Shown here piece by piece: positions 1 through 64,000 of a DNA stretch of 64,000 nucleotides; the stretch's first letter is position 1; the number at the start of each line of letters is the position of its first letter. This stretch comes from Candidatus Pacebacteria bacterium CG10_big_fil_rev_8_21_14_0_10_44_54. Its GTDB lineage: Bacteria; Patescibacteriota; Microgenomatia; UBA1400; PJMF01. Below the pieces are notes generated by a model. It worked only from the letters and a program-made list of their open reading frames with translations. It was not told the DNA's origin and ran no database searches. The stretch is from assembly GCA_002772695.1 (NCBI GenBank), contig PFDI01000001.1, positions 33,253 through 97,252 of the forward strand, given 5' to 3'. The translations under genes were made by a program, and so were the position numbers.

Positions 1-594
1 TGCAGCAATGGCTCAATGCCGACTAGTTGTACTGAACAAACTCCAACGCCACAACCAACTCCCGTCATCAATTGTGGGCAATTAGTTGGAACAAGTATTA
101 CAGAAATGTGCAAAATTGGCGATGAGCTACTTGGCCCTAGAAATTATTATGCTTGTCCTACAAACAGAGAATGTTGTAGACAAAGCACTCAATGCACTCC
201 TCTCAACGAAGATCCTGCTACATCTCCAAACCCAAACGAAAATAACAATCCTGCAGACGATGTTGTTGACCCCCCATTCCAAGGTCCAACTGTTGCCACA
301 TTCAATGCCCTCAACCCGCTTATTATAGGAAACAGCGAGTATGCTGTTCATCTGTCGACCCCAGGTGGGATTGTGTCTCGCTTCCTCATTTTTGCATTCC
401 CAATCGCCGGCCTCATTCTCTTTGGCATGCTCGTCTGGGCTGGATTTGAGATTTTGGCCGGAGCAAGCAACCAAAAGTCCCTTGATGCGGGCAAGCAGCG
501 CGCGACTGCAGCTATCGTCGGTTTCCTCTTGCTCTTTGCTTCATACTGGCTTATGCAGATTGTGGAAGTAATTTTTGGAATTTCGATTCTATAA
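1..594 (+). CDS. T4SS-pilin-like small membrane protein, paralog P0. The frame is open from base 1, so the gene is probably 5'-truncated by the window edge.
   Basis: C-terminal two-helix core (FLIFAFPIAGLILFGMLVWAGFEILAGASNQKSLDAGKQRATAAIVGFLLLFASYWLMQIV) is paralogous to the 5.3-9.4 kb array. N-terminal part is Cys/Pro-rich. Frame is open back to position 1. Confidence 0.5.
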   Translation, partial: CSNGSMPTSCTEQTPTPQPTPVINCGQLVGTSITEMCKIGDELLGPRNYYACPTNRECCRQSTQCTPLNEDPATSPNPNENNNPADDVVDPPFQGPTVATFNALNPLIIGNSEYAVHLSTPGGIVSRFLIFAFPIAGLILFGMLVWAGFEILAGASNQKSLDAGKQRATAAIVGFLLLFASYWLMQIVEVIFGISIL

Positions 595-663
595 ACTTAA
601 CGGAGTTCATGAAGCTTTTATGTATTTCAATAAAATATACAATAGTGTATAGTTTAATGAAAC

Positions 664-1206
664 ATGAATAAATATCAAACCCTATTGTCTCAGCCACATA
701 AACTATTTCATGCCTCTGATTTGGCATTGCTATGGGAAATTGATAATAAGGACACACTCAATATGACCCTAAAAAGGTATGTTGATCGTGGAATCTTAAG
801 AAGGATTCATAAAGGTTTCTATACCACCACAGATTTAGACCACTTAGACCTTATTGATTTAGGTTTTTCATACCTACATGTGTACGGCTACCTCTCTCTA
901 GAGAGCATACTAGTGAGGGAGGGTGTTATTTTCCAGGAAACACCCTATATTACTTTTGTGAGTTCCAAAAGCACCACCTTTTCTATTGGTGAAAGAGTGT
1001 ATAAGTCAAGACAGCTAAAAGATGTATGTCTACTAAACACCCTTGGCATAGAAAAAGTTGCTGGTCACTACGAGGCTAATCTAAACAGGGCAGTTGCCGA
1101 CATGCTCTACTACAATCCACAGTACCATTTTGATGCAACAAGCGCCATTAACTTTGACGCAGTCGCAACATTTCAAAAAGAAATAGGCTATGTTAAAAGC
1201 GAATAA
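664..1206 (+). CDS. AbiEi-like antitoxin / transcriptional regulator (type IV TA, abortive-infection family)
   Basis: About 180 aa, placed immediately upstream of and overlapping a DUF1814/AbiEii-like nucleotidyltransferase. The pairing and size are typical of AbiEi. No strong motif of its own. Confidence 0.45.
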   Translation: MNKYQTLLSQPHKLFHASDLALLWEIDNKDTLNMTLKRYVDRGILRRIHKGFYTTTDLDHLDLIDLGFSYLHVYGYLSLESILVREGVIFQETPYITFVSSKSTTFSIGERVYKSRQLKDVCLLNTLGIEKVAGHYEANLNRAVADMLYYNPQYHFDATSAINFDAVATFQKEIGYVKSE

Positions 1207-1927
1207 GCAACAAGCATTGCACAAATCAATCATTTTTAGAGTTTTGACTGCGATCTTGGATGATGCTTTCTTGTCTAGAGCTCTGTTTTTCAAAGGTGGA
1301 ACTTGTGCCAGTATGATCGGAATCCTAGATCGCTTTAGCGTCGACCTAGACTTTGATCTGAAAGAAAAAAGTCTGTCCACAAGAGCTGTCTTGTCTCTGG
1401 AGAGCATCTTCAAGAAACTTGATCTTACGATCAAAGATCAGAGTCACAACACGCTGCAGTATTTCTTGAAGTATGAAGCTGCAAAACAATCTCGAAATAC
1501 CTTAAAAATTGATGCAGTAAGCACACCGTTTTCGAACAATACATATCAAACAGTGCTGTTAAACGACATTAATCGCTATGCTATTTGTCAAACAAAAGGA
1601 ACTATATTTGCCAACAAGCTTGTTGCCTTAATAGACCGGCACAAACAAAACCAAACAATTGCCGCTCGAGATTTATATGACATTCATTATTATCTTGTGA
1701 ATGAGCTTGAATATAATCATCTGCTAATTACGGAACGAACAAATAAGGATCCAAAAACATACCTGATGGATGTAATCTCCTTCATTGAAAACAAAATCAC
1801 ACAAAAGATTATAGATCAGGATTTGAACTATCTATTGGAGTACAAGAAATTTACTGTTATTCGAAAAACGCTTAGACAAGAAACGATTGCTCTGCTTAGA
1901 GATAGGGTCGCCATGTTAGAGGGGTAA
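1190..1927 (+). CDS. AbiEii/AbiGii-family nucleotidyltransferase toxin (DUF1814)
   Basis: Motif FFKGGTCASMIGILDRFSVDLDFD matches the hallmark of the family (KGGTAL...RfSeDlDf). It overlaps the upstream partner by 17 nt. Confidence 0.6.
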   Translation: MLKANKQQALHKSIIFRVLTAILDDAFLSRALFFKGGTCASMIGILDRFSVDLDFDLKEKSLSTRAVLSLESIFKKLDLTIKDQSHNTLQYFLKYEAAKQSRNTLKIDAVSTPFSNNTYQTVLLNDINRYAICQTKGTIFANKLVALIDRHKQNQTIAARDLYDIHYYLVNELEYNHLLITERTNKDPKTYLMDVISFIENKITQKIIDQDLNYLLEYKKFTVIRKTLRQETIALLRDRVAMLEG

Positions 1928-2026
1928 ACAAAATAATTTTCCATTACTTTTGGAAGTTCTGTCCTGTAAATAACTGCTAACTGCGCCATAAATACTATAG
2001 GCACACCCAGCCTTATTCAGATGACC

Positions 2027-2740
2027 TCACCCCGCCCCAAACCTACGCTTCCGTTTGGCAAAATCAGCCAATACCTCGTCTAGTTTGTCTGGAGTAAATT
2101 CTGGAAAATCAAATTTTGGAAAACAAAATTCTGCATAGTTACTCTGCCAAGACATAAAGCCCGACAGCCGCTGCTCACCGCTGGTGCGAACAATAAAATC
2201 TGGTTCTGGCATGTCGGCAGTATCTAGGTGGCTAGCTATCACTTGCTCGGTGATTTCCTCTGGCTTGAGCTTTCCTACTAGTACTTTTTTACCAATTTTT
2301 TGTATTGCCCGCTGGAGCTCATCGTGCCCACCGTAGTTCATGGCAAACGTCAAGGTCAAGCCAGTATTTTTTTTGGTTAGCGCCACCCCATCAGCGATGC
2401 GCTTTTGAATATCTTTTGGCAAACCAGCTACATTACCAATGTGCTTGATGCGATAGTTTTTCTCGTGGAGCCTGGGTACTTTTTCGTCAAACACCTTGCG
2501 AAACAAGTTCATGAGGGCAGTCACCTCACGTCTTTCTCGATCCCAATTTTCGGTACTAAAGACCCAGAAGGTAATGTAGTCTATCCCAAGCGTAGCCGCG
2601 TGATCCGCCAAGGGCTCAAAGATCTCGTCAATTGCAAACTGGTGCCCACGCAGAACGTCCCAACCGTGCGACTTGGCCCACCGCCGGTTGCCGTCACAAA
2701 TGATTGCGAGGTGGGTGGGGAGGATTTTACTGTTACTCAT
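2027..2740 (-). CDS. uppS: Undecaprenyl diphosphate synthase (cis-prenyltransferase)
   Basis: HLAIICDGNRRWAK substrate-binding motif near the N-terminus and RTSGEQRLSGFMSWQSNYAEF near the C-terminus. Length 237 aa. Confidence 0.85.
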   Translation of the reverse strand: MSNSKILPTHLAIICDGNRRWAKSHGWDVLRGHQFAIDEIFEPLADHAATLGIDYITFWVFSTENWDRERREVTALMNLFRKVFDEKVPRLHEKNYRIKHIGNVAGLPKDIQKRIADGVALTKKNTGLTLTFAMNYGGHDELQRAIQKIGKKVLVGKLKPEEITEQVIASHLDTADMPEPDFIVRTSGEQRLSGFMSWQSNYAEFCFPKFDFPEFTPDKLDEVLADFAKRKRRFGAG

Positions 2741-3534
2741 GCTTCTATTCTTGTACCAAGCACTGCTTTGCCCGCCACGGCTTTTGAAAGACTGCCGTGT
2801 TCAATACCATCAATAATAAGACCAGGGATACCTCGCTGCGCCAGCCCCAGTGTCTCTCGCACTTTGTGCAACATCCCACCGGTGACATCAATTCCTCCTG
2901 ATCCCTGCAACACTTTTGCGTATGTGGCAACATTGTTCGAATTTATAAGTGGAATTGTCTCACCATTTTCATCATACACGCCATTAGTTTGGCCGCAATG
3001 AATTACTCGTTTAATCTGATATTTTTTCTGTTTTAAAGCAACCGCAATATAAGTCAAAACTGTTTCTGTCGAGAAGATAGTGCAACCTTTTTCTTCATCT
3101 AGTATTTGGTCACCATATACAACTGGTAGTAACCCAAGAGAGAGCAGCTGTTCGATGCTCTCAGTAAAAATCTTGTTGAGAACAAAGTTTTTCGCTGTCA
3201 TCATACTCAGAGGACTGACGGAAACCGCCAGCACTCCCGCTGCAATCAATTCTTGCAATACTATATCGTTTAGCTGCCGTGCGGCGTTTGCCACTTCTAC
3301 AAATCCTTGTCTCGCTTCTGGGTGAACCAGGCCCTTGTGGGTCTGGTATTTTTTTGCCGGGACGTGACCAAAGGAGCCAGCACCATGTCCAATGATCAGC
3401 TGAGTTCCCGACTGGGTAGCTTTTTTTACTTCCGCCGCAATTGTTCTCAGTGCAACTTCTTTAACCGTGAATGGTTTTGTCTTATCAGTGATGAGAGAGC
3501 CACCAAGCTTGATAAAGGTTAGTGATTTTTTCAT
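2737..3534 (-). CDS. ipk: Isopentenyl phosphate kinase (amino-acid kinase superfamily)
   Basis: N-terminal FIKLGGSLITDK and GHGAGSFGH motifs typical of isopentenyl phosphate kinase. Has a 4-nt overlap with uppS downstream and with the ORF upstream, so translational coupling is likely. Confidence 0.65.
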   Translation of the reverse strand: MKKSLTFIKLGGSLITDKTKPFTVKEVALRTIAAEVKKATQSGTQLIIGHGAGSFGHVPAKKYQTHKGLVHPEARQGFVEVANAARQLNDIVLQELIAAGVLAVSVSPLSMMTAKNFVLNKIFTESIEQLLSLGLLPVVYGDQILDEEKGCTIFSTETVLTYIAVALKQKKYQIKRVIHCGQTNGVYDENGETIPLINSNNVATYAKVLQGSGGIDVTGGMLHKVRETLGLAQRGIPGLIIDGIEHGSLSKAVAGKAVLGTRIEA

Positions 3535-4154
3535 CGCAACTCACCATTCTGGACCAGGGCATTTAGGATATAAACTAACGATGGTCTTAATTTGCTTTCA
3601 TCATTCTTGACAAAATTGCGTACTTCTCCATCTGGAACTACTATCTTTTTCTGTCCTAGTTCTTTGATCTGATCCGCAGTCAATCGAATAATACCTATTT
3701 GCACCCTATAAAGAGATGGCTCCCCGCCATTTTTTTGCAGTACCGGAACATTCATGGGTAAAAGCTGAATTTGCGAGCCCTCGATGCTGAGCGATCTTTC
3801 CTCCAACAACTTGCGAACCAAAGCTTTGCCATACGAACCATTATCAGCTTCGTCCATGCCTCCGGAGACAGCTTCAAATTTATTGCCAATTGCCAGCATT
3901 TCAGATTTATCACCCAACACCCTTTCTACTTTGCCAGCGTTCTCTTTGGCAGACGGCACTATAATTAACTCTCTTTGCGGACCAATAAACACTGCTAACA
4001 CACCTTCTCTCTCTGGAATTCTTAAACTTTCTACTGTATTCATATGTCGTATATATCTAAGCACTCCATTCGGCGCAGCATCTCCCATAGCCCGCAGTCC
4101 CAGATTCCACCCTCTCACCCTATGTAGGCTAGCAGAGCTTTCGTGGGACAGCAT
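3531..4154 (-). CDS. Hypothetical protein co-operonic with ipk and uppS; possibly a Nudix-fold protein. True start is likely an internal Met near 4043.
   Basis: No cysteine. Contains a degenerate Nudix-box-like segment SGGMDEADNGSYGKALVRKLLEERSL (compare Gx5Ex7REUxEExGU). Overlaps the ipk start by 4 nt. Confidence 0.3.
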   Translation of the reverse strand: MLSHESSASLHRVRGWNLGLRAMGDAAPNGVLRYIRHMNTVESLRIPEREGVLAVFIGPQRELIIVPSAKENAGKVERVLGDKSEMLAIGNKFEAVSGGMDEADNGSYGKALVRKLLEERSLSIEGSQIQLLPMNVPVLQKNGGEPSLYRVQIGIIRLTADQIKELGQKKIVVPDGEVRNFVKNDESKLRPSLVYILNALVQNGELR

Positions 4155-4198
4155 ATCTCATTAGTCGCAAAAGTGGGTGAAAATCACGCAAGTACTCG

Positions 4199-4567
4199 TT
4201 ACTCTCGAAAAGCAATCGCAAAGCGCAGCGTCAAGTACAGCAGTAATATTTGCCAATACACACAAAACAGCACTAGCCAATTGGCGATAAATGAAATCAA
4301 GTCACAACCAAAAAATCCAGAAGTGCTGCAAGAGAAAATATAACGAACTATAGGAACAAGTACAAAAAACCAAACAGCTTTTGCCAATACGAACACCGCT
4401 GTTGGCAACAATGCAAGCCACAAAAAAACATGCTCCCGCACCAGCGACTGCATGGTTTGATAAGGATGCAAAAGCAAGCCAACGGTAATTTTGCTACAGG
4501 CATATACAAACGAAATGGTGAAATGAAGTGCTTTCATGAACCCTCTCGCAACCAGAGCTTCAAACAC
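4199..4567 (-). CDS. Small polytopic membrane protein (candidate anti-sigma factor or membrane partner downstream of the ECF sigma gene)
   Basis: 122 aa, mostly hydrophobic helices. Sits between the ECF sigma gene and the ipk/uppS operon on the same strand. Confidence 0.3.
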   Translation of the reverse strand: MFEALVARGFMKALHFTISFVYACSKITVGLLLHPYQTMQSLVREHVFLWLALLPTAVFVLAKAVWFFVLVPIVRYIFSCSTSGFFGCDLISFIANWLVLFCVYWQILLLYLTLRFAIAFRE

Positions 4568-4736
4568 TCAAGTGCCAAGGCAGTTACTCCAGAGCCAAAT
4601 AACAAAACCTGCCAAGTGTATCTCCCAATAAATGACGAGACGGCATCAAGCTGCGACGGCAAAAGTTTTTTTGCCTCAAGCTTTGCTTGTAGCGACGCCT
4701 CTTTTTCGAGTATTTGGAGAAAATCGACGGTATTTT

Positions 4737-5333
4737 TCACATCATACTTTCAACCAAAACTTGCGAATACACGATACGAAATTCTTCACGAGCGCGAAAC
4801 AACTCCGACTCAATCGCCTTAACAGTCTTGCCGAACACACCGGCTATCTCTGTCACGCGCTTTTTGTCGATGTACTTAAGACGCAACAACTCTGCCGAGT
4901 GCGCCTGCATTCGAGCAAGGCAAGTAGTAACTAGCTGGGAAATCTCGGAAGTATCGTCGAGTGGCTTAGTCAAGAGTGCGTCGAGCAGTGGTACAGTATG
5001 CAGAGCTTTTTTTGCGTAGCGTTTGCGGTAGTAATCGGCTATCTCATGGCGAGCAATCGCGATCATCCATGTCCAAAGTGAAGCATCACCGCGAAACAGC
5101 GGCAGCTGCCGCAATGCATTGAGAAATGTTTCTTGAACTAGTTCCTCGCCGTCCTGCGGATCGCCCACTTTGTTTCTGACGTATCGCAACATCCTGTCGT
5201 GATACAGCGTAAACCACTGCCGCACGGCACTCGACTGACCACGCTTCAGCCTCACTATCAGCTGCTTTTCACTAGACATGAGTATATCGTATACTACTTG
5301 TATATGTTTGGCTTCCTTGTACCTGTTGCCCAT
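4737..5333 (-). CDS. ECF-type RNA polymerase sigma-70 family factor; true start is probably near 5279
   Basis: Region 2 (LVQETFLNALRQLPLFRGDASLWTWMIAIARHEIADYYR) and region 4 HTH (RVTEIAGVFGKTVKAIESELFRAREEF). Confidence 0.7.
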   Translation of the reverse strand: MGNRYKEAKHIQVVYDILMSSEKQLIVRLKRGQSSAVRQWFTLYHDRMLRYVRNKVGDPQDGEELVQETFLNALRQLPLFRGDASLWTWMIAIARHEIADYYRKRYAKKALHTVPLLDALLTKPLDDTSEISQLVTTCLARMQAHSAELLRLKYIDKKRVTEIAGVFGKTVKAIESELFRAREEFRIVYSQVLVESMM

Positions 5334-5666
5334 GCTATTACCGACTGCAAACCCGGCGAAGGTACTGAAGGTATTGATCTTGGCAATTGTCTCCGCCTTA
5401 GCAACGATAGCGCAATCAAAGACGTCTACTCCGAACCGGCTTTCTTGGTCAACCTCATCGTTCGCAATGCATTCGTCGCCGCCGGTGTTATTTTGTTTTT
5501 AATGATTTTCTTGGCAGGATTTAAGTTTGTTTCGCAGGGCAAAAAAGGCATGGAAGAAGCCAAAAACATCTCCAAGTCTGTTCTCATCGGCGCAATCTTG
5601 ATGTTTTGTGCCTACTGGATTGTACAAATTGTCCAGCTTTTGACTGGTGTTGATGTAGGGCTGTAA
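5304..5666 (+). CDS. T4SS-pilin-like protein, paralog P1 (TrbC/VirB2-like two-helix topology). The ORF-track start at 5199 overlaps the sigma gene, so ATG 5304 is more likely.
   Basis: Short signal-like N-terminus MFGFLVPVAHA. Core reads ...LFLMIFLAGFKFVSQGKKGMEEAKN...IGAILMFCAYWIVQIVQLL, with a charged loop between two hydrophobic helices. Confidence 0.5.
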   Translation: MFGFLVPVAHAITDCKPGEGTEGIDLGNCLRLSNDSAIKDVYSEPAFLVNLIVRNAFVAAGVILFLMIFLAGFKFVSQGKKGMEEAKNISKSVLIGAILMFCAYWIVQIVQLLTGVDVGL

Positions 5667-5667
5667 T

Positions 5668-6036
5668 ATGTCACAACTCGCAGCAAACAACCTTGGTATC
5701 GGCAAAATTGCTCAACCTCCTGGTGTAGACAAATACCAAGCTGCTGCTGGCAGCGAAATTGGTATCATGCTGTTTATCTCCATGCTCGTCAAGTTTGCCA
5801 TGATCGTGGCTGGTATTTGGGCAATGCTCAATATCTTTTTGGCCGCCTACATCTATATTAATGGCAAAGGTGATCCAGGCAATCACGAAAAAGTGGCCAA
5901 AGTTGTGACAAATACTACCATGGGCTTGGTGCTTCTTATTAGCCTCTATACAATCGTAGCCATTATTGGGCTTGTGTTCTTTGGGGATGCAAATTATATT
6001 TTGCGCCCAACACTAGCGCCGGTACCAGGTTTATGA
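5668..6036 (+). CDS. T4SS-pilin-like protein, paralog P2
   Basis: 122 aa with two hydrophobic helices (FISMLVKFAMIVAGIWAMLNIFLAAYIYINGKGDPGNHEKVAKVV...LVLLISLYTIVAIIGLVFFG). Tightly packed after P1. Confidence 0.5.
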   Translation: MSQLAANNLGIGKIAQPPGVDKYQAAAGSEIGIMLFISMLVKFAMIVAGIWAMLNIFLAAYIYINGKGDPGNHEKVAKVVTNTTMGLVLLISLYTIVAIIGLVFFGDANYILRPTLAPVPGL

Positions 6037-6599
6037 TCAAAATCATAACATTTCTTACTGCGTTCAGTTTATTTCACATATTTTCTGTTTCTGTAGTGCA
6101 GGCAGGTAGTTGCACAAGTGTTGGTGAGTGTGTGGATGGTCGTATCTGCGTCAAAGACACGCAATCAAACTTAATTTATAAAGGAAGTGAGTCATGTGGA
6201 GATGGCTCTGGACAAAGAATAATTGGCGAAATCACTCCCCCAAAATCAATTCGCAATTTAAATAATCTAGCAAGAATTAGAGATGGAGAATCTGTTGGCA
6301 TTGGCCTGATCATTTTCCTCTCGCGCGCACTGCGGCTGTTTACTATTGGGGTGGGATTATTTGTTATTGCCAACGTCGTCATGGCCGCCTACACCTACAT
6401 ATCAGAGTCAGATAGCAGTGACGTCATGACCAAAGTAAAAGAAAAGTTTACCTATACCGCTGTTGGGCTTGCTATAATTGTTGGCGCGTACACGCTTGCT
6501 GCGATCATTGGCTTACTCTTTTTTGGCGACGCAACATTTATCCTCTCACCAGAATTAACATCTGCGCTCGACCTCGCCGAAACTGCAGCCACACCATAA
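6033..6599 (+). CDS. T4SS-pilin-like protein, paralog P3, with a Cys-rich N-terminal extension
   Basis: Signal peptide plus a Cys-rich segment (AGSCTSVGECVDGRICV...SESCGDGSGQR), then the two-helix pilin core. Has a 4-nt overlap with P2. Confidence 0.5.
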   Translation: MIKIITFLTAFSLFHIFSVSVVQAGSCTSVGECVDGRICVKDTQSNLIYKGSESCGDGSGQRIIGEITPPKSIRNLNNLARIRDGESVGIGLIIFLSRALRLFTIGVGLFVIANVVMAAYTYISESDSSDVMTKVKEKFTYTAVGLAIIVGAYTLAAIIGLLFFGDATFILSPELTSALDLAETAATP

Positions 6600-6602
6600 A
6601 AC

Positions 6603-7007
6603 ATGTATAATAATGTCGTCATGAATACCCCACTCACCAGACTCGCGCAATTTGGCTCATTTGAACCACCAGTGGAGAATAAATTTACAACTGGTGCCAA
6701 CTCTGGCACTGGCGCCTTTACCAATCTAGAGCTGCTCATCTCTCATGCCTTTGGTGTCTTGACTGTTTTTGGTGGCTTATTTTTTATCGTCACCTTTCTG
6801 ATCGCTGGCATTAACTGGATTACCGCTGGCGGAGATACTGGCAAGATTGAGAAAGCACGCGGCAGCATGGTCCAGGGGACACTCGGTCTGGTAGTTATCG
6901 TCGCAGCCTATGCCGTGATTGGTGTTATCGGCTCTATCGTTGGCCTCAATTTGCTCAATCCTGCCGAGAGCCTGACTTCTTTGGTTACAAGAATACAAAC
7001 GCCATGA
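6603..7007 (+). CDS. T4SS-pilin-like protein, paralog P4
   Basis: Conserved loop motif INWITAGGDTGKIEKARGSMVQG lies between the two helices. Confidence 0.55.
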   Translation: MYNNVVMNTPLTRLAQFGSFEPPVENKFTTGANSGTGAFTNLELLISHAFGVLTVFGGLFFIVTFLIAGINWITAGGDTGKIEKARGSMVQGTLGLVVIVAAYAVIGVIGSIVGLNLLNPAESLTSLVTRIQTP

Positions 7008-7399
7008 AAAAAATACTAACTGCACTCGCATTTCTTGCGCTATCTACCTCAACCGTTTTGGCTGAGGTAACAAATCCAGCAGTGGGAACACTTGGTGCTG
7101 ATGCTGATGCAGCCGCAAGTGGCGCAACGTTTGCTCGCTACTTCATAATTCTCTGGCGCGCCCTCATTAGTGTTGGTGGTCTTGCGGTCGTTGTGCTCTT
7201 TTTGCAAGGTGGCATCGAGTGGGTTACCTCTGGTGGTGATTCTGGCAAGCTCGAAAAGGCACGCAATCGAATGGTACAGGGTGCGATTGGCTTGTTTGTG
7301 TTGGTAAGCTCCTTCACTCTGATAGCGTATATAAGCAAGTTGTTTTTTGGTCAAGAATTCCAAATTCTACAACTTACTTTTCCATCAGCGATTAAGTAA
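7004..7399 (+). CDS. T4SS-pilin-like protein, paralog P5
   Basis: Signal peptide. Loop motif IEWVTSGGDSGKLEKARNRMVQG. Confidence 0.55.
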   Translation: MKKILTALAFLALSTSTVLAEVTNPAVGTLGADADAAASGATFARYFIILWRALISVGGLAVVVLFLQGGIEWVTSGGDSGKLEKARNRMVQGAIGLFVLVSSFTLIAYISKLFFGQEFQILQLTFPSAIK

Positions 7400-7401
7400 C
7401 C

Positions 7402-7749
7402 ATGCCACCAACAGACGAAACCACCATCGACCTCTTCGAACAAGCAAAAACCCAAGAGCTTCCTGGCAGGAATGGTATTACTGATATCTCGAGTCCACAA
7501 GTTGGCTTGGGCAACCTCACTTCCAACCTTCTAAACATCGCCATGACTATTGCCGCCCTCCTGGTATTCATTTACTTGCTCTGGGGTGCGATTGGTTGGA
7601 TTACTGCTGGCGGCGACAAAGGCAAGATTGAAACAGCTCGCAATAAAATCACCACAGCCGTCATCGGTGTTGTAGTTTTAGCTTCGGTCGTGGCTATATT
7701 CAAAGTCTTACAGCTGGTTCTTGGTATTGAAGTCCTGACGTTTATCTAA
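7402..7749 (+). CDS. T4SS-pilin-like protein, paralog P6
   Basis: Loop motif IGWITAGGDKGKIETARNKITT flanked by hydrophobic helices. Confidence 0.55.
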   Translation: MPPTDETTIDLFEQAKTQELPGRNGITDISSPQVGLGNLTSNLLNIAMTIAALLVFIYLLWGAIGWITAGGDKGKIETARNKITTAVIGVVVLASVVAIFKVLQLVLGIEVLTFI

Positions 7750-7781
7750 TAAACTGATATTTGCATCTAGAAAATCAGAAG

Positions 7782-7790
7782 TGCTATAAT
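7782..7790 (+). promoter_or_regulatory. Extended -10 promoter element TGcTATAAT upstream of pilin P7, embedded in a small inverted repeat (TCAGAAG...CTTCTGA)
   Basis: The sequence agtgctataatc lies about 40 nt upstream of ATG 7831. An AAAGGA ribosome-binding site sits 7 nt before the start. Confidence 0.4.
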
Positions 7791-7830
7791 CTTCTGAACA
7801 AGACGTAGTACAGAGTACTAAAAGGAAAAC

Positions 7831-8304
7831 ATGACCAACTCATTTTCAAAAATTGCAAGTAAAGCAAGCGCTCTAGGCACTGCTGGGTATATTGCCTTAT
7901 CAAACACTCTTGGAAATGTTCTAGCCCAGAACACTGGCATAGGTACTAGCGCCTCTCGTCCAGCACCAGGGGTAGATAATGCTGGTGGCAACGTTCGTCT
8001 TGCCAAGGGTTATGCGGATAATGTTGGTAGTCTTATCACTTCTGTTCTGACGTTTGTTATGTTGATCGCTGCTCTTTTGATCCTTATGTATCTCATTTGG
8101 GGTGGTATCCAGTGGATTACTTCTGGTGGAGATAAAGGAAAGACTGAAGAAGCACGAAATAAGATTACTTCAGCCGTCATTGGTCTGATCATCCTAGCGG
8201 CAGCTTGGGCAGTCTTTTTAATTGTGCTCAAGTTCCTAGGATTTTCAAATTACAATGATCTGTTTAATAATATTCAAAGCATCAATACACCTTCTGCAGG
8301 CTAA
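7831..8304 (+). CDS. T4SS-pilin-like protein, paralog P7
   Basis: Loop motif IQWITSGGDKGKTEEARNKITS. C-terminal tail ...FLGFSNYNDLF is shared with P8. Confidence 0.55.
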   Translation: MTNSFSKIASKASALGTAGYIALSNTLGNVLAQNTGIGTSASRPAPGVDNAGGNVRLAKGYADNVGSLITSVLTFVMLIAALLILMYLIWGGIQWITSGGDKGKTEEARNKITSAVIGLIILAAAWAVFLIVLKFLGFSNYNDLFNNIQSINTPSAG

Positions 8305-8333
8305 TAATGCAGCTTTAGCTTTTTAACATTATG

Positions 8334-8358
8334 ACCCCCGCCGCTGGCGGGGGTTTTT
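8334..8358 (+). terminator. Rho-independent terminator after pilin P7
   Basis: GC stem cccccgcc / gcggggg with loop gctg, followed by TTTTT. Confidence 0.7.
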
Positions 8359-8375
8359 GTACATCATATTCCCAG

Positions 8376-8387
8376 ATGTAGTATAAT
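8376..8387 (+). promoter_or_regulatory. -10 element (TATAAT) upstream of pilin P8
   Basis: gtagtataat with TATAAT at 8382-8387, just upstream of ATG 8395. Confidence 0.35.
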
Positions 8388-8394
8388 ACCCAAC

Positions 8395-8871
8395 ATGATC
8401 AAATGGTATCAAAGTGTCTTTCTATGTCTGGTGGTTTTTGCCTACTTTTTGGCGCCAGCAGCAATCTCTGCTAGCGGTAGCTCGCTCGGTGTTGTTCGTG
8501 ACGGCGACTCTGTCTACCTCTCTACCACCGCTGCAACGCAATCAGCTACTGCAAGTGGTACAGCATTTGGAGACGTCACACTTTTTAAGGGCTACGCTCT
8601 TACACTTGGCGGCCTCATCACCTCGTTGCTCACTTTAATTATTCTTGTATCGGCTCTTCTTGTTTTTCTCCAACTCATCACCGCCGCCTTCCAATGGCTC
8701 ACCTCGGGCGGAGATAAGGGTAAAACAGGCGAAGCCAGAAGTAAAATTGTCGCTGCGATCATTGGCCTTGTTATTGTCGCTGCTTCTTGGGCTGTCTTTA
8801 TGGTGGTACTCAAATTCCTTGGTTTTGAGTCGTACGACGACTTGTTTGCCAATATGCGATCGATTAGTTGA
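8395..8871 (+). CDS. T4SS-pilin-like protein, paralog P8
   Basis: Loop motif FQWLTSGGDKGKTGEARSKIVA. Closest paralog of P7. Confidence 0.55.
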   Translation: MIKWYQSVFLCLVVFAYFLAPAAISASGSSLGVVRDGDSVYLSTTAATQSATASGTAFGDVTLFKGYALTLGGLITSLLTLIILVSALLVFLQLITAAFQWLTSGGDKGKTGEARSKIVAAIIGLVIVAASWAVFMVVLKFLGFESYDDLFANMRSIS

Positions 8872-8945
8872 TGTAAACCTTACTTTTTTTACTATAAAGC
8901 AAGAATACAAACACTCTAAAGCTAGTTTTATTGATCATTTCTGCC

Positions 8946-8954
8946 TGCTATACT
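8946..8954 (+). promoter_or_regulatory. Extended -10 promoter element TGcTATACT upstream of pilin P9
   Basis: ctgctatact ends 8 nt upstream of ATG 8963. Confidence 0.35.
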
Positions 8955-8962
8955 ACTAAGTG

Positions 8963-9409
8963 ATGCGCACACAGGCACTTTTTTTCAAAATGTACAAAAA
9001 TTTTACCACAGCTTTCGCCCTGTTCTTGATCAGTGTGCAGCCAGTCTTTGCCCAAACAGCTGCTTGGGGCGGCAAATGTGTGGATGGTGAACAAGATGAC
9101 GTCGCCACCATCCAAGGTCTTGAGTGTTTGTTTGCCAATGTATTTTTAGTCATTATTCCTCTCATTGGCCTGGCTGCGTTTGTCATGTTTCTGGTCGGAG
9201 CATTTCGCTGGCTCACCTCGGGCGGAGACACCAAACACACTGGTCAAGCCAAACAAACAATGACGTTTGCGGTGATCGGCATCGTAGTAGCACTCAGCGC
9301 TTTTATAATTTTAAACCTCATTGCCAATTTTACCGGTGTCGAGAAAATCAAAGAATTTAGGATTCCTCGCTCAAATGAGCCGCCCGAACAAACGCAATTT
9401 GTCGATTGA
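8963..9409 (+). CDS. T4SS-pilin-like protein, paralog P9, with a Cys-containing N-terminal segment
   Basis: Signal peptide, then AAWGGKCVDGEQDDVATIQGLEC, then loop motif FRWLTSGGDTKHTGQAKQTMT between helices. Confidence 0.5.
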   Translation: MRTQALFFKMYKNFTTAFALFLISVQPVFAQTAAWGGKCVDGEQDDVATIQGLECLFANVFLVIIPLIGLAAFVMFLVGAFRWLTSGGDTKHTGQAKQTMTFAVIGIVVALSAFIILNLIANFTGVEKIKEFRIPRSNEPPEQTQFVD

Positions 9410-9481
9410 GCTGGCATGTAGCTTGTAAATCATAGTAATCACCGAGAAGAGAATGTCTCTATATTCGGTTATACTAGTTGG

Positions 9482-12400
9482 GTGAGAATTTTTGCGAAAT
9501 TTATTGTGCCCCTTTGTCTGACGCTTGTTTTGGGCGCAGCACCTGCTTCTGTACAAGCTGTAGCTTGTGGGATAAATATTGACCCTACAAATCCTGCTGG
9601 ATATCCCAGCCCAAATGCTCTACCTGCTGGCAGTTGGGTACGACTTGAATACAAAGATTGTAGCACTCAAGAACCCGCAACTAACTCTGTTGAAATGTAC
9701 AAAGACGTGCTACAGACATATCGAAATGCCGGAATAAAAACCCTCGTCATTCTTGATTATCTCACCTATCCGGGAGCGGACAAAAATACACAAGCACTAG
9801 CAACACGAACAACATATATTAACGAAGAACTCGGTAGTCTAGTCGATGCCTACGAAATTTGGAATAAACCCGATATAGAACAGGGTGGCAATCTTGCGCC
9901 CAAAAATTTTGCAAAAATACTCGACGCAATCGTGCCAACCCTGAGTGGAAAAACGGTTGTTCTCGGTGGACTTGCATCGGGACAAACCAGCTACCTCGAT
10001 GAAACGCTGCGCGCTGTATCTGAGAACACACTGGGTGGAATTTCCGCCATAGGAATTCATCCTTATGCAAAGTCTGTCGATGGTTTTCCTGGACCAATGA
10101 CGGGAGATATGGGGTTTTTGCTGTCTCAATACAAGGCTTTATCTCAGGGAAAACCACTCTGGATAACCGAGATCGGTATCAACACCAAAAATGCTGAGCA
10201 AATAACCGGTTATCTAGATCGAGTGTTTGCTGCTGGTTATGGAGACCCTACTTTCTGGTTTGCGTGGAGTGATGGTATGGTACAGAATTTTGGCATTGTT
10301 GATGCAGATCAAAATCCAAAAGCTAACTTTTCAAACTACTTTCGGGCATGTGGCGCAGTCGCTCCCTCAGGAAAACAACAAACACTGCCAGCTATTACCC
10401 CAGTTGGAGGGCAAGGCTGTGGGGTAGCAATTTCAAAAAATAACTACAAAGATACCAAGTCAGATGATCCAAACCTATTTCACTTATCACCTTTTGATGG
10501 CTTGTATCCCGATCCAGGCACGCGCGACTATGATCAGTTGCGTCTCGATCTTGTTCAACAGGGCTACCAAGCATACTGTGCCATCCCAGATCAAGAAATT
10601 GTTGGTACCCTGAGTCCGGCAGAGATCGTCAAGTACTTTGTATCAAATGGGGGAGAAAAGGAACTTGAAATAAATCCCATTCTTACACTTGATTACTCGA
10701 AGGCACAAACACCTCTATTTCGCGACAGCGAAAGAAAATACCAAATAAAAAGTGACATAGAAGAATACTGGGTATATCAAGAATCAGAGGGAGATAGTTT
10801 CTCTCAGATCGAATTGCAGTCTGCTCCTATCGAATCAATTCTTTCAGAAGATCAGCGCTGTAGCCAAGGGGTAAAAAACTTGTACTCTCAAGATGATATG
10901 TGCTCAAAACTAACTGAGCCTAAAAGGTGTTCTCTCTATGCATCGCTTATCCCCAATACATCCCACACTGTTGAGAGTATTCTTGAAGAATATAAGTCTC
11001 ATGGGGGATCAAAAGAGAATGGACTTGAAGTATGCAAAAAACTGAGACTCGCAAATGAAAACACTCAGCGAAAACTTTTTTCTGACCTTACTCAAGTTCC
11101 TCTGAGCATTGATACGGGGTTTCGATTTGCTTTTTTGGTGCTCGCATTTCAAGAGCTGAAACCTGCCCCACTAGAGTTATTTCGCTTTTTTGGGCACGGT
11201 GCTCCACCCAGAGACGAAGTGCTGGTGATAGCGTTCAAAATTCCTGATATTATCACCAATAAACCTGAAGGAACTTCCTTCTCGGACTCAAACTCCTTTG
11301 CATATCCGGCCTTCTCTGATGGTGCGCTGCTCGCTAGAGATTCGCTGCTGAGCACCAAACAGCAAGCTGTGGCTCAAGAACAAAAAAAAGAACTCAAACA
11401 AGAGTTAACGACAACTATCGGGAGCGTTGCTGGTCAAAACAATGGTAGTCTCATTTACTGTCTTGATGGAACGCCGCCAAATGGCACTGGCAGTATCGCT
11501 TGCAATGATCAGCTGGTCAAAGCGCTTACAGATATCATCAACGCCCAACACGTCATCGACGATTCACAGCTTGTGTGTGTGGGTAAAGACGAAATTGATG
11601 CTTCATTTGTAATTGATGAACCAGCTGCTGCTCGTATACAGTCTCCTCCCGCTCTGTTTTCTGACCGTCTGGGGGCGCAAATCATTTCGCAGCTATTTTT
11701 AAGCCAAGCGAACACAGCTACCGACGCTCTTGCCAAAGAATTTTTTAGTTCTTTTTTGATAAATATTTCGACTACTGAGGGAGGAAACAAGCTGTCTGGC
11801 AACACAAAACTAAGAAGCTACATAGTCTACCCCGTTGGCTATGAACTTAAAGAAGTAGAAAATGTGCTTGCCAACAGTTTTTTGACCAAACAGCAAATCA
11901 CAGCATTGCAAAAAGATACAAACAACAACGAGCGTTTTGAAATGTACGGCGGCACTACAAAACTTACAGAAACTGAAGCTGGCTTTAGTGTTTTTTATCC
12001 CATAAACTGCATTCCCTCGATTGACTCTTGTTATAGAACTATCACGGGTGCTATCGACATGGGCGTTCTCAAGCCAATCCAGTTTCTTGGCGCCAAACTT
12101 GGCTACTATCTGCGCGCGGTACAGCGCACGCTTGCCAAAGAAGCTAGTTCTGTCCAAGCCTATCTCGCAAACTGCAAAACAACAGAGCAATTCCTGCTTG
12201 ATCGCTGTGCTAGCGTCCAACAAAAACCACCAAAGCAAGCACTGACATACTGCAGCATGAATGAGCTACCGATCACAAACGAGACTACCGAATCTTTCAA
12301 AATCTGTAAGGCAACCGAAAATTGGAGAGAATGCGAGCTTGTTGACGCAGGTAGCCCTACCTATTTTGTTGATGGTGGTTCAGACAACACACTCGAGTAT

Positions 12401-13789
12401 GTGGTACGCATCCTCGATGGCGCAACACTTGTTACCACCGGCAGTGTTGTGACAATGAATCCCGGCCAGGGCTATGATAAGGTTGAAGGCTCATACAAAC
12501 GCTGTGGAGTCGGCGATAGCGAAAGTGCCCCAGGCGAAGTGTGGTATTTGCCCCCAGGTACTCCCGCCGACGAGAGTATTGAGTCTTTTCGAACTTGGGC
12601 GAAGTATGGATCAAAGCTCATGCCGATTATCGGAAGCAACGCTTGGACAAATCTAACCGTCAGCTTGCGGGTGAAACCAGGCTACTACCACATTCCAAGC
12701 TGGACGTTTGGTTGCCTTAGTCGAGGTAAATGGTGGATTAACTCAAAGGGAGAGAAATCTGATGATGGTTTTACTCTTGGCAAGGGTATTATTCCTGTTG
12801 GAATCACTGCTTCCGGTAAACAATCCTACTGTGCGAAAGTCACGCTAAACTCAAATATGCCAGGAGGACCAAGTGACTCCGATGAAATCTTGCTGGACTC
12901 AAGCTACTCCTGCAGTATAGCTGATCCTGGTTATAACCTCACACTCAATAATAATTGTGGTGGACTCAATAGTAGTGGAGATGGACAGCTCTGGAGAGAC
13001 TTGTTTTCGGCGGATGACGAAAGGGGGACAAATAAACTCCCCGGGCTAGCCCTATATGAGAAAATTTTTGGAATAGCGTTCACTGTACCAAGCGATAATA
13101 TCGGCTGTGATCAGTTATTCCCCAACACTATCCGTGAAGTTGCTTGCGATGAGGTGAGTAATTCTGACGTGGGTAGTATTGCCAATTTTGGCAGTGATGT
13201 GTCGTTTGATATCGAGTACTGGAATCACAGTATGGTAACGTTCAAGCCGCCGTCTCAGGAAATTTGGAGTGCCATTCAAACTGCCTCTGCCAAGCATCGC
13301 TGCGATCCGTATCTAGTCTTGGCAGTGGCTCACTCTGAAAGTTCTCAGTATCGCAATGATACGGTCAGTTCAGCGGGAGCAAAAGGTGTCTGGCAATTTA
13401 CTGATGACACCTGGGACACGTGGAAAACTCCACACGCTGCAAGTGCAAATGAATGTCAGGCACACCAGCCACCAACCTTTTCTACCGAGGGTTTGGATTT
13501 TAGCTCTCCAACAAACATCCAGGCGGCCGCCGACTCAGCTTGTCGCAAAATTATGTGGATTGGTATGCAGCGGTATCCAGGTAATCTCAATAGCTTTGCA
13601 CGCGTCTTTGCGGTCAATGGTGATAACCCATATAGTCAGATTTGGAATGCGCACATCGAGCAAGGAAAGTACGTCTGGAGATTGTGGAAAAAACTGAGAG
13701 AGATCATTCCAGATGCCAAAACTCCTAGATCGCATCCTGCCAACTATCCTCAGGCAGGATGGGAAAGCTGTCCACAACGAAGAAATTAG
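9482..13789 (+). CDS. Giant secreted protein (1435 aa). N-terminal part is glycoside-hydrolase-like (TIM-barrel type). C-terminal part is a VirB1-like lytic transglycosylase (SLT) domain.
   Basis: Signal peptide MRIFAKFIVPLCLTLVLGAAPASVQA. GH-type nucleophile context GKPLWITEIGINTK near aa 225. C-terminal SLT signature CDPYLVLAVAHSESSQYRNDTVSSAGAKGVWQFTDDTW. Confidence 0.55.
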   Translation: MRIFAKFIVPLCLTLVLGAAPASVQAVACGINIDPTNPAGYPSPNALPAGSWVRLEYKDCSTQEPATNSVEMYKDVLQTYRNAGIKTLVILDYLTYPGADKNTQALATRTTYINEELGSLVDAYEIWNKPDIEQGGNLAPKNFAKILDAIVPTLSGKTVVLGGLASGQTSYLDETLRAVSENTLGGISAIGIHPYAKSVDGFPGPMTGDMGFLLSQYKALSQGKPLWITEIGINTKNAEQITGYLDRVFAAGYGDPTFWFAWSDGMVQNFGIVDADQNPKANFSNYFRACGAVAPSGKQQTLPAITPVGGQGCGVAISKNNYKDTKSDDPNLFHLSPFDGLYPDPGTRDYDQLRLDLVQQGYQAYCAIPDQEIVGTLSPAEIVKYFVSNGGEKELEINPILTLDYSKAQTPLFRDSERKYQIKSDIEEYWVYQESEGDSFSQIELQSAPIESILSEDQRCSQGVKNLYSQDDMCSKLTEPKRCSLYASLIPNTSHTVESILEEYKSHGGSKENGLEVCKKLRLANENTQRKLFSDLTQVPLSIDTGFRFAFLVLAFQELKPAPLELFRFFGHGAPPRDEVLVIAFKIPDIITNKPEGTSFSDSNSFAYPAFSDGALLARDSLLSTKQQAVAQEQKKELKQELTTTIGSVAGQNNGSLIYCLDGTPPNGTGSIACNDQLVKALTDIINAQHVIDDSQLVCVGKDEIDASFVIDEPAAARIQSPPALFSDRLGAQIISQLFLSQANTATDALAKEFFSSFLINISTTEGGNKLSGNTKLRSYIVYPVGYELKEVENVLANSFLTKQQITALQKDTNNNERFEMYGGTTKLTETEAGFSVFYPINCIPSIDSCYRTITGAIDMGVLKPIQFLGAKLGYYLRAVQRTLAKEASSVQAYLANCKTTEQFLLDRCASVQQKPPKQALTYCSMNELPITNETTESFKICKATENWRECELVDAGSPTYFVDGGSDNTLEYVVRILDGATLVTTGSVVTMNPGQGYDKVEGSYKRCGVGDSESAPGEVWYLPPGTPADESIESFRTWAKYGSKLMPIIGSNAWTNLTVSLRVKPGYYHIPSWTFGCLSRGKWWINSKGEKSDDGFTLGKGIIPVGITASGKQSYCAKVTLNSNMPGGPSDSDEILLDSSYSCSIADPGYNLTLNNNCGGLNSSGDGQLWRDLFSADDERGTNKLPGLALYEKIFGIAFTVPSDNIGCDQLFPNTIREVACDEVSNSDVGSIANFGSDVSFDIEYWNHSMVTFKPPSQEIWSAIQTASAKHRCDPYLVLAVAHSESSQYRNDTVSSAGAKGVWQFTDDTWDTWKTPHAASANECQAHQPPTFSTEGLDFSSPTNIQAAADSACRKIMWIGMQRYPGNLNSFARVFAVNGDNPYSQIWNAHIEQGKYVWRLWKKLREIIPDAKTPRSHPANYPQAGWESCPQRRN

Positions 13790-13807
13790 CTGAGCAACTT
13801 GATAAGC

Positions 13808-14671
13808 CTAGCCGCGTGCAATCGACATGCTCTTGGCTAATGATGCAGTCGAGTTGGTAAGGAGTTTCTTCTTGGTTGACGTTTCTTTTGTGGCCTCAGG
13901 CTGCGACTCTAGTTGTGACACAGTAGATTTTTGTTCAAAACCAACCCTGCGCGCGCCCTGACGCAATAATTGCCCCACTGTTTCAAACGTTTCGGCGCTA
14001 ACACTACGCGACGCCAAACCTCGTGTTGCCATCTCAATCCCATAAAGTAGTTGGGTGGCAGAATCTGCTGACAGTGAAAACCCAAGATCTGCAATAAGCC
14101 GGGCCACTTCCTGACTGACGCTCGCGGCGCTCCCGGTGTTTATACTCAGCGTAGCAAACGCTGGTTCATGCGTGGTGATCGAGATGATTGGCACCTTGGC
14201 ATAGACATCTTCGTAGCTCATGTAGAGTTGCTCGAGTTCAACTAGCTCTTTGACACCTACGGTAAAAATCAGGTCTGCCTCTGCCCCCGTATAGGAAAAC
14301 TCGACTGATTCGGGATCAAGTGGTCTCTCACCTTTTTGTGGTTTGATAGTGAGATAAAAACGACCTGTTTCTTCGCCAATATGATAATTGACATTGTCCA
14401 CCTGCTCCGGCTGATACGCAAAACTCAGCACCAAGTTTTGGTTACCAAGCTCGGTCAAAATAGTTGTATCAACAGACTCAGGATAGCGTGATTTTTCTGG
14501 TTGGCGCGGACTCAATAATCGCACTTCCTTTCCGGCGGCAGCCAGACTTGCTGCCAAAGCCTCGGCAGCGGCTCGCTTGTCTGGTGTGGCAGTGCTCGGG
14601 AAAATAACAAAAATGGAGTTGGCTTGTGCGACCAAATCGGTTAACTGAGTCAGCGTTGCAGCATCAATCAT
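13808..14671 (-). CDS. Hypothetical protein with a DHH-phosphoesterase-like layout but degenerate catalytic motifs
   Basis: N-terminus ANSIFVIFPSTATPDKRAAAEALAASLAAAGKEV parallels the NrnA-type I(V)IxxHxxPDGDAxGSxLAL segment, but the DHH / GGGH motifs are absent. Locally high GC content. Confidence 0.3.
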   Translation of the reverse strand: MIDAATLTQLTDLVAQANSIFVIFPSTATPDKRAAAEALAASLAAAGKEVRLLSPRQPEKSRYPESVDTTILTELGNQNLVLSFAYQPEQVDNVNYHIGEETGRFYLTIKPQKGERPLDPESVEFSYTGAEADLIFTVGVKELVELEQLYMSYEDVYAKVPIISITTHEPAFATLSINTGSAASVSQEVARLIADLGFSLSADSATQLLYGIEMATRGLASRSVSAETFETVGQLLRQGARRVGFEQKSTVSQLESQPEATKETSTKKKLLTNSTASLAKSMSIARG

Positions 14672-14698
14672 AACTATATCAGTGGTATACCATGTATT

Positions 14699-15211
14699 TC
14701 AGAGTGTATCAATGGGGAGGTGTCTACTAGCTGCTCGAACATACTTGAGAGAGAGCATGAGAACAGTTTTACTAATTAGCGATGGTAGAAAACCAAAATG
14801 TAGATAAAAAGCAGCAGCTTCCTTGTGTAGAGCATGAACTAAGATCGCTCGGACACCAATCTTTTCTGCAACCTGCAACGTTCGCAGAATAGCGTCCCGA
14901 AGTAATGCCCTACCAAGCCCTTTGCTTTGCCATACCTCTGCAACAGCCAGTCTGCCCAAAATTACCACTGGAATAGGATTGGGCATATTTCGCCTCACTC
15001 TACCTGGAGTCGCTTGAGCCATAACGGAGCCGCTAGCAAGTGAGTAGTAGGCAACTACCTTGTTCTCTGCCACAGCAACATAGGTGCGCGATGCTCCAGA
15101 AAGCTGGTTCTGCAGTGCTCTGCGCCGCAACCACTGATCCAACTCTAGATCGCCAGAGGAAAAATCGGATAAGTTGTATGATTTGATGAGTAGGGTTGGT
15201 CTCAATCCCAT
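14699..15211 (-). CDS. tacT: GNAT-family acetyltransferase toxin (TacT/AtaT-like). The ORF-track start at 15292 overlaps the antitoxin, so Met near 15211 is more likely.
   Basis: GNAT core VVILGRLAVAEVWQSKGLGRALLRDAILRTLQVAEKIGVRAILVHALHKEAAAFYLHFGF. Sits immediately downstream of, and slightly overlapping, the DUF1778 antitoxin. Confidence 0.6.
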   Translation of the reverse strand: MGLRPTLLIKSYNLSDFSSGDLELDQWLRRRALQNQLSGASRTYVAVAENKVVAYYSLASGSVMAQATPGRVRRNMPNPIPVVILGRLAVAEVWQSKGLGRALLRDAILRTLQVAEKIGVRAILVHALHKEAAAFYLHFGFLPSLISKTVLMLSLKYVRAASRHLPIDTL

Positions 15212-15486
15212 GGAGCTGGAGTAGCTAGCAATGTCTGAAGTGCTTTTGGATGACGGATAGGAGCATCGAGAATTGCGGCAAACTCCTCCCACTTTGTATC
15301 ATCTAACAAAAATAACTGCTGGTCGAGCAATGCGCTCTCGGCTTCTCGTGCAGCTACATCTAAAATAAATTCTGAGCGTGTTTTGCCCCGTACTCGAGCG
15401 GCCTGGTCAATCAAGTCTCGCTGGACTGGAGCTATACGAATATTGATGTGGATGCTTTTTGCAGTTGGTGTTTTCTGTGTTTGCAT
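15202..15486 (-). CDS. tacA: DUF1778 / TacA-family RHH antitoxin
   Basis: 94 aa. IRIAPVQRDLIDQAARVRGKTRSEFILDVAAREAE ribbon-helix-helix segment, typical of partners of GNAT toxins. Confidence 0.6.
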   Translation of the reverse strand: MQTQKTPTAKSIHINIRIAPVQRDLIDQAARVRGKTRSEFILDVAAREAESALLDQQLFLLDDTKWEEFAAILDAPIRHPKALQTLLATPAPWD

Positions 15487-15598
15487 GTTTATATCTTACA
15501 GAATAGTTGTGAGATGTCAACACATTGTGTGTACAAATAAAGATGAATGTACTTTTTATCTTGATATTTTGTGCATCCTGATGTACAATTAGTCAAAT

Positions 15599-16759
15599 AT
15601 GAAATATACTAGACACTTAGAAGCAAATCTGCTTTCTCATTTTTCCAACTACAAACAAGCAATCGTACTGCTTGGAGCACGCCAAACAGGTAAGACAACG
15701 TTGCTCAGGCGGCTGTTTCCAGATGCGCTCTACATCCTACTCGACAACGAGCAAACAAAAAATGTTCTTGAAACATATGACATCTCAACCTATAAGCAAG
15801 CTATTGGTCGCACCAAACAACTCATTATTGACGAACTTCACCTATTACATGACCCTGGGAGGGCCGTTAAAATCATCTACGATCAGGTCCCTGGTTTGCA
15901 ACTTATTGTCACCGGCTCATCCGCACTCCACATAAAAAACAACTCGACAGAAAGTATGGCGGGTCGAAAAATCGAATACAACTTATTTCCACTCACTTTT
16001 TCTGAGTATCTTGTGCAAAAAAATATAGAGACCGTCCTTAATCACTCTGTACTGACCAATGTACTAGAACAAACAACTCCTCCCAAGCATCTGTTCTCCC
16101 CATCAGGACTGCTCGAGCAGGTTCTACTTTACGGTTTGTATCCTGATGTGCTCAACCTACCAGAACCTCGACAATATCTACTCAATTTGGCTGAAAGCGC
16201 TATTTTTAAAGATATAGTCGAGCTAAACCTCATCGACAATCGCAGTAAAGCAAAATCGCTCCTTGAGCTACTCGCGTATCAGATCGGCAATCTTTGCAAC
16301 TACTCAGAGATCGGCGCCAGATTATCTCTAGATAGACGAACAGTAGAGCGATACATAGACATTTTTGAACAAAGTTTTATTGTATTTCGCATCTTTCCTT
16401 ATGCAAACAACAAAAGAAACGAAATAGGAAAAACGCCAAAAATTTACTTTCATGATTTGGGCCTGCGTAATGCTCTGATCGATAACTATGACTCCATCAC
16501 AGTGCGGTCGGATGCAGGCGCGCTGTTTGAAAATTTTATAATTGCGGAACTCAAAAAAAACATTTCTTATCAACAAAGTGATTTCTCACTCAATTACTGG
16601 CGGACAAATAATGGTGCTGAGGTAGATATTGTTCTCAGTAATAACCACACAGTTATTGGCGCAGAAGTTAAAATGCAGAGTGGTTCAGTTTCTACAGCAT
16701 TTACCAATCGCTATCCTGATGCAAAGACGCACGTTATAACCAGACATACTTTTTATTAG
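15599..16759 (+). CDS. AAA-family ATPase with C-terminal DUF4143 domain (COG1373-like)
   Basis: Walker A LLGARQTGKTTLL. Walker B-like LIIDELHLL. C-terminal DUF4143-like region (SEIGARLSLDRRTVERYIDIFEQSFIVFRIFPYANN...). Confidence 0.65.
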   Translation: MKYTRHLEANLLSHFSNYKQAIVLLGARQTGKTTLLRRLFPDALYILLDNEQTKNVLETYDISTYKQAIGRTKQLIIDELHLLHDPGRAVKIIYDQVPGLQLIVTGSSALHIKNNSTESMAGRKIEYNLFPLTFSEYLVQKNIETVLNHSVLTNVLEQTTPPKHLFSPSGLLEQVLLYGLYPDVLNLPEPRQYLLNLAESAIFKDIVELNLIDNRSKAKSLLELLAYQIGNLCNYSEIGARLSLDRRTVERYIDIFEQSFIVFRIFPYANNKRNEIGKTPKIYFHDLGLRNALIDNYDSITVRSDAGALFENFIIAELKKNISYQQSDFSLNYWRTNNGAEVDIVLSNNHTVIGAEVKMQSGSVSTAFTNRYPDAKTHVITRHTFY

Positions 16760-16815
16760 CAACGTATACAAATCCCCCGTTCTCTCCCCCCTCCCAATCC
16801 TGCTATAATACCGGA

Positions 16816-18573
16816 ATGCTCAAGCGGATTCTCACCACCGCCGTTTTGTTTTCGATGGTTTTTTTACCGAATGTTATTTATGCACAACAAGGCGAGTCAG
16901 CATCGCTAGATTACGCCCAATTTAGCACCGAAGAATTTGCCGCCTACAAAGAAGCCACCGAAAATTGTGATAGCCCGTCCCTCGAGTGTTTGACCAAAAA
17001 CACCACCCGCTTCGTCGCTATGGAGTGGATCCATGATATTTTGGGCCAGCCGACAAAAGATCAAGCAACAAGTGAGGTGAGTGCTAACTCACCAACAGAA
17101 ATGCTTGTCAATTCAAACACCGGCCTCATGGGCGGCATGACCAAACTCATCGCCGGTATGTACTCCTACCCACCCGCTCGGACCAGCCGCTTTGTGGCAG
17201 ACGTCGCCCAATCTGCTGGCGTAACTCCAGCTTATGCCCAAGGGCTCGGCTTTGCCGCTCTTGATCCGGTGCTTGATCTTTGGAAGAAGTTTCGCAACCT
17301 TGCCTACTTCTTTTTTATAATCATGTTTCTTGTCATCGGCTTTATGATTATGTTTCGCTCCAAGGTGGGCGGCCAAGCGGCCATCACTGCCCAACAAGCG
17401 ATTCCCTCTATCCTCATTAGCCTGATTCTCGTCACTTTTTCGTATGCGATCTCGGGGTTTCTTATTGACCTCATGTACTTAAGCATGTACCTCATCGTAG
17501 GATTGTTTGGTGAGCTCACTACTGATAGCGGAGCCTCGTCAAGCCTCATTAGTATGAATATCTTTCAACTTGGTGGACAACTTCTCAAAGAATCGGCAGG
17601 AAATTTGGGACAAACGACTGACATTGTAAACCAGGTAATCGTAGGACTTATTGGTACCAGCAATGCAGTCACGGGCTTAGTATCAATCATCTCTGGTCTC
17701 ACTTTGTCACTTGTCTTGGCGGTCGCAATAGTGATCGCCCTGTTTCGACTCTTTTTTGAACTACTCAAATCGTACGCCAGTATCGTGGTTGGTGTCGTCA
17801 CCGCTCCTATCTACCTGATGATGGGAGCTATTCCTGGCAAAAATGCCTTTGCTGGCTGGATTAAAAGCATGATTGGCAATCTAGCTGCCTTCCCCACCGT
17901 ACTTCTGGTTGTCGTGCTTTTTTATGAGTTTACCCAAGCTGGCAGTGCCGGCTCGAGTGTGCGCTCTGGTGGCTTCTTGCCGCCGTTTCTAATTGGTGGT
18001 GGCCAGTCGAGTGTGGCGAGTGCACTGCTTGGCTTTGCCCTGCTCCTTGCGCTGCCAGAAGTGGTGAAGAAAATCAAAGAAGCACTGGGTGCCAAAGCTG
18101 GGTTGGGTGAACAGATTGCTGGGTGGGCGGGTGGTAGAATGAAGGATGCTTGGAGTGGTAAATATGGTGCAAAATCAATAATGAGAGAGGGTGCAAAACT
18201 GCCAGTTCGTGGTGTAGGTGCTTACTATGGAGCAAAATTGGGCTCAAACTTTGCCGAAAAAGCAGGGCTTACAGGATGGAAGAGAAATTTGGCGACTATA
18301 GCTGGATCAGGAGTTGGCTTTCAAGCGGCGCCGTCTGTCCCGGGTTTTGCTATTAACACTTTAAAATCTACTGGAAACCAAGTTCGGGATGCCTATATTA
18401 AAGAACAGCTCGAAGATGTTAAAACTGCAATTGATAAGACTATTCGCAGAAAAGATGCAGACGCATATCGGGATGCTGCAGTTAAATCTCAAGACAATAT
18501 CAAACACCCAGAGTCATCCCAAGCAAAACAGGGTGATGGTATATCTTCTAAGCAAAGATCTACGTTTAGTTAA
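16816..18573 (+). CDS. VirB6/TrbL-like polytopic membrane protein
   Basis: Signal peptide, an extracytoplasmic segment of about 150 aa, then 5 or more long hydrophobic helices and a hydrophilic Gly/Lys-rich C-terminal tail. Located inside the T4SS locus. Confidence 0.45.
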   Translation: MLKRILTTAVLFSMVFLPNVIYAQQGESASLDYAQFSTEEFAAYKEATENCDSPSLECLTKNTTRFVAMEWIHDILGQPTKDQATSEVSANSPTEMLVNSNTGLMGGMTKLIAGMYSYPPARTSRFVADVAQSAGVTPAYAQGLGFAALDPVLDLWKKFRNLAYFFFIIMFLVIGFMIMFRSKVGGQAAITAQQAIPSILISLILVTFSYAISGFLIDLMYLSMYLIVGLFGELTTDSGASSSLISMNIFQLGGQLLKESAGNLGQTTDIVNQVIVGLIGTSNAVTGLVSIISGLTLSLVLAVAIVIALFRLFFELLKSYASIVVGVVTAPIYLMMGAIPGKNAFAGWIKSMIGNLAAFPTVLLVVVLFYEFTQAGSAGSSVRSGGFLPPFLIGGGQSSVASALLGFALLLALPEVVKKIKEALGAKAGLGEQIAGWAGGRMKDAWSGKYGAKSIMREGAKLPVRGVGAYYGAKLGSNFAEKAGLTGWKRNLATIAGSGVGFQAAPSVPGFAINTLKSTGNQVRDAYIKEQLEDVKTAIDKTIRRKDADAYRDAAVKSQDNIKHPESSQAKQGDGISSKQRSTFS

Positions 18574-18833
18574 TAACCAACCGAGAACGGAACAAAATGA
18601 AACTTTCTTCTCTATTGAAAAAATTTTTTTTAGGAAATCTGAATAGAAAACCAGCTTTCAAAAATCTGAGACAGAATTTATCAAAAAAACCACAAGAACC
18701 AAAAAAAAGTAGGGATTATTTATCAATTGGCCTAGGCATTGGCAAAAAATACAGAGATTTGTTTCAAACAAATTGATACAAAACTACTTATAGTCGAAAA
18801 TTTGTGTGAGTGTGGCTAAATTTAATACAAAAT

Positions 18834-21800
18834 TTACTTAAAGATATTGGAAAAGTTAATCTGTTTTATTGTTCCGTCTACGATCGCTCTAACCCTTGAT
18901 GACTGTGAAAAACCTGCCTCTAATGCCTCGACTATAGCCTCTTGCTCTTCGTCAAAAAGAGTATTTTGTAATCCGTAAATCCATCTTTTTACCTCATTCA
19001 TCTCCTTGCCATTTCTCAGCTGTAAAATTGCGGAAGCGAAAGCAATTACATGAATCACTGCATCACGCACCTTGTCACCATTAAGAAAACCCGCCAAAAT
19101 CTCGGGGCCAAACTCAGGAAGAGTCGTTACAGCATATTTATCTTTTTTCTTTAATCCAGCAAGTTTTGATCTTGGAACACCTGAGACTGCAAAGGTTTCC
19201 TCTTCGGCTTTCAAAATTCCAGCGAGAAAATCATGAATATTTTTTGCATTATTGTAATAAGCTCTTATATCATCTTGCTGTGGCCTTAATGTAGAAAAAG
19301 GCATTAGTTCGTAATACAGCTCGCCATCCTCACCAACATAATCAGAAAAAGAAACCAGTTTACCTAAGTTGCCGTTCTCTTCAGGAGCGAACCTCTGGAA
19401 GCTCCCATCACCATTTCTTGACATAAAATACTTTAGGGGAGGTTGAAATATAGTAAATTTGCCTTGGTCATCTGGTTTAACGTCAATGAGTGGAAGCTCA
19501 ACAAGATACCAAAATCTATCATACAGCCCCTTCTCTATGAATCGTTCTTCGATTTTGCTTCTAACCTCTGAAGGATTGACTAGATTTGAAATAAATGTTT
19601 CTACAACACCTGACTTACCAACCACCTGCTCTGGAGCATCTAATGCATAATTTTTCTCTGCTCCCAACGCTCCAAAAAGCACTCTTGTTATAAAAGTGTT
19701 GTATCCATGAACTCCTTGTAGAATTTCTTTGTCAAGATAGTCTAACCAACGAAATGCATAAAAAATATTATCCGGAACAAACGAGCTACTCGGCGCCAAC
19801 CAAGCTTGATTCAGAAACAACACATGAAGCAAAAATGCTCGTTTAACGTGGTTCTCATTTATTCTGCTCTGGTATTTTTGATTAGTTCTTTCAGGAAGCG
19901 GGCTGCCTTTGCTTTTGGCAATTACAAGATCTTCTTCAAATTTGTTGTCCAATCTTCTTTGTTCTAATATCAACACCGTACGTCTAATTAAATCCATGTT
20001 GAAGTTCAGAGATTGTCCAGTTAGTCCAAACTCATCTTCATGATCTCCTCGATAAATTGCGTCTAAATGCCTCATAACTTGACCATACGCTGTCACGTTT
20101 ACTTCAACTTCTTTCGGGTTTCTGGTTTCCCAATCAGCCATCACAATCTTCCTCTTCTCCAGAACTGGATTTGTTTCAATTTCCTCTCGGTAAAGAACTT
20201 CTGCTGGTTTTCCCACCACACTAGTTGACCTTCTAATAAATTGTTCCGCTTGCTTTCCCTCAATCGCAAACAGATCGCTAAGAGCAAGGGGAAAGTCTTT
20301 AGGCACAACAGAATCGCCCGATCCCCAACCCATAATTCTTGAATTTACGCTTTGTTCTGTTAGATAAACCACCATTCTGAGACCTAAATCTGTTTTAAAC
20401 TCTTCAAAGTCGGCTACAAATTTAGCAGATTCATCTGGATGAATGGCTCCAACAATCCGACTAACTCTTGCAAAAATTCTCTGACCAAAAATAACATCCT
20501 TTACCTCATTTCCAACCAAGGCGACTGCGCCTTTATCATCACCCTCGTATGCGGTCATAGTATTGTTTGCGCACTCCTTTGTCTTTCGATAATCTGCTTT
20601 CAAAACTAATTGCTCAAGATCATTAATAGCGTTTTTGTCAAAACTCCTATCTCTTGCTTGGCGAATCGATTCGTACAAACTATCAAAAGTTTCCAAAGGA
20701 TTGTCTTCTTTTGTCATTAAGTACGGCGCCTCACTCTCAATTTGAGCAATCCTTAAAGATATATCGGAAACAAATTGCTCAAAATTCTCAATATTCTCAA
20801 GTGCCTTATTTCTTAGGTCTTTAAAAAGAGACTTTGCTCGCTCTATTTCAGCAGACAAAAGTGATGTTGTAGTGCTATCTTGTTTTACAAGAATGAGAAG
20901 TGTGTCAATTGCACTACCCAAGCTTTTCTCACGTTCAACAATACTTTGTTTGTCATAAACACCCACTCTCGCACTAAGAATCGCTTCTGCCTGAGCAGCT
21001 TCGCTTCTTAAAGAGATGATTTCATCTGATGCCTCCAAAATCGTTAAAATTTGGGCTTCTAGTTGAGATTTTGCAGTCAAGTATCCAGTTTTCCCTTTTA
21101 TATAAATTTCATTTAGGTGGTCAATTGCTTCAAGCCTATTTCTGACTGAACTAAAAAAACCATAGTCAAGATCTTCTAAATACCTTGAATAAAGTAGTCT
21201 TGCATCAACAAGTTTTTGCGTTAGATTTATTAATGAGTCAAGGTCGCCCACACTTTGCCCAGAAACTTGACTTAATACTTCAACACAAACTTTTTCTAAA
21301 TCTAAAGCAAAAACTGGGTGATCATCTTTTTTCCAGTTAGCTAAGTCAACGACTCCTACTAATTGAGACTCAATTTGAAACTTACTGTCTATTTCTTGAG
21401 CTACAGAGGAAATTGTTGTTCTAAGCTCAACCGAGACACGCTCATCATATTGAAAGTCTCTTATAGTTGCAAGAATTCTAGCAGCAGCTGAGATATCTTT
21501 TTCATCGATAGCAATCCTTATACTTCTTAGCCTGGATTCAATCAGAGTTTGCAATTGCTTTGGCTGCTCAAAATATTCGGACGCAACATTTCTTTGCTCC
21601 GATACTGCGCTTCCATCGCTAGAAACAAGATTTTTTTCTAAAAACTCTGCTATCAATAAATTTAGCAATCCCTCTTCCTCATAAAGTAGTTGTTCAGTTG
21701 TCCAAATCTCGTCCCCGTCCAGCTCTTGAAAAAATCCAAGAGATGCTGCGCCCGCAATTTCATTAAGCTTGTCAAGAATTACTCCTATTCTTTCTGCAAC

Positions 21801-22058
21801 TTGTTGCTGAATGGACTCAAGCAACTGGCCAATATCGCCCCCAGAAAGAAGTTTTTGTGCTGCTGCTGCTGCTGCAATATATATTCTCTTAGTTTCAGGA
21901 AAATCCGTGAGTCCCTCTACAATTTTCCGTTGTGTTGAGTGATCAGTTGTGAGTTGCAAAGAATTAACGGATGCCTCCAATCGCCGCACAGATTCTTCCA
22001 CCAGTTCTCTGCGATCATACTGTCGATGACCTAATACACCAACTTCATTAGTTTCCAT
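18834..22058 (-). CDS. Large (1074 aa) predicted cytoplasmic, alpha-helical/coiled-coil protein of unknown function, inside the T4SS locus
   Basis: Long uninterrupted ORF with no transmembrane segment and no P-loop. Contains an in-frame Ala6 run from a (GCT)6 repeat. Confidence 0.5.
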   Translation of the reverse strand: METNEVGVLGHRQYDRRELVEESVRRLEASVNSLQLTTDHSTQRKIVEGLTDFPETKRIYIAAAAAAQKLLSGGDIGQLLESIQQQVAERIGVILDKLNEIAGAASLGFFQELDGDEIWTTEQLLYEEEGLLNLLIAEFLEKNLVSSDGSAVSEQRNVASEYFEQPKQLQTLIESRLRSIRIAIDEKDISAAARILATIRDFQYDERVSVELRTTISSVAQEIDSKFQIESQLVGVVDLANWKKDDHPVFALDLEKVCVEVLSQVSGQSVGDLDSLINLTQKLVDARLLYSRYLEDLDYGFFSSVRNRLEAIDHLNEIYIKGKTGYLTAKSQLEAQILTILEASDEIISLRSEAAQAEAILSARVGVYDKQSIVEREKSLGSAIDTLLILVKQDSTTTSLLSAEIERAKSLFKDLRNKALENIENFEQFVSDISLRIAQIESEAPYLMTKEDNPLETFDSLYESIRQARDRSFDKNAINDLEQLVLKADYRKTKECANNTMTAYEGDDKGAVALVGNEVKDVIFGQRIFARVSRIVGAIHPDESAKFVADFEEFKTDLGLRMVVYLTEQSVNSRIMGWGSGDSVVPKDFPLALSDLFAIEGKQAEQFIRRSTSVVGKPAEVLYREEIETNPVLEKRKIVMADWETRNPKEVEVNVTAYGQVMRHLDAIYRGDHEDEFGLTGQSLNFNMDLIRRTVLILEQRRLDNKFEEDLVIAKSKGSPLPERTNQKYQSRINENHVKRAFLLHVLFLNQAWLAPSSSFVPDNIFYAFRWLDYLDKEILQGVHGYNTFITRVLFGALGAEKNYALDAPEQVVGKSGVVETFISNLVNPSEVRSKIEERFIEKGLYDRFWYLVELPLIDVKPDDQGKFTIFQPPLKYFMSRNGDGSFQRFAPEENGNLGKLVSFSDYVGEDGELYYELMPFSTLRPQQDDIRAYYNNAKNIHDFLAGILKAEEETFAVSGVPRSKLAGLKKKDKYAVTTLPEFGPEILAGFLNGDKVRDAVIHVIAFASAILQLRNGKEMNEVKRWIYGLQNTLFDEEQEAIVEALEAGFSQSSRVRAIVDGTIKQINFSNIFK

Positions 22059-22138
22059 ACCCCAAATTATACCCCAGCCAGACCAGGTGTATCAAGCGCC
22101 CAACCACCAACCACAACTGCAGGTATAATCACCCCCAC

Positions 22139-22534
22139 ATGACTTCGCAATCGACCAACACCACTGCTGACGACTGGATTGCTGCCACCGTCCTACGCGG
22201 CGACCAAACTGGCCGTACTATCAACTTCCCTAGCCTCAATCTAGACGCCGCCCTCTGGCCAAAGGCCCTACAGGCACAACCTGGTGTGTATGCTTCGCTC
22301 GTGCAGATTGCAGGCAGGCGGTACAAAGGCGCGCTCTACTACGGCCCAAGGTTAGTAAAAAAAGAAGTACACAACGTGCTTGAGATCCATGTTTTTGATT
22401 TTGCTGAGGAAATCTATGACCAGACAATCGAGTTTCAGATTGGTGCGTTTGTGCGACCACCCCTAGATTTTGACTCGCTCGATGGGCTCAAGCAGCAGTT
22501 GGCGGAGGATGTGGCGAGGGTTGTGGGCTTATAA
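22139..22534 (+). CDS. Monofunctional riboflavin kinase (RibF C-terminal-domain type)
   Basis: GRTINFPSLNL...PGVYASLVQIAGRRYKGALYYGPRLVKKEVHNVLEIHVFDFAEEIYDQTIEFQIGAFVRP matches the riboflavin kinase domain. Only 131 aa, with no FMN-adenylyltransferase domain. Confidence 0.7.
   Translation: MTSQSTNTTADDWIAATVLRGDQTGRTINFPSLNLDAALWPKALQAQPGVYASLVQIAGRRYKGALYYGPRLVKKEVHNVLEIHVFDFAEEIYDQTIEFQIGAFVRPPLDFDSLDGLKQQLAEDVARVVGL
22487..22520. repeat. Direct repeat copy 1 (34 bp) at the 3' end of the riboflavin kinase gene
   Basis: ctcaagcagcagttggcggaggatgtggcgaggg. It matches 23480-23513 at 31 of 34 positions. Confidence 0.8.
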
Positions 22535-23116
22535 CAAGTGGCGCCAATAATTACCCCTGTCGACCTGTTCAACAGTGCTTCCCGGATATGCGTTCAAGAA
22601 ATCTCGAGGTATTTTTGCAGTTCGTTTTGAACTCCACTTGAACTCAAAGCCTGAAAGCTTTCCGTCTCGTTCTTCAATATAATCTATTTCTTTTTGGTCA
22701 TATGTACGCCAGAAATAGCGATTGCTGAAAATTCTAGAGTGGTTAGCTTTTTTTAGAAACTCAACCACGCAAAAATTTTCCCACAGCACGCCCACATCAT
22801 TGCGCAGCGACAGTGGTGCAAATGCCTGCAAAAGTGCGTTTCTCGCCCCCACATCATAAAAGTAAATCTTCTGTGTTTTGCCGACTTCTTTCCGCAGATT
22901 GCGACTAAATCCGCTCAAAGTAAAAACGACAAACGCTTGCTCTAACACAGAGATATACGACTGTACAGTTCTTCTATCAATACCGATAATTGTTCCTAGC
23001 TCTGCGTATGAAACCTCATTGCCGACTTGCAACGCTAACAGTCGCAACAAATCAATTATCACTTTAGAGCGCTTAACACCCAGATACATCAGTGCGTCTT
23101 TGTAATTGTGACGCAA
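22529..23116 (-). pseudogene. Truncated DUF4143 paralog. It is C-terminal-domain only and lacks the AAA/P-loop half.
   Basis: LLRLLALQVGNEVSYAELGTIIGIDRRTVQSYISVLEQAFVVF...KIYFYDVGARNALL aligns with the C-terminal half of the 15599-16759 protein. No Walker A is present. Confidence 0.5.
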
Positions 23117-23119
23117 ATA

Positions 23120-23527
23120 TCAAATAAACCTCAATTGTAATTTTTTATCCATCGCAGATGCAAGCGAAAGCAGTGTGCTAATCGTCGGGTTATAACTGCC
23201 TGACTCAATCTTTGTAATTGTTGTTCTTGGCATAGCAGCTTTTTGCGCCAACTCCGCCTGGGTTAAGCCCAGCTGCTTTCTCAGATCGCGCAATTGCAAA
23301 AGCAAGTCATATCTATAGACCTCATTTGCAACGCGTTCTTCTTGAATTGGGGTAAAATGACCAAATACCTCCGCTAGCGAAATGGCACTCTTCTTTACGG
23401 TTTTCTTCACTAGTAAATTGTTCCTTAAAAAGAACATTTTGTCAAGAACGCGTAAATTGGTGTCTATAAACTTGCAGAACTCAAGCGGCAGTTGGCGGAG
23501 GATGTGGAGAAGGCTAAACCAACCCAA
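23120..23527 (-). CDS. XRE-family helix-turn-helix transcriptional regulator. True start is likely internal, near 23437.
   Basis: C-terminal HTH LRKQLGLTQAELAQKAAMPRTTITKIESGSYNPTISTLLSLASAM. Confidence 0.55.
   Translation of the reverse strand: MGWFSLLHILRQLPLEFCKFIDTNLRVLDKMFFLRNNLLVKKTVKKSAISLAEVFGHFTPIQEERVANEVYRYDLLLQLRDLRKQLGLTQAELAQKAAMPRTTITKIESGSYNPTISTLLSLASAMDKKLQLRFI
23480..23513. repeat. Direct repeat copy 2 (34 bp). It encodes a remnant riboflavin-kinase C-terminal peptide in the same frame as the downstream EamA gene.
   Basis: ctcaagcggcagttggcggaggatgtggagaagg. The frame reads ...ELKRQLAEDVEKAKPTQDKKTSHY-stop, parallel to the RibK end ...DGLKQQLAEDVARVVGL. Confidence 0.8.
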
Positions 23528-23659
23528 GATAAAAAAACATCACACTACTAGAAACAATCATCTGTTCAAGCTACACTACAACTTCTGAAGTTCAAACAAC
23601 CGCTCCCCACCGGCTCGCTGCTGATCGTCCTCGCCGCAACGCTCTGGGCGCTGGATGGG

Positions 23660-24502
23660 TTGCTCAGAAGAAGCCTCTACTCACTGCCGCCTATTACCAT
23701 CGTTTTTCTCGAGACACTCATCGGTAGTATTATTCTGTTGCCTGTTTTTGTCCGCCAGCTAAACAAAGAAAAAATCACCCGGCTCGGCCTGGTTCAGGCA
23801 GCGGCGGTGGCTCTCCTCAGTGGTTTGCTTGGCACACTCTGGTTTACGGCTGCGCTGGTTAAGGTCAACTTTATTTCGCTCAGTGTGGTGTTTTTGCTGC
23901 AGAAACTCCAACCACTGTTTGCCATTTCCACTGCGCGGATTTTCCTCAGAGAATCACTGCCAAAATCATTTGTTATTTGGGCCGGAGTCGCCTTGGTGGC
24001 TGCCTATTTTGTCACCTTCCCAGGCGGAGTAGTGAACCTCAACACTGGCGCTGGCACTGCGCACGCTGCCCTCTTGGCCCTGGGTGCCGCGGCGGCTTGG
24101 GGCTCAAGCACAACACTGTCAAAATCTCTGCTTACCAAACAATCTGGTGCCATGAGCACCAGCTTGCGCTTTTTTATTACTACCGCTCTGGCTGGTGGTG
24201 CGCTGTTACTATTTGGACAATCGTCGAGCATTGCTCAAGTCACTCCGCCACAAATAGGCATGCTCACGCTTATCGCAGTCTCGACTGGCATGGTGGCTCT
24301 CTACATCTACTACCAAGGACTCAAGCGGACGCAAGCTAAAGTAGCAACTATTCTAGAGCTTACCTTTCCGCTACTGGCAATTGTTATTGATGCGTTTGTC
24401 TACAAAATCTTCCTCTCGCCAATCCAACTCATTGCTGCTGTAGTATTGCTGTTTGCGATACTGCGGGTGGGGAAAACAAAATTGTTCTTTGATGACTGCT
24501 GA
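23660..24502 (+). CDS. EamA/DMT-family transporter (10 transmembrane segments)
   Basis: Two EamA-like halves of hydrophobic helices. The frame is open upstream to the stop at 23549-23551 (LIVLAATLWALDG...), so the real start is uncertain (TTG 23660 or earlier). Confidence 0.6.
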   Translation: MLRRSLYSLPPITIVFLETLIGSIILLPVFVRQLNKEKITRLGLVQAAAVALLSGLLGTLWFTAALVKVNFISLSVVFLLQKLQPLFAISTARIFLRESLPKSFVIWAGVALVAAYFVTFPGGVVNLNTGAGTAHAALLALGAAAAWGSSTTLSKSLLTKQSGAMSTSLRFFITTALAGGALLLFGQSSSIAQVTPPQIGMLTLIAVSTGMVALYIYYQGLKRTQAKVATILELTFPLLAIVIDAFVYKIFLSPIQLIAAVVLLFAILRVGKTKLFFDDC

Positions 24503-24602
24503 TTGCTCTGGATTTCTATCTCGATCGTGCCGTTTTTCGTCTGAGAAATGATTACTTTGGCGTGATCGAGCTTCAGGGCTCGACGCAGTGCAATGGGGTT
24601 TG

Positions 24603-24631
24603 CATTAGATTTTTATTTTCCCATTAGATTT
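24603..24631 (+). promoter_or_regulatory. Two direct 10-bp repeats CATTAGATTT, spaced 19 bp apart, upstream of the giant gene. A TATAAT -10 follows at 24661-24666.
   Basis: gCATTAGATTTttattttccCATTAGATTTcgc, then cacgTATAATcacaaggtATG. Confidence 0.3.
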
Positions 24632-24674
24632 CGCATTTCCTGTCATCCCCCACAACCACGTATAATCACAAGGT

Positions 24675-27600
24675 ATGGCGGATTCTGATAGAGATCAAAC
24701 TACCACAACAACGGGATCTGATTTAAAAGACCAAGCTCGACAAGCATTTGGCTCGATTTTTTCATCAGCAAACATCATTCCACTCGACAAGGTTAAGCGC
24801 CTTGGTGTGTATAGGCCAGAAGAACGACCGCAGCTGGCAGCTGTCTTTGATCGACTCACCAAATTTATAAATGCACAGTATCGCTTGATAGATAACCAAA
24901 AAATAATCATTAGGTTGCTCGATCAAGGCGCGGTAGAGTTAACTACCGAAGACCAGCGACAATACAGTGAAGTACCAGAAGCAGAGCGACGCACTCGCCT
25001 CTTTATGGCCGACCTCATTCAGCTTGCCAGTGACATCGGTAAAACACTCTGGAGCTGGGAACAAAGCGAACAATTGCGCGAATTTGGCGAGGTTGATGAG
25101 TGGTATTGGCTCAAAGAGCTCGGCGAAGAGGCTGGTACTAACCAGATTTCAAATTTTTTTGCTAAAGAAAAAATTGCCAAACTGCAACGCGAGCTCTTCG
25201 CTGATATTTGGCATGCATTCAAAGTCGGCGAACCAGAACCAACTGACGAACCAGCGGCAGCTGTCCCCGATGCTTCTGGCGCTACAGTCCCTGGCGAAAA
25301 ACTCGAAGCAATAACAGCTGCCTATGCTGCGAGTGGTAAGGGAGGAGATTCCGACGCTCAAACAGATACAAGCGAAACAGTGACGGCCAAAGAAAGAACT
25401 CCTGCAGAGGAGCTTGGTATTAGAGAGCGGCAAATAGAGCAACAAACCCTACTTATCAAACTACAACAAGAACTCTTTGAAAATATTGTTGGGGACCTAA
25501 CCACAAAAGAGATCGATCAGATGTGGAGTGATCTCGAACCTGGTTTGATCGCAGAAATTACTGATTTTTTTGCTACTCACCCCGAATTGCGAGAAAAGTT
25601 GGCTGTGGCATCGGCTGGTGACAGTCTAGTTCGAAGCGAAATTTATCAACAATTTTTACTTGCTTTACACACAAATGCAAATCTTATAAATAGGTTGACG
25701 CAAATGTATACAGCAGCCAGCGACCGAGCGGTGGTTGTCGGCCCTAATCGAGCTGTTGAACTAGAAAAAAGCCTCAAGCAAGCTGTAGATATTCTCGGAG
25801 AGAACCAAGTTTCGCGGATTATCTCTCATATTGAACAAACAGCGACAATTGCCCAAATCCCCAAGACAAAACCTGCTCCAATTACTACCGAAGCTTCGCC
25901 GCTTGACCAACAAGTATTGCTAGAACCCGAGAGCAAACTGCAGAAGTCTGCTTTTGAGTACCTCACTTCACACGCAGAGTACGAAATATTTCGCAAAACG
26001 CGCATTTTTTTGCACCAGCTTTCGCCAGAGCTTGATCTATCTGCCCAAAACATTCACACAGCGATTGCCGAATTTGCCCGACAAGAGACACTTAGCCTAA
26101 CCACCACCCAACTTCGTTTGGCCCAAGCAGATCCAGCATATCTCAGATCACTTTACGAGCGCTTTGCCAGCAACCTACAGAGACAATATCCAGAAATTAC
26201 CAATTTTCTCATCGACTATGGCTGGTTTATTTCTCAGACAAGCCCCGCTGAGGCAGCCCAGTTTGAACATATCTACCGCAATGGCATTTTGGGCAAAACA
26301 CTGTCTGCCAAAGATGCGCTCAAAACAGAGTTGCAAAATACCCTCAAGGGTGCTGCAACTGCCGTAGTCATCGAAAACACGATCACAACCATCGACGCGA
26401 TGATTCTTGAGTTTGGGGACAAGGCGCCAGAGTTTGTGGAGAGCATATCTATCGATCGACTTGAGCTCGCTTTTGGTCTAGCCAGCGGCACGCTGACAAG
26501 CGAAACAGCTCCGCTCTTTCTGACAACTTTGCGCGGTCAAATGCAGTTGCGTCTCACAGAACTGCGCATGGCTGGTAATCCAGAATTTTTGGCAGCTGGT
26601 GGTTTCCAGGGCGGCGTGCTACCAACCACACCAAAACAAACTGAGACTGTGTTGGCGGCAGTACCACTGTCAAGACAACTGCTAACCACCACACAATCAG
26701 ACACAGAAACAACAATAGCAGCCCTCGGTGCCCCGACGAAGCCTGTTGAAAAAAACCATGCTGCTTGGTGGAGTTCACTGCCCAAGGACGCACAGCTGCA
26801 AGTGTACGCGAAACTCATGGGTTCTGCAGCAGCTGGTGAGTATGCTGCGTTTAGCGCCGTGCCGTTCCCAGATAAATTGTCTGCCTTGAGCAATACTGAG
26901 ATTCGCAAAATGTTGGTTGGAATTTGGTCTGAGTCTCCCCAATTAACGCCAGATCAAACAGCACAATTTCAAACAATTGATCGTGAGCTTGAAACACTCG
27001 ATCGCCTCGTCATTGCACAAGTCAAAACAGCTGAGCTACACAAACAAGTTGTGGCGGCAATCATGCAAGACATCAAGGATGAACAAGCAGCAATAATTGC
27101 TGCTCAACTTGGTCTGCAGGTTGCAGAAAAGGCTTCGGCTCAAGCAACAATTATCGCAGCGGTCAATTCTGGCCAAGCTCCGATTCCAGCTCAAAATCTG
27201 GTAACCATGAATGAAGCACTGGTGCAAGGCGGCTCAAATGCTTTAGTAGGTGCTGATCCGTATGCTAGCAATTTTGCGCAACAATTTGCTGGTCGAGCTG
27301 GTTCGCTTGCGAGCTCGCTGCGATCTGCAGCTATGGAAAAACTCAAAAAAAAGTTGGCAGGCAATCTTTTGAAAGGAGCTGCTACGAAAGCAGGGCTGGC
27401 TGCAACCGGTGTTGGCCTGCCTGCTGCAGCAATTCTCACGCTGCTACAGAATAAAACAGCAAGAAAAATTGTGCTTGGTGGTGGAGCTCTGCTTGTTGCA
27501 AAAACACTATATTCATTGACGACATATGGTGGAGCTCTCGGAGCCATAGCTGGGGGGCTTATTGGAGGACCGATTGGCGCACTGATTGGAGCAAATGTTG

Positions 27601-29021
27601 GGGCAATGATTCCTGGCCTTGGAGGTCAATGGACTGGCCTAATGGGCTGGACTCCCCATGCTCCCACTTCACCATTCTCTACTTCTGGCAGCACCGCCGG
27701 AAGCTTGTCGTCATCGGGTACTAGTTCGCTTCGAGCGCTCAGATCAGAGGGCGCTGCAAACTCAAGCACTGCCGCGCATTCCGTCTCGAGTACTGGAGGA
27801 GAGTCGTTTTCTGCCGCCAACCAAACTGCAACAGCGGCGACACCGGCTTCGGGTAGCACTTTTGTCCAAGGCGACCCAACGGCCGCCACAACCGCAGCAG
27901 GCTCCTCGTCTCTTACTGGATTACTTGGTGCTACTACCGCCACAGTTGTTGCCACCGCTGCCCCTCTTCTCGGTATTGGAGTTGGCTTATTTTTATCAAT
28001 TCAAGTTTTGTTTATAATTTACGGCGCATTTTTGGTTGATGTGCCATCGGAGGGTCTGGGTGGTCCAACTGCAGAACTTTCAAAGTATGCCACACTCACC
28101 AAAAAAGCTAATCCCAATACGCTTCCCATTAATATTCCAAGCGAGGTAACATATACAGTTGAATTTGCCCCGAAAAGCAAATACCGTCTGCAGATCACTC
28201 GGGTTGAAGATGTTTTCTCATATCAGGGCTGTGATAAGACTCAAGCTAATAGTTGCGACCTTAGCCTTGAATCACCTCTCGAACTTGGATCGTTTCCCAC
28301 CGAATCTATAACTAGCCCTGCAGAGGTAGGCTATTCGGTCACAATAAATGGTAGTGATGTTATGGTCATCAATTCACTCACTATCACCTTTGATGTGTAT
28401 GATTCTGCGGGCACCAAGCTTGCCACCAATGAAAGTATTACGGCGCTAGAGTCAGTTGTTGTCGGCAATCCACAGGTGGGTTGCTTTGTGCCTGGAGAGT
28501 CGGGGGAGGCGTTTATAACTAATTTCGGAACAATCTATTCTATGTCGTGGAACGACAAAAACTCTGCTAGTGACTTTAACAAAATTTTATCTGCTTATAG
28601 CAATACTGTTGGAGCCAACGAACAATTTACCAACTTGCTTTGCGCCAAAGGGCCTATCACTCTTTATAGACTTGATAAAAACCCCAATAACTACTATGGC
28701 TGGGCCATGGGATATAGCAAAATTGGTTTTTACGCAGATACGTTTAACAATGTAGTTGGTACCGAATACACACTTGTTCACGAACTAGGACACATCATTG
28801 ATTATCGCAACGCAGGGCTGCGCGCTTCTTTTACCACACTACTTCCCAGAAATCTCTATGCCTGTTTTGATTATCCTGGAAGCACTTGTTCGGATGGTGA
28901 GGCATTTCCCGAAGCTATTGCTCGCTATGCTACAAATTATAAAAACTACAACTTAAAACAAAAACACCCCAAAGTACACACTTGGCTTAAAAATAACATC
29001 TTTGGGGGTATAGAATATTAA
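24675..29021 (+). CDS. Giant (1448 aa) membrane protein. It has a long coiled-coil N-terminal region, glycine-zipper transmembrane segments, a Ser/Thr/Ala-rich linker, and a C-terminal domain with a HExxH zincin motif.
   Basis: Transmembrane/Gly-zipper segments GLAATGVGLPAAAILTLL...GGALGAIAGGLIGGPIGALIGANVGAMIPGLGG and APLLGIGVGLFLSIQVLFIIYGAFLV. C-terminal YTLVHELGHIIDYRN, with downstream acidic residues (GEAFPEAIARY). Confidence 0.5.
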   Translation: MADSDRDQTTTTTGSDLKDQARQAFGSIFSSANIIPLDKVKRLGVYRPEERPQLAAVFDRLTKFINAQYRLIDNQKIIIRLLDQGAVELTTEDQRQYSEVPEAERRTRLFMADLIQLASDIGKTLWSWEQSEQLREFGEVDEWYWLKELGEEAGTNQISNFFAKEKIAKLQRELFADIWHAFKVGEPEPTDEPAAAVPDASGATVPGEKLEAITAAYAASGKGGDSDAQTDTSETVTAKERTPAEELGIRERQIEQQTLLIKLQQELFENIVGDLTTKEIDQMWSDLEPGLIAEITDFFATHPELREKLAVASAGDSLVRSEIYQQFLLALHTNANLINRLTQMYTAASDRAVVVGPNRAVELEKSLKQAVDILGENQVSRIISHIEQTATIAQIPKTKPAPITTEASPLDQQVLLEPESKLQKSAFEYLTSHAEYEIFRKTRIFLHQLSPELDLSAQNIHTAIAEFARQETLSLTTTQLRLAQADPAYLRSLYERFASNLQRQYPEITNFLIDYGWFISQTSPAEAAQFEHIYRNGILGKTLSAKDALKTELQNTLKGAATAVVIENTITTIDAMILEFGDKAPEFVESISIDRLELAFGLASGTLTSETAPLFLTTLRGQMQLRLTELRMAGNPEFLAAGGFQGGVLPTTPKQTETVLAAVPLSRQLLTTTQSDTETTIAALGAPTKPVEKNHAAWWSSLPKDAQLQVYAKLMGSAAAGEYAAFSAVPFPDKLSALSNTEIRKMLVGIWSESPQLTPDQTAQFQTIDRELETLDRLVIAQVKTAELHKQVVAAIMQDIKDEQAAIIAAQLGLQVAEKASAQATIIAAVNSGQAPIPAQNLVTMNEALVQGGSNALVGADPYASNFAQQFAGRAGSLASSLRSAAMEKLKKKLAGNLLKGAATKAGLAATGVGLPAAAILTLLQNKTARKIVLGGGALLVAKTLYSLTTYGGALGAIAGGLIGGPIGALIGANVGAMIPGLGGQWTGLMGWTPHAPTSPFSTSGSTAGSLSSSGTSSLRALRSEGAANSSTAAHSVSSTGGESFSAANQTATAATPASGSTFVQGDPTAATTAAGSSSLTGLLGATTATVVATAAPLLGIGVGLFLSIQVLFIIYGAFLVDVPSEGLGGPTAELSKYATLTKKANPNTLPINIPSEVTYTVEFAPKSKYRLQITRVEDVFSYQGCDKTQANSCDLSLESPLELGSFPTESITSPAEVGYSVTINGSDVMVINSLTITFDVYDSAGTKLATNESITALESVVVGNPQVGCFVPGESGEAFITNFGTIYSMSWNDKNSASDFNKILSAYSNTVGANEQFTNLLCAKGPITLYRLDKNPNNYYGWAMGYSKIGFYADTFNNVVGTEYTLVHELGHIIDYRNAGLRASFTTLLPRNLYACFDYPGSTCSDGEAFPEAIARYATNYKNYNLKQKHPKVHTWLKNNIFGGIEY

Positions 29022-29022
29022 T

Positions 29023-29592
29023 ATGCATAATTTGCAGACAACTCACTGGATTTTTGCTCGCTGGTATTACACGCTAGCTGCAGCTGCTTTTATCCTATTG
29101 GCGAGCGCTGCAATACTACAGCTTCTCACACCAAAACCAGAAAAAACTGCCACTAGTTTTTCTGCACTCATGCCAGGAAACACCTTTTCGAGTAAAAAAC
29201 AACAAGAGCTTGGAGAGCCTATTGAAAGCGCAATAACCGAACAAGGCGACACAAAATATCTCTATCAATCGAGTTTCGCTGCACTGCCAAACGAGTTGTA
29301 TATTAGTAAAGAAAATAAGGTAGTGTTTATAAAGGAGTTTGTTTTACCAGATCACGAACACACCGTCTCACAATATGCGGCAGAATACGGTGAGCCCGAC
29401 CTGGTTATGTATGACTCTAGCTCGCCCGACTCGGTACGAGCGCATGTATTTTTGGAAGCTGGCTTGGTAGTGGTAGCCCATGTAGACGGCGACATTGTCG
29501 AACAAAAATGGCTTTTTGAACCAACCACGAAAGAGAAGTTTTTGGCAGGATATGGCGATACACTCTCAGAAATTGGCTCTGGACCAGAATAA
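29023..29592 (+). CDS. Small bitopic protein: one N-terminal transmembrane helix plus an extracytoplasmic domain of about 150 aa. Possibly a VirB8/PrgL-like T4SS component.
   Basis: Transmembrane helix WIFARWYYTLAAAAFILLASAAILQLL. Size and topology match VirB8-like proteins. Located between the giant protein and the PrgI-like gene. Confidence 0.3.
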   Translation: MHNLQTTHWIFARWYYTLAAAAFILLASAAILQLLTPKPEKTATSFSALMPGNTFSSKKQQELGEPIESAITEQGDTKYLYQSSFAALPNELYISKENKVVFIKEFVLPDHEHTVSQYAAEYGEPDLVMYDSSSPDSVRAHVFLEAGLVVVAHVDGDIVEQKWLFEPTTKEKFLAGYGDTLSEIGSGPE

Positions 29593-29621
29593 TCAAATGG
29601 TTCTCTATTGATCTTGGCTCT

Positions 29622-30833
29622 TTGCTTCATTACCTCTACAATGAAATAACCCGTATGCGAGAACATCCGATCCCACAAGACATAACCGGTTACCGCTTTC
29701 ACATCGTTGGCAGCATGACGCTCAAGCAGTTTGGGGAGCTCGCACTTGGCGCCATAATTGCTTTTATTATTTATAGCACCAATCTTTTTCCTGTCATCAA
29801 GTGGCCGCTCATGTTTGTCGCCTTTGGCTTGGGGGCGTTGGCAGCGTTTGTCCCGATCGCAGAGCGTCCAATCGACCACTGGATCATCACGTTTTTTAAA
29901 GTGTTGTACAAGCCAACACAGTACTATTGGAAACGAAAAGAAAAAATTCCCGATGTATTTTTGTTCAAACCAGGCAAAATTACCGAGGCTCCAGAAGATG
30001 AGGTCGACCTCACCCCGCTGCGTCGACAGCGAATTAGAGAATACCTCTCCTCCACACAATACGAGACTCCTAGCGACGACCTATTGGTAGAAGAACGTGC
30101 TCAAATCCAAGAAATTACAAAGTTATTTGGCGCCACCCATGTACGTCCAAAAGATATGTCAAGCACACAGCCAAAAATAACCCAACGACCCAACCTCACA
30201 ACTCGGGTAAGAGAAATGAGACAAGATGCTTCATTTGACCAAGTCTTTACTATATTTTCACAAGGAGATGCTCGGTCCGCACCAGTAGAGAAGGCTCGGG
30301 GCGTGCAAGACTTGGTTCAAGAAACGACTAATAGCAACAAAAAGTCTATGTACCTTACTACAGAACAGGTGGCGCAAAACATAGAAGTGCCCGAAACCGA
30401 CTCTATTGCTGTAGAAAAAAACCAAGCAAACAAATCTCTAGAGAGAGCAACTGCTTCGTCTGCACCAGAAGAGCAGTTTTTTATTGCCGATCAAAGCGAA
30501 GCAGATTCTGGACCTGCCGCAGCGGGAGCGGCCACTTACAACACGAGTCTGCCATTTCCAGACAAACCAAGCGTGCCAAATAAGTTGGTTGGCATGGTTC
30601 TCTCTGCACAAAACGAGCTGATTCCCGACGCAATTGTAGAAATTCGCACAGCAAGCGGCTCGATTGAGCGCGCGGTCAAAAGCAATGCTTTGGGTCAATT
30701 TTTTATTACCACTCCTCTGGCAAACGGCGAGTATGTGATTGAGGCAGAAAAAGATCGGCTGCAATTCCCAGCCCAAAGTTTTGTTTTGACTGGCAAGCCA
30801 GTTGATCCAATCGAAATCAGAAGCAGCGCATAA
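29622..30833 (+). CDS. PrgI/VirB3-like T4SS membrane protein with a C-terminal carboxypeptidase-regulatory-like beta-sandwich extension
   Basis: Two closely spaced transmembrane helices near the N-terminus (LALGAIIAFIIYSTNLF, WPLMFVAFGLGALAAFVPI), directly upstream of VirB4. The C-terminus (LVGMVLSAQNELIPDAIVEIRTASGSIERAVKSNALGQFFITTPLANGEYVIEAEKDRL) resembles a CarboxypepD_reg-type fold. Confidence 0.45.
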   Translation: MLHYLYNEITRMREHPIPQDITGYRFHIVGSMTLKQFGELALGAIIAFIIYSTNLFPVIKWPLMFVAFGLGALAAFVPIAERPIDHWIITFFKVLYKPTQYYWKRKEKIPDVFLFKPGKITEAPEDEVDLTPLRRQRIREYLSSTQYETPSDDLLVEERAQIQEITKLFGATHVRPKDMSSTQPKITQRPNLTTRVREMRQDASFDQVFTIFSQGDARSAPVEKARGVQDLVQETTNSNKKSMYLTTEQVAQNIEVPETDSIAVEKNQANKSLERATASSAPEEQFFIADQSEADSGPAAAGAATYNTSLPFPDKPSVPNKLVGMVLSAQNELIPDAIVEIRTASGSIERAVKSNALGQFFITTPLANGEYVIEAEKDRLQFPAQSFVLTGKPVDPIEIRSSA

Positions 30834-30884
30834 CTTGCCGCCTGCCTTGAAACACGCTACGATACTACACAGAGACAAACTTGC

Positions 30885-31916
30885 ATGCCCGATACAATTA
30901 CCACCACCCAATCGTTTTTGGATATTTACGACATCACCAACGACCTACTGTTGATGAAAGACGGCACTACTTCACTAGTGATGATCGTCGACGCGATGAA
31001 CTTTGGCCTGCTTGCAGAATCAGAACAGGACGCCATTATGTATGCCTACGCGGGCCTGCTCAACTCAATCAATTATCCCATTCAAATTGTTATCAACTCG
31101 CGCACCAAAGATGTAACAACCTATCTACATTTACTCGAGCAGCAAGAGTCTGAAACTGCTTCGCCCATTATGCAGGGTCGCATTCGTGCATATCGAGAGT
31201 TTGTTGGCAATCTCATCCACGATCGCAATGTGCTCGACAAAAAGTTTTATGTCGTCATCCCCGCCACTCCGCTAGAGCTCGGTATGATCGCGCCCTCAAG
31301 CGTTCTGCCTGGTAAACAATCGCCGGGGATCGAAAGTATGGAGAGATCTGTTATCATTGAAAAAGCGGTAAACCTGCTTGAGCCAAAACGAGATCATCTT
31401 GCAGCACAGTTTGCGCGAATCGGCCTTTTTTCTCGCCAACTGACTACGCAAGAAATTATCCAATTGTTTTATATCAAGTACAACCCAGAGGCTGCCGAAG
31501 GGCAGCACATCGCTGAAAGTAGTAGTTATAGCGCGCCGCTAGTACACGCGCGCATTCAAGGAGAACATATGGATGCTCCAACACCAACCAACCCAACACC
31601 CACGGCCGTGCCGGAACCAACTGCGACGCCAGTGACTCCGCAGCCAGCTGCTGCAGAACCCACTCCACCAACACCTGTGGCTCAACCTACTTCGCCCACT
31701 CCGCCAGAGCCAGCTGCTGCTACAGCACCTGCTGTATCGCCTGCCCCAACTGCCACAGACGAGAGCGCAATACAAGCAGATCTCAACGCAAGTGTTCAAT
31801 CTATGGGACAGGCGCCAATCACACCAATTCCGCCAGGAGGACCAGCGGCAACAACACCAACTACTCCTGATACTGCGGTTCAACCAGCAACACCCGCGCA
31901 ACTGCCAGAGATTTAG
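30885..31916 (+). CDS. VirB4/TrbE N-terminal domain ORF, ending in a Pro/Thr/Ala-rich low-complexity tail (first part of a split VirB4)
   Basis: FLDIYDITNDLLLMKDGTTSLVMIVDAMNFGLLAESEQDAIMYAYAGLLNSINYPIQIVINS matches the VirB4/PrgJ N-terminal region. The tail is PTPTNPTPTAVPEPTATPVTPQPAAAEPTPPTP... Confidence 0.55.
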   Translation: MPDTITTTQSFLDIYDITNDLLLMKDGTTSLVMIVDAMNFGLLAESEQDAIMYAYAGLLNSINYPIQIVINSRTKDVTTYLHLLEQQESETASPIMQGRIRAYREFVGNLIHDRNVLDKKFYVVIPATPLELGMIAPSSVLPGKQSPGIESMERSVIIEKAVNLLEPKRDHLAAQFARIGLFSRQLTTQEIIQLFYIKYNPEAAEGQHIAESSSYSAPLVHARIQGEHMDAPTPTNPTPTAVPEPTATPVTPQPAAAEPTPPTPVAQPTSPTPPEPAAATAPAVSPAPTATDESAIQADLNASVQSMGQAPITPIPPGGPAATTPTTPDTAVQPATPAQLPEI

Positions 31917-31938
31917 GATTTGGCCAATAAACAATACT

Positions 31939-31967
31939 CAACCCACAACTTTCATTGTTGTGGGTTG
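31939..31967 (+). other. Perfect 11-bp stem / 7-nt loop hairpin in the 70-bp gap between the two VirB4 ORFs
   Basis: caacccacaac-tttcatt-gttgtgggttg. No following T-tract, so it is not a canonical intrinsic terminator. Confidence 0.6.
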
Positions 31968-31986
31968 TTGCGTACAATAGCTTGTA

Positions 31987-33909
31987 ATGCCCAGTCTAAG
32001 CTCGCTCCTACCATTTGCAAAAAAACCAAAAGAAGCAGATCGCTCTTTGCAAGATAACGCGGCGGCTCGCTCGCTCGAAAAAATTCAAGAATTTTCTCGA
32101 GGTCTAGTGACGATTCAAGATATTATTGCACCCGAGGCTATTGAAGTAGATTTTACCTACCAAAAAATTAATTCTACATACACCCGCACCCTATTTGTGG
32201 CCGGTTATCCCCGCAGTGTTCCAGCAAACTGGCTTGGTCCGCTCATCAATTTTCCCCATCAAATGCACGTCTCTATGTTTATTTTTCCAGTTGATTCTGG
32301 AGAAGTGCTCGACAACCTTAAACGCAAAATTACCGAGATGGAAGCAGAAATTCAATCTGACTTACGAGCGGGCAAAATCAGTAACATCAATACCGAGGTA
32401 AAGCTCGAGGACGCTCGCTTTATTCGCGAAGAGCTCGCCAAAGGTTCGGAGCGGTTTTTTCAATTTGGCTTATATGTCACTGTCACCGCCCAATCACTCG
32501 AAGAGCTGAACCGAGTCACCAAGAGTATTCAATCCTCACTTGGTTCATTGCTTATCGTCTCAAAAAATGCCACTCTCCAAATGGATGAGGGATTCAAAAC
32601 CACACTACCAATGGGTGTTGATAAGCTGCTTGTAACTCGCAATATGGATACCACCTCGCTTGCGACAACCTTTCCTTTTACCTCGTCTGAACTCACGATG
32701 GAGAGCGGCATAATGTATGGGATCAATGAACACAACGACTCGCTTGTCATTTTTGATCGATTTGAAATGGAAAATGCCAATATGATTATTTTTGCCAAAT
32801 CTGGTGCTGGCAAGTCCTACACAGTCAAACTCGAAATTTTGCGTCAACTTATGTTTGGAATTGATGTCATCGTGCTCGACCCAGAGCATGAGTATGAAGA
32901 ATTATCCAAAGCAGTTGGTGGTGAGTACCTCAATTTCACCTTTAGTTCAAAAGCGCGCATCAACCCCTTTGATCTCTCCAATATTTATGAAGAGGGAGAA
33001 AATGAGCTAGGACAAAAAATTATCTCACTCCACGGTTTGCTCAAAGTCATGCTCGGCGAGATGACGCCACAACAAGACGCGCTACTCGATCGAGCGCTTG
33101 TGGCAGCTTACAAAGCCAAAGGAATTACTCCTGATCCTGCCACTCAAACACTCGAGCCACCCCTCATGGAGGATGTATATAAGGCACTCATTGGCATGGA
33201 AAATGAGGATGCCAATAACATTGCTGCACGCCTCGAAAAGTTTATCACCGGCTCATTCCGCGGCATTTTTGATCAACCTTCCAATTTTAATATTACTAAT
33301 CAACTCACTGTTTTTTCGGTCAAAGAAATGGAGGAGGGTCTGCGACCAATTGCTATGTACATAATACTCGACTATATCTGGACAAAAGTAAAGAAAAATC
33401 TCAAAAAGCGAATTTTGGTTATTGATGAAGCCTGGTACTTCATGACAAGCAAAGACTCGGCCTCATTTATTTACTCAATGGTAAAACGAGCCCGCAAGTA
33501 CTACCTTGGTATAACCACTATTACGCAAGATGTTGAAGACTTCGTTTCTAACGACTACGGCAAGGCTATTATCTCTAATGCCTCTATTCAGTTTTTGATG
33601 AAACAATCAACCGCCTCTATTCCTGTTCTGGCCGAAACTTTCTACCTTTCTCAGGGAGAAAGACAACTCCTCATCACCGCCGACATTGGTGAAGGTATCT
33701 TTTTTGCTGGACAAAATCACGTTGCGCTTCGTGTGGTGGCCTCGCCAGAAGAGCACGGGATTATTACTACCAATCCGGAAGAGATTCTTAGAAAAAACAA
33801 ACAACGCACGCTTGTTGCTTCCCAAGAAGCAACCAATCAAAATAAATCGCCAGTTACACAAGAAAGTCTGTCGAGTAGTATTGATGACTATTCCCCGCCC
33901 CCAAACTAA
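31987..33909 (+). CDS. VirB4/TrbE/CagE-family T4SS ATPase (central and C-terminal ATPase domains)
   Basis: Walker A IFAKSGAGKSYTV. Walker B LVIDEAWYF. Upstream CagE/TrbE-type region (YTRTLFVAGYPRSVPANWLGPL). Confidence 0.8.
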   Translation: MPSLSSLLPFAKKPKEADRSLQDNAAARSLEKIQEFSRGLVTIQDIIAPEAIEVDFTYQKINSTYTRTLFVAGYPRSVPANWLGPLINFPHQMHVSMFIFPVDSGEVLDNLKRKITEMEAEIQSDLRAGKISNINTEVKLEDARFIREELAKGSERFFQFGLYVTVTAQSLEELNRVTKSIQSSLGSLLIVSKNATLQMDEGFKTTLPMGVDKLLVTRNMDTTSLATTFPFTSSELTMESGIMYGINEHNDSLVIFDRFEMENANMIIFAKSGAGKSYTVKLEILRQLMFGIDVIVLDPEHEYEELSKAVGGEYLNFTFSSKARINPFDLSNIYEEGENELGQKIISLHGLLKVMLGEMTPQQDALLDRALVAAYKAKGITPDPATQTLEPPLMEDVYKALIGMENEDANNIAARLEKFITGSFRGIFDQPSNFNITNQLTVFSVKEMEEGLRPIAMYIILDYIWTKVKKNLKKRILVIDEAWYFMTSKDSASFIYSMVKRARKYYLGITTITQDVEDFVSNDYGKAIISNASIQFLMKQSTASIPVLAETFYLSQGERQLLITADIGEGIFFAGQNHVALRVVASPEEHGIITTNPEEILRKNKQRTLVASQEATNQNKSPVTQESLSSSIDDYSPPPN

Positions 33910-33976
33910 CACTCGTTTTCTCACTTGCTAATTGTGGAAAAGACTGTGTATAACTAAGTGCTCTGCCCCAGTTATT

Positions 33977-35458
33977 ATGGAATCTCGTACGCTCTCACCA
34001 GAAGAAACTTCGCGCGTGTGGCAACAATGTTGTGCACAACTCAAAAAAGACCTAAGTGCGGCTGTTTATAACACGTGGATTGTGGCAAATCCTCTTACCC
34101 ACCTAGAATATATTGATCTGTCTCGGGCAGTTGCAAACATTACAAGCCCAACGGCATTTCACTCAACCAATGTCAAAAAAAACTTTCATACCCAATTAAC
34201 ACAAACTTTGTCTGAACTCACTCAAAGACAAGTAGAAATTTCCTACTACATTGGTTCGCTGCCACAAAACACTGCTGGAGTAATAAAAACAATTAAACCG
34301 GGCAACAACCCTTCCTCAAGACCAATCCTCACCAAACCAGAGTTTTCGCCGTCTCCTCGAGTTGAAGAGCTCTTTTCTCCAAATACAATCGAGTCTGCTG
34401 GTGTGGATCGGATTGCACTAAAAAGTAAACAAATTGGTTTGCGTACCGACTTCACGTTTGAAACTTTTGCCGTCTCAACAAGTAATGAAATGGCACACGC
34501 AGCGGCTACAGCAGTCTCAAATCAGCCAGGAAGCTCTTATAACCCCCTCTTTCTTTATGGTGGCGTCGGCGTCGGCAAAACCCACCTGATGCATGCTATT
34601 GCCAATAATATTCTACAAACAAACCCACAGTCTCGCATGATTTACTGCACTGGTGAGGAGTTTACTAATGAAATTGTTCAGGCGATTCAAACTAAAAGAG
34701 CGGGTGTTTTCAAAGATCGCTATCGCTCAGCACAAGTTTTGCTTATTGATGATATCCAGTTTATCGCTGGAAAAAATGCAGTACAGGAAGAATTTTTTCA
34801 CACGTTCAACGCCCTAACCAAAAAAAGTCATCAAATTGTGCTCACCTCAGACCGACCCCCACAAGAAATTCGACTACTCGAAGATAGGCTGCGGTCGAGA
34901 TTTGAAGCCGGACTTATGATTGATATCCAAGAACCGTCGTTTGAACTGCGAACGGCCATAATTTTACTCAAAAGCCAAGCTCAAAATATAACAATTTCCA
35001 TTGATCTTGCCAAAAAAATTGCTGAAACTGTTGATTCTGCTCGAAGAATTGAGGGTATTATCACCCTGATTCGATCGGCGGTTGAGTTGCAAGGTCGAAA
35101 AATTGATCTTGAACTAATCGAACAGATTATAAAAACTTCCCAACCACTTGAGCAGCGAGGCGTGCTGAAAAAATCTCCTAGTGAAGTCATCAAAACTGTC
35201 GCGACTCACTTTTCTGTCAAACAATTAGCAATCAAAGGCAAAAGTAGAGTAAAGAATCTGGTTACAGCGCGTCATATTGCTATGTATCTTCTCAAAACAG
35301 AGCTTTCACTCCCATTAGTAGAAATTGGTCGTTGGTTTGCAAACCGTGATCACACAAGCGTACTACATGCCGTCAAAAAAATTGAAGCAGAACTCTTGCG
35401 AGACACACAATTACAGCGAGAAATATCATTTATTCGCAAGTCTCTTCAAACCACCTAG
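33977..35458 (+). CDS. dnaA: Chromosomal replication initiator DnaA. ATG 33977 is preferred; the ORF track begins at TTG 33932.
   Basis: AAA+ motif GGVGVGKTHLMHAIAN. Sensor and box motifs. C-terminal DNA-binding domain (VTARHIAMYLLKTELSLPLVEIGRWFANRDHTSVLHAVKKIE). DnaA-box-like TGTGGAAAA and TGTGTATAA at 33934-33954, just upstream. Confidence 0.9.
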   Translation: MESRTLSPEETSRVWQQCCAQLKKDLSAAVYNTWIVANPLTHLEYIDLSRAVANITSPTAFHSTNVKKNFHTQLTQTLSELTQRQVEISYYIGSLPQNTAGVIKTIKPGNNPSSRPILTKPEFSPSPRVEELFSPNTIESAGVDRIALKSKQIGLRTDFTFETFAVSTSNEMAHAAATAVSNQPGSSYNPLFLYGGVGVGKTHLMHAIANNILQTNPQSRMIYCTGEEFTNEIVQAIQTKRAGVFKDRYRSAQVLLIDDIQFIAGKNAVQEEFFHTFNALTKKSHQIVLTSDRPPQEIRLLEDRLRSRFEAGLMIDIQEPSFELRTAIILLKSQAQNITISIDLAKKIAETVDSARRIEGIITLIRSAVELQGRKIDLELIEQIIKTSQPLEQRGVLKKSPSEVIKTVATHFSVKQLAIKGKSRVKNLVTARHIAMYLLKTELSLPLVEIGRWFANRDHTSVLHAVKKIEAELLRDTQLQREISFIRKSLQTT

Positions 35459-35711
35459 TCCTTGTTGATAACTTTGGTGATATCTTTGTATTACTGTTAA
35501 TAAAGTTGGTATAAAAATCGATAATAATTACTACGTGTTCACAAGTACTCACAATTGTTCCCTACAAATTCACAAGCTTTTCCCCGCAGTTGTACATTTG
35601 TTATCCACACCTTACTACTTGGCTAAAACACTCTGTTATACCCAAAGTATCTGCTCTCTACTACTACTATGACTACTAATTAGAACTGGATAAATACAGT
35701 ACAATGCACAC
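35459..35711. other. Putative oriC: the AT-rich dnaA-dnaN spacer with DnaA boxes
   Basis: Perfect TTATCCACA at 35601-35609. Box-like TGTTCACAA (35536-35544), CTCACAAT and TTCACAAG. AT-rich stretch 35464-35534. Confidence 0.6.
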
Positions 35712-36815
35712 ATGAAGTTTTTAGTTTCCAAAACAACATTTCACACAACACTACAAAAGTTGCAGCGAGTACTTCCAAATAAACCACAACTACCTACTTT
35801 GGCTGCAATTCATATTTTGGTAAAAAAAAATCGAGTAATACTTACAGCCACAGACCTGTATCTAGGTATTCAAGCGCCACTTGAATCTCAGATTGAATCA
35901 GAGGGAGTGGTTGTAGTGCCGGGTAAGTTACTTCTAGCTGCCGTCAGTTCGTTTCCGGAAGGCGAGATTGTGGTAACAGAAACAGCCGGAACACTAAACC
36001 TAGTGTCTCGCGCAAGTAAGGTGAAGTTGCAAACCCTCTCACTCGAAGAATATCCAGAATTTCCCGAGGTAAGCGGAGAAAGTGTTTTGCTTGCCACAAG
36101 TGATTTACTTTCTGTTGAACAGTATGTACTACCAAGTGTTTCAAAAGACATTACTAGACCAGTGCTCACGGCGGTACAACTCGAATTGACAACAACTACT
36201 TTTCGCGCCGTTGGTACAGATGGTTTTCGTTTATCTGTGTTTGGTACAACCACCGAGTCAGAACACGCAAAGACACTACTAGCCCCCGCCCGTACACTCC
36301 TTGAATATATTAAACTTGCCCAGGCAGAGGAAGTATCCAATGTAGAGCTGCTCGTTTCGAGTAAGCTACAACAAGTATTGGCAAAAATTGGCGACGTATT
36401 GGTATTTTCTCGACTTGTTACGGGGGAGTATCCACCATTCGAACAGATTATTCCCAGTGAAAGTACGACAGAAGTTGTTTGTGAAGCCGATGAGTTGCTC
36501 GAGCAGGTGCGACGAGCACACGTGTTAACCAGCGGTTCTTCACATATAGTGCAGTTTCGTATTTCACCTGAATTAGTTGAGATTTCTACCCCGACGACAA
36601 CAGAGGGCTCGTTTGAAGGAGTGTTAACCTCAGCAAAAGTGACAGGAAATCCATTGAAAATAGCCTTTAATGCTGTGTATTTACTTGATATGTTAAAACA
36701 ATTTTCATCACAAGAATTGCGTCTTGGTATGACTGAGGCACTAAAACCAGTGATTTTTCGCTCTCAAACGCTTTCATCGTTTCTCTACGTCGTTATGCCA
36801 TTTCGAGTGGTATAA
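35712..36815 (+). CDS. dnaN: DNA polymerase III beta sliding clamp
   Basis: 367 aa with a three-domain clamp-like sequence. Canonical position after dnaA. Confidence 0.8.
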
Positions 36816-36825
36816 TTCGCACTCT

Positions 36826-36966
36826 ATGTCAAAAAGAACTTTTCAACCAAAAAAAAAGAAACGAGTCAGAAAACATGGCTTTTTAGCAAGAATGAGGTCT
36901 ATTGGTGGTAGAGCGACAATCAAGCGACGTCGAGCAAAAGGTCGCAGTTCACTCGCTGTTTCGTAG
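36826..36966 (+). CDS. rpmH: 50S ribosomal protein L34. Below the ORF-track length cut-off, so found by eye.
   Basis: Translates to [46 protein letters not shown]. Confidence 0.85.
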
Positions 36967-36969
36967 TTT

Positions 36970-37317
36970 ATGCTTAAAAAACGCAATCGATTGCGCTTGC
37001 GCCAAGAAAAAAACTTTTTTTCTCAAGCAGTCCGTTTTCCTTTGTCCGGATACAGCTTATTTATTCGCAACAAAGTTTGTAAACAACCACAAATTGCGGT
37101 GGTAGTAGGAAAAAAGATAGCGCCGCTCGCTTCGAGAAGACAAGTGATTTTGCGCAAAGCTCGAGTTTGCTGCGGGCGGGCAATTAGAAGTTCTCTACTC
37201 GCTCCGCTAGAGTATGTGCTCGTACTCAAAAAAGAATTTGTTCGATTGCCAGAAAAACAAGTAGTTCAGGAGTTGCAAGAAAAAGCGAACAAGGTATACT
37301 CCTCGACAGGAAAATAA
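36970..37317 (+). CDS. rnpA: RNase P protein component
   Basis: LKKRNRLRLRQEKNFF... basic N-terminus typical of RnpA. Position directly after rpmH. Confidence 0.75.
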   Translation: MLKKRNRLRLRQEKNFFSQAVRFPLSGYSLFIRNKVCKQPQIAVVVGKKIAPLASRRQVILRKARVCCGRAIRSSLLAPLEYVLVLKKEFVRLPEKQVVQELQEKANKVYSSTGK

Positions 37318-37499
37318 TGTTGCTTGCGTTCTATTCATTTACCAGAGCATTTCGTCAAGCTGTGCTTACAAGTATGTTTGGCGTGGTAATACCTTGCAAA
37401 CATACACCAACATGTGGGCAGCGCATGCTTGTTGCAGTGCGAACACACTCATGGAGCGCAATGCTCCAGGCAGGAAAACAATTAGTAACTTGTATATAA
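37317..37499 (+). CDS. yidD: Membrane protein insertion efficiency factor YidD
   Basis: CKHTPTCGQRMLVAVRTHSWSAMLQAGKQLVTC resembles the YidD Cys motif. Position between rnpA and yidC. Confidence 0.55.
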   Translation: MLLAFYSFTRAFRQAVLTSMFGVVIPCKHTPTCGQRMLVAVRTHSWSAMLQAGKQLVTCI

Positions 37500-37504
37500 C
37501 TTTT

Positions 37505-38251
37505 ATGCAGTGGATTACACAACTTTTTACTTTTGGCATCGTTGAGTTTTATACCCTAACCGGCAATCTTGGTTGGGCAATCATTATTTTTACCCTCTTG
37601 TTGAGATCACTACTCTTTCCCCTCAGTCTTTCGTCTCAACGAGCAATGCAAAAAATGCGCGAGCTTCAGCCAGCACTCGACAAACTCAAAACAAAGCATG
37701 GCAAAGATAAAAAAGCTATACAGCAAGCACAACTTGAGTTATACCAAAAAAATAAAGTTAATCCAGTAGCCGGTTGCATTCCTCAAATTATCCAGCTGGT
37801 TATTCTGATTGTTTTATATAGGTTTTTCCTCGATTTTCTTGGCCATGATGTTAGTAATGGCGTGACGATCAACCCAACTTTTTATTGGCTCGATCTGCGT
37901 CATCCCGACTCACTGTACATTTTGCCGATACTTGCAGGATTAACACAATTGGTGTTGTCGCTTATGATGGCGCCGCTCAAGAGTCCTGAAGCCAAAAAGC
38001 ACAAGTCGACCAAAAAAGAGCCGGCTCCAGAAGGTATTGCAGATATGGCACAAACCATGCAGAAGCAAATGGTTTTTATGATGCCGCTGTTTACTGCTTT
38101 TATTGCGCTACAGTTTCCATCAGGGCTCGCGCTTTACTGGGTTGTAACGACTATTTTTAGTATTATTCAGCAGTATTATGTTTCAGGTTTTGATAGTCTA
38201 AAGCAACAAGTGTCTGGAGCACTACAGAAGATACAAGGAGCTAGATCATGA
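37505..38251 (+). CDS. yidC: YidC/Oxa1-family membrane insertase, short form. The ORF-track start at 37394 overlaps yidD, so ATG 37505 is more likely.
   Basis: Multi-transmembrane segments with a conserved polar segment (QKNKVNPVAGCIPQIIQLVILIVLYRFF). Position in the rnpA-yidC-jag cluster. Confidence 0.75.
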   Translation: MQWITQLFTFGIVEFYTLTGNLGWAIIIFTLLLRSLLFPLSLSSQRAMQKMRELQPALDKLKTKHGKDKKAIQQAQLELYQKNKVNPVAGCIPQIIQLVILIVLYRFFLDFLGHDVSNGVTINPTFYWLDLRHPDSLYILPILAGLTQLVLSLMMAPLKSPEAKKHKSTKKEPAPEGIADMAQTMQKQMVFMMPLFTAFIALQFPSGLALYWVVTTIFSIIQQYYVSGFDSLKQQVSGALQKIQGARS

Positions 38252-38709
38252 CGACAAAAACTTTTTTGACACAACTTTGTGAACATTGTGGACTAACCAC
38301 AGACTCTGTCTCGTATTCCGAAGAGCAGGTTGAAAATACTAAAAAAATTACACTCACTGTTCCCGAAGAAGACTCGGGCTTATTCATCGGCTTTCACGGC
38401 GAGACACTCGACTCACTACAACGATTATTGCGCATAATTTTTCAGGAATCTGCAGATGAAAAAATTATTGTAAACATAAATGATTATCGCCAACAACGAG
38501 AGACACACCTACAAGAATTGACAAAATTAGCGGTTGAGCGAGTGTTGCAAGGTGAGTCGGTGTACACTTTTCATTCTTATTTACCAGCTTATGAGCGATT
38601 TATTATTCATACTGCCTTGGCGGAAATCCCGGAGGCAGCAGAATTAGAAAGCGTTTCGACTGGCAGTGGTAGAGACCGACGGCTGAGTATCCAGCGCAAA
38701 CAAGCATGA
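38248..38709 (+). CDS. jag: Jag/KhpB-like RNA-binding protein (KH + R3H)
   Basis: C-terminal R3H-like segment TFHSYLPAYERFIIHTALAEIPEAAELESVSTGSGRDRRLSIQRK. Position after yidC. Confidence 0.65.
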   Translation: MTTKTFLTQLCEHCGLTTDSVSYSEEQVENTKKITLTVPEEDSGLFIGFHGETLDSLQRLLRIIFQESADEKIIVNINDYRQQRETHLQELTKLAVERVLQGESVYTFHSYLPAYERFIIHTALAEIPEAAELESVSTGSGRDRRLSIQRKQA

Positions 38710-39119
38710 AACTATGCGTGTTTTCGGATGGCGGATCTCGAGGTAATCCAGGTCCAGCGGCAGTTGGCGTTGTGTGTTATCAGGATAAGAAAATTGTATT
38801 TGAGTTTGGCAAGCTGTTGGGAGAAACAACCAATAATGTAGCTGAATATACTGCAGTTATTGAAGGACTGAAACGATTACAAAAGCTTTTGGAGAGTAAT
38901 TCTGGGGTAACGCAAGTACTGTGGCAGCTTGATTCAAAACTTGTGGTGGAACAGCTCGCGCGCCGCTGGAAGATTAAAGAACCACACTTACAACAGCTCG
39001 CAACAACATGTTGGCAGGCCCTTGATGAACTAAAAATTCCTTGCACTTTTGTCCACATTCCTCGAGAAAAAAATTCATATGCTGATGGTTTAGTCAACAC
39101 CGCACTCGACGCACCTTAG
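38706..39119 (+). CDS. rnhA: Ribonuclease HI
   Basis: CVFSDGGSRGNPGPAAVGVV...NNVAEYTAVIEGL...HIPREKNSYADGL catalytic DEDD-type motifs. Confidence 0.75.
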   Translation: MKLCVFSDGGSRGNPGPAAVGVVCYQDKKIVFEFGKLLGETTNNVAEYTAVIEGLKRLQKLLESNSGVTQVLWQLDSKLVVEQLARRWKIKEPHLQQLATTCWQALDELKIPCTFVHIPREKNSYADGLVNTALDAP

Positions 39120-39145
39120 TCGCTCAACTATACTTCTTAAAAGAT

Positions 39146-41980
39146 ATGTCTGCCCTCCTTACGCAAGCGATCAGCGATCAGCCTGAAGTGATTTTTTTTA
39201 GCGATGACACTTTACTCGCGAAGCAAATTACCACAAAACTACAAACACAAGGCTTGACGGTGCGTAGTTTTGGTTTTAGCGAAATTAGAGATGCCGCCAT
39301 TGTCTCTTTGTGTGAAACTGCCTATAAAACAATTTTTTTGCTTGAACCAACCAAAAAAAATTTACTCGAAAAAATTGCTCAAAACATCCCACAACAAGTC
39401 TTGGCTCAATGCATTGTTCCTGTAATTACGCCCTGTTTTTCGAGCGCACCAAAACTGCAGTTTTGGCAAAAAGTCAGCCACCTTCAGGCAGATTTCTTGT
39501 CACAGCTTAATTATCTACTGCCAAACACGCAGTGTATTTTTTTGCGAGATTGTATCGATATCCCTATCGTCTCACCACTGGCTGAGGTGTTTTCACAACT
39601 GCCAGCGCAACAACTTCTACTTCCAGAACTGAGTATTGCTCCAACCAAACTGTCGGTGTCATTGGAAGAAATACAACGAGCGATTTTTCACCCCACTCGA
39701 TCAAGTATTCTAATTCAGGGCACCGAGGTATCTGGCGCAGCGTTTTTTGCCCAGGCGATTGAGATATATTCACGCATCCATCAGTGTAAGTTACAAACAA
39801 GTGTTACACCAGTTGAAACAACCACAACAATTCCTTTCTACGTTGTGGTCGAAGAAGTAGAGATAAATTTAGAAAGTCTCAGTACCGAATATATTAAGAC
39901 ACTCCCCTCACCACAACACTGGCGACCACTTTTTTCTTTGGCAAGCGAACAAAAGAAGACCGAAGTAGTCGAATCACAAGCTGCTACTTATCCTGAGCCC
40001 GCACCCCCTCCAGCTGTCAAAAAATTTTCACCATCAGTAGCGACCAACGTAGTGTCGGATATTACTTCGCTGTTTACTCTCTCACATCAAAAGCACCAAG
40101 CTGTTCGTTCTAAAGAAGTGAGTACAGTTGAGAAAAAAATCTCTAAAAAAAAGAAAAAAAACACCGCACTTTTTTTACTCGGCTTGGTTTCAACCGGAGT
40201 TACCTTGGGAACCTTGTTTTTAGCCGGGTTTTTTTGGTTGAGCGTTTTTTTGACCGAGCGAACAGTTTTACAAGAACTTGCCAACTTGTTTTCTGATTCA
40301 GGTGAACAAGCTGAGACAGGAGGTTGGAGTCAGCGTTGGAACTCGCTTTTAGCTGTACAAGCAGACAGCTATGGTTCTATTCTTGATATAGCACTCGTCT
40401 CAAAAGCAGAAAAAATTCTTGCGGTGGCAGCAGTGCTTCAGTCATATAGAGAGCTTGTGCCACAAGCTCGTCAAACAGAACAAACTCTTGTACAACACTT
40501 GTTTGGACAAACTGATAGCGATCTAAGTCTATTAGCCCAAAATGCCACAACTCAGTCGCAAAGCAGCTATGAATTACTTGCCACATTAGAATCAGAATTA
40601 AGCGGTGTTTTGAGTGAGACAGAGGAACACAAACAATTGCAGACAAAACTTACCAACACCCTGCTTGAACTACGAGGCGAAGTAGCCTTAAGCCAACAGA
40701 TTACTCCCCTACTTCCTGCAATGGGTGGAATCAGAAGCAAGCAGACCTACGCTGTTTTATTTCAAAATAGCCAAGAGTTACGTCCTACTGGTGGATTTTT
40801 ACAGAGCATTGCCTTTGTCACCCTAGCGCAAGGTTCGGTTATAGATGTACAAACAATTGGTAGTTACGAGCTAGACGCTGCTATTGGCGGCGTAGTTACG
40901 CCGCCGCAGGACATAGAGCGATTATTGGGCGAGTCAAATTGGTTTGCTCGTGATGCCAATTGGGACCCTGATTTTCCAAGTACTGCCACCACAATTCGAT
41001 GGTTTGTTGATCGCGCTCGCAATATCCAGCTCTCTGGAGTGCTCGCGCTCGACACCCAGGGAATGGCAGAAATAATCGAGGCGCTTGGACCAGTAGATTT
41101 GCCAGAGTATAACGAGGTTATAACCCACAAAAACTTATTTGAGCGACTTGAGTATCATTCAGAAGCCGTTTTGGTTCCAGAGAGTGGTGCCAAAGACTAC
41201 TCTGCTGCCCTACTTGACCGAGTACTGCAAAAAATTCTTGCAGCGCCAGTTGAGAAATTTCCTACTCTACTTCAAAGCACTCGCTTGGCAGCCGAAGGGC
41301 AACACCTTCTTTTTTCGTTTACCGACGAGACACAGCAGTCTGCTTTTACGGCCCTGGGTTGGAGCGGCAGCATCTTACACCCCCCCTGCCCTTCACAGCT
41401 GACGGCTACCACCTGTGTGGTTGATCCACTTTATCAAGTTGAAGCCAATGTTGGGGTTAATAAGGCCAACTATTACCTGACGAGAGCTATTTCACATCAA
41501 GTTGCACTCAGCACGACCCAAGCACTTCACACACGGATTGTCGAGTATAACAACACCGCCCAATCAAACTCTTGGCCCAAGGGTCCTTACAAGGCATATG
41601 TTCGCTATTATCTAGCACCAAACTCCGAATTTTCTCAATTACTTGTCAACGGATCGCCTATTTCGGTGCAAAACTTAGTCGTTAGCCGAGAACACGGTCG
41701 TACTTTGGTTGGCGCAACAATCACAGTACCAGTTGGAGCTTCTGTGACAACACAACTGGAATACGTTACCCCACTAACCACCAAGAGTGGTTCGTCTGCA
41801 TACGTCTTTTTCAATCAAAAACAACCCGGCACCAACGCGGCTCCGTTGGCAGTTACTTTGTCGTATCCACCCGAGCTGCAGCCTGAAAAGATAGCGCCAC
41901 AAGCCGAAGTAACTGATACAGCAATTATTTTTAGTGACAAAGAAGAAAAAAGCCGTATGTATGGCGCTAAATTCTTCTAA
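39146..41980 (+). CDS. Large membrane-anchored envelope protein with a C-terminal DUF4012-like domain
   Basis: Cytoplasmic N-terminal region of about 330 aa, a single transmembrane helix (TALFLLGLVSTGVTLGTLFLAGFFWLSVFL), then an extracytoplasmic region including GGFLQSIAFVTLAQGSVIDVQTIGSYELD...WDPDFPSTATTIRWFVD. Confidence 0.45.
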   Translation: MSALLTQAISDQPEVIFFSDDTLLAKQITTKLQTQGLTVRSFGFSEIRDAAIVSLCETAYKTIFLLEPTKKNLLEKIAQNIPQQVLAQCIVPVITPCFSSAPKLQFWQKVSHLQADFLSQLNYLLPNTQCIFLRDCIDIPIVSPLAEVFSQLPAQQLLLPELSIAPTKLSVSLEEIQRAIFHPTRSSILIQGTEVSGAAFFAQAIEIYSRIHQCKLQTSVTPVETTTTIPFYVVVEEVEINLESLSTEYIKTLPSPQHWRPLFSLASEQKKTEVVESQAATYPEPAPPPAVKKFSPSVATNVVSDITSLFTLSHQKHQAVRSKEVSTVEKKISKKKKKNTALFLLGLVSTGVTLGTLFLAGFFWLSVFLTERTVLQELANLFSDSGEQAETGGWSQRWNSLLAVQADSYGSILDIALVSKAEKILAVAAVLQSYRELVPQARQTEQTLVQHLFGQTDSDLSLLAQNATTQSQSSYELLATLESELSGVLSETEEHKQLQTKLTNTLLELRGEVALSQQITPLLPAMGGIRSKQTYAVLFQNSQELRPTGGFLQSIAFVTLAQGSVIDVQTIGSYELDAAIGGVVTPPQDIERLLGESNWFARDANWDPDFPSTATTIRWFVDRARNIQLSGVLALDTQGMAEIIEALGPVDLPEYNEVITHKNLFERLEYHSEAVLVPESGAKDYSAALLDRVLQKILAAPVEKFPTLLQSTRLAAEGQHLLFSFTDETQQSAFTALGWSGSILHPPCPSQLTATTCVVDPLYQVEANVGVNKANYYLTRAISHQVALSTTQALHTRIVEYNNTAQSNSWPKGPYKAYVRYYLAPNSEFSQLLVNGSPISVQNLVVSREHGRTLVGATITVPVGASVTTQLEYVTPLTTKSGSSAYVFFNQKQPGTNAAPLAVTLSYPPELQPEKIAPQAEVTDTAIIFSDKEEKSRMYGAKFF

Positions 41981-42013
41981 ATGTAAGGCTCTACACTTGG
42001 TGTAAGAAAGTAG

Positions 42014-42022
42014 TGATATAAT
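42014..42022 (+). promoter_or_regulatory. Extended -10 promoter TGaTATAAT upstream of rplY
   Basis: agtgatataat is located about 30 nt upstream of ATG 42053. Confidence 0.4.
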
Positions 42023-42052
42023 GCGCCAGGACCCTCCGTTAAGCAAAAAATT

Positions 42053-42742
42053 ATGACAAAAAACACTGCGGCCTATAAATTTCACGTTTCATCTCGAGAT
42101 ATCAAAACAGATTCTATTGGCAATATGGCAAAAAATGGTGATATACCAGCCAATATTTTTGGTTTATCAAAACCGTCTATTTCGGTAAAATGTGCCAAAC
42201 AACTAGTACAAAAGCAACAAGAAGACCTCGAATCGGGTCTTTTGTATGTCGTTTTGGATACAAAAGAAGAAATCCCGGTTTTACTAGAAGAAATTCAAAA
42301 ACACCCGGTCACAAAAGAGCCACAACACGTGACCTTTAAACGTGTAAATTTGTCTGAGAAGATCGAAGCAGACGTACCACTTGAGATTATAGGGACGTGT
42401 GAGGTTAAAAATGCCAACGTGCTGTTGGTTCGAGACGAGCTGCCAATCGAAGCATTGCCATCCAATATTCCAGAGAATATTACCATTGATATCTCTGTCC
42501 TCACAGAAATTGGACAAACACTTGGCGTCGCAGATTTGCAGTTTGATCGAGCCAGCATCGCACTTAAGTTGTCAGAAGAAGAACTTGGGGCACCGCTCGT
42601 GATTGTGCAAGAACAAAAAGAGGAAGTTGTAGAGGAAACCGTGGCTCAGGATGAGGATGTTGAAAATCATCCAGAAACGCCAGATTCTAAAACCGAAGAC
42701 GCAACCTCACAAGAAGCACCTACTTCACAAGCCAAAGAGTAA
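42053..42742 (+). CDS. rplY: 50S ribosomal protein L25 / general stress protein Ctc form, with an acidic C-terminal tail
   Basis: L25-like beta-barrel N-terminal region and a Ctc-type extension ending in a Glu/Asp-rich tail. Confidence 0.55.
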   Translation: MTKNTAAYKFHVSSRDIKTDSIGNMAKNGDIPANIFGLSKPSISVKCAKQLVQKQQEDLESGLLYVVLDTKEEIPVLLEEIQKHPVTKEPQHVTFKRVNLSEKIEADVPLEIIGTCEVKNANVLLVRDELPIEALPSNIPENITIDISVLTEIGQTLGVADLQFDRASIALKLSEEELGAPLVIVQEQKEEVVEETVAQDEDVENHPETPDSKTEDATSQEAPTSQAKE

Positions 42743-42748
42743 GTTTTT

Positions 42749-43183
42749 TTAGTCACGAATAATTTTTTGAGAAGACCAAGTGTTGTTTGCTGCTCGGTTA
42801 AAGTAGTATTCAGACTCTCGAGTATTGCCAAGAGCTTCGTAGATAATCCCAATGTTGAGGAGTGTTTGTGCGTGAGTCGGTTGTTGTTTTTCTAATTCCA
42901 AAAAAAAATCCAGCTGTTCTTTGAGCTCGCTTGGACTGAGGCGATATGTCTTACTTGCTGGTTCGGTGTGGATTGCTAGAACAACTGGAGCAGGGGATTC
43001 AAGCGCTGTCTCGAGAACCTTAACTCCTTGTAGTACCGCAATTGCAGTTACGAGCAAAACAACTCCCGTTGAAACAAGTAGGAGTTTGCGCTGTGCCAGC
43101 TCAGCCAAGCAAAGACGAGAGAGAAAAGTACAAATAGACCAGACTAACTGGGTTGAGTGCCAGAGAGAGGCGAGCCAATTCAT
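42749..43183 (-). CDS. Small membrane-anchored TPR-like protein. The ORF-track start at 43405 overlaps valS, so Met near 43183 is more likely.
   Basis: N-terminal transmembrane helix (LLVSTGVVLLVTAIAVL) and a C-terminal TPR-like helix pair (TLLNIGIIYEALGNTRESEYYFNRAAN). Confidence 0.4.
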   Translation of the reverse strand: MNWLASLWHSTQLVWSICTFLSRLCLAELAQRKLLLVSTGVVLLVTAIAVLQGVKVLETALESPAPVVLAIHTEPASKTYRLSPSELKEQLDFFLELEKQQPTHAQTLLNIGIIYEALGNTRESEYYFNRAANNTWSSQKIIRD

Positions 43184-43218
43184 GGGTTCAGTATAGCAGT
43201 CTTGAGTGCTTCTCGTCG

Positions 43219-45444
43219 TTAGGTGGGCCAAGCGCTGTTGATGAGCAGCGAGTCTGGGCATAGTTCTCGCCAACAGACCTCGGTCACAAACGGCATGAAG
43301 GGGTGGAGTAGTTGCAGGAAGGTTTGTAGGGTAGCGCTCAGGCAGGTAGTTGAGATTTCTGCCTTTTTGTGTGACTCGATACAGTCGTCGCAAAACCAAT
43401 GCCAAAATGCGTCGTATGTGACATCAGCGGCTACACCAATTTTTCGAGTGAGTAACAATTTCGTCAGTTTGCTGCTCAGTTGCGCACGTTTTTTTTCTAC
43501 CACCACATCACCTGGAGCAGTGGGGGAGTCTTCTCGATCTTGTAGTAAGACATAGCGGGTGGCATTCCAGATTTTGTTCGTCAAGTTGCGCATTGCAATG
43601 AAGTCGCGCTCACCAACTGACTTATCAATACCTGGAGTAGAGCGGATAACAAGCGCCATACGAACCGCATCAGCACCATATTTTTCGACCATGTCGAGGG
43701 GATTGACGACATTTCCCTTGCTTTTACTCATTTTTTTGCCGTGGCTGTCGCGGACAAGGCCGTGCAAATACACTTCGCTGAAGGGAGATTTTCCGGTCAG
43801 GTAGATACCAAGGAGCATCATACGCATGACCCAAAAGGGCAAAATATCATAGCCAGTTTCCATGAGGGTGGTAGGGTAGAAGCGTGCAAAATCTCCCTGC
43901 TTGGTAGTCTTGAGGGTGGTGACTGGCCACTGGGCAGAAGAAAACCACGTGTCAAAAGTATCTGTTTCTGGGAGGTAGTTGTGGCTGTTGCTTGGTGCTG
44001 TATCACCGACTTGGTAGGGAACACTCGCATCTGCCAAAAGACTTTGCAAACCTTTTTTGATGGTGGCAATGCTATATTTTTTGAGTAATTCCCCAAGTGT
44101 TCCAGAGGTGTATTCTCCTTTTTTGTTTAAAAATGAAACAGTAATGGCTGCCTCGTACCCGTCAGTTTGGTACCAAACTGGCATGCGAATTCCCCACACT
44201 ATTTGACGACTGATATTCCAATCATGCAAGTTGGTAAGCCAGTGTTTGAGAATTTTTTCTCGTCCGGCGCCGTAGATTTTGGTTTCTTTGTTAGCGAGTG
44301 CTCGAAGCGCTGCTTTAGTCAAGCTGTTGTTTGGCTTATTGACCGAAACAAAAAATTGTGGCAGGGGCAGTGGCTCGATTACCCGGGAGCATTTATAGCA
44401 AATCTTAACAGTATTTTTATATGATGTATCAATCTTTTCTATCAATCCTTGTGTTTGTAAATCTGCCACTATCTGTATTCGTGCCTCAGCCACCTTGAGG
44501 CCTGCATATTTGCCCGCCAACTCAGTTAATTTGCCCTCACGAGTGATCGCGATGTGTGCGGGTAGTTTGTGTTTTTGGGCAACTGCAAAATCATTGGCGT
44601 CGTGCGCAGGGGTGAGTTTTACGATGCCGGTGCCAAATTTTGGATCGACAAATTCGTCGGCGATAATACTCATCGGTTTTTGGGTGAGTGGGTTGCACAC
44701 TTGTTTGCCAATCAATTGCCGGTGTTTTTTATCTTTGGGATGGACGGCCAAATGTGTGTCAGCAAAGATCGGCTCTGGCCTGGTGGTAGCTACTACAATG
44801 TGTTCTTTGGGAGAGTCGAGGAGGGGATAGCGCACATAGTAGAGGTTGGTGGTTTGTTCGAGTGATTGAACCTCAAGCTCCGAGTAACTAGTGCCGCATT
44901 TGGTGCAGTAGTTTACAAGTCGTATATCACGATATATCAATCCGTCTTCATGCATTTTTGTAAACGTCTCTTTGGTCAGCCGTACCACATCATCGTCGAG
45001 CATAAACTTGAAGCGCGACCAGTCGCAGCTGGCACCTAGTTTTTTTATTTGATCGACCGCGGTGTTTGAATTATCTTGGACATACTGCCAAATCATTTGA
45101 TAGAGTGTTTTGCGGTCAAATTGAAAGCGGGATTTGCCTTGTTTTTGTAGTTTTTTTTCGAAAACAAACTGAGTTTCAATGCCAGCGTGGTCGGTGCCAG
45201 GAAGCCAGAGCGTGTCGTCGCCACGCATGCGGTGAAAACGTGTCAGTGTATCTTCAAGCGCCACAAACATGGCATGGCCAATGTGGAGCGGGTCATTGGC
45301 ATTTGGTGGTGGCATAATAATAGAAAAAGGCTTGGTTTTTCCATTCTTTTTTTGCTTATTATGGTCGGGATTGAATGCTTGTGCTTGCTGCCAAAGGTCA
45401 TAGATTTTTTGCTCGTGTTCCTCTGGGATGTAGCGCGTTTGCAT
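43219..45444 (-). CDS. valS: Valyl-tRNA synthetase (short form lacking the C-terminal coiled coil)
   Basis: Class I HIGH motif PPPNANDPLHIGHA. LWLPGTDHAGIETQ. KMSKSKGN motif. Editing-domain region. Confidence 0.8.
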   Translation of the reverse strand: MQTRYIPEEHEQKIYDLWQQAQAFNPDHNKQKKNGKTKPFSIIMPPPNANDPLHIGHAMFVALEDTLTRFHRMRGDDTLWLPGTDHAGIETQFVFEKKLQKQGKSRFQFDRKTLYQMIWQYVQDNSNTAVDQIKKLGASCDWSRFKFMLDDDVVRLTKETFTKMHEDGLIYRDIRLVNYCTKCGTSYSELEVQSLEQTTNLYYVRYPLLDSPKEHIVVATTRPEPIFADTHLAVHPKDKKHRQLIGKQVCNPLTQKPMSIIADEFVDPKFGTGIVKLTPAHDANDFAVAQKHKLPAHIAITREGKLTELAGKYAGLKVAEARIQIVADLQTQGLIEKIDTSYKNTVKICYKCSRVIEPLPLPQFFVSVNKPNNSLTKAALRALANKETKIYGAGREKILKHWLTNLHDWNISRQIVWGIRMPVWYQTDGYEAAITVSFLNKKGEYTSGTLGELLKKYSIATIKKGLQSLLADASVPYQVGDTAPSNSHNYLPETDTFDTWFSSAQWPVTTLKTTKQGDFARFYPTTLMETGYDILPFWVMRMMLLGIYLTGKSPFSEVYLHGLVRDSHGKKMSKSKGNVVNPLDMVEKYGADAVRMALVIRSTPGIDKSVGERDFIAMRNLTNKIWNATRYVLLQDREDSPTAPGDVVVEKKRAQLSSKLTKLLLTRKIGVAADVTYDAFWHWFCDDCIESHKKAEISTTCLSATLQTFLQLLHPFMPFVTEVCWRELCPDSLLINSAWPT

Positions 45445-45529
45445 GGAGGTATTGTAGCAGGTGGAATGAACGTCGTTCTAAACAAATAGCGGATAATTAT
45501 AGGATTTCTTTTGAAACTTTCATTCTAGA

Positions 45530-45940
45530 TCAAAATAACAGAAGTGATTGCTGTAGTTTTGCCAACCGAAGTTTGGCGATGTGAGAAAAGTGTTTGGTGT
45601 TGAGCGTCGCCAGCTGAGAGTTATGTTCTAATGCTGTTGCAGCGATTGCGGCGTCTGCAAAAGTAATCGCTACAGACGTATCTCGAGCAAGTTCTCCTGC
45701 TCGTTTTGCGATTTTTGTATCGCACTCGAGCACAAGTAAGGGCTTGATGATTTTATACAATGCCGCAAGCTTTCTTGCGTTTTTAGTACTTTTCCCTTCA
45801 AACAACTCTTGAATTGAAATGACCGACAAGCCAAGCTTTGCATCGGGATATTTACTTGTTAGATACTCTAATTCAGATTGTTGAGCAGCTTCTTGCAAGC
45901 GTAAGTGATCGATAATTATATTGGTGTCCAAGACTACCAT
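45530..45940 (-). CDS. vapC: PIN-domain toxin (VapC-like)
   Basis: MVVLDTNIIIDHL... and a C-terminal TLNTKHFSHI PIN signature. Overlaps the upstream antitoxin by 7 nt. Confidence 0.65.
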   Translation of the reverse strand: MVVLDTNIIIDHLRLQEAAQQSELEYLTSKYPDAKLGLSVISIQELFEGKSTKNARKLAALYKIIKPLLVLECDTKIAKRAGELARDTSVAITFADAAIAATALEHNSQLATLNTKHFSHIAKLRLAKLQQSLLLF

Positions 45941-46233
45941 GCTTTTTTTGGCTTATCTGCAGCTATACGCTCGATGTTGTCTCGGCTTTTTTGCGTCTCT
46001 GGCCAGGAGTCGTTTGCCCAAGCGCCTTTCGTTTCTTCTAACACATCGGCATAGGTTTGGTTTTCAAGTAGTTTTGGAAATGTTGTATTGGTTAGTGGCG
46101 TAATGACAAAGGAGGAAGCGGAGGATACAAGGTGTAGTTGTGTGTTGCTAGTAATGCCAAGTTGCTGTCTAATTGCTTTTGGGATAACGATTTGACCTTT
46201 TTGGTTTGGTTGCACAATAGTTTGAATTTTCAT
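45934..46233 (-). CDS. vapB: AbrB/MazE/SpoVT-type antitoxin (VapB-like). Start is trimmed to the internal Met.
   Basis: MKIQTIVQPNQKGQIVIPKAIRQQLGI swapped-hairpin motif. Confidence 0.55.
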   Translation of the reverse strand: MKIQTIVQPNQKGQIVIPKAIRQQLGITSNTQLHLVSSASSFVITPLTNTTFPKLLENQTYADVLEETKGAWANDSWPETQKSRDNIERIAADKPKKAW

Positions 46234-46316
46234 ACTAGTAGTAATTTTACTACAAAATATATCTCGGGACAACATGCGCTATACTATCTATAACACTAAG
46301 TAAAGCAAGGAGCCAC

Positions 46317-47078
46317 ATGGGATCACTCATCTTTCTCGCCGTCGTAGTTATTTTCTTTCTCTCATTTCTCAAACAAATCAATCAATACGAGCGCGGGGTG
46401 GTGTACACCATGGGGCGGTTTACCAGCATAATTAATCCTGGCTGGCGTTTTATTTGGCCGATATTTCAGACTTTTCGTAAAGTAGATATTCGCACCAAAG
46501 CGGTTGATGTGCCAAAACAAGAGACGATTACGAGAGATAACGTTTCGTGCAAGATGAATGCGGTTATTTACTACAAAATTGCGGATGCAGCTAAGGCTAT
46601 CAACGAAGTAGAAGACGTGTTTTGGGCCGTGTCGCAGTTGGCGCAAACTACCATGCGGAGAGTGGCGGGCGAGGCAACCCTTGACGAACTGCTTTCTAAT
46701 CGAGAAAAAATTGCTGAGCAGATTCTCAAGTCGGTAGATAAAACAACCGACCAATGGGGTGTTGACGTTGAGGCAGTGGAGCTCAAGGATATTGAGCTGC
46801 CAGAAACAATGGTGCGGACAATGGCCAAGCAAGCTGAGGCTGAGCGTGAGAAGCGGGCGACCATTATCAGTAGTGAGGGAGAGGTAATGGCGGCTGAGAA
46901 CCTCATGCAAGCTGCCAAGATGCTAGCAACGACGCCAGGCGCACTCCACTTGAGAACTCTCAACTCAATCAACGACATTTCCTCTGATCAATCTAATACG
47001 GTTATTTTTGCCGTACCACTCGAGGTGCTTAGGGCAGTCGAGGGCATGGGCAATCTGATTGCTAAGCGAACAAAATAA
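46317..47078 (+). CDS. SPFH/band-7 (stomatin/prohibitin-like) membrane protein
   Basis: N-terminal transmembrane segment plus YERGVVYTMGRF...RTKAVDVPKQETITRDNVSCKMNAVIYYKI SPFH core. Confidence 0.75.
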   Translation: MGSLIFLAVVVIFFLSFLKQINQYERGVVYTMGRFTSIINPGWRFIWPIFQTFRKVDIRTKAVDVPKQETITRDNVSCKMNAVIYYKIADAAKAINEVEDVFWAVSQLAQTTMRRVAGEATLDELLSNREKIAEQILKSVDKTTDQWGVDVEAVELKDIELPETMVRTMAKQAEAEREKRATIISSEGEVMAAENLMQAAKMLATTPGALHLRTLNSINDISSDQSNTVIFAVPLEVLRAVEGMGNLIAKRTK

Positions 47079-47082
47079 TTTT

Positions 47083-48918
47083 TTAGACGCCCTGCAAGAA
47101 TTTAGCTGCCCATGGTCGATAGACCGAAGTGTAGGTGTCATTGTGTATCTCATTGCCGTTTTTATCTCGCACAATGTTGGTAAACTTAGCGCTGATGCCA
47201 GGCGCAGACCAGTCGACTTGTTGCAACTTGCCTTTTGGTAGTGCTGTGCTTGGGATGTATTCTGGGGGTAGGGGAGGGCGCGGATTCCAGGTGCTGTGGT
47301 CAACAATTTCGCTCGTACGCCCATCACTCGTGCCGTACAATTCAATTTTCATCGTGAGGTTATCACTATTTGCTTCGCCCGAAATCAAGACATAGTGATC
47401 AGTGTCGTTGATAAAGCGGAAATCGGTTTCTCCCGAGTAGACTGTGGCATCAATGCCGGGTTTGTTGTCGAGTTCGTAGTAGCTGACGCGGTAACTATGG
47501 GGGAGTCTGCGCGTTACTTTGAGGCCGGCATCGAGCACGGCGCGGAAGAGCGTGGTGCTGACTTGACAAACACCGCCGCCATCGCCGAGCTGTGTTTGGC
47601 CATTTTTAATCACATACGCAGAGCGAAATCCAGTTCTAGCTGATACATCACCCAAAGTTTTGTTGAATGAAAATTGTTCTCCTGGTGGGATTAGGTGTAA
47701 GGAAATTTTGTTTGTGGTGAGTGCTACATTGTGAATACGATTGGGAATTGAGTGAGCATACTCGCTGGTACCGAGGCCAATGCGTTCATTGATACCAAGA
47801 GAGTTGGTTTCTGCCAGCGATTTGGTGGGCGCAGTTCGCTGAAGTGACAATTTTGCTTGTTGTATTTCTGCTTCGTCACCCGACTCAATTTTTGCTAGTG
47901 CCGCAAGCAGGTTCTCTCTGGTTTCACGAACGAGCAGCCTTGTGCCATCGAGCGGAGCAACAAACTTGCTAACCACCAGACTATTTTGGTCATACTCAAA
48001 AACTGGCTCAACTGCATCGCGATAAAAAACACTCTCCCAGTTGGCAAGCAACTCAGTTGTTTTATGTTGACTAGCGCCGTCTGGAAAAGCGAGCAGCTCA
48101 ATGAGTGATATGTCGTCGAGTGTTATCCGCTGTTCATCGCTGCTTATGATTATTTTTTTTCCAACAAATTTCTCTGCTCGTGCCTGGGCTGCTGCGATTT
48201 CTTGATCAGACAATTCACCGGCTGTCGAGGCGACTACGGCAGTGATACCAAATGTTCCCGTATTGAGTCCTCGAAGAACACTTTCTTTTGTGGCTGCCTG
48301 ATTGAGCTTGCGACCGAATTGGCCAGGGAAGATATCGAGAGTGTGTTTGTTGCCCGATAGGCGCAACGTAGCCCCTGGCTCCTGACCTGGTTGATCTACT
48401 TTTTCTGCCAAGAGCTTGATCATACTCTCTAGCGTTTCATTTTGATACGACAGTCGAGTTTCGAATATTCTTGGTCTAAACACAACAGAAACAAACTGTG
48501 CAAAGCGATGCAGCAATGATCCTTGTCGGCCGATAGCAAAAGCTTTTTCTAGTTCTTGATCAACCAACCTAGTCAGGCCAAGTTCGGTTGAGCTTTTAGC
48601 AACGACGACGTTGTCAGCTTGTATAGTGAGCGTGTGTTCTTCAGGAAAAGTAGCTCTACTCAGTAGCAACTCGCGTGCTTCAAGCGCAGATTTGCCACCA
48701 ATATTGTGTCCGTCTATAAAGACATTGGGCAACATTTTTTGATGGTATCGAATGAAGATGGCTACGACAAAAAGTCCTACAAGTAGGGCAAAAATTGCAG
48801 CAATCTTTTGTATAATTTTGTACTGCTGATTAAAAAAAGTTGGCGACAATGACATTGTTCTTGTGCTATGATGATTTATGCTAGTCTCTCGAGAGTCGTG
48901 GTTATTAGTAGTTACCAT
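47083..48918 (-). CDS. VanW-family protein with an N-terminal membrane anchor
   Basis: C-terminal GGGVCQVSTTLFRAVLDAGL VanW signature. N-terminal transmembrane helix. Confidence 0.7.
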   Translation of the reverse strand: MVTTNNHDSRETSINHHSTRTMSLSPTFFNQQYKIIQKIAAIFALLVGLFVVAIFIRYHQKMLPNVFIDGHNIGGKSALEARELLLSRATFPEEHTLTIQADNVVVAKSSTELGLTRLVDQELEKAFAIGRQGSLLHRFAQFVSVVFRPRIFETRLSYQNETLESMIKLLAEKVDQPGQEPGATLRLSGNKHTLDIFPGQFGRKLNQAATKESVLRGLNTGTFGITAVVASTAGELSDQEIAAAQARAEKFVGKKIIISSDEQRITLDDISLIELLAFPDGASQHKTTELLANWESVFYRDAVEPVFEYDQNSLVVSKFVAPLDGTRLLVRETRENLLAALAKIESGDEAEIQQAKLSLQRTAPTKSLAETNSLGINERIGLGTSEYAHSIPNRIHNVALTTNKISLHLIPPGEQFSFNKTLGDVSARTGFRSAYVIKNGQTQLGDGGGVCQVSTTLFRAVLDAGLKVTRRLPHSYRVSYYELDNKPGIDATVYSGETDFRFINDTDHYVLISGEANSDNLTMKIELYGTSDGRTSEIVDHSTWNPRPPLPPEYIPSTALPKGKLQQVDWSAPGISAKFTNIVRDKNGNEIHNDTYTSVYRPWAAKFLQGV

Positions 48919-50759
48919 TGTGGCAAATTGCTACCCGCCTGACTAGACCAAGTTTTATTGTCATGCCCGACACCACAAACACCGCACTACCAAAACCAAC
49001 TCCTCCGCCCAGCGCAATGCCTGCTCCAAGTACCACCCCACAGCCGGTGCCACCAACCCAGCCAATACAGCGGACCCAGTCCACTCAAGCACAAACTCCC
49101 ACGCCAACCCCAGCTGCACCAGCCTCCTCTACAGTTAGCGCTTTACCACCATCAAGAGCTCAAGCAGAGTATGCGGCAAAATCGACCTCAACAACACAAT
49201 TGCCTCCAAGCACCTTGACAGCACTCTCATCTATGTCTAGCTCTAAGGTGCCAAATACGATTTTGCCAGAAACAAAGGAGTCGGTTGAGACAAAAAAAGC
49301 TGCTGCCCTGCCGCAAGCATCTGCGCCAGACTCGCTCAAGGTAGTACCAGAAAAGACTAAGAATACTGTCGCACAGTCTCGAATCAAACTGGCTAGTTTA
49401 AAAAAATCGCCTTTACGGTTTTTGCCATTTATTCTTATCGGTTTTCTCGTTATTGGCGTAGCTGTATTTGCATACAGAGCAATTAGTGGTGGCTCACGTA
49501 CTTCGGTTACTCCCCCAAGTTCGTCTGGTTCTGGTGCAAATTCAAGTGCTGGAGGCGCGAGCACTCCGAGCACTTCTGGTGGTCAGGCAGTAACCCTTGA
49601 GTATTGGGGATTATGGGAACCCGCTGAAGTAATGACGCAGGTCTTGAGTGATTTTGAAAAAGCCAATCCTGGTGTCTCTATACGCTATACCAAACAATCT
49701 TATCGAGACTATCGCCAGCGGTTGCAAACAGCTATTGCCTCTGGCAATGGACCAGATCTTTTTCGATTTCATGCCTCGTGGACGCCAATGTTATCGGCAG
49801 AGCTCGCACGTATGCCGGCATCAGTTTACTCTGCGGCAGAGTACCAAAAGACTTTTTATCCGGCAGCAGCAGCTCAACTCCAGGTACAAGGACAGCTTGT
49901 TGGTATTCCACTAATGTATGATGGCTTGGCACTTTTTTATAACAAAGAAGCATTGCAAACAGCTGCGGTAGATCCTCCAACAACCTGGTCTGAGTTGCGC
50001 ACTTTGGCTGCAAAACTAACCATCAAGTCTGGCAGTGAAATAAAACGTGGTGGTGTAGCGCTTGGTAACGCGACCAATGTTGACCATTTTTCCGATATTA
50101 TTGCTTTGCTGATGCTGCAAAACGGAGCAGATTTGGCAGAACCAAATTCTGCTGAAGGGAGAGACGCACTTTTGTTTTACACTAATTTTCAGAAAGCCGA
50201 TGGCGTTTGGAATAGTGTTTTACCCAGTTCAACTGTCGCTTTTGCTCGAGGTGAGGCGGCAATGCTGTTTGCACCTTCCTGGCGTGCGCATGATATTTCA
50301 GCGATTAACCCCGATTTACAATTTGGCATTACTTCGGTGCCACAATTGAGCGACACGAGAATCGCTTGGGCATCATTTTGGGCAGAAGGTGTTAGCCAGC
50401 AGAGCAAGCAGCAGGAGTTATCTTGGAAACTGCTCGAGTATTTGAGTAGCAAAGAGGTTCAACTTCGCCTACATGCTGATCAAGCTGGCCTGCGCGCATT
50501 TGGTGAAATTTACTCAAGAACAGATCTAGCTGATCAAGCGGCGAGCAATGAGTTTATGCGACCATACTTGCAGGACGCCCCGTTTGCAAGTGGTTGGTAT
50601 CTAAGCTCTGCGACATTTGATGCTGGAATCAATGATCAATTGATTGGTTATTATGAAAAGGCAGTTACAGGCTTGCTTGGTTCAAGCAGCATGAACACAG
50701 TGCTGACAGAATTAGAACAAGGCACGACTCAAACCCTTACCCAATACTCGGCAAAGTAG
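48918..50759 (+). CDS. Membrane-anchored extracellular solute-binding protein (ABC transporter SBP, family 1) with a Pro/Thr/Ser-rich N-terminal region
   Basis: Low-complexity N-terminal region, a transmembrane helix (FLPFILIGFLVIGVAVFAY), then an SBP_bac_1-like domain (VTLEYWGLWEP...NGPDLFRFHASW). Confidence 0.65.
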   Translation: MWQIATRLTRPSFIVMPDTTNTALPKPTPPPSAMPAPSTTPQPVPPTQPIQRTQSTQAQTPTPTPAAPASSTVSALPPSRAQAEYAAKSTSTTQLPPSTLTALSSMSSSKVPNTILPETKESVETKKAAALPQASAPDSLKVVPEKTKNTVAQSRIKLASLKKSPLRFLPFILIGFLVIGVAVFAYRAISGGSRTSVTPPSSSGSGANSSAGGASTPSTSGGQAVTLEYWGLWEPAEVMTQVLSDFEKANPGVSIRYTKQSYRDYRQRLQTAIASGNGPDLFRFHASWTPMLSAELARMPASVYSAAEYQKTFYPAAAAQLQVQGQLVGIPLMYDGLALFYNKEALQTAAVDPPTTWSELRTLAAKLTIKSGSEIKRGGVALGNATNVDHFSDIIALLMLQNGADLAEPNSAEGRDALLFYTNFQKADGVWNSVLPSSTVAFARGEAAMLFAPSWRAHDISAINPDLQFGITSVPQLSDTRIAWASFWAEGVSQQSKQQELSWKLLEYLSSKEVQLRLHADQAGLRAFGEIYSRTDLADQAASNEFMRPYLQDAPFASGWYLSSATFDAGINDQLIGYYEKAVTGLLGSSSMNTVLTELEQGTTQTLTQYSAK

Positions 50760-50789
50760 TGTGTTTCGAGTACCACGTATAATGTTAGC

Positions 50790-51683
50790 ATGACGCTTAG
50801 AAACTCATTGTTGCTGACTCTCTCGTACTCAGCCCAGTTTTCTTATCCGCTTCGTGTTTCTCAGCTGTGGTTGCGGTTGCTAACAGTGCCACACCAGCGA
50901 TTCTCAAAAAAACTGTTTGTGCAAGAAATTCTTGTTTTGGTTGGCAGAAAAAAAATTATCTATCAAGACGGCTATTTGTTTTTTCCTGGATATGAGCGTG
51001 ATATTGCTCTTAGAATTGCTCGAGAGCGGCGAGCAGAGCAGAAACAGTCGCAAATTAAAAAAGTTGTATGGTTATGTAAAAAAATTCCTTGGATTGTGGG
51101 GTTGGCGGTGACCGGGTCTGTCGCCTTACGTCAAGCGCGAGAGCAAGATGACCTAGATTTTTTGGTAGTGACAAAACATAATAGCTTGTGGTTGGCTCGA
51201 TCGCTGCTCGTTGGTTTTGGTATTTTGCTTGGCATGTATCGATCGAGGAACAACGCTCACACAGATGGTTGGTGCTTTAATATGTGGCTTGAGCGACCTC
51301 GCTTTGTATTGTCACCAGAAAGGCGCAGCCTATATACAGCTTATGAAGTGCTGCAGGCAGATTGGGTGTATGACCAAGGCGCAGTTCAACGGGAATTTTT
51401 GCTCGCAAATGCTTGGGTGTCTCAGGTCTTGCCGACATTTTATGTGCAAAAATTTTCTGCATGCAGTGTTGCTGCCAAGATCAAGATTTTTGCAAGCATC
51501 GGTAGCTTGTTATCACCAATTGGCTCGCTTCTTAACGTCTTGGCATTTATACTGCAACGCTGGCACATGCATGCAGCAATGACTCGCGAAGTTGTGGTGT
51601 TTTCGCAAGCCTACTTTCATCCTAGGAATACACAACAATATGTTACAAAGCGGTGGCGAGAGTTATTGCAAGAGATAGCATGA
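50790..51683 (+). CDS. Hypothetical protein with a polymerase-beta-like nucleotidyltransferase motif
   Basis: GLAVTGSVALRQAREQDDLDFLVVT resembles the GS...D.D minimal nucleotidyltransferase signature. Confidence 0.35.
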   Translation: MTLRNSLLLTLSYSAQFSYPLRVSQLWLRLLTVPHQRFSKKLFVQEILVLVGRKKIIYQDGYLFFPGYERDIALRIARERRAEQKQSQIKKVVWLCKKIPWIVGLAVTGSVALRQAREQDDLDFLVVTKHNSLWLARSLLVGFGILLGMYRSRNNAHTDGWCFNMWLERPRFVLSPERRSLYTAYEVLQADWVYDQGAVQREFLLANAWVSQVLPTFYVQKFSACSVAAKIKIFASIGSLLSPIGSLLNVLAFILQRWHMHAAMTREVVVFSQAYFHPRNTQQYVTKRWRELLQEIA

Positions 51684-52126
51684 AAGTAAATAGAATCGTA
51701 CTAGTAACTGGCGTGTTTGATTGTTTGCACCAAGAGCACATTCTGTTTTTGCAGAAGGCCAAACTATTGGGTACCAAATTGGTGATAGGTGTGGAGAGCG
51801 ATGAGCGTGTTAAAAAAATAAAGGGACACAATCGACCGATTTATTCTGAGAAACAGCGAGTAGAAAAATTGCGGTCGCTTCGGTTGGCTCAACAGGTATT
51901 TGTTTTACCGCAGTCATTTTCTCATCCCGATGAACATCGCATGCTCTTGCAGAAACTAAAACCAGATATTCTTGCAGTTTCCTCTCACTCGCCTCACTTG
52001 CGAGAAAAGCAACGATTGATGCAAGAAATAGGTGGTAGAGTAGTAGTCGTGCACAAACACAATCCCAAGATCTCAACTACTTTGCATTTAGCACAAAAAC
52101 AACAGGAGGCGTATGGCACGAGCTGA
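51680..52126 (+). CDS. Cytidylyltransferase-like (HxGH-type) small nucleotidyltransferase; possibly a RibL-like FMN adenylyltransferase
   Basis: VLVTGVFDCLHQEHILFL matches the G-FD-LH-GH motif of TagD/RfaE-II/RibL-type enzymes. About 150 aa. Confidence 0.45.
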   Translation: MKVNRIVLVTGVFDCLHQEHILFLQKAKLLGTKLVIGVESDERVKKIKGHNRPIYSEKQRVEKLRSLRLAQQVFVLPQSFSHPDEHRMLLQKLKPDILAVSSHSPHLREKQRLMQEIGGRVVVVHKHNPKISTTLHLAQKQQEAYGTS

Positions 52127-53504
52127 AACTGTGTTTGTATGCCAAGAGTGTGGTTGGCAAAATGCTCGTTGGCAAGGACAGTGTGCACAGTGTCGTGCCT
52201 GGAATTCATTGGTAGAAGAATTGATCACACAACCTATCTCAGCAGGAAAGAAAGCAAGTTCTGCAATTTCTAGTCTCACGCTACCAGAGGTCGAGCGCCT
52301 GAGCCGCTCATTTTCGCGTTTTTCTAGCGGATTTGATGAGTTGGACAGGGTTTTGGGCGGGAGCGGAAGCGATGTCGGTATTGTACAAGGCGCTGTTATG
52401 CTTGTGTCCGGAGAGCCGGGAATTGGTAAGTCAACAGTTTTGACCCAAATTGGGCTCTCAATGAAGGTGAGTACAAAAAGTTCTCGAAAAGAACCCCTTG
52501 TAGCCTACCTGTGTGGTGAAGAAAATCCAGAGCAAATCCTGCTAAGAATCAAGCGATTACAGAATTCTGGAACCAAAAAAAACTCGAAGCAAAAAGTAAT
52601 TCCTCCATCTTGGCATTTTTTTACTACTCAAAGCATCGACGCAGCACTGCAAGCTTTGAACAAACTAAAACCAGATCTAGTAGTGGTCGATAGTGTGCAA
52701 AGCTTTCGTAGCGAAGAGCTTAGCGGTGCAGTCGGCTCTGTTGGACAGGTGCGGGCAGTGACTACTGCAGTTACCGCTTGGGCAAAACAACAGACTACTC
52801 CGGTTTTTATTGTTGGTCATGTTACCAAAGAGGGTGGCATCGCTGGTCCCAAGGTGTTAGAGCACATTGTTGATGTGGTGCTCGATATTTCTGGCGAGCG
52901 AACCAGCGATCTTCGTCTCATTCGAACCTACAAAAATAGGTTTGGTGCCAGTGATGAAGTTGGGGTTTTTCGGATGGCAGAAGAAGGCTTTGTTGAAGTA
53001 CCAAATCCGAGCGACGTACTTGTTCAGCAGGGAACAAACAACACACCCGGATCTGTTTTGGCGGGAATTTTGGAAGGTACTCGTCCGCTGTTAATTGAAT
53101 TACAAGCGCTCGCTGTTGCTTCAAATCTCGCAATGCCTCGACGAGTGGGTCGAGGGGTGAGCTTGTCTCGTATTCAAGTCTTGGCAGCGGTACTCGAGAA
53201 ACACTGTAGATTGCCAGTTTCTAAGTACGATGTATTTTTGAGTGTAGCTGGAGGTATTGTCGTACGCGAACCAGCAATAGATCTAGGATTTGCTGTTGCT
53301 ATAGCGAGCTCCTTGGCTGGCAAGCCAATTCCACGCTCCTATGCATTTATTGGCGAGGTCGGCTTGCTTGGCGAGGTGCGCTCAGTACCATACGCAGATT
53401 CCCGAGCAAAATCAGCTCAGCGGTTGGGGGTAGAGCGGATTTTTTCTCATCAGAGTCATAGTTCGGTGGCAGAAGTGCTCAAAGAGCTTCAAATTCGTAA
53501 ATAA
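52113..53504 (+). CDS. radA: DNA repair protein RadA/Sms
   Basis: N-terminal Zn finger CQECGWQNARWQGQCAQCRAWNS. Walker A GEPGIGKST. KNRFG motif. C-terminal Lon-like domain. Confidence 0.85.
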   Translation: MARAETVFVCQECGWQNARWQGQCAQCRAWNSLVEELITQPISAGKKASSAISSLTLPEVERLSRSFSRFSSGFDELDRVLGGSGSDVGIVQGAVMLVSGEPGIGKSTVLTQIGLSMKVSTKSSRKEPLVAYLCGEENPEQILLRIKRLQNSGTKKNSKQKVIPPSWHFFTTQSIDAALQALNKLKPDLVVVDSVQSFRSEELSGAVGSVGQVRAVTTAVTAWAKQQTTPVFIVGHVTKEGGIAGPKVLEHIVDVVLDISGERTSDLRLIRTYKNRFGASDEVGVFRMAEEGFVEVPNPSDVLVQQGTNNTPGSVLAGILEGTRPLLIELQALAVASNLAMPRRVGRGVSLSRIQVLAAVLEKHCRLPVSKYDVFLSVAGGIVVREPAIDLGFAVAIASSLAGKPIPRSYAFIGEVGLLGEVRSVPYADSRAKSAQRLGVERIFSHQSHSSVAEVLKELQIRK

Positions 53505-53659
53505 TTCACCAGGCTTGTTTTGAGTTATTCACACTCTATAATTGGTAATTATCTATGTTGATAACTTTTTATTTTTCTCAATAAATTCACTCATAAAATA
53601 ACTATAAGATATTTTAACCAAAAACTATAGGTTGACTCTAAAATAGACGAGAGTTATAC

Positions 53660-53689
53660 TGCTATATCTTTGTGTACATAGATATAGCA
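53660..53689. promoter_or_regulatory. 30-bp palindrome (10-bp arms tgctatatct / agatatagca, 10-nt spacer containing TGTACA) in the radA-rho intergenic region
   Basis: tgctatatct-ttgtgtacat-agatatagca. Candidate dimeric regulator-binding site. Confidence 0.35.
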
Positions 53690-53750
53690 AGTACTCAAAG
53701 TGCTCTTTACTAAATCAGTAGTTTGGGATGATGTTTTTGAAAAGAAAAAA

Positions 53751-53792
53751 GCATTATTACCGCTGGACAGACCACGAGTAATAATGCCTTTT
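53751..53792 (+). terminator. Hairpin (10-bp stem gcattattac / gtaataatgc, 17-nt loop) followed by a CTTTT tract; possible terminator or attenuator
   Basis: gcattattac cgctggacagaccacga gtaataatgc cttttcat. Confidence 0.3.
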
Positions 53793-53939
53793 CATACGTT
53801 GTCTTCACCTTTGATAGAATCAAGAATGCGAAGACACAACATCGGTTACAATAGCAGCTGAGCTGCCAAATTGTAAATTCTATCTTTCTGGTTGTAACTA
53901 GATCAAATAAAATCGATTACAGCGTATATTCAGTTTTTA

Positions 53940-53979
53940 GTGGAGGTTCGGCGAGTTGGGCAGGCAGCCGAGCTTCCAC
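53940..53979 (+). other. Stable 13-bp stem hairpin (with two G-U pairs) in the rho 5' leader, about 150 nt upstream of the rho start
   Basis: gtggaggttcggc-gagttgggcaggca-gccgagcttccac. Confidence 0.5.
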
Positions 53980-54126
53980 CAAGGACTGAACAAGAGTTTG
54001 TTTTGACACATTCTTCTAATTCTGGCATACTAGGGGCTGTTCTACTCCTTTCAAACTTTTGTGCCTCAATACTCCAGCTTTATCAATTTTGTACACTGCG
54101 AGCATTTAGTAAATTAGGAATACTGT

Positions 54127-55353
54127 ATGACAACAAAAACCCAGAGTGAGACTCCTTCAATCAAAAAGTCTATCGGCAGACCGAAGGTAGTGCCAGTCGT
54201 GCCGTTACAAAAAAATACAACACAAGAAACAAACAAGCTCACTGGCGTACTCGATACGTCGCGCGACGGGCATGGCGTTGTGCGTGCGAGCATGTGTGGC
54301 ATTGATGATAGGGATGCCTATATTTCTACCGCAATTATCCGCAGATTCAATTTGCGACCAGGCGACTCTATCTCTGGAGTGGTGCGAGAACCCAAAGACA
54401 ACGAGCGATACTGGGGGTTTATGCAGCTTGATACGGTCAATGGTAGGCCGGCAGCTGAACACCAATCGATGCAGCGAAAAAAGTTTCAGTCATTTGTGCC
54501 AGTCTATCCAGATAAGCGGATTCATCTCGAGTCAAACGACGAGCAGATTGCGCTGCGTATTATCGATCTGATTGCCCCAATCGGAAAAGGACAGCGCAGC
54601 CTTATTGTCTCTCCACCAAAGGCGGGAAAAACATCGATTTTAAAAGACATTGCCTCTGGTGTGGCAAGCAATCATCCCGAAATTTATATCCTGGCTGTTT
54701 TGGTTGGGGAGCGTCCAGAAGAAGTGACCGACATCAAAAGACACATAGAGCGAATCACAAAGGGTACTGGTGAGGTGGCGGCAAGCAACTTTGATGAGTC
54801 TGCTTCAGATCAGTGTCATGTGGCCGAGTTGGCTTTGGAAAAGGCCAAGCGTATGGTAGAAGAGGGTAAGGACGTGCTTATTTTGCTTGATTCTATTACT
54901 CGCCTTGCCCGCGCCTACAACCTCTCTATTCCCACCTCTGGTAGAACTCTGTCTGGTGGTTTTGATCCGGCAGCCTTGTTCCCACCAAAGAAGTTCTTTG
55001 GTGCTGCACGCAATCTTGAGACGCCGGGCAGTTTGACTATTATCGGCACTGCATTGGTCGACACCGGCTCTCGTATGGACGATCTGGTTTACGAAGAATT
55101 TAAGGGTACGGGCAATCAAGAGATACACCTTGACCGCAAGCTGGCCGAGCGACGGGTGTATCCTGCCATTGATGTTCAACGCTCTAGTACGCGCAGAGAC
55201 GACTTGCTGTTTGATTCAGTCGAGTACCAATCGATCACCACACTACATCGTATGCTTGATATGCTTGATCGAGATGAAAGAACTGCCACACTCATCAATC
55301 GTTTGCGTCGAACCAAGACAAATAAAGAGTTTTTGGCTTCTTTGAAGTCGTAA
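54127..55353 (+). CDS. rho: Transcription termination factor Rho
   Basis: RNA-binding OB region. Walker A SPPKAGKTSILKDIA. Q-loop/R-loop region (LTIIGTALVDTGSRMDDLVYEEFKGTGN). Confidence 0.85.
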   Translation: MTTKTQSETPSIKKSIGRPKVVPVVPLQKNTTQETNKLTGVLDTSRDGHGVVRASMCGIDDRDAYISTAIIRRFNLRPGDSISGVVREPKDNERYWGFMQLDTVNGRPAAEHQSMQRKKFQSFVPVYPDKRIHLESNDEQIALRIIDLIAPIGKGQRSLIVSPPKAGKTSILKDIASGVASNHPEIYILAVLVGERPEEVTDIKRHIERITKGTGEVAASNFDESASDQCHVAELALEKAKRMVEEGKDVLILLDSITRLARAYNLSIPTSGRTLSGGFDPAALFPPKKFFGAARNLETPGSLTIIGTALVDTGSRMDDLVYEEFKGTGNQEIHLDRKLAERRVYPAIDVQRSSTRRDDLLFDSVEYQSITTLHRMLDMLDRDERTATLINRLRRTKTNKEFLASLKS

Positions 55354-55356
55354 GCA

Positions 55357-56472
55357 ATGCGCACTCGAATCTCGAAAACTTTTGGAAACATTACAACAGA
55401 CTTTTTGGTGTTTTTTCACTCTCTGAAGAGTTATGTGCGATTTCGTGGCTACAGATTGTTTGGACGATTCGAGGGAGTTAAAGGTGTGCTTGTCGACGTC
55501 TTGTACAAAAAGCGAGGTCGGTATGTTCGGCCATTCCTGCATGTTGGCACAATCGGTTTAATTTTTTTTACGATTATTTTGGGTCCCAAAGTCATTTCCT
55601 ATGCAGATCAAGGCAGTGAACGAGAAGGAGAGTCTGGCGTTCTTGAGAGTGGAGCCAGTGGCACCAGTTTTTATACCCAACAGGCAGAAGAAGTGCGACA
55701 GTTTCGTGGTGGAGAAATTTTGCTTCATACCGTAGTCGAAGGAGAGACGCTGTCTTCGATTGCCGAGCGCTATGGTCTTCAGGTAGAGACAATTTTGTGG
55801 GAAAATGATCTGACCGAGCGCAGTAAAATAAAGCCAGGCGATGAATTACGGATTCTTCCGGTTGATGGCATTCGTCACAAGGTTGCGCGCGGTGAAACAA
55901 TTTTTTCAATTGGCAAAAAATACAATTTGGAAGGATCGGAAGTCCAGGTGCTTGTCGACTACCCATTTAATGATTTTTTGAACGATGAAACATTCGAACT
56001 CGCTACGGGACAATTTTTGATGGTGCCAAATGGTACTAGAACTGTGGTGGCAAGTAGCTCTCGACCAACTGTTACTCGCGTCACCCCCGACGCAGGCTCT
56101 GTTACGGCTTTTGGTTCTTTTGTTTGGCCTGCTGCAGGCAGAATTACCCAAGGATACAGTTTCTTTCACAAGGCATTTGATATCGCTAATTCTTCTGGTG
56201 GCTCAATTCTTGCGGCAGACTCTGGCGTGGTGACTCAGGCAGGCTGGCTCGATGGCTTTGGTTACGGTAATCGCGTCATGATTGATCACGGCAATGGTAT
56301 GCAAACACTTTACGCACATATGTCGTCTATTCAAGTGCGAAGCGGCCAACGCGTCAATAGAGGAGATGTTTTGGGACAAATGGGAAGCACGGGCCGCTCA
56401 ACAGGAACACACCTCCACTTTGAAATTCGTCAGGGTGGGTCACTCCTCAATCCACAGAATTTTCTCCGGTAG
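55357..56472 (+). CDS. Membrane-anchored LysM-domain M23 family metallopeptidase
   Basis: Two LysM-like segments (HTVVEGETLSSIAERYG..., HKVARGETIFSIGKKYN...). C-terminal M23 motifs (NRVMIDHGNGMQTLYAHM...GSTGRSTGTHLHFEI). Confidence 0.8.
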   Translation: MRTRISKTFGNITTDFLVFFHSLKSYVRFRGYRLFGRFEGVKGVLVDVLYKKRGRYVRPFLHVGTIGLIFFTIILGPKVISYADQGSEREGESGVLESGASGTSFYTQQAEEVRQFRGGEILLHTVVEGETLSSIAERYGLQVETILWENDLTERSKIKPGDELRILPVDGIRHKVARGETIFSIGKKYNLEGSEVQVLVDYPFNDFLNDETFELATGQFLMVPNGTRTVVASSSRPTVTRVTPDAGSVTAFGSFVWPAAGRITQGYSFFHKAFDIANSSGGSILAADSGVVTQAGWLDGFGYGNRVMIDHGNGMQTLYAHMSSIQVRSGQRVNRGDVLGQMGSTGRSTGTHLHFEIRQGGSLLNPQNFLR

Positions 56473-56486
56473 GGTACAATGCTGCC

Positions 56487-57692
56487 ATGATTGATATTGT
56501 TGCGTTGCAATTTGTTGCAGGAGCCGGCGGTCGAGGCAGAGTCTCATTTTGTCGCTCTAAGTATATTTTAAAAGGTGGTCCAGACGGCGGTACGGGTGGT
56601 AGTGGTGGCTCGATTATTTTGCGGGCAGAGCGGTCGCAAAGCACGCTCAAGCGATACTCTGGTATCAAAACAATCTCGGCGGAATCAGGCAAAGATGGTG
56701 GTGCGAAAAATTGCACGGGAGCGTCGGCCAAAGACATAATCGTTTCTGTTCCGGTCGGAACAAATGTTTGGCAAATTAGTGAGAACAAGGTAGCTCAGCG
56801 ACGACGCCTTGCCAATGGATTGCGTAAAAAAAACTCGAGTAAGGCAGTGGAGCGTGAGGCATTTGTGCTCGAGCGAGAGGGAGCGGCGATACCTGTTCGA
56901 GAGCCAGACGTTGCGGAAGTACCAAAACACCTCACGACGAAAGTCCTCGCAGACGTTTCTCTAGCTACATCTGGCTACAAACTGATTGCATCACTTGCAG
57001 AGTCTGGACAAGAAATTGTTATTTGTCAGGGCGGTTTTGGTGGGCGCGGCAACGAACAGTTTAAGAGTTCTCGTGAGACAACACCCCTGCGAGCTGAGTA
57101 TGGCACCCCAGGAGAAGAGCGTTGGCTTGTGTTGGAGCAACAGCTTTTGGCCGACATTGGTCTTATTGGCCTGCCAAACGTGGGCAAAAGCACGCTGCTT
57201 TCAGTGCTTACTCAGGCAACTCCAGCAATTGGTTCATATCCGTTTACGACACTCGAACCCCAACTCGGAGTGTTATCTCAGGATGATCAGTCACAAGAAG
57301 TGGTTGTCGCCGATATCCCTGGATTGATCGCTGGTGCAAGCAAGGGTAAAGGTTTGGGTTTTTCCTTCCTGCGTCATGTGCGTCATTGTCGCGGACTTGT
57401 CTTTGTTTTGTCAGTTCCCGATGAGTTTCTTATTCGCTCTGTTTCAGAGCAAATAACAGCCCTACACGAGCAGTTTTTGCTCATTCGAAAAGAGTTGTCG
57501 GCCTATGACGTGAGTTTGACTGAAAAGAAAATGGTTGTTTGCATAACCAAGAGGGATCTATATTCGCCAGAATTGCTTACAGCACTCGAAAAAGAAGTGA
57601 TTGCTCATCAATCACCAATACTTGTGAGTGCTGCAACACACGATGGTTTGCAGCTTTTGCATCAAGCTTGTTTGCGATTGGCCAATTATTGA
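56487..57692 (+). CDS. obg: GTPase Obg, with an insertion of about 90 aa in the N-terminal Obg fold
   Basis: Gly-rich Obg N-terminus (KGGPDGGTGGSGGSIILRA). G1 motif GLIGLPNVGKSTLL. Additional FTTLEP and DIPGLI motifs. Confidence 0.8.
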   Translation: MIDIVALQFVAGAGGRGRVSFCRSKYILKGGPDGGTGGSGGSIILRAERSQSTLKRYSGIKTISAESGKDGGAKNCTGASAKDIIVSVPVGTNVWQISENKVAQRRRLANGLRKKNSSKAVEREAFVLEREGAAIPVREPDVAEVPKHLTTKVLADVSLATSGYKLIASLAESGQEIVICQGGFGGRGNEQFKSSRETTPLRAEYGTPGEERWLVLEQQLLADIGLIGLPNVGKSTLLSVLTQATPAIGSYPFTTLEPQLGVLSQDDQSQEVVVADIPGLIAGASKGKGLGFSFLRHVRHCRGLVFVLSVPDEFLIRSVSEQITALHEQFLLIRKELSAYDVSLTEKKMVVCITKRDLYSPELLTALEKEVIAHQSPILVSAATHDGLQLLHQACLRLANY

Positions 57693-59731
57693 GCGGGAGC
57701 GGGCGAAAGGCTTGTGTCTGGGGAAAGCTCGACATCATTTTCAGTTGGTTGTTGCATTCTGTCTTGACCAGCTTGGGGGACATTTTGATCGATTATGCTC
57801 GGCTGTGTTGTTTGATTCGCGCTTGCAGATGCTGACGCCGCTTGTTCTCCTATGGCTTTTTCGAGTTGCTCGAGTTCTGTTGTGATCGTAACGTAGTCTT
57901 CAGAACTAGGATCGAGTAAAGCTAAGACTTGCTGGTAGGAAGCTCTTGCTTGCTCGAGTTGATTGAGTCTGATTAGTGCTGTCGCCAAGTTGTAGTGAGC
58001 GTTGGCAAAATCTGGTTTGATCTCTACAGCTTGTTGGAAGAGGGTTGCCGCTTGAGCAAATTGTTCTTGAGAAAGAAAGATACCGCCGAGTGTAATGCGT
58101 AGGGCAGGGTTGGTGGGGTCGCTTTCGATAGCAGTCAGGTATGACTGAACTGTGAACTCCTCAGCTTGATCAGCAATGCCAATCATATTTTGATAAATCT
58201 GAGACAAGACTGCCCAATTTTGCGAGTCGTTTGGATCAAGGGCGGTGGCTGCACGAGCCTCTCGCACGGCTTGCTGCAAAAGTTCGCCGACCTGTGCTTG
58301 TTCTGCCTCGGTTGCATCTGTTTTATTTGAAAGTGCTGCAGCGATTAACATGTTGGTTAGGGCATACTGTCGGCGGAAGCTGTCGACATAGGGATTGATG
58401 GTGACAGCTCGTTGGTGTTGCTCGTATACAGCGATGCCGTCGTTTCTTTGGGCAGCGAGTGTTCCTTGGTGAATTGCTAGTTCGGCTGCGTATGCTTTGC
58501 CGACAAAAAAGAGTAGTGTGCCAAAACCGGCGGCGAAGAGTAGTGCAATGATATAAATAGGTGCGACAGCTTTGGAAGCTTGAGGAGATTGGCCGCCCTC
58601 GGTAATTAGTGATAGCGAAGGAGCTTTTAGTTTAAACATCGTATGATGTTCTGATTCTCCTGCCAAGTAGGCTGCCAAAAACACAAATTGTAAAAATGTG
58701 ACGATAACATTTGTTGGCAAGAACAGCTGCAACACACCACAAACAAGTGCAGCAAACAAAACAGGTTTGTTGCTAGCTTGCGTGTATTTTTGTGCGCCGT
58801 ACATTCTTGCGAGCAAAAATAACCAAGTAAACAGGCCAATAAAACCACCGATCGTCAGAAGGTAGAGTGGTGCGTTGGCTGCTTGGGAAAATTGGATGTT
58901 CCAGTTACTAGTCGCGTTTACCCAGAGTGGCTTAAATCGTAGGTAGGCATTGGAGTACGAAGCTGTGCCGACTCCGATGAGAGCAGTACGAGGTTCGCGA
59001 ATACTATCGAGCGCTATTGACCAACTTGCTTTAAACGACGGCAGTAGGACGGTACTTGGTTTGCCGGGAAGAATCGACCAGGTATGTAGGGCAACACCAA
59101 TGAGTAGGATAGGGAGTGTGATGGCGGCAAACTTAGAAATATGTTTGCTGTGCAGTACACCAGCAACAACACCGATTATTGCAATCACAAGGACTTGCAA
59201 AGCAATAAACGATGAACCAGCAAGGTTGAAGACGATACTATGTGGCAGAGGAACACCCAGGAGTGGTTCGATGAGTTTGCTGGGTCCAAAGCCGAGCAAC
59301 TGCAGTGCGCTACTGAGCGTGATGAGGATGGAGGCGATGACAACTGCTTTGAGTAAGACAGCTCCCGCATTCTTTGGCAAAATAACGCTACCGAGCAAAG
59401 TGATGATACTAGTGGCAACGAATACACCACCCATGCCAAGCAAGCTCTCCTGGGGGTATGAGTTGGTAAGCAGGCTGGAGGCAAGCATGCTGGCGCCAAA
59501 CAATAAAACAGGAAGTGAGAGTGGAGTCCAGAGAAAAGAAATAGCTTGTTTACTAATCGATTTGAGTGCAAAGAGCAAGCCAACAATACCAGCAAACCCA
59601 AGAACGGTGTAGAGCTTACTCAGAACGATGAAGTTGTCGGTGAAGGGAAACAATCCGACAACGGCTGCAAAGACAGCAACTACAAATACGGCAAGTGATA
59701 TTTTGGAGACAAGATCTGTATTATTTTTCAT
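57686..59731 (-). CDS. Polytopic membrane protein (O-antigen-ligase/Wzy-like region) fused to C-terminal TPR repeats
   Basis: About 12 hydrophobic helices in the N-terminal 400 aa. C-terminal TPR units (ATLFQQAVEIKPDFANAHYNLATALIRLNQLEQARASYQQVLAL). Confidence 0.45.
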   Translation of the reverse strand: MKNNTDLVSKISLAVFVVAVFAAVVGLFPFTDNFIVLSKLYTVLGFAGIVGLLFALKSISKQAISFLWTPLSLPVLLFGASMLASSLLTNSYPQESLLGMGGVFVATSIITLLGSVILPKNAGAVLLKAVVIASILITLSSALQLLGFGPSKLIEPLLGVPLPHSIVFNLAGSSFIALQVLVIAIIGVVAGVLHSKHISKFAAITLPILLIGVALHTWSILPGKPSTVLLPSFKASWSIALDSIREPRTALIGVGTASYSNAYLRFKPLWVNATSNWNIQFSQAANAPLYLLTIGGFIGLFTWLFLLARMYGAQKYTQASNKPVLFAALVCGVLQLFLPTNVIVTFLQFVFLAAYLAGESEHHTMFKLKAPSLSLITEGGQSPQASKAVAPIYIIALLFAAGFGTLLFFVGKAYAAELAIHQGTLAAQRNDGIAVYEQHQRAVTINPYVDSFRRQYALTNMLIAAALSNKTDATEAEQAQVGELLQQAVREARAATALDPNDSQNWAVLSQIYQNMIGIADQAEEFTVQSYLTAIESDPTNPALRITLGGIFLSQEQFAQAATLFQQAVEIKPDFANAHYNLATALIRLNQLEQARASYQQVLALLDPSSEDYVTITTELEQLEKAIGEQAASASASANQTTQPSIIDQNVPQAGQDRMQQPTENDVELSPDTSLSPAPAQ

Positions 59732-59811
59732 GCAGGATCATTTAAGCAATAATAAAGTGGTTTGTAAACAGGCAACCCAGAACCCAAAACTAGCAGTAAA
59801 AGTGCTACACT

Positions 59812-60525
59812 TTGCTAGTCATGAAACGCGGCTTTTCTCTCATAGAGGTACTCATTATAGTTGCTATTATTGGATTGCTTTTGACAGTCTTGTATTTTTT
59901 TTCTTTTCCACATCTGGCTCGAGGTCGCGACGGCAAGCGTTTGAGCGATCTCGATAAGTTGAAGGTTGTGTTTGAAGATTATTATAATGACAAGGGCTGC
60001 TACCCCCCAAGGAATACGCTAGAGCTGTACTGCGGCGGTGGTGGCAGCACTCTTCTCGACGCCTACATTCCAAAAGTCCCGTGTGACCCTCTCACAAAAG
60101 GGCCATACCTCTATAATGTTTTGAGCGATGACGACGTCAACCTCGACTGTCCCGTTCATGGATATAGGATTCTGGCTAATCTAGAGAGAGATGGGAGTGA
60201 GGCTAGTAATGTGATCAACTGTGGCGGCGAATATGGCTGTGGTTTTGGTGAAGATGGGGTCTTCTATGACTATGGTATCGCACAAGGTGCTGCAGTTTCG
60301 CTCTATGGTGCCGTCGCAGAATTGGAGGGTGGTGATGAAGAAGGAGGTGGTGGTGATGAAGAAGGGGGAGGCGAGGGTGGTTGGGAAGATTGGTGCTGTG
60401 CAGTGAGCACAGGAGTATGCACGGACATAACCGGAACACCAACCGCCTGCACGGGTGATCCCTTGGGAAACAGAGATTATCATGGTGCTGGCTCACAAGC
60501 ATCGTGTCTATCAAATTGCCAATGA
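59812..60525 (+). CDS. Type IV pilin-like protein (prepilin-type N-terminal cleavage/methylation domain) with a Gly/Glu-rich repeat and a Cys-rich C-terminus
   Basis: N-terminus MKRGFSLIEVLIIVAIIGLL (G-F-x-x-x-E class III signal). GGDEEGG tandem repeat. Six or more Cys residues in the C-terminal 60 aa. Confidence 0.7.
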   Translation: MLVMKRGFSLIEVLIIVAIIGLLLTVLYFFSFPHLARGRDGKRLSDLDKLKVVFEDYYNDKGCYPPRNTLELYCGGGGSTLLDAYIPKVPCDPLTKGPYLYNVLSDDDVNLDCPVHGYRILANLERDGSEASNVINCGGEYGCGFGEDGVFYDYGIAQGAAVSLYGAVAELEGGDEEGGGGDEEGGGEGGWEDWCCAVSTGVCTDITGTPTACTGDPLGNRDYHGAGSQASCLSNCQ

Positions 60526-60571
60526 TAGATCACAATTGTATAAACTATGGTACTAGGTATATGATGTTGGT

Positions 60572-61120
60572 ATGTTGCAGAAAGGTCGCTTTTCTTTGTG
60601 TGGTTTTACTTTGATTGAGCTTTTGGTGGTGATAGCTATTCTTGGCATTTTATCAACAATTGGTATTGGCTCGTTTCTCTCAAGTCAGATGAAGTCTCGA
60701 GACGCTCGTCGCAAAACAGATCTCAAAAATATAGCTATAGTGCTTGAGACGTACTATAACGATAAGAATTCCTATCCAACAGCAAGTTCGGGCAAAATAG
60801 TTGGCTGCGGTGCGGCAGGTACTGAGCCATGTTCTTGGGGTCAGGAATGGGCAGGAAATGGCGCCTTGTATATGGCAGTATTGCCCGACGATTCTTCTGC
60901 CTACAACTATACATATGTGTCAGACGGAGTTTCGTATGCTTTGTATGCACGACTTGAAAATACAGGCGATCCCAAAGCAGCCAAGGTAGGCGATGTGCCG
61001 GGTGGGTATACAGGAATTATTTGCGAAGGTACGACCACCCGCTGTAATTATGTAGTAGCAAGTAGTAATGCAACCCTCCCAGGTATTGTTGCTGATGGTT
61101 CAGAAGATCCAGAAGAATAA
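60572..61120 (+). CDS. Type IV pilin / pseudopilin-like protein
   Basis: N-terminus GFTLIELLVVIAILGILSTIGIGSF prepilin motif, then TDLKNIAIVLETYYNDKNSYP. Confidence 0.7.
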   Translation: MLQKGRFSLCGFTLIELLVVIAILGILSTIGIGSFLSSQMKSRDARRKTDLKNIAIVLETYYNDKNSYPTASSGKIVGCGAAGTEPCSWGQEWAGNGALYMAVLPDDSSAYNYTYVSDGVSYALYARLENTGDPKAAKVGDVPGGYTGIICEGTTTRCNYVVASSNATLPGIVADGSEDPEE

Positions 61121-61126
61121 TTTTTT

Positions 61127-61549
61127 ATGAGCAGCAAGAGAACTATCGATGTTGGTTTCACACTTATTGAGCTTTTGGTGGTGATTTCTATTATTGCTGT
61201 CTTGACGGCAATTTTATTGCCAAACCTGGTCGGTATCCGTGGGCGCGCAGCTGATGCGCGCAAGAAGGCAGACCTCAAAGAGTTTCAATCGGCGTTGCGG
61301 TTGTATTACAATGATAATCAGAAATATCCAGAGGAAGCAGATCTGGATGAAGCAACGGGACCTTTTCAGAACGGAACATATTCAATCTCGGTTCCAGAAG
61401 ACAGTGAGTATGTTCGTCTGAGTGACGATGCCTACAATATGTACGTCACCCTCACCAACGAAGCTGATCCTGATATCAATGAGAGCAAAACAAAATGTGG
61501 TATTTCACTTGATCCAGACAACTTTGATTACTATGTGTGCGCGCGGTAA
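61127..61549 (+). CDS. Type IV pilin / pseudopilin-like protein
   Basis: N-terminus GFTLIELLVVISIIAVLTAILLPNL prepilin motif, then ADLKEFQSALRLYYNDNQKYP. Confidence 0.7.
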   Translation: MSSKRTIDVGFTLIELLVVISIIAVLTAILLPNLVGIRGRAADARKKADLKEFQSALRLYYNDNQKYPEEADLDEATGPFQNGTYSISVPEDSEYVRLSDDAYNMYVTLTNEADPDINESKTKCGISLDPDNFDYYVCAR

Positions 61550-61576
61550 CGTCTTAGGAAAACTTCTACTTCCTGC

Positions 61577-63973
61577 TTAATTTACCATCCACCAGTTAAA
61601 CGGAACATCAACAACGGCTAGCGAGTCGAACCCGACGACAAAGAATCCATCCTGTTGGTTCTTGACGTACAACACCTGATTGTCTGTACTGCCAACTGGA
61701 GTGACGTAGATCAAACTTTGTTCTGTCAGGCCAGCAGCGTGGATAGTTAGTTCACTGGTTCCAGCTGCAATACGAGCCTTGCCAGAAGTCTTGTCGGTTG
61801 TAATTTCGCCGCTACTTGATGCAGTTTGTGTCTCGCTGCCGACGCCGATACCACCAGCAAAGTCGGCTTTGCCCTGGGCAGAGATGGTAGCCACGGGAGT
61901 GCCGAGTTCATTGATAATTTCAAAACGCGACTGCTTGACCTGGCCAGATTCGGTAGCAATACCAGCGACTTGTACCTGGAAAGGATTGCCAAAGTCGGCG
62001 GGTTGCAGGAGATTGGTGAGCAAGGTGTCCGCTTCGAGGGTACCCGCAACGTTGAGATTGCCATTGATCGCCACTGTGCCGTCGTCGCTCAATGTCATGA
62101 GACCAGCCAGGAGCGAGATTGTGCCTTTACCAGATGGTTGGATGTAGAGTGTTGGCTGTTCGACATCGGTTGGGTTGTAGGCGATGATACCATCAGAAAA
62201 CTCGAGGCCATTGCCGACGAAGAGTTTGTTGCCTACCCCGAGTGAGTCGGCGATATATCCCGTGCCGTTGACCGAAAAGTATTGATCGACAAAGAGGGCG
62301 GTGCTAGTAAGCACAACATCACCTTCGCCAAGTTGTAAATCTGCTAGTGTTGCTTGCAAAGCAGCAGACGGGGTTGCTTGGTAACCTGCTTGTTCGATGC
62401 TGGCGATAAGTTCTGAGTTTTCTGGAGTTGGTGTTTGTTGACCAATCAGTGTCTCGAGCAGGGTTGGTTCTTTTAGGCTCGTCGCTAATTTTTCTTCAAA
62501 GCCGTAAATGTTATTGGCATAGAGTGTACCCGAGATAGTAGCATCGACAATCTCTGCCGTCTGTGCGCGCACAGACTCGAGTTGGGCTATACCAGCTTCG
62601 AGTGCAGCAATCCGAGCCGAAGTGGCTTCGATTTCTCCCGCGACTAGGGTAGGAGTCTCGATTCTTTCTGCTGTTAGTGTCCCTGCGATTGTGGCGTTGT
62701 CGGCCAAAAGGGAGCCGAGTTTGGTTGGTCCAGTCACTCGGAGCGACTGGGTGGTGGTGCTGCCAGAAACAGTGGCGGTTTGGGCGGTGAGGGTCTCGAT
62801 CTGGGCGACTGGACTGACGAGGGTTTGTGATGGCGTGGTTGTAGGCGCAGTATTTTGCAGTGCTGTCTGGACGATTCCTTCGACATAGGCTTGCAGTGAT
62901 TGGCCACCAACTCTTAGTGACGTGACCGAGAGATCTGCAATGATGGCAGATTTGGTGACTACCAGATCTTGAGTGGTGATGAGACCAGCGCGGAGTTTGC
63001 CGATGACAGCTTCGGCGAGGAGCGAGATGCGAGTGATGGCGCTGCCAGATTGGGTGACGGTGTAGTTTTGGGATTGGTTGGCAATACTAACTGCTCCAGT
63101 GGAGGTGAGAGAAAGATCGGGGTCGTACCAAGAGAGCGAAACAAGCACAAGAATTTTTCCGACAGTATTTGGATTGGTGGCATTGTAATCTTCTAATGCT
63201 CGACCAACGATGAACCCAGCCTCTGTCGCTTTCTTACCAACACCTGGAGTGTTGCTAATCGTGATAGGATCTCCCATCTTAATGGTTCCATTTGTATTGC
63301 TTACTTTTACCGGAACTCTTCCGCTGAGAGCAAGTGGGCGCACTTTTGTTTTATCAACTATGCCTTCTTCGTTGAAACCATATCCTCTCATGAGCACACC
63401 AGGGTTTTCGGAAATAATGCCAATTATCCTATCTTTAGAGCTAGCCACTGCTTTGTCTGCAACAAAAGTATTGTAGTCTGGGTTCCAAGCTGGGTCCTGA
63501 CTGGCGGTATTTGCCATCACAATATCTCCTGCCTCGACATTGGTATTTTCAACGAGTACATTTTCTGCTAAGTCAAATGCGTTTGCATTGACATTGCCAT
63601 CAAAATCAGTTCTTCCATCCACGCCATGGTAGAAGCGTGCGGCATCAGAAGTGCCATCCCAAATATTAAAACTCGTGCCAGTATTGACCAGCCAAGCAAC
63701 AGCCCCAGTGGCGGGGGTAAGTAACACCGATGCATTGCCAGAGCTTGCTCGCACCCTGGCTGTGGCACTAGCGCCATACACATCGAGTGGATACGATGCG
63801 CTCGTCGTCCCGATGCCGACGTTGCCACCATTTGGTTGTAGTAGTACATAACTTGATGTTCGTGTTCCACTGGTTGTGCCTTGCAGAGTAAGATTTCCGT
63901 TGGCCGCGTCACTACCATTTATTGTCGCATTGTCAGCGGTAAAGGTAATACTAGTGGTAGTGTCCCAGTTCAT
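61577..63973 (-). CDS. Large (798 aa) Thr/Ser/Gly/Ala-rich, predicted beta-rich surface protein with a tail-fibre-like N-terminal motif
   Basis: N-terminal GNVGIGTTSASYPLDVYG segment reminiscent of phage tail-fibre/fibre-like proteins. Low-complexity T/S/G/A-rich body. Convergent with the pilin trio. Confidence 0.35.
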   Translation of the reverse strand: MNWDTTTSITFTADNATINGSDAANGNLTLQGTTSGTRTSSYVLLQPNGGNVGIGTTSASYPLDVYGASATARVRASSGNASVLLTPATGAVAWLVNTGTSFNIWDGTSDAARFYHGVDGRTDFDGNVNANAFDLAENVLVENTNVEAGDIVMANTASQDPAWNPDYNTFVADKAVASSKDRIIGIISENPGVLMRGYGFNEEGIVDKTKVRPLALSGRVPVKVSNTNGTIKMGDPITISNTPGVGKKATEAGFIVGRALEDYNATNPNTVGKILVLVSLSWYDPDLSLTSTGAVSIANQSQNYTVTQSGSAITRISLLAEAVIGKLRAGLITTQDLVVTKSAIIADLSVTSLRVGGQSLQAYVEGIVQTALQNTAPTTTPSQTLVSPVAQIETLTAQTATVSGSTTTQSLRVTGPTKLGSLLADNATIAGTLTAERIETPTLVAGEIEATSARIAALEAGIAQLESVRAQTAEIVDATISGTLYANNIYGFEEKLATSLKEPTLLETLIGQQTPTPENSELIASIEQAGYQATPSAALQATLADLQLGEGDVVLTSTALFVDQYFSVNGTGYIADSLGVGNKLFVGNGLEFSDGIIAYNPTDVEQPTLYIQPSGKGTISLLAGLMTLSDDGTVAINGNLNVAGTLEADTLLTNLLQPADFGNPFQVQVAGIATESGQVKQSRFEIINELGTPVATISAQGKADFAGGIGVGSETQTASSSGEITTDKTSGKARIAAGTSELTIHAAGLTEQSLIYVTPVGSTDNQVLYVKNQQDGFFVVGFDSLAVVDVPFNWWMVN

Positions 63974-64000
63974 AGCTGCACTGTTGCTTGCAAGGCTATA

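Follow-up and report, generated by a model that had tools for sequence, protein, structure and literature searches.

Gene organization of the locus

The window, i.e., the complete stretch of DNA that was analyzed, is 64 kb long. On its minus strand, from position 5333 to 2027, six co-directional genes encode an ECF sigma factor, proteins of 68, 112, and 207 amino acids, an isopentenyl phosphate kinase (IPK), and an undecaprenyl-diphosphate synthase (UppS), in that order. A first-pass annotation had described this co-directional string from the sigma factor to UppS, and all its ORFs were recovered as given. The features are:

4737..5333, minus strand: ECF-type sigma factor (PF04542, PF08281, TIGR02937), 198 aa in the longest ORF
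4534..4740, minus strand: SM68, 68-aa single-pass protein, conserved in 10 non-redundant loci
4199..4537, minus strand: MEMB, 112-aa polytopic membrane protein, conserved in 17 non-redundant loci
3531..4154, minus strand: NUDL, IPK-associated Nudix-like protein, 207-aa ORF, assigned from distant homologues, a family profile, an AF2 model, and Foldseek
2737..3534, minus strand: IPK, 265 aa, assigned from NF040647, PF00696, and solved IPKs
2027..2740, minus strand: UppS (cis-prenyltransferase), 237 aa, assigned from PF01255, TIGR00055, and motifs

Reading of the sequence at the locus revealed 4-nt overlaps at four of the five junctions. The sigma factor gene and the 68-aa ORF share a GTGA, and an ATGA joins the 68-aa ORF to the membrane protein ORF. 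The previously reported overlaps between the 207-aa ORF, ipk, and uppS were both seen as ATGA. The sole junction without overlap lies immediately 5′ of the 207-aa ORF, where the gap is 44 nt with the start at 4154, 110 nt with the publicly called start at 4088, and 155 nt with a start at 4043, the position from which the homologues and the confident model extend. UppS closes the string and the gene beyond it is convergent. The same gene order was found again in distant relatives, and therefore the string is more than a chance arrangement. A search for promoters, terminators, and an ECF-promoter motif that could delimit transcription units at the string gave no hits; the six genes are presumed to be co-transcribed.

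IPK, UppS, and the isoprenoid context

The assignment of IPK is supported by a score of 207.7 bits against NF040647 (IPPK_Arch, cutoff 120), by a match to PF00696, and by the alignment of residues 4-263 with the solved IPKs 8u0k and 3k4o at E~1e-33. Its GHGAGSFGH segment aligns with HGGGSFGH, and the GxGSFGH and DVTGG motifs are present. UppS matched PF01255 (E=2e-70, 237 bits) and TIGR00055 (230.3 bits, cutoff 109.6), and its translation contains the motifs DGNRRWA and RTSGEQRLSGF.

In related genomes 39 loci have UppS next to IPK in the same orientation, and in 75 loci UppS lies at most 2.5 kb downstream. The order IDI-1-NUDL-IPK-UppS recurs in relatives; the neighbor gene in L009, for example, is an IDI-1 with 138.6 bits against NF002995 (cutoff 127). 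The string is longest in L028, which reads HMGR-HMGS-thiolase-DUF35-IDI-NUDL-IPK-UppS, and in L101 NUDL also shares a string with HMGR, HMGS, and thiolase. Relatives that lack NUDL (L033, L089) have MVK followed by a TIGR01240 MVD-family decarboxylase that takes the place of NUDL. Since IDI-1 and in some cases HMGR, HMGS, and thiolase belong to the strings of relatives, IPK is part of a mevalonate/isoprenoid cluster. These genes, or the combination of MVK with an MVD-like decarboxylase, speak for the terminal part of a mevalonate pathway rather than for stand-alone salvage. Within the 64-kb window itself no genes for the MVA or MEP pathways, including mevalonate kinase and decarboxylase, and no IDI or trans-prenyltransferase genes were found.

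The first-pass annotation had called IPK unusual in bacteria. This does not hold for Microgenomates, where the gene is common, and Hoshino & Gaucher reported in 2018 that IPK is syntenic with IDI-1 and cis-prenyltransferase in CPR bacteria (PMC6107057). The same paper describes IPK as functionally uncharacterised in CPR bacteria, organisms that have classical MVA genes too, and CPR species missing most MVA genes retain IPK together with IDI-1.

Sequence and predicted structure of NUDL

The 207-aa protein gave no match to Pfam and NCBIfam models, and PF00293 (NUDIX) was not matched even at E<=10. An exhaustive phmmer search returned six homologues, all distant. The NUDL family is small and very divergent (25-31% identity). 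Two homologues pass the Pfam NUDIX threshold of 21.1 bits (P0004, 31.6 bits; P0007, 26.3 bits), and a profile of the family matched almost exclusively Nudix chains in the PDB, the best being the MutT structure 7syc (E=1.7e-5). NUDL itself is without a PF00293 match and its homologues and family profile are Nudix; therefore its membership of the superfamily is transitive.

The AF2 model of NUDL has a pLDDT of 92.3 and a pTM of 0.85. Foldseek found 142 matches to the PDB at E<=1e-3, of which the best 50 are all Nudix folds. The closest is NUDT14 (E=2e-7, TM about 0.55-0.6), and the structural neighbors are nucleotide-sugar and nucleotide hydrolases with TM values of only 0.4-0.6. Transitive homology, the profile matches, and the confident model together show that NUDL has a Nudix fold, as far as sequence comparison and structure prediction can establish a fold, in agreement with the earlier description of the protein as Nudix-like. 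Homology and the confidently predicted fold begin near residue 46 of the longest ORF, for which the alternative starts are 4154, 4088, and 4043. The ORF is intact and the product is soluble, with no membrane segment.

The canonical Nudix box used as reference was G-x5-E-x7-R-E-U-x-E-E-x-G-U, with the core R-E-U-x-E-E-x-G. The corresponding segment of the window NUDL, GGMDEADNGSYGKALV-R-K-L-L-E-E-R-S-L, fails this pattern: Lys replaces the Glu of 'RE', Ser replaces Gly, one residue more is present, and the first-position Glu is missing. Across 14 aligned family members the Arg and the last Glu are present in all 14, the 'RE' Glu in 12, the first Glu of 'EE' in 10, and the Gly in 9. Conservation exceeds that of the box at several residues outside it, namely E34, K38, Q103, R153, and P154 (numbered from M38). 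Catalytic activity of the window NUDL, with its Glu-to-Lys and Gly-to-Ser changes in the box, is presumed.

Because IDI-1 is itself a Nudix protein, NUDL was also compared with this enzyme. It did not match TIGR02150 or NF002995 (NCBIfam), and a local IDI HMM gave no score for NUDL and 200-360 bits for the true IDI-1 neighbors. NUDL has neither an ExE motif nor the metal-binding His nor the catalytic Cys; the window protein is cysteine-free, and IDI is not among the best 50 Foldseek matches. The identification of NUDL as IDI-1 was rejected.

Nudix genes preceding IPK in related genomes

In all six NUDL homologues found by sequence alone, the gene immediately downstream encodes IPK, often with 4-nt overlaps. 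Among GTDB species NUDL lies directly upstream of IPK in 11 non-redundant loci, and further loci occur among metagenomes. In other Microgenomates the slot before IPK is taken by a second Nudix family, here called U. Seven of eight tested U members score above the Pfam NUDIX threshold, and in 6 of 11 members Gly or Ala replaces the 'RE' glutamate. In total, 27 loci have a co-directional non-IDI Nudix gene in the 1.5 kb preceding IPK. NUDL or U is also found ahead of IPK in loci whose string has no UppS or that carry UppS on the opposite strand (L015, L016, L019, L020, L022), and U-family genes occur alongside MVD in L108 and L122. Sister loci differ in this slot, which encodes an MVD-like decarboxylase in L018 and NUDL in L022. 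Close relatives differ in that NUDL is present in L028 and absent from L026, which makes it dispensable. NUDL evolves much faster than IPK, with 26% versus 69% identity to the proteins of L014.

NUDL is a previously unnamed Nudix-fold protein that accompanies IPK in many related genomes, its family having turned up in no position other than immediately before the kinase gene. A literature search found no paper describing a NUDL-type Nudix partner of IPK or the triad of sigma factor and membrane proteins described below.

The ECF sigma factor, SM68, and MEMB

The first gene of the string has sigma-70 regions 2 and 4, with matches to PF04542 (E=2.5e-15), PF08281 (E=1.2e-07), and TIGR02937 (68 bits, cutoff 43). 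Public gene calls place its start at 5279, giving 180 aa in place of the 198 aa of the longest ORF. Among 87 bacterial-type loci, 45 have an ECF sigma factor gene in the 3.5 kb preceding IPK, co-directional in 29 and divergent in 16.

Where one small polytopic membrane protein had been noted between the sigma factor and NUDL, there are two genes: the 112-aa polytopic MEMB and the single-pass SM68. In SM68 a conserved helix at the N-terminus (FLxkLexEAxxQAxLE) is followed by a membrane helix at the C-terminus, and the gene directly follows the sigma factor gene in all 10 non-redundant loci that carry it. Of the ECF/anti-sigma pair proposed earlier, the sigma factor stands; SM68 gave no match to Pfam and NCBIfam and has no recognisable anti-sigma domain, and its gene position makes it a candidate anti-sigma factor. 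MEMB, with the motifs GLLLHPYxTMQxLVRE and WQxxLxYLxxRF, likewise had no match in Pfam and NCBIfam. Its ORF (ATG at 4537, end at 4199) is uncalled in public gene records; HPYxTMQ is kept in 17 loci.

The sigma factor, SM68, and MEMB form a conserved triad, putatively envelope-associated and regulatory, next to the IPK module and a divergent pilin-like gene array. In L026 and L028 the triad is tied to this array at least as tightly as to the IPK genes. The sigma factor would control neighboring genes, and the triad probably acts on the IPK module, the divergent pilin-like array, or both.

Proposed role of the locus

The reading that we prefer, held with slightly more doubt than confidence, is that the locus is a terminal isoprenoid/lipid-carrier module of a Microgenomates (CPR) bacterium in which NUDL, a Nudix enzyme or binder for prenyl (di)phosphates, is paired with IPK, with the triad regulating the module and/or the pilin-like array. 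IPK would convert isopentenyl phosphate (IP) to isopentenyl diphosphate (IPP), which UppS would polymerize to undecaprenyl diphosphate for cell-wall synthesis. The substrate of NUDL, by analogy to the plant enzymes discussed below, may be a prenyl diphosphate; most likely the protein would hydrolyze, or at any rate bind, C5 prenyl diphosphates (IPP/DMAPP to IP/DMAP). NUDL and the translationally coupled IPK would then set the IP:IPP ratio supplied to UppS, as a bacterial equivalent, encoded in one operon, of the IPK/Nudix cycle in plants.

Some observations run against a C5 cycle. A co-translated hydrolase and kinase acting on the same metabolite pair would constitute an ATP-wasting cycle. The Nudix box is eroded in the window NUDL and in several family members, and NUDL, which diverges far faster than IPK, is dispensable in close relatives. 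Its structural neighbors hydrolyze nucleotides and nucleotide sugars, and no signal that would delimit transcription units was detected at the string.

The degenerate box of the window protein, the deviations in several other members, and the loss of the 'RE' Glu in the U family would also suit a non-catalytic Nudix fold that serves as a ligand sensor or as a regulatory or stabilizing subunit binding IPK or IP/IPP. The C-terminal domain of MutY uses a Nudix fold for binding, and such domains are among the best Foldseek matches of NUDL; 4-nt coupling to IPK suits stoichiometric co-production, and the very fast divergence relative to IPK fits as well. However, R77 and E82, the last glutamate, are present in every aligned member, RExxEE is kept in most members, and the box is nearly canonical in many relatives, and we regard a purely non-catalytic function as unlikely. 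A role at the product end of the string appears quite improbable. NUDL would there take one phosphate off undecaprenyl diphosphate or FPP/GPP and leave the monophosphate, supplying Und-P and replacing or assisting a membrane UppP/PAP2 phosphatase. The frequent adjacency of UppS and IPK agrees with such a role, as does the hydrolysis of GPP and FPP to monophosphates by NudB and plant NUDX1 (PMC6058358, PMC8857926), but the invariant neighbor of NUDL and U is IPK rather than UppS, and NUDL is a soluble protein.

Two further explanations are very improbable in our judgment. If the upper mevalonate pathway had been lost, NUDL might free IP/DMAP from a scavenged or alternative precursor, with IPK as the sole entry to IPP. 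The window, devoid of MVA, MEP, IDI, and trans-prenyltransferase genes, the CPR species that keep IPK and IDI-1 without most MVA genes (PMC6107057), and the alternation of MVD-like decarboxylase and NUDL in the slot of sister loci are in line with salvage, but NUDL shares a string with HMGR, HMGS, and thiolase in L028 and L101, and U-family genes co-occur with MVD. The earlier proposal that the 207-aa protein is a candidate missing isoprenoid-salvage activity gained no support here, and its Nudix box in the window is degenerate. We know of no candidate salvage precursor. Alternatively, NUDL could be an ordinary housekeeping Nudix protein (nucleotide sanitation, RNA decapping) that merely sits in the operon, or a decaying duplicate of IDI-1. 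Its best PDB sequence matches are MutT-type enzymes, it adjoins IDI-1 in most relatives, and iterated profiles eventually draw IDI-1 in. Against this, adjacency to IPK in six of six cases across about 25-30% identity and a second Nudix family in the same slot are unexpected for a hitch-hiker; the intact ORF and confident fold, the lack of an IDI-1 model match and of any cysteine, and the missing IDI catalytic Cys/Glu motifs also count against it.

A bolder reading, which we consider distinctly unlikely, is that NUDL and U are dedicated CPR isoprenoid enzymes and not regulatory accessories, producing for example IP/DMAP out of IPP/DMAPP or a precursor supplied by the host. IPK would then be a regulated, or the only, gateway to the synthesis of undecaprenyl phosphate, which would explain why archaeal IPK is kept in CPR bacteria alongside or even without the classical mevalonate pathway, and through the neighboring ECF sigma triad this gateway would be coupled to envelope and pilus biogenesis.

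CPR bacteria are ultra-small and host-dependent, yet they need undecaprenyl phosphate for their cell wall. The presence of a Nudix partner suggests, at the level of sequence, a control step in their synthesis of isoprenoid building blocks, a question that feeds arguments on the evolution of isoprenoid synthesis. A conserved, translationally coupled partner offers the concrete and testable hypothesis of IP/IPP cycling or gating as in plants, and the locus adds two small protein families without annotation and a conserved triad of sigma factor and membrane proteins, all open to expression and assay. Should NUDL turn out to have no activity, or nothing to do with prenyl phosphates, what is left is the already described IPK-UppS synteny.

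Comparison with known systems

The closest known systems are the mevalonate clusters of CPR Microgenomates (PMC6107057), which share with the window locus the lineage, the archaeal-type IPK, and the adjacency of IPK and cis-IPPS (UppS). The relatives of the window locus add IDI-1 with HMGR, HMGS, archaeal thiolase, and DUF35, or MVK with an MVD-like decarboxylase. In contrast, the paper mentions no Nudix partner beyond IDI-1, no ECF sigma/SM68/MEMB triad, and no pilin-array neighborhood, and the window locus, unlike the published clusters, is without IDI-1. In the alternative mevalonate pathway of Chloroflexi and archaea, consisting of mevalonate-phosphate decarboxylase and IPK, IPK performs the last step, as it would at this locus. 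The window differs in having neither decarboxylase nor mevalonate kinase, and decarboxylation by a Nudix fold is implausible.

The Nudix fold of NUDL is common to IDI-1, a neighbor gene in most relatives, and to the housekeeping-type enzymes NudI and ADP-ribose pyrophosphatase (NudF), both of which are among the Foldseek matches. NudI and NudF differ from NUDL in that they act primarily on other substrates and are not linked to isoprenoid genes in the genome, and the sequence identity is only 10-18%.

In plants, IPK and the Nudix hydrolases AtNUDX1 and AtNUDX3 balance IP/DMAP against IPP/DMAPP (Henry 2015, 2018, as summarized in PMC8248349). The plant IPK and Nudix genes are unlinked, the Nudix boxes are canonical, and activity has been measured, whereas the putative system described here consists of an operonic, translationally coupled pair with a new and very divergent Nudix family whose window copy has a degenerate box. 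Both systems combine an archaeal-type IPK with a Nudix-fold protein in an organism with a possible classical MVA route as well, and the proposed logic, a balance between C5 monophosphates and diphosphates, would be the same.

Gene string ending in UppS

Six genes run in the same direction on the minus strand of the window, from an ECF sigma factor to the cis-prenyltransferase UppS:

5333-4737, minus strand, ECF sigma factor with sigma-70 regions 2 and 4 (TIGR02937)
4740-4534, minus strand, 68-aa ORF; no Pfam/NCBIfam model match
4567/4537-4199, minus strand, membrane ORF of 112 aa; no Pfam/NCBIfam model match
4154-3531, minus strand, 207-aa ORF, termed NUDL (IPK-associated Nudix-like protein); no Pfam/NCBIfam model match
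3534-2737, minus strand, isopentenyl phosphate kinase (IPK), amino-acid-kinase fold; NCBIfam IPPK_Arch 207.7 bits, cutoff 120
2740-2027, minus strand, UppS, cis-prenyltransferase; PF01255 E=2e-70, TIGR00055 230 bits, cutoff 110

The ORF positions of the first-pass annotation were confirmed on the window sequence, and the 4-nt overlaps that it had described between the 207-aa ORF and IPK and between IPK and UppS both read ATGA. The sigma gene overlaps the 68-aa ORF by GTGA (4 nt), and the latter overlaps the membrane protein gene by ATGA (4 nt) with the ATG at 4537, a start that agrees with the N-termini of homologues. The sole gap in the string precedes the 207-aa ORF; according to which start codon is used, it measures 44, 110 or 155 nt. 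The string stops at UppS because the next gene, encoding an AbiEii toxin (1190-1927), is convergent. This gene is part of a pair of an AbiEi-like antitoxin and an AbiEii nucleotidyltransferase toxin (664-1927, plus strand) directly after UppS. Public records of the same contig, which NCBI places in a Candidatus Pacebacteria (CPR, Microgenomates) metagenome-assembled genome, contain calls for the sigma factor, the 68-aa gene, a 185-aa form of NUDL, the kinase and UppS; the 112-aa membrane ORF (4199-4537, minus strand) is missing from the gene calls on three records of the contig.

The solved IPK structures 8u0k and 3k4o matched the window IPK over the full length (E~1e-33), with the GxGSFGH and DVTGG motifs aligned. 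Pfam and NCBIfam scans of the 207-aa, 112-aa and 68-aa proteins gave nothing meaningful, the sole match being a sub-threshold DUF6996 hit of the 207-aa ORF.

Fold of the 207-aa protein

A word-indexed homologue search with the 207-aa protein returned only the query itself, and later profile searches added just two further sequences. Exhaustive phmmer against 1.84 billion representatives gave six homologues (E=4e-6 to 8e-4, 27-35% identity), all aligning from ORF residue ~46-53 onward. Two of them, P0004 (31.6 bits) and P0007 (26.3 bits), exceed the Pfam NUDIX gathering score of 21.1. A seven-sequence NUDL profile searched against PDB sequences matched almost exclusively Nudix proteins, the best being the MutT 7syc (E=1.7e-5), aligned over the Nudix box. 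AF2 prediction of the 207-aa protein from its single sequence reached a pLDDT of 37.7; a 170-aa NUDL from M38, modeled with a nine-row alignment, reached a pLDDT of 92.3 and a pTM of 0.85. Foldseek found 142 PDB matches to the NUDL model at E<=1e-3 (TM 0.4-0.6, identity 10-18%), of which the best 50 were all Nudix folds: NUDT14, the MutY C-terminal domain, NUDT22, Ap4A hydrolase, MutT, NudI, RppH and ADP-ribose pyrophosphatase. Since homologues, profile searches against the PDB and the AF2/Foldseek comparison all point to Nudix, the earlier label "Nudix-like" is right at the fold level.

Isopentenyl-diphosphate isomerase type 1 (IDI-1) was ruled out as the identity of NUDL: IDI models do not match the protein, its sequence is free of cysteine, and none of the top fold matches is an IDI. 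NUDL, IDI-1 and a second Nudix family found in front of IPK (the U family, described below) are weakly interlinked, with 13-19 bits by phmmer and E=3.6e-4 by hhalign; judged by these scores, the relationship is at superfamily level only.

The gene preceding IPK in related loci

All six NUDL homologues are encoded immediately upstream of IPK, usually with UppS next. The homologues came from sequence search alone, which makes this test free of bias from locus collection. One of the neighboring IPKs, the truncated one in L175, scored 124 bits on the IPK profile. One of the six loci, L009, shows the whole arrangement again at ~30-40% protein identity, in the order pilin-like array divergent from sigma, then small protein, membrane protein, IDI-1, NUDL, IPK and UppS.

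For a wider comparison 80 IPK loci from GTDB species genomes and 80 from metagenomes were annotated with locally built profiles. The window's species is not among the GTDB representatives, in which the best match to the window IPK was 83% identical. In CPR loci the gene directly upstream of IPK is one of four: NUDL, U, IDI-1 or a decarboxylase of the diphosphomevalonate-decarboxylase (MVD) family (TIGR01240), the last with a mevalonate kinase gene in front of it in some loci (L033, L089). NUDL occupies this slot in 11 non-redundant GTDB/lookup loci and three metagenome loci. The divergent U family (170-250 aa) stands directly upstream of IPK in other Microgenomates, namely in L019, L020, L025, L030, L037, L103, L104, L108, L122, L126, L132 and L154. 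Seven of eight U members tested score above the Pfam NUDIX threshold; they have an E-x3-K motif in common with NUDL and a box R-x3-E-E-x-G, whose 'RE' glutamate is frequently replaced by G or A. A non-IDI Nudix gene lies on the same strand <=1.5 kb upstream of IPK in 27 loci and is adjacent in 25 of them, and UppS follows within 2.5 kb downstream in 75 loci (adjacent and on the same strand in 39). The adjacency of Nudix and IPK genes inside isoprenoid clusters is both strict and widespread.

On the IPK tree the distribution of NUDL is patchy, and the only difference between the sister loci L018 and L022 is whether the decarboxylase or NUDL precedes IPK. Mutual exclusion of NUDL and the MVD-like decarboxylase held for strict NUDL (11 loci each) but was broken by the U family, a member of which occurs together with the decarboxylase in both L108 and L122.

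Isoprenoid pathway genes

Loci L028 and L101 combine HMG-CoA reductase, HMG-CoA synthase, archaeal-type thiolase, DUF35, IDI-1, NUDL, IPK and UppS in one string, and in L026, L023 and L032, which are closely related to them, only NUDL is missing from this string. The window locus has no IDI-1, and no trace of an IDI-1 remnant was found in the 44-155 nt before NUDL. The six frames of the 64-kb window contained no IDI, MVD, HMG-CoA reductase, HMG-CoA synthase, thiolase or trans-prenyltransferase, and no genes of the mevalonate (MVA) or methylerythritol (MEP) routes were found within it.

Where UppS is absent, a conserved protein of ~300 aa with no Pfam match is encoded directly downstream of IPK (L017:6878-7810, L019, L020, L025:6792-7673). 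The L017 copy has a weak, sub-threshold likeness to mevalonate kinase (41 bits, cutoff 403), and the protein may represent a diverged pathway enzyme of the GHMP kinase type. The IPKs of DPANN archaea (Micrarchaeota, Aenigmatarchaeota; L039, L043-L046, L049 and others) are 41-47% identical to the window IPK, which many IPKs of CPR resemble no more closely. In Micrarchaeota IPK is preceded by a block of ~430-, ~388- and ~133-aa proteins which, judged by size alone, are probably thiolase, HMG-CoA synthase and DUF35. Several CPR-type loci (L014, L018, L020, L022, L026-L028 and others) come from GTDB/TPA assemblies titled 'uncultured Pseudomonadales', 'Gammaproteobacteria' or 'Vitreimonas sp.', one such record (L060) being a 1.41-Mb contig; these titles look like taxonomic mislabels.

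Sigma factor, small membrane proteins and pilin-like array

The 68-aa protein is kept in 10 non-redundant loci, with a FLxkLexEAxxQAxLE helix followed by one membrane helix, and the 112-aa protein in 17 related loci, with the motifs GLLLHPYxTMQ and WQxxLxYLxxRF. Both genes always lie behind the sigma gene in this order. Both ORFs represent real genes. Position alone makes the product of the 68-aa ORF a candidate anti-sigma factor.

The triad of sigma factor and the two small proteins always stands opposite a divergent array of small T4SS-pilin-like genes (PF18895). In the window this array comprises ~ten tandem small genes (5304-9409, also 16-594, plus strand) whose products have a C-terminal membrane helix and a GGDxGK motif. 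Public start calls leave only ~24 nt between the array and the sigma gene, and a 1435-aa protein (9482-13789) comes after the array. The array-plus-sigma arrangement was found again in many Microgenomates loci.

Among 87 bacterial-type loci an ECF sigma gene lies <=3.5 kb upstream of IPK in 45, co-directional in 29 and divergent in 16. In L026 and L028 the pilin-like array stands between the triad and the IPK string, and in L018, L022 and many Woesebacteria loci sigma is divergent from IPK. Therefore the neighborhood is conserved, while a single sigma-to-UppS transcription unit is not. A promoter and terminator scan gave no signal above shuffled controls, and Rfam had no matches in window positions 1-9000. 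The best ECF-type dyad upstream of 23 orthologous sigma genes occurred in 5 loci, compared with 2-4 in shuffles, and hence provides no usable motif.

Elsewhere in the window, a type-IV-secretion-like block (24675-36815, plus strand) encodes a 1448-aa protein, PrgI-like and TraC-like proteins and a VirB4/TraG-type ATPase. It lies directly upstream of dnaA and dnaN, and the window therefore covers the likely replication-origin region. Toxin-antitoxin pairs occur at 14699-15600 (minus strand; GNAT acetyltransferase and TacA-like antitoxin) and at ~45500-46300 (minus strand; PIN domain and MazE-like antitoxin).

Nudix box and possible role of NUDL

The box of the window NUDL reads R-K-L-L-E-E-R-S against the expected R-E-U-x-E-E-x-G; the stretch from the glycines to the helix is longer by one residue, and the first box position lacks the glutamate. 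As read from these residues, the catalytic signature of this copy is non-canonical. In a 14-member alignment the box arginine and the last glutamate are invariant; 12 members retain the 'RE' glutamate, 10 the first Glu of EE and 9 the glycine. Conservation is no lower at an upstream E-x3-K-x-E, a Q ~21 residues past the box and a C-terminal R-P. The window and L014 share 69% identity in IPK and 26% in NUDL; on this comparison NUDL diverges far faster than IPK.

We tentatively favor a reading, to which we give slightly less than an even chance, in which NUDL would act on C5 prenyl (di)phosphates and, together with IPK, would tune the supply of isopentenyl diphosphate (IPP) to UppS. The degenerate box of the window copy, the fast divergence and the objection of a futile cycle keep four alternatives alive. 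That NUDL is a putative non-catalytic partner seems unlikely, and a putative role in forming Und-P from Und-PP is improbable. We consider it still more doubtful that NUDL has a putative salvage role, the "missing salvage activity" of the first-pass annotation, and equally so that it is a mere hitch-hiker or a decaying IDI duplicate.

Comparison with known systems

According to Hoshino & Gaucher 2018 (PMC6107057), most Microgenomates have MVA genes, CPR MVA genes cluster with cis-prenyltransferase, and the archaeal-type IPK of CPR typically shows synteny with IDI-I, including in species without other MVA genes. IPK-UppS(-IDI) synteny in CPR is already known. The paper describes IPK function in CPR as uncharacterized and makes no mention of a further Nudix gene or of the sigma triad. 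No account of a Nudix-IPK operon in bacteria turned up in full-text literature searches that paired IPK with Nudix, IPK with CPR, and Microgenomates with the mevalonate pathway. The Nudix families associated with IPK appear to be undescribed, as do the two families of small membrane proteins and the conserved neighborhood of all these genes. Given the Nudix-IPK finding, the open question of the role of IPK in CPR bacteria can be put to a simple series of enzyme assays.

The hydrolysis of IPP and DMAPP to monophosphates is known for E. coli NudB and other Nudix enzymes (PMC6058358). In plants the ratio of IP/DMAP to IPP/DMAPP is set jointly by IPK and Nudix hydrolases (PMC8248349). The plant system is a precedent for the functional idea proposed for NUDL; its genes are unlinked, whereas those of NUDL and IPK in the window adjoin.

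Follow-up and report, generated by a model that had tools for sequence, protein, structure and literature searches.

A chromosomal type IV secretion gene cluster adjoining dnaA in ultra-small CPR bacteria

Introduction

Does a 29-kb block of type IV secretion system (T4SS) genes ending beside dnaA belong to a conjugative element, or to a machine fixed in the chromosome of its carrier? The block, positions 5199-33909 of a 64-kb window (the whole stretch of DNA analysed), is a real locus: a chromosomal T4SS gene cluster of ultra-small CPR bacteria (Table 1). A preliminary description made from the DNA alone had read it as a monoderm-type chromosomal system that is not an integrative and conjugative element (ICE). 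That reading is upheld by a VirB4 of the CD1110/MPF-FATA type, a conserved gene order and a window in which no integrase, relaxase or att site was found. We consider it likely that the block is a vertically inherited, chromosomally fixed T4SS of a Microgenomatia (Ca. Pacebacteria/Woesebacteria-like) bacterium.

Loci of this kind, with their pilin arrays, lack of a relaxase and place at the origin, were published in 2023-2025. The experimental prototype is Southlakia epibionticum ML1 SEML1_0006-0019 (Wang et al., 2023; PMC10633639), and a survey reports the same architecture, lack of relaxase, arrays of 2-11 pilin genes and a position close to dnaA (Quinonero-Coronel et al., 2025; PMC12102498; here and below, as given in the portion of its text available to us). 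The match with both studies thus makes the kind of locus a known one.

Table 1. Features of the T4SS locus and its surroundings (positions in the window)
Feature	Position	Strand	Basis
Tenth pilin domain	1-594	+	T4SS_pilin E 1.3e-5; local HMM E 4e-10
ECF-type sigma factor	4737-5333	-	Sigma70_r2/r4_2/ECF
Nine tandem VirB2-like pilin paralogues	5199-9409	+	PF18895, local HMM, alignment, TM scan
Pilin ORFs 1-5	5199/5304-5666, 5668-6036, 6033-6599, 6603-7007, 7004-7399	+	
Pilin ORFs 6-9	7402-7749, 7831-8304, 8395-8871, 8960-9409	+	
Secreted 1435-aa cell-wall hydrolase	9482-13789	+	Glyco_hydro_cc, SLT, signal peptide
Conserved 287-aa cytoplasmic protein	13808-14671	-	Member of syntenic block
Lineage-specific insertion: GNAT acetyltransferase (-), AAA_14/DUF4143 ATPase (+)	14699-16759		Pfam
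VirB6-like polytopic membrane protein (candidate), 585 aa, ~8-9 TM helices	16816-18573	+	TM scan, predicted fold
Conserved 1074-aa cytoplasmic giant	18834-22058	-	
Passenger ribK	22139-22534	+	Pfam
~1-kb insertion: DUF4143 fragment and HTH	22529-23527	-	Pfam
Passenger eamA	23660-24502	+	Pfam
1448-aa membrane giant	24675-29021	+	TM scan, sequence
189-aa bitopic protein	29023-29592	+	One N-terminal TM helix
PrgI/VirB3-like membrane protein	29622-30833 (gene callers start 29655)	+	Pfam PrgI
TrsD-like protein, 343-aa ORF	30885-31916	+	VirB4_plasma, PF26593, TrsD orthologues
VirB4 ATPase, CD1110/MPF-FATA type	31987-33909	+	conju_CD1110, P-loop_TraG, AAA_10
Replication-origin neighbourhood	33910-36815	+	Pfam, DnaA-box scan, sequence, GC skew
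dnaA	33977-35458	+	
dnaN	35712-36815	+	

Results

VirB4 and its partners

VirB4 passes the NCBIfam conju_CD1110 model (376 bits; cut-off 325) over profile positions 178-733 of 752; it is without the first ~177 positions and has its Walker A motif at residue 270. VirB4 identity is ~73-93% across 80 species, and the relatives are essentially all CPR metagenome-assembled genomes labelled Woesebacteria, Pacebacteria or Microgenomates, which place the organism in Microgenomatia and not in Saccharibacteria. Because the closest non-CPR VirB4s are plasmid genes of Bacillota and Actinomycetota (30-35% identity), sequence comparison points to a monoderm ancestry of VirB4. With good confidence, we assign the system to a VirB4 clade that is specific to Patescibacteria and descends from MPF-FATA conjugation machines of monoderms.

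VirB4 had been described as split, but the gene is not broken: the 343-aa ORF before it is a conserved stand-alone TrsD-like gene next to a separate, short VirB4, and virB4 of the closest Bacillota system likewise has a TrsD-like gene before it. The TrsD-like protein consists of a homologue of the VirB4 N-terminal domain (~230 aa) and a Pro/Ala/Thr-rich tail, matching positions 112-235 of the NCBIfam VirB4_plasma profile (E 2e-5) and carrying a precomputed PF26593 TraC-like assignment. Among 27 orthologues, 25 match NCBIfam TrsD (NF041427) and 26 match the N-terminal part of a VirB4 model. The PrgI/VirB3-like assignment likewise held (Pfam PrgI 27.2 bits, cut-off 27); this protein has a TM hairpin at 41-73 and, towards its C-terminus, a beta-sandwich like CarboxypepD_reg (E 3e-5, under the cut-off), a domain pair that recurs in one distant relative.

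VirB4 also has weak matches to CedB (E 5e-16) and CedD, ATPases of archaeal DNA import, which bears on whether the machine imports, through Ced/Ted-like or pilus-conduit uptake, the DNA, nucleotides or other host molecules that an organism with minimal biosynthesis needs. The lack of a relaxase in the window fits such a use, a FEMS review speculates that host material may be taken up with T4SS and pilus as the conduit (PMC12857230), and the published VirB4 tree puts the CPR clade inside MPF-FATA, home of archaeal systems too (PMC12102498). The CedB and CedD scores are, however, 58 and 32 bits against cut-offs of 700 and 600, whereas the conjugative CD1110 model passes; no CedA-like component was found, and the essential role of the S. 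epibionticum T4SS is independent of DNA uptake through ComEC (PMC12857230). We regard import as unlikely, though it retains some weight.

A conserved gene order beside the replication origin

Across the 80 species, the neighbours of virB4 include dnaA in 76, the TrsD-like gene in 74, a PrgI-like gene directly upstream of it in 70 and dnaN in 68, so that the order PrgI-TrsD-VirB4-dnaA-dnaN is conserved in 68-76 of them. The full 29-kb gene order recurs in distant Microgenomatia. Three distant relatives share an ECF sigma factor (in two of the three), a pilin array, a giant, a ~300-aa gene (-), the 585-aa family, a giant (-), optional ribK and eamA, and then a giant, bitopic gene, PrgI, TrsD and VirB4; the last four are reached in one of the three, and the two remaining loci stop at the giant or the next gene.

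The locus had been said to end 23 bp before dnaA. From the VirB4 stop (33909) to the first possible dnaA start, a TTG at 33932, the gap is indeed 22 nt, but it is 67 nt to the ATG at 33977 that gene callers choose on six contigs. The virB4-dnaA spacer contains two DnaA-box-like sites (33933 and 33945), a perfect TTATCCACA stands at 35601 between dnaA and dnaN, and cumulative GC skew levels off at ~36 kb with its minimum at 42.5 kb.

No integrase, relaxase or flanking repeats in the window

In a Pfam scan of essentially all window ORFs of at least ~110 aa, neither a coupling protein of the VirD4/TraG type nor a relaxase or integrase turned up; the 64-kb window has no tRNA, and the locus is not flanked by long direct repeats. 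The claimed absence of relaxase and integrase is thereby borne out. The locus is not an ICE, because integrase and att-like repeats are lacking and the block is syntenic across Microgenomatia and next to dnaA in nearly all species compared. An ICE or its decayed remnant, with relaxase, coupling protein and integrase beyond the window, would agree with the origin of the VirB4, TrsD and PrgI families in monoderm conjugative elements, with T4CP homologues elsewhere in related genomes and with small mobile insertions inside the locus. This alternative is nevertheless extremely improbable: the same genes beside dnaA-dnaN and the high VirB4 identity are what a core locus passed on vertically shows, there is no integrase, tRNA target or flanking repeat, GC content does not differ from the flanks except in the 1074-aa gene region, and only 109 relaxases, 15 of them near virB4, are reported in 3,035 Patescibacteria genomes (PMC12102498).

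The claim that a coupling protein is missing is true of the window and 8 kb to its left, but related genomes have VirD4-like genes: matches occur in 2,918 of the 3,035 genomes, including Woesebacteria, where the gene lies ~66-80 genes from virB4 (PMC12102498). A VirD4-like protein is probably encoded elsewhere in this genome, so that the missing coupling gene is in itself no argument against DNA transfer.

A divergent pilin array and its hydrolase

A hydrophobic hairpin of two helices and the loop W(I/L)TxGGDxGK are common to all the array pilins. Pfam T4SS_pilin (PF18895) matches all nine, five scoring at least the gathering score and four under it (E 4e-5 to 6e-3). Among 361 six-frame ORFs, an HMM built from the five retrieves exactly the other four and ORF 1-591 (E 6e-30 to 3e-7). 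Pairwise identity averages 22%, with a maximum of 49%. The ten pilins first counted in the locus are present as domains in the window, but nine lie in the locus, and the tenth is the C-terminal part of a 498-aa protein whose gene begins ~902 nt to the left of the window and is truncated by its border; contig L089 has the full gene, preceded by a 402-aa pilin-domain protein. The ECF-type sigma gene diverges from the array, as it does in two distant Microgenomatia contexts, and is a candidate regulator of it.

The adjoining 1435-aa protein was correctly recognised as a VirB1-like hydrolase giant. A glycoside hydrolase 'catalytic core' (127-250; Glyco_hydro_cc, 25 bits) and a C-terminal SLT lytic transglycosylase domain (1264-1313; 23.9 bits) both score just above their cut-offs, and the catalytic ES...GxWQ motif is present. 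In L087 and L088 positional homologues (26-30% identity) come after the pilin arrays, and the 287-aa protein has homologues in the same position there as well (45-50% identity); it has no Pfam or NCBIfam match and a weak RecJ-like PDB match (E 1e-3).

This module and the one at 24.7-33.9 kb are ~11 kb apart, with other genes between them, several in opposite orientation, so that the pilin array and SLT giant (5.2-13.8 kb) could form a separate surface-filament system and only the second module a T4SS. We judge this very unlikely. Both modules and the intervening genes keep their order in the three distant relatives, one distant relative has them contiguous without ribK or eamA, and the VirB6-like gene sits between them. 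We also know of no assembly of VirB2-type pilins without a VirB4-type machine. On the other side, a pilin gene lies near virB4 in only 1,135 of 1,948 pilin-carrying assemblies (PMC12102498).

Central genes and insertions

The 585-aa protein is a candidate translocon or stalk-base subunit. Sequence profiles, a check that the preliminary description had itself named as able to refute it, do not support the VirB6 assignment first made for this protein; the call is rescued by synteny and by a predicted fold resembling VirB6 (TrwI, DotA) in a medium-confidence model (pLDDT 65; Foldseek E 0.05). No VirB8-like/NTF2-like component was recognised at the locus.

Two giants, of 1074 and 1448 aa, have the claimed sizes and no Pfam or NCBIfam match. 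The 1074-aa protein, which lacks a TM helix and a Walker A motif, comprises an N-terminal coiled-coil-like region (~400 aa) and a conserved C-terminal domain (~600 aa); its profile matches coiled coils only, and it has only 35 representatives among 1.84 billion proteins. Opposite-strand giants of ~980-1770 aa occupy its position in three relatives, with homology confirmed for L087.

About 3 kb of the locus is lineage-specific insertion. In three relatives the homologues of the 287-aa and 585-aa genes have no GNAT and DUF4143 ATPase genes between them, and these two are no part of the secretion machine. The DUF4143/HTH insertion is bracketed by a 34-nt direct repeat (22487-22520 and 23480-23513) and splits the passengers ribK and eamA, which are adjacent in L007 and both missing from the block in one relative.

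A variable peptidase module and its partner

The 1448-aa giant combines ~900 cytoplasmic-looking residues with a TM region rich in Gly (906-1125) and a beta-rich external part. Its C-terminal domain is zincin-like (HELGH...GEAFxEA), with invariant residues in the alignment of the HExxH motif and weak ATLF/M57/M91 and lethal-factor matches; 23 of 29 positional homologues have Peptidase_M23 there. The peptidase domain is swappable: it may be M23, CHAP or an HExxH zincin. Its type and the bitopic gene downstream co-vary perfectly, and close relatives exchange the two together.

In this locus that gene begins 1 nt behind the giant gene and encodes the 189-aa protein, the cognate partner of the HExxH-type C-terminus. 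It had been called VirB8-sized. The single N-terminal TM helix is there, but the external domain, a tandem of two (helix + 4 strands) units, is modelled with a BLIP/DUF4309-like fold resembling the inhibitor/immunity proteins BLIP, TsiN and BtiO, and on this model we rejected a VirB8 identity.

Discussion

The locus resembles the Patescibacteria-clade T4SSs in its MPF-FATA-derived VirB4 with adjacent TrsD and PrgI/VirB3 genes (PMC12102498, PMC10633639), and, in the survey, in its chromosomal setting, lack of a relaxase near virB4, dnaA/dnaN/rnpA beside virB4, peptidoglycan hydrolases within the cluster and divergent VirB2-like arrays (mean identity 25% there, 22% among the nine here). The prototype belongs to Saccharimonadia, whereas this locus is from Microgenomatia. 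For Microgenomatia the survey reports VirB6 as scarce and VirB3 as seldom linked to virB4 (PMC12102498); here, in contrast, PrgI-like genes are adjacent in most related loci, and a VirB6-like fold is predicted in a family without Pfam matches. The available portion of the survey mentions none of the three conserved giants, nor the 287-aa gene, nor the module of swappable peptidase and partner.

Reference monoderm MPF-FATA systems (CTn2, with the CD1110 VirB4; pGO1, with TrsD, TrsC and TrsG; pCF10, with PrgI, PrgH, PrgK and PrgL) share with this locus the equivalog-level VirB4, the TrsD- and PrgI-family partners, large multi-domain wall hydrolases with SLT, M23 or CHAP modules (PrgK, TraG) and the lack of a detected outer-membrane core (VirB7/9/10). 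Unlike them, the locus has no relaxase, T4CP, oriT or recognised NTF2/VirB8-like protein, it occupies a fixed chromosomal site at the origin and not a plasmid or ICE, and it has VirB2-like pilins, which Gram-positive MPF-FATA systems generally lack (PMC12102498).

The closest non-CPR VirB4 found (35% identity) is on a Pontibacillus sp. ALD_SL1 megaplasmid (NZ_CP062975). The order there is a pilin-like gene (Mbov_0395 family), a 779-aa membrane protein, a small ORF, a TrsD-like gene (hhalign probability 99.6%), a CD1110 VirB4 and a 1050-aa M23 'DD-metalloendopeptidase' giant, with no annotated relaxase or T4CP within 15 kb and the record typed non-mobilizable. One annotated pilin-like gene stands against the array of nine, the giant follows virB4 instead of preceding it and is homologous to the CPR giants in its M23 domain alone, and no significant similarity links the 779-aa protein with the 585-aa family.

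Among diderm systems, the peptidase/partner pair recalls the X-Tfe/X-Tfi bicistrons of the Xanthomonadales X-T4SS, in which a peptidoglycan-targeting enzyme may be a counterpart to ours and a small envelope-located cognate protein to the bitopic partner. That bactericidal MPF-T system, however, uses VirD4-dependent recognition of a C-terminal XVIPCD signal, while the putative enzyme here is the C-terminus of a membrane-anchored giant within the structural operon. Tandem, strongly divergent VirB2 genes also occur in the virulence T4SSs of Bartonella and Anaplasma (PMC12102498). Those are MPF-T systems of diderm animal pathogens, and their proposed driver, antigenic variation against the immune system, is inapplicable to a bacterial host.

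A homologous cluster in Saccharibacteria is essential for epibiotic growth, the T4SS and pilin array included (PMC10633639, PMC12857230), and function is transferred here from one Saccharibacteria species to a Microgenomatia T4SS. By this analogy, the use of the system is probably host interaction and not conjugation. Docked on PrgI and the VirB6-like protein, VirB4 and TrsD would energise the assembly of a membrane channel and of a VirB2-type pilus or stalk made of the variable pilins. The two hydrolase giants would open the peptidoglycan of the cell itself or of its host and let the structure cross the wall. The whole would be a machine for contact with and exploitation of the host cell, through protein export or exchange of molecules rather than conjugation.

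A relaxase-less T4SS locus with a CD1110-type VirB4

A VirB4-family ATPase is the only universal T4SS marker, and one is encoded at the right-hand end of the locus, which thus qualifies as a T4SS. The 640-aa protein scores 376 bits against the NCBIfam model conju_CD1110 (cut-off 325), over profile positions 178-733 only, and matches Pfam P-loop_TraG (E 3e-24), with a Walker A motif at residue 270. Identity to the best 120 of 8,000 homologues is 76-92%; those with a name come almost exclusively from CPR MAGs (two are labelled Pseudomonadales). The names among these 120 are Ca. Woesebacteria, Pacebacteria or Microgenomates, which places the organism in Microgenomatia and not in Saccharibacteria. 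The best 80 VirB4 loci from species-representative genomes all belong to CPR MAGs, the nearest among them being CG_2015-01t_44_17 (93% identity), and the exact VirB4 sequence recurs on 11 metagenome contigs with identical gene order. The closest plasmid-borne VirB4s, from Bacillota and Actinomycetota, are 30-35% identical, the top one 35%. These values, which are identities rather than a tree with reference classes, would fit a Patescibacteria clade nested in MPF-FATA.

Coordinates of the features discussed, as window positions
Feature	Coordinates	Strand	Remarks
Tenth pilin domain	1-591		found by local HMM
AbiEi/AbiEii pair	664-1927		toxin-antitoxin pair, outside the T4SS block
Pilin array	5199-9409	+	nine tandem ORFs
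1435-aa hydrolase	9482-13789	+	
287-aa protein	13808-14671	-	
Insertion 1	14699-16759		GNAT acetyltransferase (-) and full AAA_14/DUF4143 ATPase (+), between 287-aa and VirB6-like genes; nothing there in three relatives
585-aa VirB6-like protein	16816-18573	+	
1074-aa protein	18834-22058	-	
34-nt direct repeat	22487-22520 and 23480-23513		31/34 identical
Insertion 2	22529-23527		DUF4143 fragment and HTH_3 gene, ~1 kb, bracketed by the direct repeat
1448-aa giant	24675-29021	+	
189-aa bitopic protein	29023-29592	+	
PrgI-like protein	29622-30833	+	
343-aa TrsD-like protein	30885-31916	+	
VirB4	31987-33909	+	
virB4-dnaA spacer	33910-33976		67 nt
dnaA-dnaN spacer	35459-35711		
MazE-like/PIN pair	45530-46275		toxin-antitoxin pair, outside the T4SS block
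Type IV pilus/T2SS-G-like pilins	59812-61549		three tandem genes with N_methyl motifs; separate filament system

The five genes from the 1448-aa giant to virB4 make up the right-hand module (24675-33909). When the window proteins were compared by tblastn with the best 80 VirB4 loci, PrgI was recovered in 70, the 343-aa protein in 74, dnaA in 76 and dnaN in 68, in the same order and orientation throughout. The preliminary description had read the 343-aa ORF directly upstream of virB4 as part of a split VirB4. This ORF matches positions 112-235 of a VirB4 model and falls into the precomputed family PF26593 (TraC-like); NCBIfam TrsD is matched by 25 of its 27 orthologues and the VirB4 N-terminal region by 26. 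The TrsD profile found no match in the PDB. A VirB4 pseudogene fragment is ruled out by the different frame, by a Pro/Ala/Thr-rich tail of its own and by its persistence as a separate gene in 74 of the 80 species and in Bacillota, whose closest locus likewise has a TrsD-like gene ahead of virB4 (hhalign probability 99.6%). The ORF is thus a conserved stand-alone homologue of the VirB4 N-terminal domain, and a TrsD-like gene adjoins virB4 as in T4SSs of the Patescibacteria clade. The gene before it encodes the small VirB3/PrgI-like membrane protein typical of MPF-FATA: its Pfam PrgI score is borderline (27.2 bits against a cut-off of 27.0, profile positions 1-85 of 91), and the predicted TM hairpin and the gene's retention across the relatives bear out the earlier assignment.

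Pilins and the VirB1-like hydrolase

All nine ORFs of the tandem array match T4SS_pilin (PF18895), five above the Pfam gathering score and four below it. A local HMM built from the five passing pilins was run against 361 six-frame ORFs and added just the other four (E 6e-30 to 3e-7) and the ORF at the window's left edge. The ten pilin paralogues reported previously are thus real, though only nine lie inside the interval assigned to the locus. The paralogues share a mean identity of 22% (maximum 49%), a two-helix hairpin and a W(I/L)TxGGDxGK loop. A VirB2-like pilin gene or array near virB4 in a monoderm background characterizes the Patescibacteria-clade systems; here the nine pilins lie 22.6 kb upstream, inside the conserved block.

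The tenth pilin domain is C-terminal in a 498-aa protein whose start lies ~0.9 kb beyond the left edge of the window. On a contig that extends the window leftwards (L089:12147-14854 together with window 1-594), two unusually long proteins of 402 aa and 498 aa carry T4SS_pilin C-terminally. A SpoIID gene follows this pair, and the housekeeping genes uppS and pyrH and the AbiEi/AbiEii pair lie between the long pilin-domain genes and the main array.

Immediately 3' of the array, the 1435-aa protein starts with a signal peptide and contains Glyco_hydro_cc; its C-terminal SLT domain has the catalytic ES...GxWQ motif, in agreement with its description as a VirB1-like hydrolase. The cell-wall hydrolase function of MPF-FATA systems is thus represented by SLT in this secreted giant and by M23, CHAP or zincin-like C-termini in the family of the 1448-aa giant.

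A structure-supported VirB6 candidate

Neither the 585-aa nor the 189-aa protein has a Pfam or NCBIfam match, and at the sequence level their respective assignments as VirB6-like and VirB8 fail. The first is rescued by predicted-fold comparison, which points to VirB6; the family is therefore a structure-supported VirB6 candidate for Microgenomatia, a class where sequence screens, in the published passages considered here, found almost none. Comparison of this family with a 779-aa membrane protein of Pontibacillus by hhalign was not significant (probability 16%). At NCBI an identical protein bears the name 'phage tail tape measure protein', probably through a wrong annotation copied among MAG records; the fold comparison of the 585-aa product favours VirB6. 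The VirB8 assignment was abandoned: no VirB8-like bitopic protein with NTF2-like domains, as in the MPF-FATA proteins PrgL, TraM and TcpC, was recognized in the locus.

Conserved gene order, insertions and further block members

One large-scale arrangement, that of the window, recurs around three distant homologues of the 585-aa protein. Its left part comprises an ECF sigma factor (-) in two of the three contexts, the pilin array, a giant, a ~300-aa gene (-), the 585-aa family and a second giant (-). The right part comprises ribK and eamA (optional), a giant, a bitopic gene, PrgI with CarboxypepD_reg, the TraC/TrsD-like gene and VirB4; this tail is complete to VirB4 in one context, and the two remaining loci end at the giant or one gene later. 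The shared order argues, as the preliminary description had proposed, for one 29-kb locus, and for a vertically inherited core feature. It also names the 287-aa and 1074-aa proteins and the ECF sigma factor as further candidate components.

Two insertions interrupt this order. Insertion 2 looks like a small mobile cassette with target duplication: its flanking repeat copies the 3' end of ribK, and L007, the closest relative, has ribK next to eamA, without the insertion. With the GNAT/DUF4143 insertion, this DUF4143 gene family has entered the T4SS block twice.

Pfam and NCBIfam scans were empty for the 287-aa, 1074-aa and 1448-aa proteins, as anticipated for the two giants, and sequence searches of the PDB with the three giants and the 287-aa protein gave marginal matches only. 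One of these is a weak match of the 287-aa protein to RecJ-like 8ioo (E 1e-3, residues 179-245), with no Pfam DHH match; a nuclease or phosphoesterase beside a T4SS would be of interest, if this similarity holds true.

TM helix, signal peptide and P-loop are all missing from the 1074-aa protein. Its family is small and evolves fast, with 35 representatives in a set of 1.84 billion proteins; the N-terminal third resembles a coiled coil, and the C-terminal domain is conserved. The family profile matches coiled coils only, and Pfam hits on 27 members are scattered noise; conserved synteny is the only tie between this protein and the T4SS. The G+C content of its gene region (18001-22000) is 0.39 against 0.44-0.50 around it, and family members are ~26-30% identical between relatives whose VirB4s are ~80% identical.

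The locus abuts the origin region

The dnaA gene starts 22 nt (first TTG) or 67 nt (gene-caller ATG) after the virB4 stop, in line with the 23 bp noted earlier, and dnaN follows. Two DnaA-box-like sites with one mismatch each lie in the virB4-dnaA spacer, and a perfect DnaA box, TTATCCACA, lies in the dnaA-dnaN spacer. Enrichment of such sites across the whole window is weak (23 against 15 expected, a count reached by 4 of 100 shuffles), and only the local clusters around dnaA are informative. Cumulative GC skew declines to ~36 kb and then levels off until 41 kb; its minimum lies at 42.5 kb, and it climbs from there. The DnaA boxes and the turn in skew thus indicate that the locus abuts the origin region. 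Transcription of the + strand T4SS genes would run towards the origin and meet the leftward fork head-on.

No relaxase, oriT or integrase in the window

Pfam scans of essentially every ORF of at least ~110 aa in the 64 kb revealed no coupling protein, relaxase, or integrase/recombinase domain. The direct repeats of the window include no oriT-like set, and a MOB relaxase with an oriT is thus lacking here, as had been claimed from the sequence; the genome-wide base rate of relaxases is itself low, at 103 of 3,035 Patescibacteria genomes (Quinonero-Coronel 2025, PMC12102498). The window has no tRNA genes and no Rfam match, and repeats spanning the locus are only 17-20 nt long, at chance level, with no att-like flanks.

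An ICE would be expected to carry an integrase and att repeats and to occupy a variable site. We reject this reading because the window holds no integrase, relaxase, tRNA or spanning repeats above chance level and because the position at dnaA is fixed in 76 of the 80 species. The earlier view that this is not a conjugative element is thereby upheld, and a chromosomal position adjoining dnaA and dnaN with no relaxase near virB4 (none in 64 kb) is that of the Patescibacteria-clade T4SS.

The reported lack of a coupling protein holds within a narrower scope. A VirD4/TcpA-type protein is absent from the window and the 8 kb to its left; beyond that, the survey reports VirD4-like matches in 2,918 of 3,035 Patescibacteria genomes, mostly far from virB4, and its Table S3 places a t4cp1 match ~66-80 genes from virB4 in every Woesebacteria/Shapirobacteria genome inspected (PMC12102498).

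A giant with an exchangeable enzyme domain and partner

The 1448-aa protein lacks a signal peptide and has a Gly-rich TM region (residues 906-1125) followed by an external C-terminal part. Peptidase_M23 occurs C-terminally in 23 of its 29 positional homologues; the window giant and eight relatives end instead in a domain with an invariant HExxH...E...E pattern (HELGH...GEAFxEA), whose only matches, all weak, are to zincin families including anthrax-lethal-factor-like ones. The body of ~1,200-1,300 aa is conserved over 55 Microgenomatia loci, and the C-terminal catalytic domain varies: M23 in most, the HExxH zincin-like domain in nine, a third type in five and CHAP in one.

The gene directly 3' of the giant encodes an N-terminal TM helix in all 55 loci, and the family of its product follows the C-terminal type without exception. 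HExxH goes with the 189-aa family (9/9 loci), M23 with a ~330-aa family and the third type with a ~135-aa family (5/5). In L080, a relative's locus (2285-7074), the giant ends in a weak CHAP match (E 2e-4, below the cut-off), and the bitopic gene behind it (210 aa) is unique; the pair is a putative fourth enzyme/partner combination.

Distances from concatenated VirB4, DnaA, DnaN and TrsD (1,742 columns, 200 bootstraps) leave the HExxH loci scattered and polyphyletic. The HExxH locus L013 is closest to the M23 locus L021 (d 0.139, against 0.476 to the nearest HExxH locus; 200/200 bootstraps), and similar cross-pairings occur for L064/L059, L067/L073 and L032/L024. The giants of L013 and L021 can be aligned over residues 1-1306, after which they diverge. 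The scatter of HExxH loci, the partner changing in step with the C-terminus and this divergence point together indicate that enzyme domain and partner were exchanged as a unit several times.

From this co-exchange we infer, tentatively, that the giant and the downstream bitopic gene could form a polymorphic enzyme-partner cassette, of enzyme/inhibitor or effector/immunity-like kind. T4SS-associated peptidases attacking the host wall might have diversified with host cell-wall chemistry, each with a cognate inhibitor shielding the producer's own wall; we regard this as possible but less likely than not. The modelled fold of the 189-aa partner resembles enzyme inhibitors and immunity proteins (BLIP, TsiN and BtiO), a fold call to be read with caution because four of the five models, from the five usable homologues, were poor. 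Exchange of this kind is not described in the passages of Quinonero-Coronel 2025 considered here, in Wang 2023 or in the 2025 review.

Relation to known systems

The T4SS of Southlakia epibionticum is essential for epibiotic growth, resembles Gram-positive conjugative systems, and contains essential pilin genes with no recognizable coupling protein or relaxase (Wang 2023, PMC10633639). In the passages considered here, the survey of 3,035 genomes describes a Patescibacteria-specific VirB4 clade nested in MPF-FATA, with TrsD beside VirB4 and with PrgI/VirB3. It further reports that relaxases are rare, that VirB2 genes form arrays of 2-11 members with ~25% identity, above all in Microgenomatia and Saccharimonadia, and that virB4 lies near dnaA, dnaN and rnpA in Paceibacteria and Microgenomatia, which its authors read as a gene-dosage effect (Quinonero-Coronel 2025, PMC12102498). 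A 2025 review repeats these features (PMC12857230). Measured against these passages, the window locus is an instance of the system already described, a textbook Microgenomatia case of the 2023-2025 publications and no new kind. The observation in the preliminary description is thus confirmed and its interpretation was largely right, with the component list corrected for the split VirB4, VirB8 and the scope of the missing coupling protein.

A similar arrangement occurs in Pontibacillus sp. (NZ_CP062975, 351-361 kb), where a CD1110 VirB4 is surrounded by genes for a pilin-like protein, a TrsD-like protein and an M23 giant. This cluster lies on an 898-kb plasmid typed non-mobilizable; its annotation shows neither relaxase nor T4CP within 15 kb, and a flagellar cluster adjoins. 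VirB2-like pilins and relaxase-less T4SS clusters among monoderms may thus not be restricted to Patescibacteria.

The present analysis adds a VirB6 candidate family, an extended conserved order of 29 kb and a swappable peptidase/partner module. Patescibacteria, which live on other cells, account for a large part of bacterial diversity. Among T4SSs, theirs was the first found to be essential to its carrier and is the first in a monoderm with VirB2-type pilins, which makes its function an important question, and the swappable peptidase/partner module could report on host specificity.

Follow-up and report, generated by a model that had tools for sequence, protein, structure and literature searches.

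The pilin genes of this locus, from the genome of an ultra-small member of the Patescibacteria ('Candidatus Pacebacteria', class Microgenomatia), appear, as judged from a comparison with about 80 related species, to be a fixed and ancient set of seven different types rather than interchangeable antigenic variants. Nine of them (P1 to P9) are arranged in tandem on the forward strand at 5304-9409 of the window, i.e. the whole 64,000-nucleotide stretch of DNA that was analysed, and the end of a further one (P0) is found at its edge. The array is most likely a multi-subunit pilus module. More specifically, we favour with moderate confidence that it is the pilin module of a Patescibacteria-type, monoderm MPF-FATA-like T4SS and contains seven non-interchangeable VirB2/PrgF-like kinds of pilin. 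The observations on which we build are the family membership, the orthogroups and the conservation of gene order, of neighbouring genes and of the arrangement of terminator and promoters.

In a Pfam profile search PF18895 (T4SS_pilin) was the top match for all ten proteins. P4, P5, P6, P7 and P9 scored above its gathering cut-off of 26.6 bits, while the other five reached 17-25.6 bits. P7 was the best match to every pilin profile and, alone among the nine, passed the cut-off of NCBIfam NF045849 'pilin-like conjugal transfer protein' (44.8 bits, cut-off 40); matches of P4, P6, P8 and P9 to this model were weaker. For close relatives PF18895 was top in 46 of 46 cases, with additional matches to PF04956 (TrbC/VirB2) in 13 and to CagC in 5. 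The window proteins themselves did not reach PF04956 (best E = 0.11), and a profile search of PDB sequences gave no match. The AF2 model of P7 is a two-helix hairpin (helices 65-97 and 102-135, pLDDT >90). Together with the VirB4/PrgI/TrsD core found in the window (see below) these matches bear out the original prediction of T4SS pilins of the VirB2-like type.

To compare the array between organisms we used 80 loci from species-level relatives, representing about 80 species. Unsupervised clustering of 642 pilin domains resulted in seven orthogroups, each located at a fixed array position and each carrying its own conserved signature in loop and helices. Four of these (P4, P5, P6 and P9) have just one copy in 66-68 of 69 arrays; the other three are often duplicated, among them the P7 type in many lineages. 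The number of nine genes in the present array results from local duplication of both the P2 and the P7 type. All seven groups occur together in 59 of the 69 arrays, and collinearity is perfect in 65 of the 69, which come from different species. Within the present genome the locally duplicated P4/P5 and P6-P8 share 47-62% identity, the other paralogs only 22-38%. That P7 appears as the most conserved type, and its motif as conserved, is partly due to ascertainment, since the loci were retrieved by means of this loop motif and then ordered by their resemblance to P7.

All nine tandem genes that had been predicted were present, and each of the proteins P1 to P9 has, as anticipated, two hydrophobic helices flanking a short charged loop. 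P1 (5304-5666; orthogroup P0/P1) opens a unit that extends to P6. A TATACT box (5290-5295, a pattern match) lies 8 nt upstream of its ATG, and the protein has a short leader of about 11 aa, a Cys-x13-Cys loop that is conserved, and only a short loop between the two helices. Orthogroup P2/P3 is represented by P2 (5668-6036), which starts 1 nt past the P1 stop and has neither a signal peptide nor a Shine-Dalgarno sequence, and by its local duplicate P3 (6033-6599; 38% identity in the hairpin), which has a Sec-type signal peptide and an N-terminal extension with four Cys. Three single-copy orthogroups follow: P4 (6603-7007; loop WITAGGDTGKIEKAR; PF18895 30.4 bits; 74 members in 73 loci), P5 (7004-7399; loop WVTSGGDSGKLEKAR; 29.8 bits; signal peptide; 72 members in 72 loci) and P6 (7402-7749; loop WITAGGDKGKIETAR; 35.8 bits; likewise 72 members in 72 loci). 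The candidate major pilin P7 (7831-8304; 43.7 bits) and its local duplicate P8 (8395-8871; signal peptide) constitute orthogroup P7/P8 and are 62% identical in the hairpin. P9 (8960-9409; 33.8 bits; signal peptide) again belongs to a single-copy orthogroup, with 77 members in 77 loci and the final array position in 72 of them; its Cys pair is conserved and its loop, SGGDTKH (SGGDTKHTGQAK), is degenerate.

The loop, W[ILV]T[SA]GGDxGK..(E)..AR, is intact in P4-P8 and was also detected at the DNA level as a 5-copy repeat. The common loop proposed for P4-P8 is thus found in all five proteins, but the residue after the Trp is not limited to I/L, as P5 has W-V. Of the proteins that had been listed as Cys-rich, P0 has six-Cys modules, P3 the extension with four Cys and P9 a Cys pair; the conserved Cys pair of P1 has to be added to this list. 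The spacings from P1 to P6 are +1, -4, +3, -4 and +2 nt, and P2-P6 are translationally coupled without Shine-Dalgarno sequences, in support of the tightly packed operon that had been suggested; P7, P8 and P9 are preceded by gaps of 81, 90 and 88 nt, respectively. The operon and promoter architecture is conserved across species.

The statement that all ten proteins comprise 115-192 aa fails for P0 (1-594, forward strand). Its reading frame is open up to window base 1, such that the window contains only the last 197 codons of the gene for a pilin-fusion protein of 500 aa, which starts outside. The full gene is found at 1262-2764 of an identical public contig (L001) and encodes a signal peptide, four six-Cys modules and a C-terminal pilin hairpin; the part inside the window comprises the hairpin, preceded by a Pro/Asn-rich linker and the last six-Cys module. 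P0 scores 25.6 bits with PF18895 and clusters in orthogroup P0/P1. It is a Cys-rich surface protein with a pilin anchor, and its reading as a 192-aa protein is wrong. An eleventh pilin-domain gene (415 aa), the second such fusion, is located just upstream outside the window. The two larger proteins anchor Cys-rich ectodomains via the same pilin hairpin.

P7 is the sole array gene here that combines a predicted promoter of its own, a Shine-Dalgarno sequence and a terminator. An extended -10 box TGcTATAAT (7782-7790, forward strand; a pattern match only) lies 40 nt upstream of P7, and a Shine-Dalgarno sequence AAGGA is found at 7822-7826. Pattern matches were also obtained for P8 (TATAAT at 8382-8387, 7 nt upstream of the ATG in a leaderless-type arrangement) and just upstream of the P9 start codon (TATACT at 8949-8954), in agreement with the separate -10 elements predicted for these three genes. 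For the P0/P1 group a -10-like box 4-10 nt upstream of the in-frame start was seen in 60 of 91 genes (out-of-frame controls: 20), and for the P9 group in 49 of 76 members (controls: 7). The strong terminator predicted after P7 is real: The intrinsic terminator at 8335-8358 (forward strand), CCCCCGCC-GCT-GGCGGGGG followed by TTTTT, folds with -21.8 kcal/mol (z = -4.2), and none of 200 shuffled sequences was as stable. An equivalent hairpin with T-run follows 54 of the 103 genes of the P7/P8 group and 0-1 genes of each other group. Counted by locus, a terminator stands behind a P7-type gene in 62 of 75 cases, with stem sequences that vary between species. Because the terminator follows P7-type genes and almost never the other pilin types, P7 is likely the major subunit. 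Alternatively, it could be no more than the end signal of an operon that extends from P1 to P7.

The neighbours of the array are conserved as well. An ECF-type sigma-70 factor (4737-5279, reverse strand; TIGR02937 sigma70-ECF, 68.9 bits, cut-off 42.9) is encoded head-to-head with P1, and an ECF sigma gene is found directly upstream of the array on the opposite strand in 54 of 80 loci. Its stop is overlapped by 4 nt by the start of a gene for a 68-aa protein with a C-terminal hydrophobic helix (4534-4740, reverse strand), which adjoins the sigma gene in 46 loci and is a candidate anti-sigma factor. The third gene of this unit (4199-4567, reverse strand) encodes a 122-aa multi-pass membrane protein that may be the partner of the anti-sigma factor; in 49 loci a homolog follows the sigma gene at a distance of at most 900 nt. 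Neither of the two proteins has a Pfam match. Downstream of the array a secreted protein of 1435 aa is encoded (9482-13789, forward strand; PF11790 25.0 bits and PF01464 23.9 bits, both above the cut-offs), whose glycosyl-hydrolase core is close to the N-terminus and whose SLT lytic-transglycosylase domain is C-terminal. By its domains this SLT giant is a putative VirB1-like cell-wall hydrolase, and a homolog directly follows the P9 ortholog in 32 of the 68 loci whose sequence extends more than 3 kb downstream. The adjacent 287-aa protein (13808-14671, reverse strand) has no family match; in 31 of 56 loci a homolog is found about 3.65 kb past the P9 ortholog. A polytopic membrane protein of 585 aa (16816-18573, forward strand), 7.4 kb downstream of the array, is a candidate VirB6-like platform for pilus assembly, as its model matches VirB6/DotA.

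The T4SS core (24675-33909, forward strand; PF12666 and PF19044) adjoins dnaA, which starts at 33932. Genes for a 1448-aa and a 189-aa protein at its 5' side are followed by those for a PrgI/VirB3-like protein (29622-30833), a TrsD-like protein (30885-31916; a weak match to NF041427 TrsD) and a VirB4 ATPase (31987-33909; NF045971, CD1110-family VirB4, 376 bits, cut-off 325). The Mycoplasma ICE VirB4 model NF045975 was also matched by the VirB4 and the TrsD-like protein. The distance from the array is 15 kb to the core and 22.6 kb to virB4, and in none of the 80 loci was virB4 located within 10 kb of the array.

Tandem VirB2-like pilin arrays of this kind have already been described in Patescibacteria, where 441 arrays of 2-11 pilins with a mean identity of 25% were reported and Microgenomatia is a class with abundant arrays (Quinonero-Coronel et al. 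2025, PMC12102498). They share with the present array the PF18895 family, the tandem divergent genes, the phylum and the monoderm-type T4SS core (VirB4, PrgI, TrsD) beside dnaA. Host-range versatility is the explanation favoured there; the systems have no relaxase or coupling protein (PMC12102498) and are therefore probably not conjugative. In Southlakia epibionticum, the single species tested experimentally, the six-pilin array SEML1_0014-0019 is essential (Wang et al. 2023, PMC10633639), all six genes including the last one being called GD/ES/ES by Tn-seq (Table S1). Tn-seq calls on genes of about 400 nt inside an operon can be polar. While the Southlakia array abuts a VirB6-like gene and the T4SS core, the present one is remote from the core, with neighbours of its own, i.e. 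the ECF sigma trio, the SLT giant and the VirB6-like protein. Orthogroups, gene order, a terminator at one type and pilin-anchored large proteins, which are absent from the published work on arrays, are resolved here.

The VirB2-like pilin PrgF belongs to the Gram-positive T4SS of the Enterococcus plasmid pCF10 and assembles on the VirB6-like PrgH, with a charged loop lining the lumen (ter Beek et al. 2025, bioRxiv 10.64898/2025.12.18.695078). The likeness comprises the small size, two transmembrane helices, the short charged loop proposed to line the pilus lumen, the monoderm T4SS and a nearby VirB6-like gene. PrgF and its Gram-positive plasmid counterparts, however, provide one functional pilin per system, compared to seven conserved kinds here. 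Also the Mbov_0395 family of Mycoplasma ICEs, which NF045849 describes and P7 resembles, has just one gene per ICE, and these elements serve conjugation; of the nine genes here only one passes the cut-off. The major and minor pilin gene sets of type IV pili and of the pseudopili in type II secretion resemble the array in having a fixed set of divergent paralogs with one shared hydrophobic assembly domain, a conserved gene order, one abundant and several low-abundance subunits, and large adhesin domains on some minor subunits. This would be an analogy of logic only, since family, fold and machinery are unrelated, with a single N-terminal helix and a prepilin-peptidase site in place of the two-helix hairpin.

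The original prediction regarded the paralogs as differentially expressed variants serving antigenic or host-range variation, an idea also raised by Quinonero-Coronel et al. 2025 (PMC12102498). They would then be alternative major pilins, expressed from internal promoters and altering the pilus surface. The separate -10 boxes of P7, P8 and P9, the terminator after P7 and the P7-type duplications agree with this idea, as do the ectodomain length in the P0 group, ranging from 114 to 500 aa, and the between-species identity of 28-39% in the N-terminal, presumably exposed parts compared to 44-60% in the hairpins. Yet seven orthogroups in the same order over about 70 species, four of them single-copy in nearly every genome, are not expected for such variants, nor is the low identity of the non-duplicate paralogs. 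The tightly coupled P1-P6 would be made together, and the six Southlakia genes were each called essential. Long DNA repeats able to drive gene conversion were not found in the array; nothing exceeded the 45-nt loop motif, such that a substrate for cassette recombination is lacking. The virB2 paralogs of Anaplasma and Bartonella, which undergo antigenic variation, are likewise tandem VirB2-type genes of a non-conjugative T4SS, but the present paralogs predate the divergence of about 80 species and their positions are fixed. We thus find variation unsupported and quite unlikely.

It is also unlikely that the proteins are parts of a membrane or wall channel instead of an extended pilus, i.e. a short pseudopilus, a stalk or the membrane-channel portion of the T4SS. 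They could be analogous to T2SS pseudopilins or replace missing VirB5, VirB8 and VirB10 functions. Among the window proteins scanned no VirB5, VirB8, VirB9 or VirB10 homolog was found, the Gram-positive PrgF model is likewise a tube spanning the wall, and the orthogroups speak for this reading just as they do for a pilus module. The conserved terminator and the strong conservation of P7, which is in part an effect of ascertainment, are more in line with a bulk subunit that polymerises than with a channel of fixed stoichiometry. With respect to filament length the two readings are not distinguished by the present evidence. A resemblance through hydrophobic composition alone, with unrelated small membrane proteins such as holins, transporter subunits or RseC-like proteins, appears highly improbable. 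The hairpin fold is generic, sub-threshold matches to MFS_2, TctB, Cyt_bd_oxida_II, Holin_BhlA (E = 0.45) and RseC occurred, and some relatives bear such names in public records. Nevertheless, PF18895 is top for every member, P7 passes a curated cut-off for a conjugation pilin-like family, and no holin-type assignment resulted from the profile searches. Moreover, the loop motif is non-hydrophobic and conserved in the orthologous loci, genes for an SLT hydrolase and a VirB6-like protein are linked to the array, and the same genome has a T4SS core.

We know of no pilus seen on any T4SS of Patescibacteria. For the pilus module that we favour, we infer from known VirB2 and PrgF pilins that a pilus is formed, which subunits are major or minor, how the loop is oriented and how the genes are regulated. 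Each pilin would be inserted into the membrane as a hairpin of two helices whose charged GGDxGK loop faces the cytoplasm, while both variable termini are exposed on the outside. The pilins would then be pulled out of the membrane by the VirB4 ATPase and the VirB6-like platform and be stacked to form a tube crossing the wall, in which the conserved loop may line the lumen or touch lipid or the platform. The peptidoglycan would be opened by the giant SLT hydrolase encoded immediately downstream, and expression would be controlled by the divergent unit of ECF sigma and putative anti-sigma factor. P7 would provide the bulk of the tube, while the co-translated P1-P6, P8, P9 and the two fusion proteins may be low-abundance initiator, adaptor or tip (adhesin) subunits. 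Since all solved conjugative pili are, to our knowledge, homopolymers of one VirB2, such a seven-pilin structure would be without precedent.

Comparison with Pfam profiles returned PF18895 (T4SS_pilin) as the best match for all ten proteins, i.e. the products of the nine tandem genes P1 to P9 and of P0, the pilin-domain gene cut by the window start, such that the original prediction was right in calling them T4SS pilin paralogs. The gathering score of this family (26.6 bits) was exceeded by P4 (30.4 bits), P5 (29.8), P6 (35.8), P7 (43.7) and P9 (33.8). P0, P1, P2, P3 and P8 stayed below it at 17–25.6 bits, yet had PF18895 as their top match. A profile built anew from the related loci gave E values of 3e-18 to 7e-30 across P0–P9. 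The curated cut-off of 40 bits of NF045849 (Mbov_0395 pilin-like conjugal transfer protein) was reached by P7 only (44.8 bits), while P4, P6, P8 and P9 remained under it with 21.8–25.2 bits and P1, P2, P3 and P5 gave no match to this model. No protein of the window passed PF04956 (TrbC/VirB2), for which P7 came closest (E = 0.11, 13.2 bits against a cut-off of 27.9). Since 13 of 46 relatives do match this family (best E = 2.9e-8), the link of the window pilins to it is transitive only. These family scans covered about 45 of the larger ORFs of the window, pilins included. A holin or other small-membrane-protein identity was rejected, as only sub-threshold matches were obtained.

Hydropathy analysis revealed two hydrophobic segments with a short charged loop between them in every pilin protein, and a signal peptide also in P3, P5 and P8. 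In the AlphaFold2 (AF2) model of P7, which is identical to the hypothetical protein GW946_00670 of a Candidatus Pacebacteria bacterium, residues 65–97 and 102–135 form helices with a pLDDT above 90. A profile search of PDB sequences with the 46-sequence pilin alignment found nothing meaningful, and the predicted fold is compatible with a T4SS pilin while being unspecific. Monoderm T4SSs can have VirB2-like pilins such as PrgF (a 2025 review and the preprint bioRxiv 10.64898/2025.12.18.695078). When compared by size, topology and neighbourhood, the proteins resemble PrgF-type Gram-positive pilins (50–150 aa, two transmembrane helices, a charged cytoplasmic loop and virB6 nearby) in the two helices, the charged loop and a VirB6-like gene in the vicinity; P1–P9 comprise 115–188 aa and their mature forms are shorter. 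Membership in the PF18895, VirB2/PrgF-like family is overall well supported.

The nine genes form contiguous, intact ORFs on the + strand at 5304–9409. The tandem array that had been described is therefore real for P1–P9 but not for P0, whose appearance as a 192-aa gene at 16–594 is a boundary artefact, the reading frame being open to base 1 of the window. On L001, a public contig that is 100% identical to the window and extends past its left edge, the full P0 gene (L001 1262–2764; its tail is window 1–594) encodes 500 aa. In this protein, the signal peptide and a shared N-terminal domain are followed by four tandem six-Cys modules of about 40 aa each (CG..C..C..CC..C), a Pro/Asn-rich linker and the pilin hairpin. 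Directly upstream and outside the window, a gene at L001 18–1265 encodes a 415-aa protein of the same layout, which matches PF18895 above the cut-off (31.8 bits). Both are large, secreted, pilin-anchored surface proteins. With these two fusion genes and the nine small genes, the locus holds eleven pilin-domain genes. In the P0 group, orthologs vary between 114 and 500 aa, which makes the length of the ectodomain very variable. The nine small genes are set apart from the fusions by the gene of an AbiEii toxin and the partner upstream of it, by uppS, by a gene for an amino-acid kinase and by a sigma-factor unit.

Within the array, P1 to P6 are spaced by +1, −4, +3, −4 and +2 nt, and gaps of 81, 90 and 88 nt precede P7, P8 and P9. 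P4–P8 all carry the loop W[ILV]T[SA]GGDxGK...AR, which is degenerate in P9; compared with the near-invariant form proposed originally, the position after W had to be widened from I/L to [ILV]. Downstream of P7, folding confirmed the strong terminator that had been predicted there, CCCCCGCC-GCT-GGCGGGGG-TTTTT (−21.8 kcal/mol, z = −4.2). It was missed by a simple terminator scanner and was established by folding together with a separate scan for hairpins and T-runs. The individual −10 elements predicted for P7, P8 and P9 were likewise found. P7 is preceded by TGcTATAAT at 7782–7790 and an AAGGA Shine-Dalgarno sequence. For P1, P8, P9 and the gene of the SLT giant (a 1435-aa protein encoded downstream of the array), TATAAT or TATACT lies 5–8 nt ahead of the start codon without a Shine-Dalgarno sequence (box and start regions at 5290–5306, 8382–8397, 8949–8965 and 9470–9484, respectively). 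This short distance suggests leaderless transcripts for these four genes. No Shine-Dalgarno sequence precedes P2–P6, whose translation appears to be coupled. In P1 (window 5304–5400) and its orthologs in the related loci L006–L037, the leader is unusually short, about 11 aa ending in AYA|Q, and is followed by a conserved disulfide loop, C-x-PG-x-G-x3-LG-x-C.

Searching species-representative genomes with the loop motif gave 247 confirmed stretches, titled Pacebacteria, Microgenomates, Woesebacteria or Patescibacteria. Many of the species-representative metagenome-assembled genomes behind loci L007–L083, in which this Patescibacteria-specific locus is found, bear the title 'uncultured Pseudomonadales bacterium', where the source records evidently give a wrong taxon. 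For comparison we used 80 loci from different species, which had been retrieved by their loop motif with similarity to P7 as the ranking criterion, and in which pilin-domain ORFs were called with the locus-derived HMM. Due to this selection, the top conservation of P7 and the presence of the motif in its group are partly ascertainment effects, while the results on order and copy number are unaffected by it. Nearly every complete locus contained 7–12 pilin-domain ORFs, whose best-hit labels followed the order seen in the window. When 642 domains were subjected to unsupervised Louvain clustering, the resulting groups corresponded to array positions (P0/P1, P2/P3, P4, P5, P6, P7/P8 and P9), with the large upstream fusion as a separate group. 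P9 orthologs were present once per locus (77 members in 77 loci) and formed the final gene in 72; similar copy numbers were obtained for P4 (74 in 73), P5 (72 in 72) and P6 (72 in 72), while each locus had one to three copies of the P7/P8, P2/P3 and P0/P1 groups. Among the 69 arrays that comprised six or more members, 59 contained all seven groups and 65 were perfectly collinear on a single strand; in the other four only the place of the big fusion gene differed. Each group has its own conserved signature, and the loop WIT[SA]GGDxGK..AR is kept independently in the P4, P5, P6 and P7/P8 groups.

The expression signals were conserved as well. A hairpin with T-run within 130 nt past the stop codon followed 54 of 103 genes of the P7/P8 group but only 0–1 genes in every other group. 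Terminators of this type occurred in 62 of 75 loci with stem sequences that differ between species and, where two P7/P8 copies were present, usually after the first. A −10-like box 4–10 nt ahead of an in-frame start was found for the first array gene in 60 of 91 cases, compared to 20 in out-of-frame controls, and at the same spacing for P9 in 49 of 76 cases, compared to 7 in such controls; no enrichment was seen for P4–P6. Given this conservation across loci, the layout in which a terminator follows a coupled P1–P6(–P7) unit and P8 and P9 each form a unit of their own is ancestral and no special trait of this genome.

Arrays of this kind have been described before. Quinonero-Coronel et al. 2025 (PMC12102498) reported that 383 assemblies hold 441 VirB2 arrays of 2–11 pilin genes with a mean identity of 25%, and that Microgenomatia and Saccharimonadia are particularly rich in them. 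With Bartonella and Anaplasma as analogous cases, these authors suggested host-range versatility. In a similar way the original prediction regarded the pilins as switchable variants that provide antigenic or host-range variation. Such a system fits poorly with our data, and the claim is unsupported: the seven orthogroups are ancient, mostly single-copy and fixed in order, and P1–P6 are coupled in translation. A substrate for recombination is also absent. We found neither DNA repeats suited for recombination between pilin copies nor silent cassettes in the array; its repeats are limited to the 45-nt loop-coding motif (64–82% identity) and one stretch of 120 nt (70%). Gene-conversion cassettes were rejected for want of long repeats. 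Recent lineage-specific amplification, the mark of cassette systems such as virB2 of Anaplasma and Bartonella or pilE/pilS of Neisseria, was not seen either, because the groups follow array position rather than genome. Most paralog pairs in the window share 22–38% hairpin identity, compared to a mean of 44–60% for members of the same group from different species (only 28–39% in the N-terminal part); neighbouring duplicates reach 52% (P4/P5), 55% (P6/P7), 62% (P7/P8) and 38% (P2/P3). Finally, the pilin series of Southlakia is essential (Wang et al. 2023, PMC10633639), which for individual arrayed pilins argues against exchangeable variants: all six genes SEML1_0014–0019 are called GD/ES/ES in Table S1 of that study. 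For the last of them polarity on downstream pilins is ruled out, since it is the last in the array and still GD/ES/ES.

A multi-subunit assembly is the better model. By analogy with VirB2 and PrgF biology, P7 would be the bulk pilin, while the other pilins and the two Cys-rich fusion proteins would serve as minor, initiator or tip subunits. Assembly would take place on a VirB6-like platform with VirB4 supplying the power, and the SLT giant would clear the peptidoglycan. For PrgF it has been described that the charged loop lines the lumen and that assembly occurs on the VirB6-like PrgH (bioRxiv 10.64898/2025.12.18.695078); the GGDxGK loop may correspondingly be cytoplasmic before and lumenal after assembly. 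The same parts may instead form a shorter wall-spanning pseudopilus or channel. In its most specific form, the multi-subunit model states that the T4SS of Microgenomatia makes a heteropolymeric pilus, which would be the first T4SS pilus with major and minor pilins, from seven conserved VirB2-like types with P7 as bulk, P1–P6 and P9 as initiator or tip, Cys-rich pilin-anchored proteins as built-in adhesins and a highly divergent VirB6 of 585 aa as assembly site. We advance this version tentatively, as a possible outcome that we rate somewhat below even.

The T4SS core is encoded at 29622–33909 and comprises PrgI-like, TrsD-like and VirB4 proteins (the latter of the CD1110 family, NF045971, 376 bits). 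It adjoins dnaA/dnaN/rnpA/yidC, exactly the arrangement of a monoderm-type core described for Patescibacteria T4SSs (PMC12102498). The 343-aa protein encoded upstream of VirB4 (30885–31916) aligns with the N-terminal part of the VirB4 model from the Mycoplasma ICE and weakly with TrsD; its C-terminal third is a Pro/Thr/Ala-rich low-complexity tail. With VirB4 itself at 31987–33909, VirB4 function thus appears to be split over two genes. In none of the 80 related loci did virB4, PrgI or dnaA lie within 10 kb of the array, so that array and core are linked at the genome level only.

Several neighbours of the array are conserved. Head-to-head with the first pilin gene lies a trio on the − strand (4199–5279) which is probably a sigma/anti-sigma switch for the pilin module. 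It encodes an ECF sigma factor (TIGR02937, 68.9 bits; in 54 of the 80 loci), a single-helix protein of 68 aa (in 46) and a membrane protein of 122 aa (in 49). Downstream, the SLT giant (9482–13789, +) carries glycosyl-hydrolase and SLT domains, by which it is a predicted VirB1-like protein; a homolog directly follows the P9 ortholog in 32 of 68 loci. The conserved block is interrupted by the AbiEii toxin gene and its upstream partner (664–1927), and further toxin-antitoxin or defence-like interruptions occur at 14699–15580, 15599–16759 and 22529–23527. The interrupting genes include those of a GNAT toxin and TacA, of an AAA_14/DUF4143 ATPase and of a second DUF4143 fragment, the last accompanied by an HTH gene. 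In related loci only about 1 kb separates the 287-aa gene (13808–14671, −) from the VirB6-like gene. The stretch 18000–22000 is low in GC (0.39, compared to about 0.45–0.47 in most of the window) and contains a 1074-aa ORF (18834–22058, −), which has a homolog in 1 of the 80 related loci and no match in any family library.

VirB6 homologues are described as 'scarce' in Microgenomatia (PMC12102498). In the window, a 585-aa membrane protein with roughly nine helices is encoded 7.4 kb downstream of the array (16816–18573, +). It had no Pfam or NCBIfam match even at E <= 1, and so none to a VirB6, TrbL or PrgH family. Its AF2 model (core pLDDT 70–92) predicts a polytopic, VirB6-like fold, and 34 of 56 loci have a homolog that follows the array on the same strand at a distance of about 4.7 kb. 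This protein is a candidate for the missing VirB6 component, linked to the pilins and not to virB4.

The locus adds no new kind of element and belongs to a kind that is already published; what it contributes are the findings on orthogroups, terminator and VirB6. In this view the pilin array is a fixed set of seven parts, of which the one flanked by a terminator is probably the dominant subunit. The set is accompanied by a sigma factor of its own, a wall hydrolase and a protein that is probably its VirB6 platform. The comparison argues against the published and intuitive idea of variant pilins for different hosts. Concrete targets for modelling and experiment are P7 together with the 585-aa protein, and the Cys-rich fusion proteins, which are candidate host-binding parts. 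Reviews call the role of the essential T4SS in Patescibacteria 'completely unknown' (PMC11665869), and discussion of pilus formation by any monoderm T4SS has only recently begun. If true, a heteromeric pilus would be unprecedented among T4SS pili and would represent a convergent re-invention of type IV pilus and T2SS logic within the T4SS family, and the 585-aa protein would close the gap of a 'missing VirB6' that has been reported for Microgenomatia.
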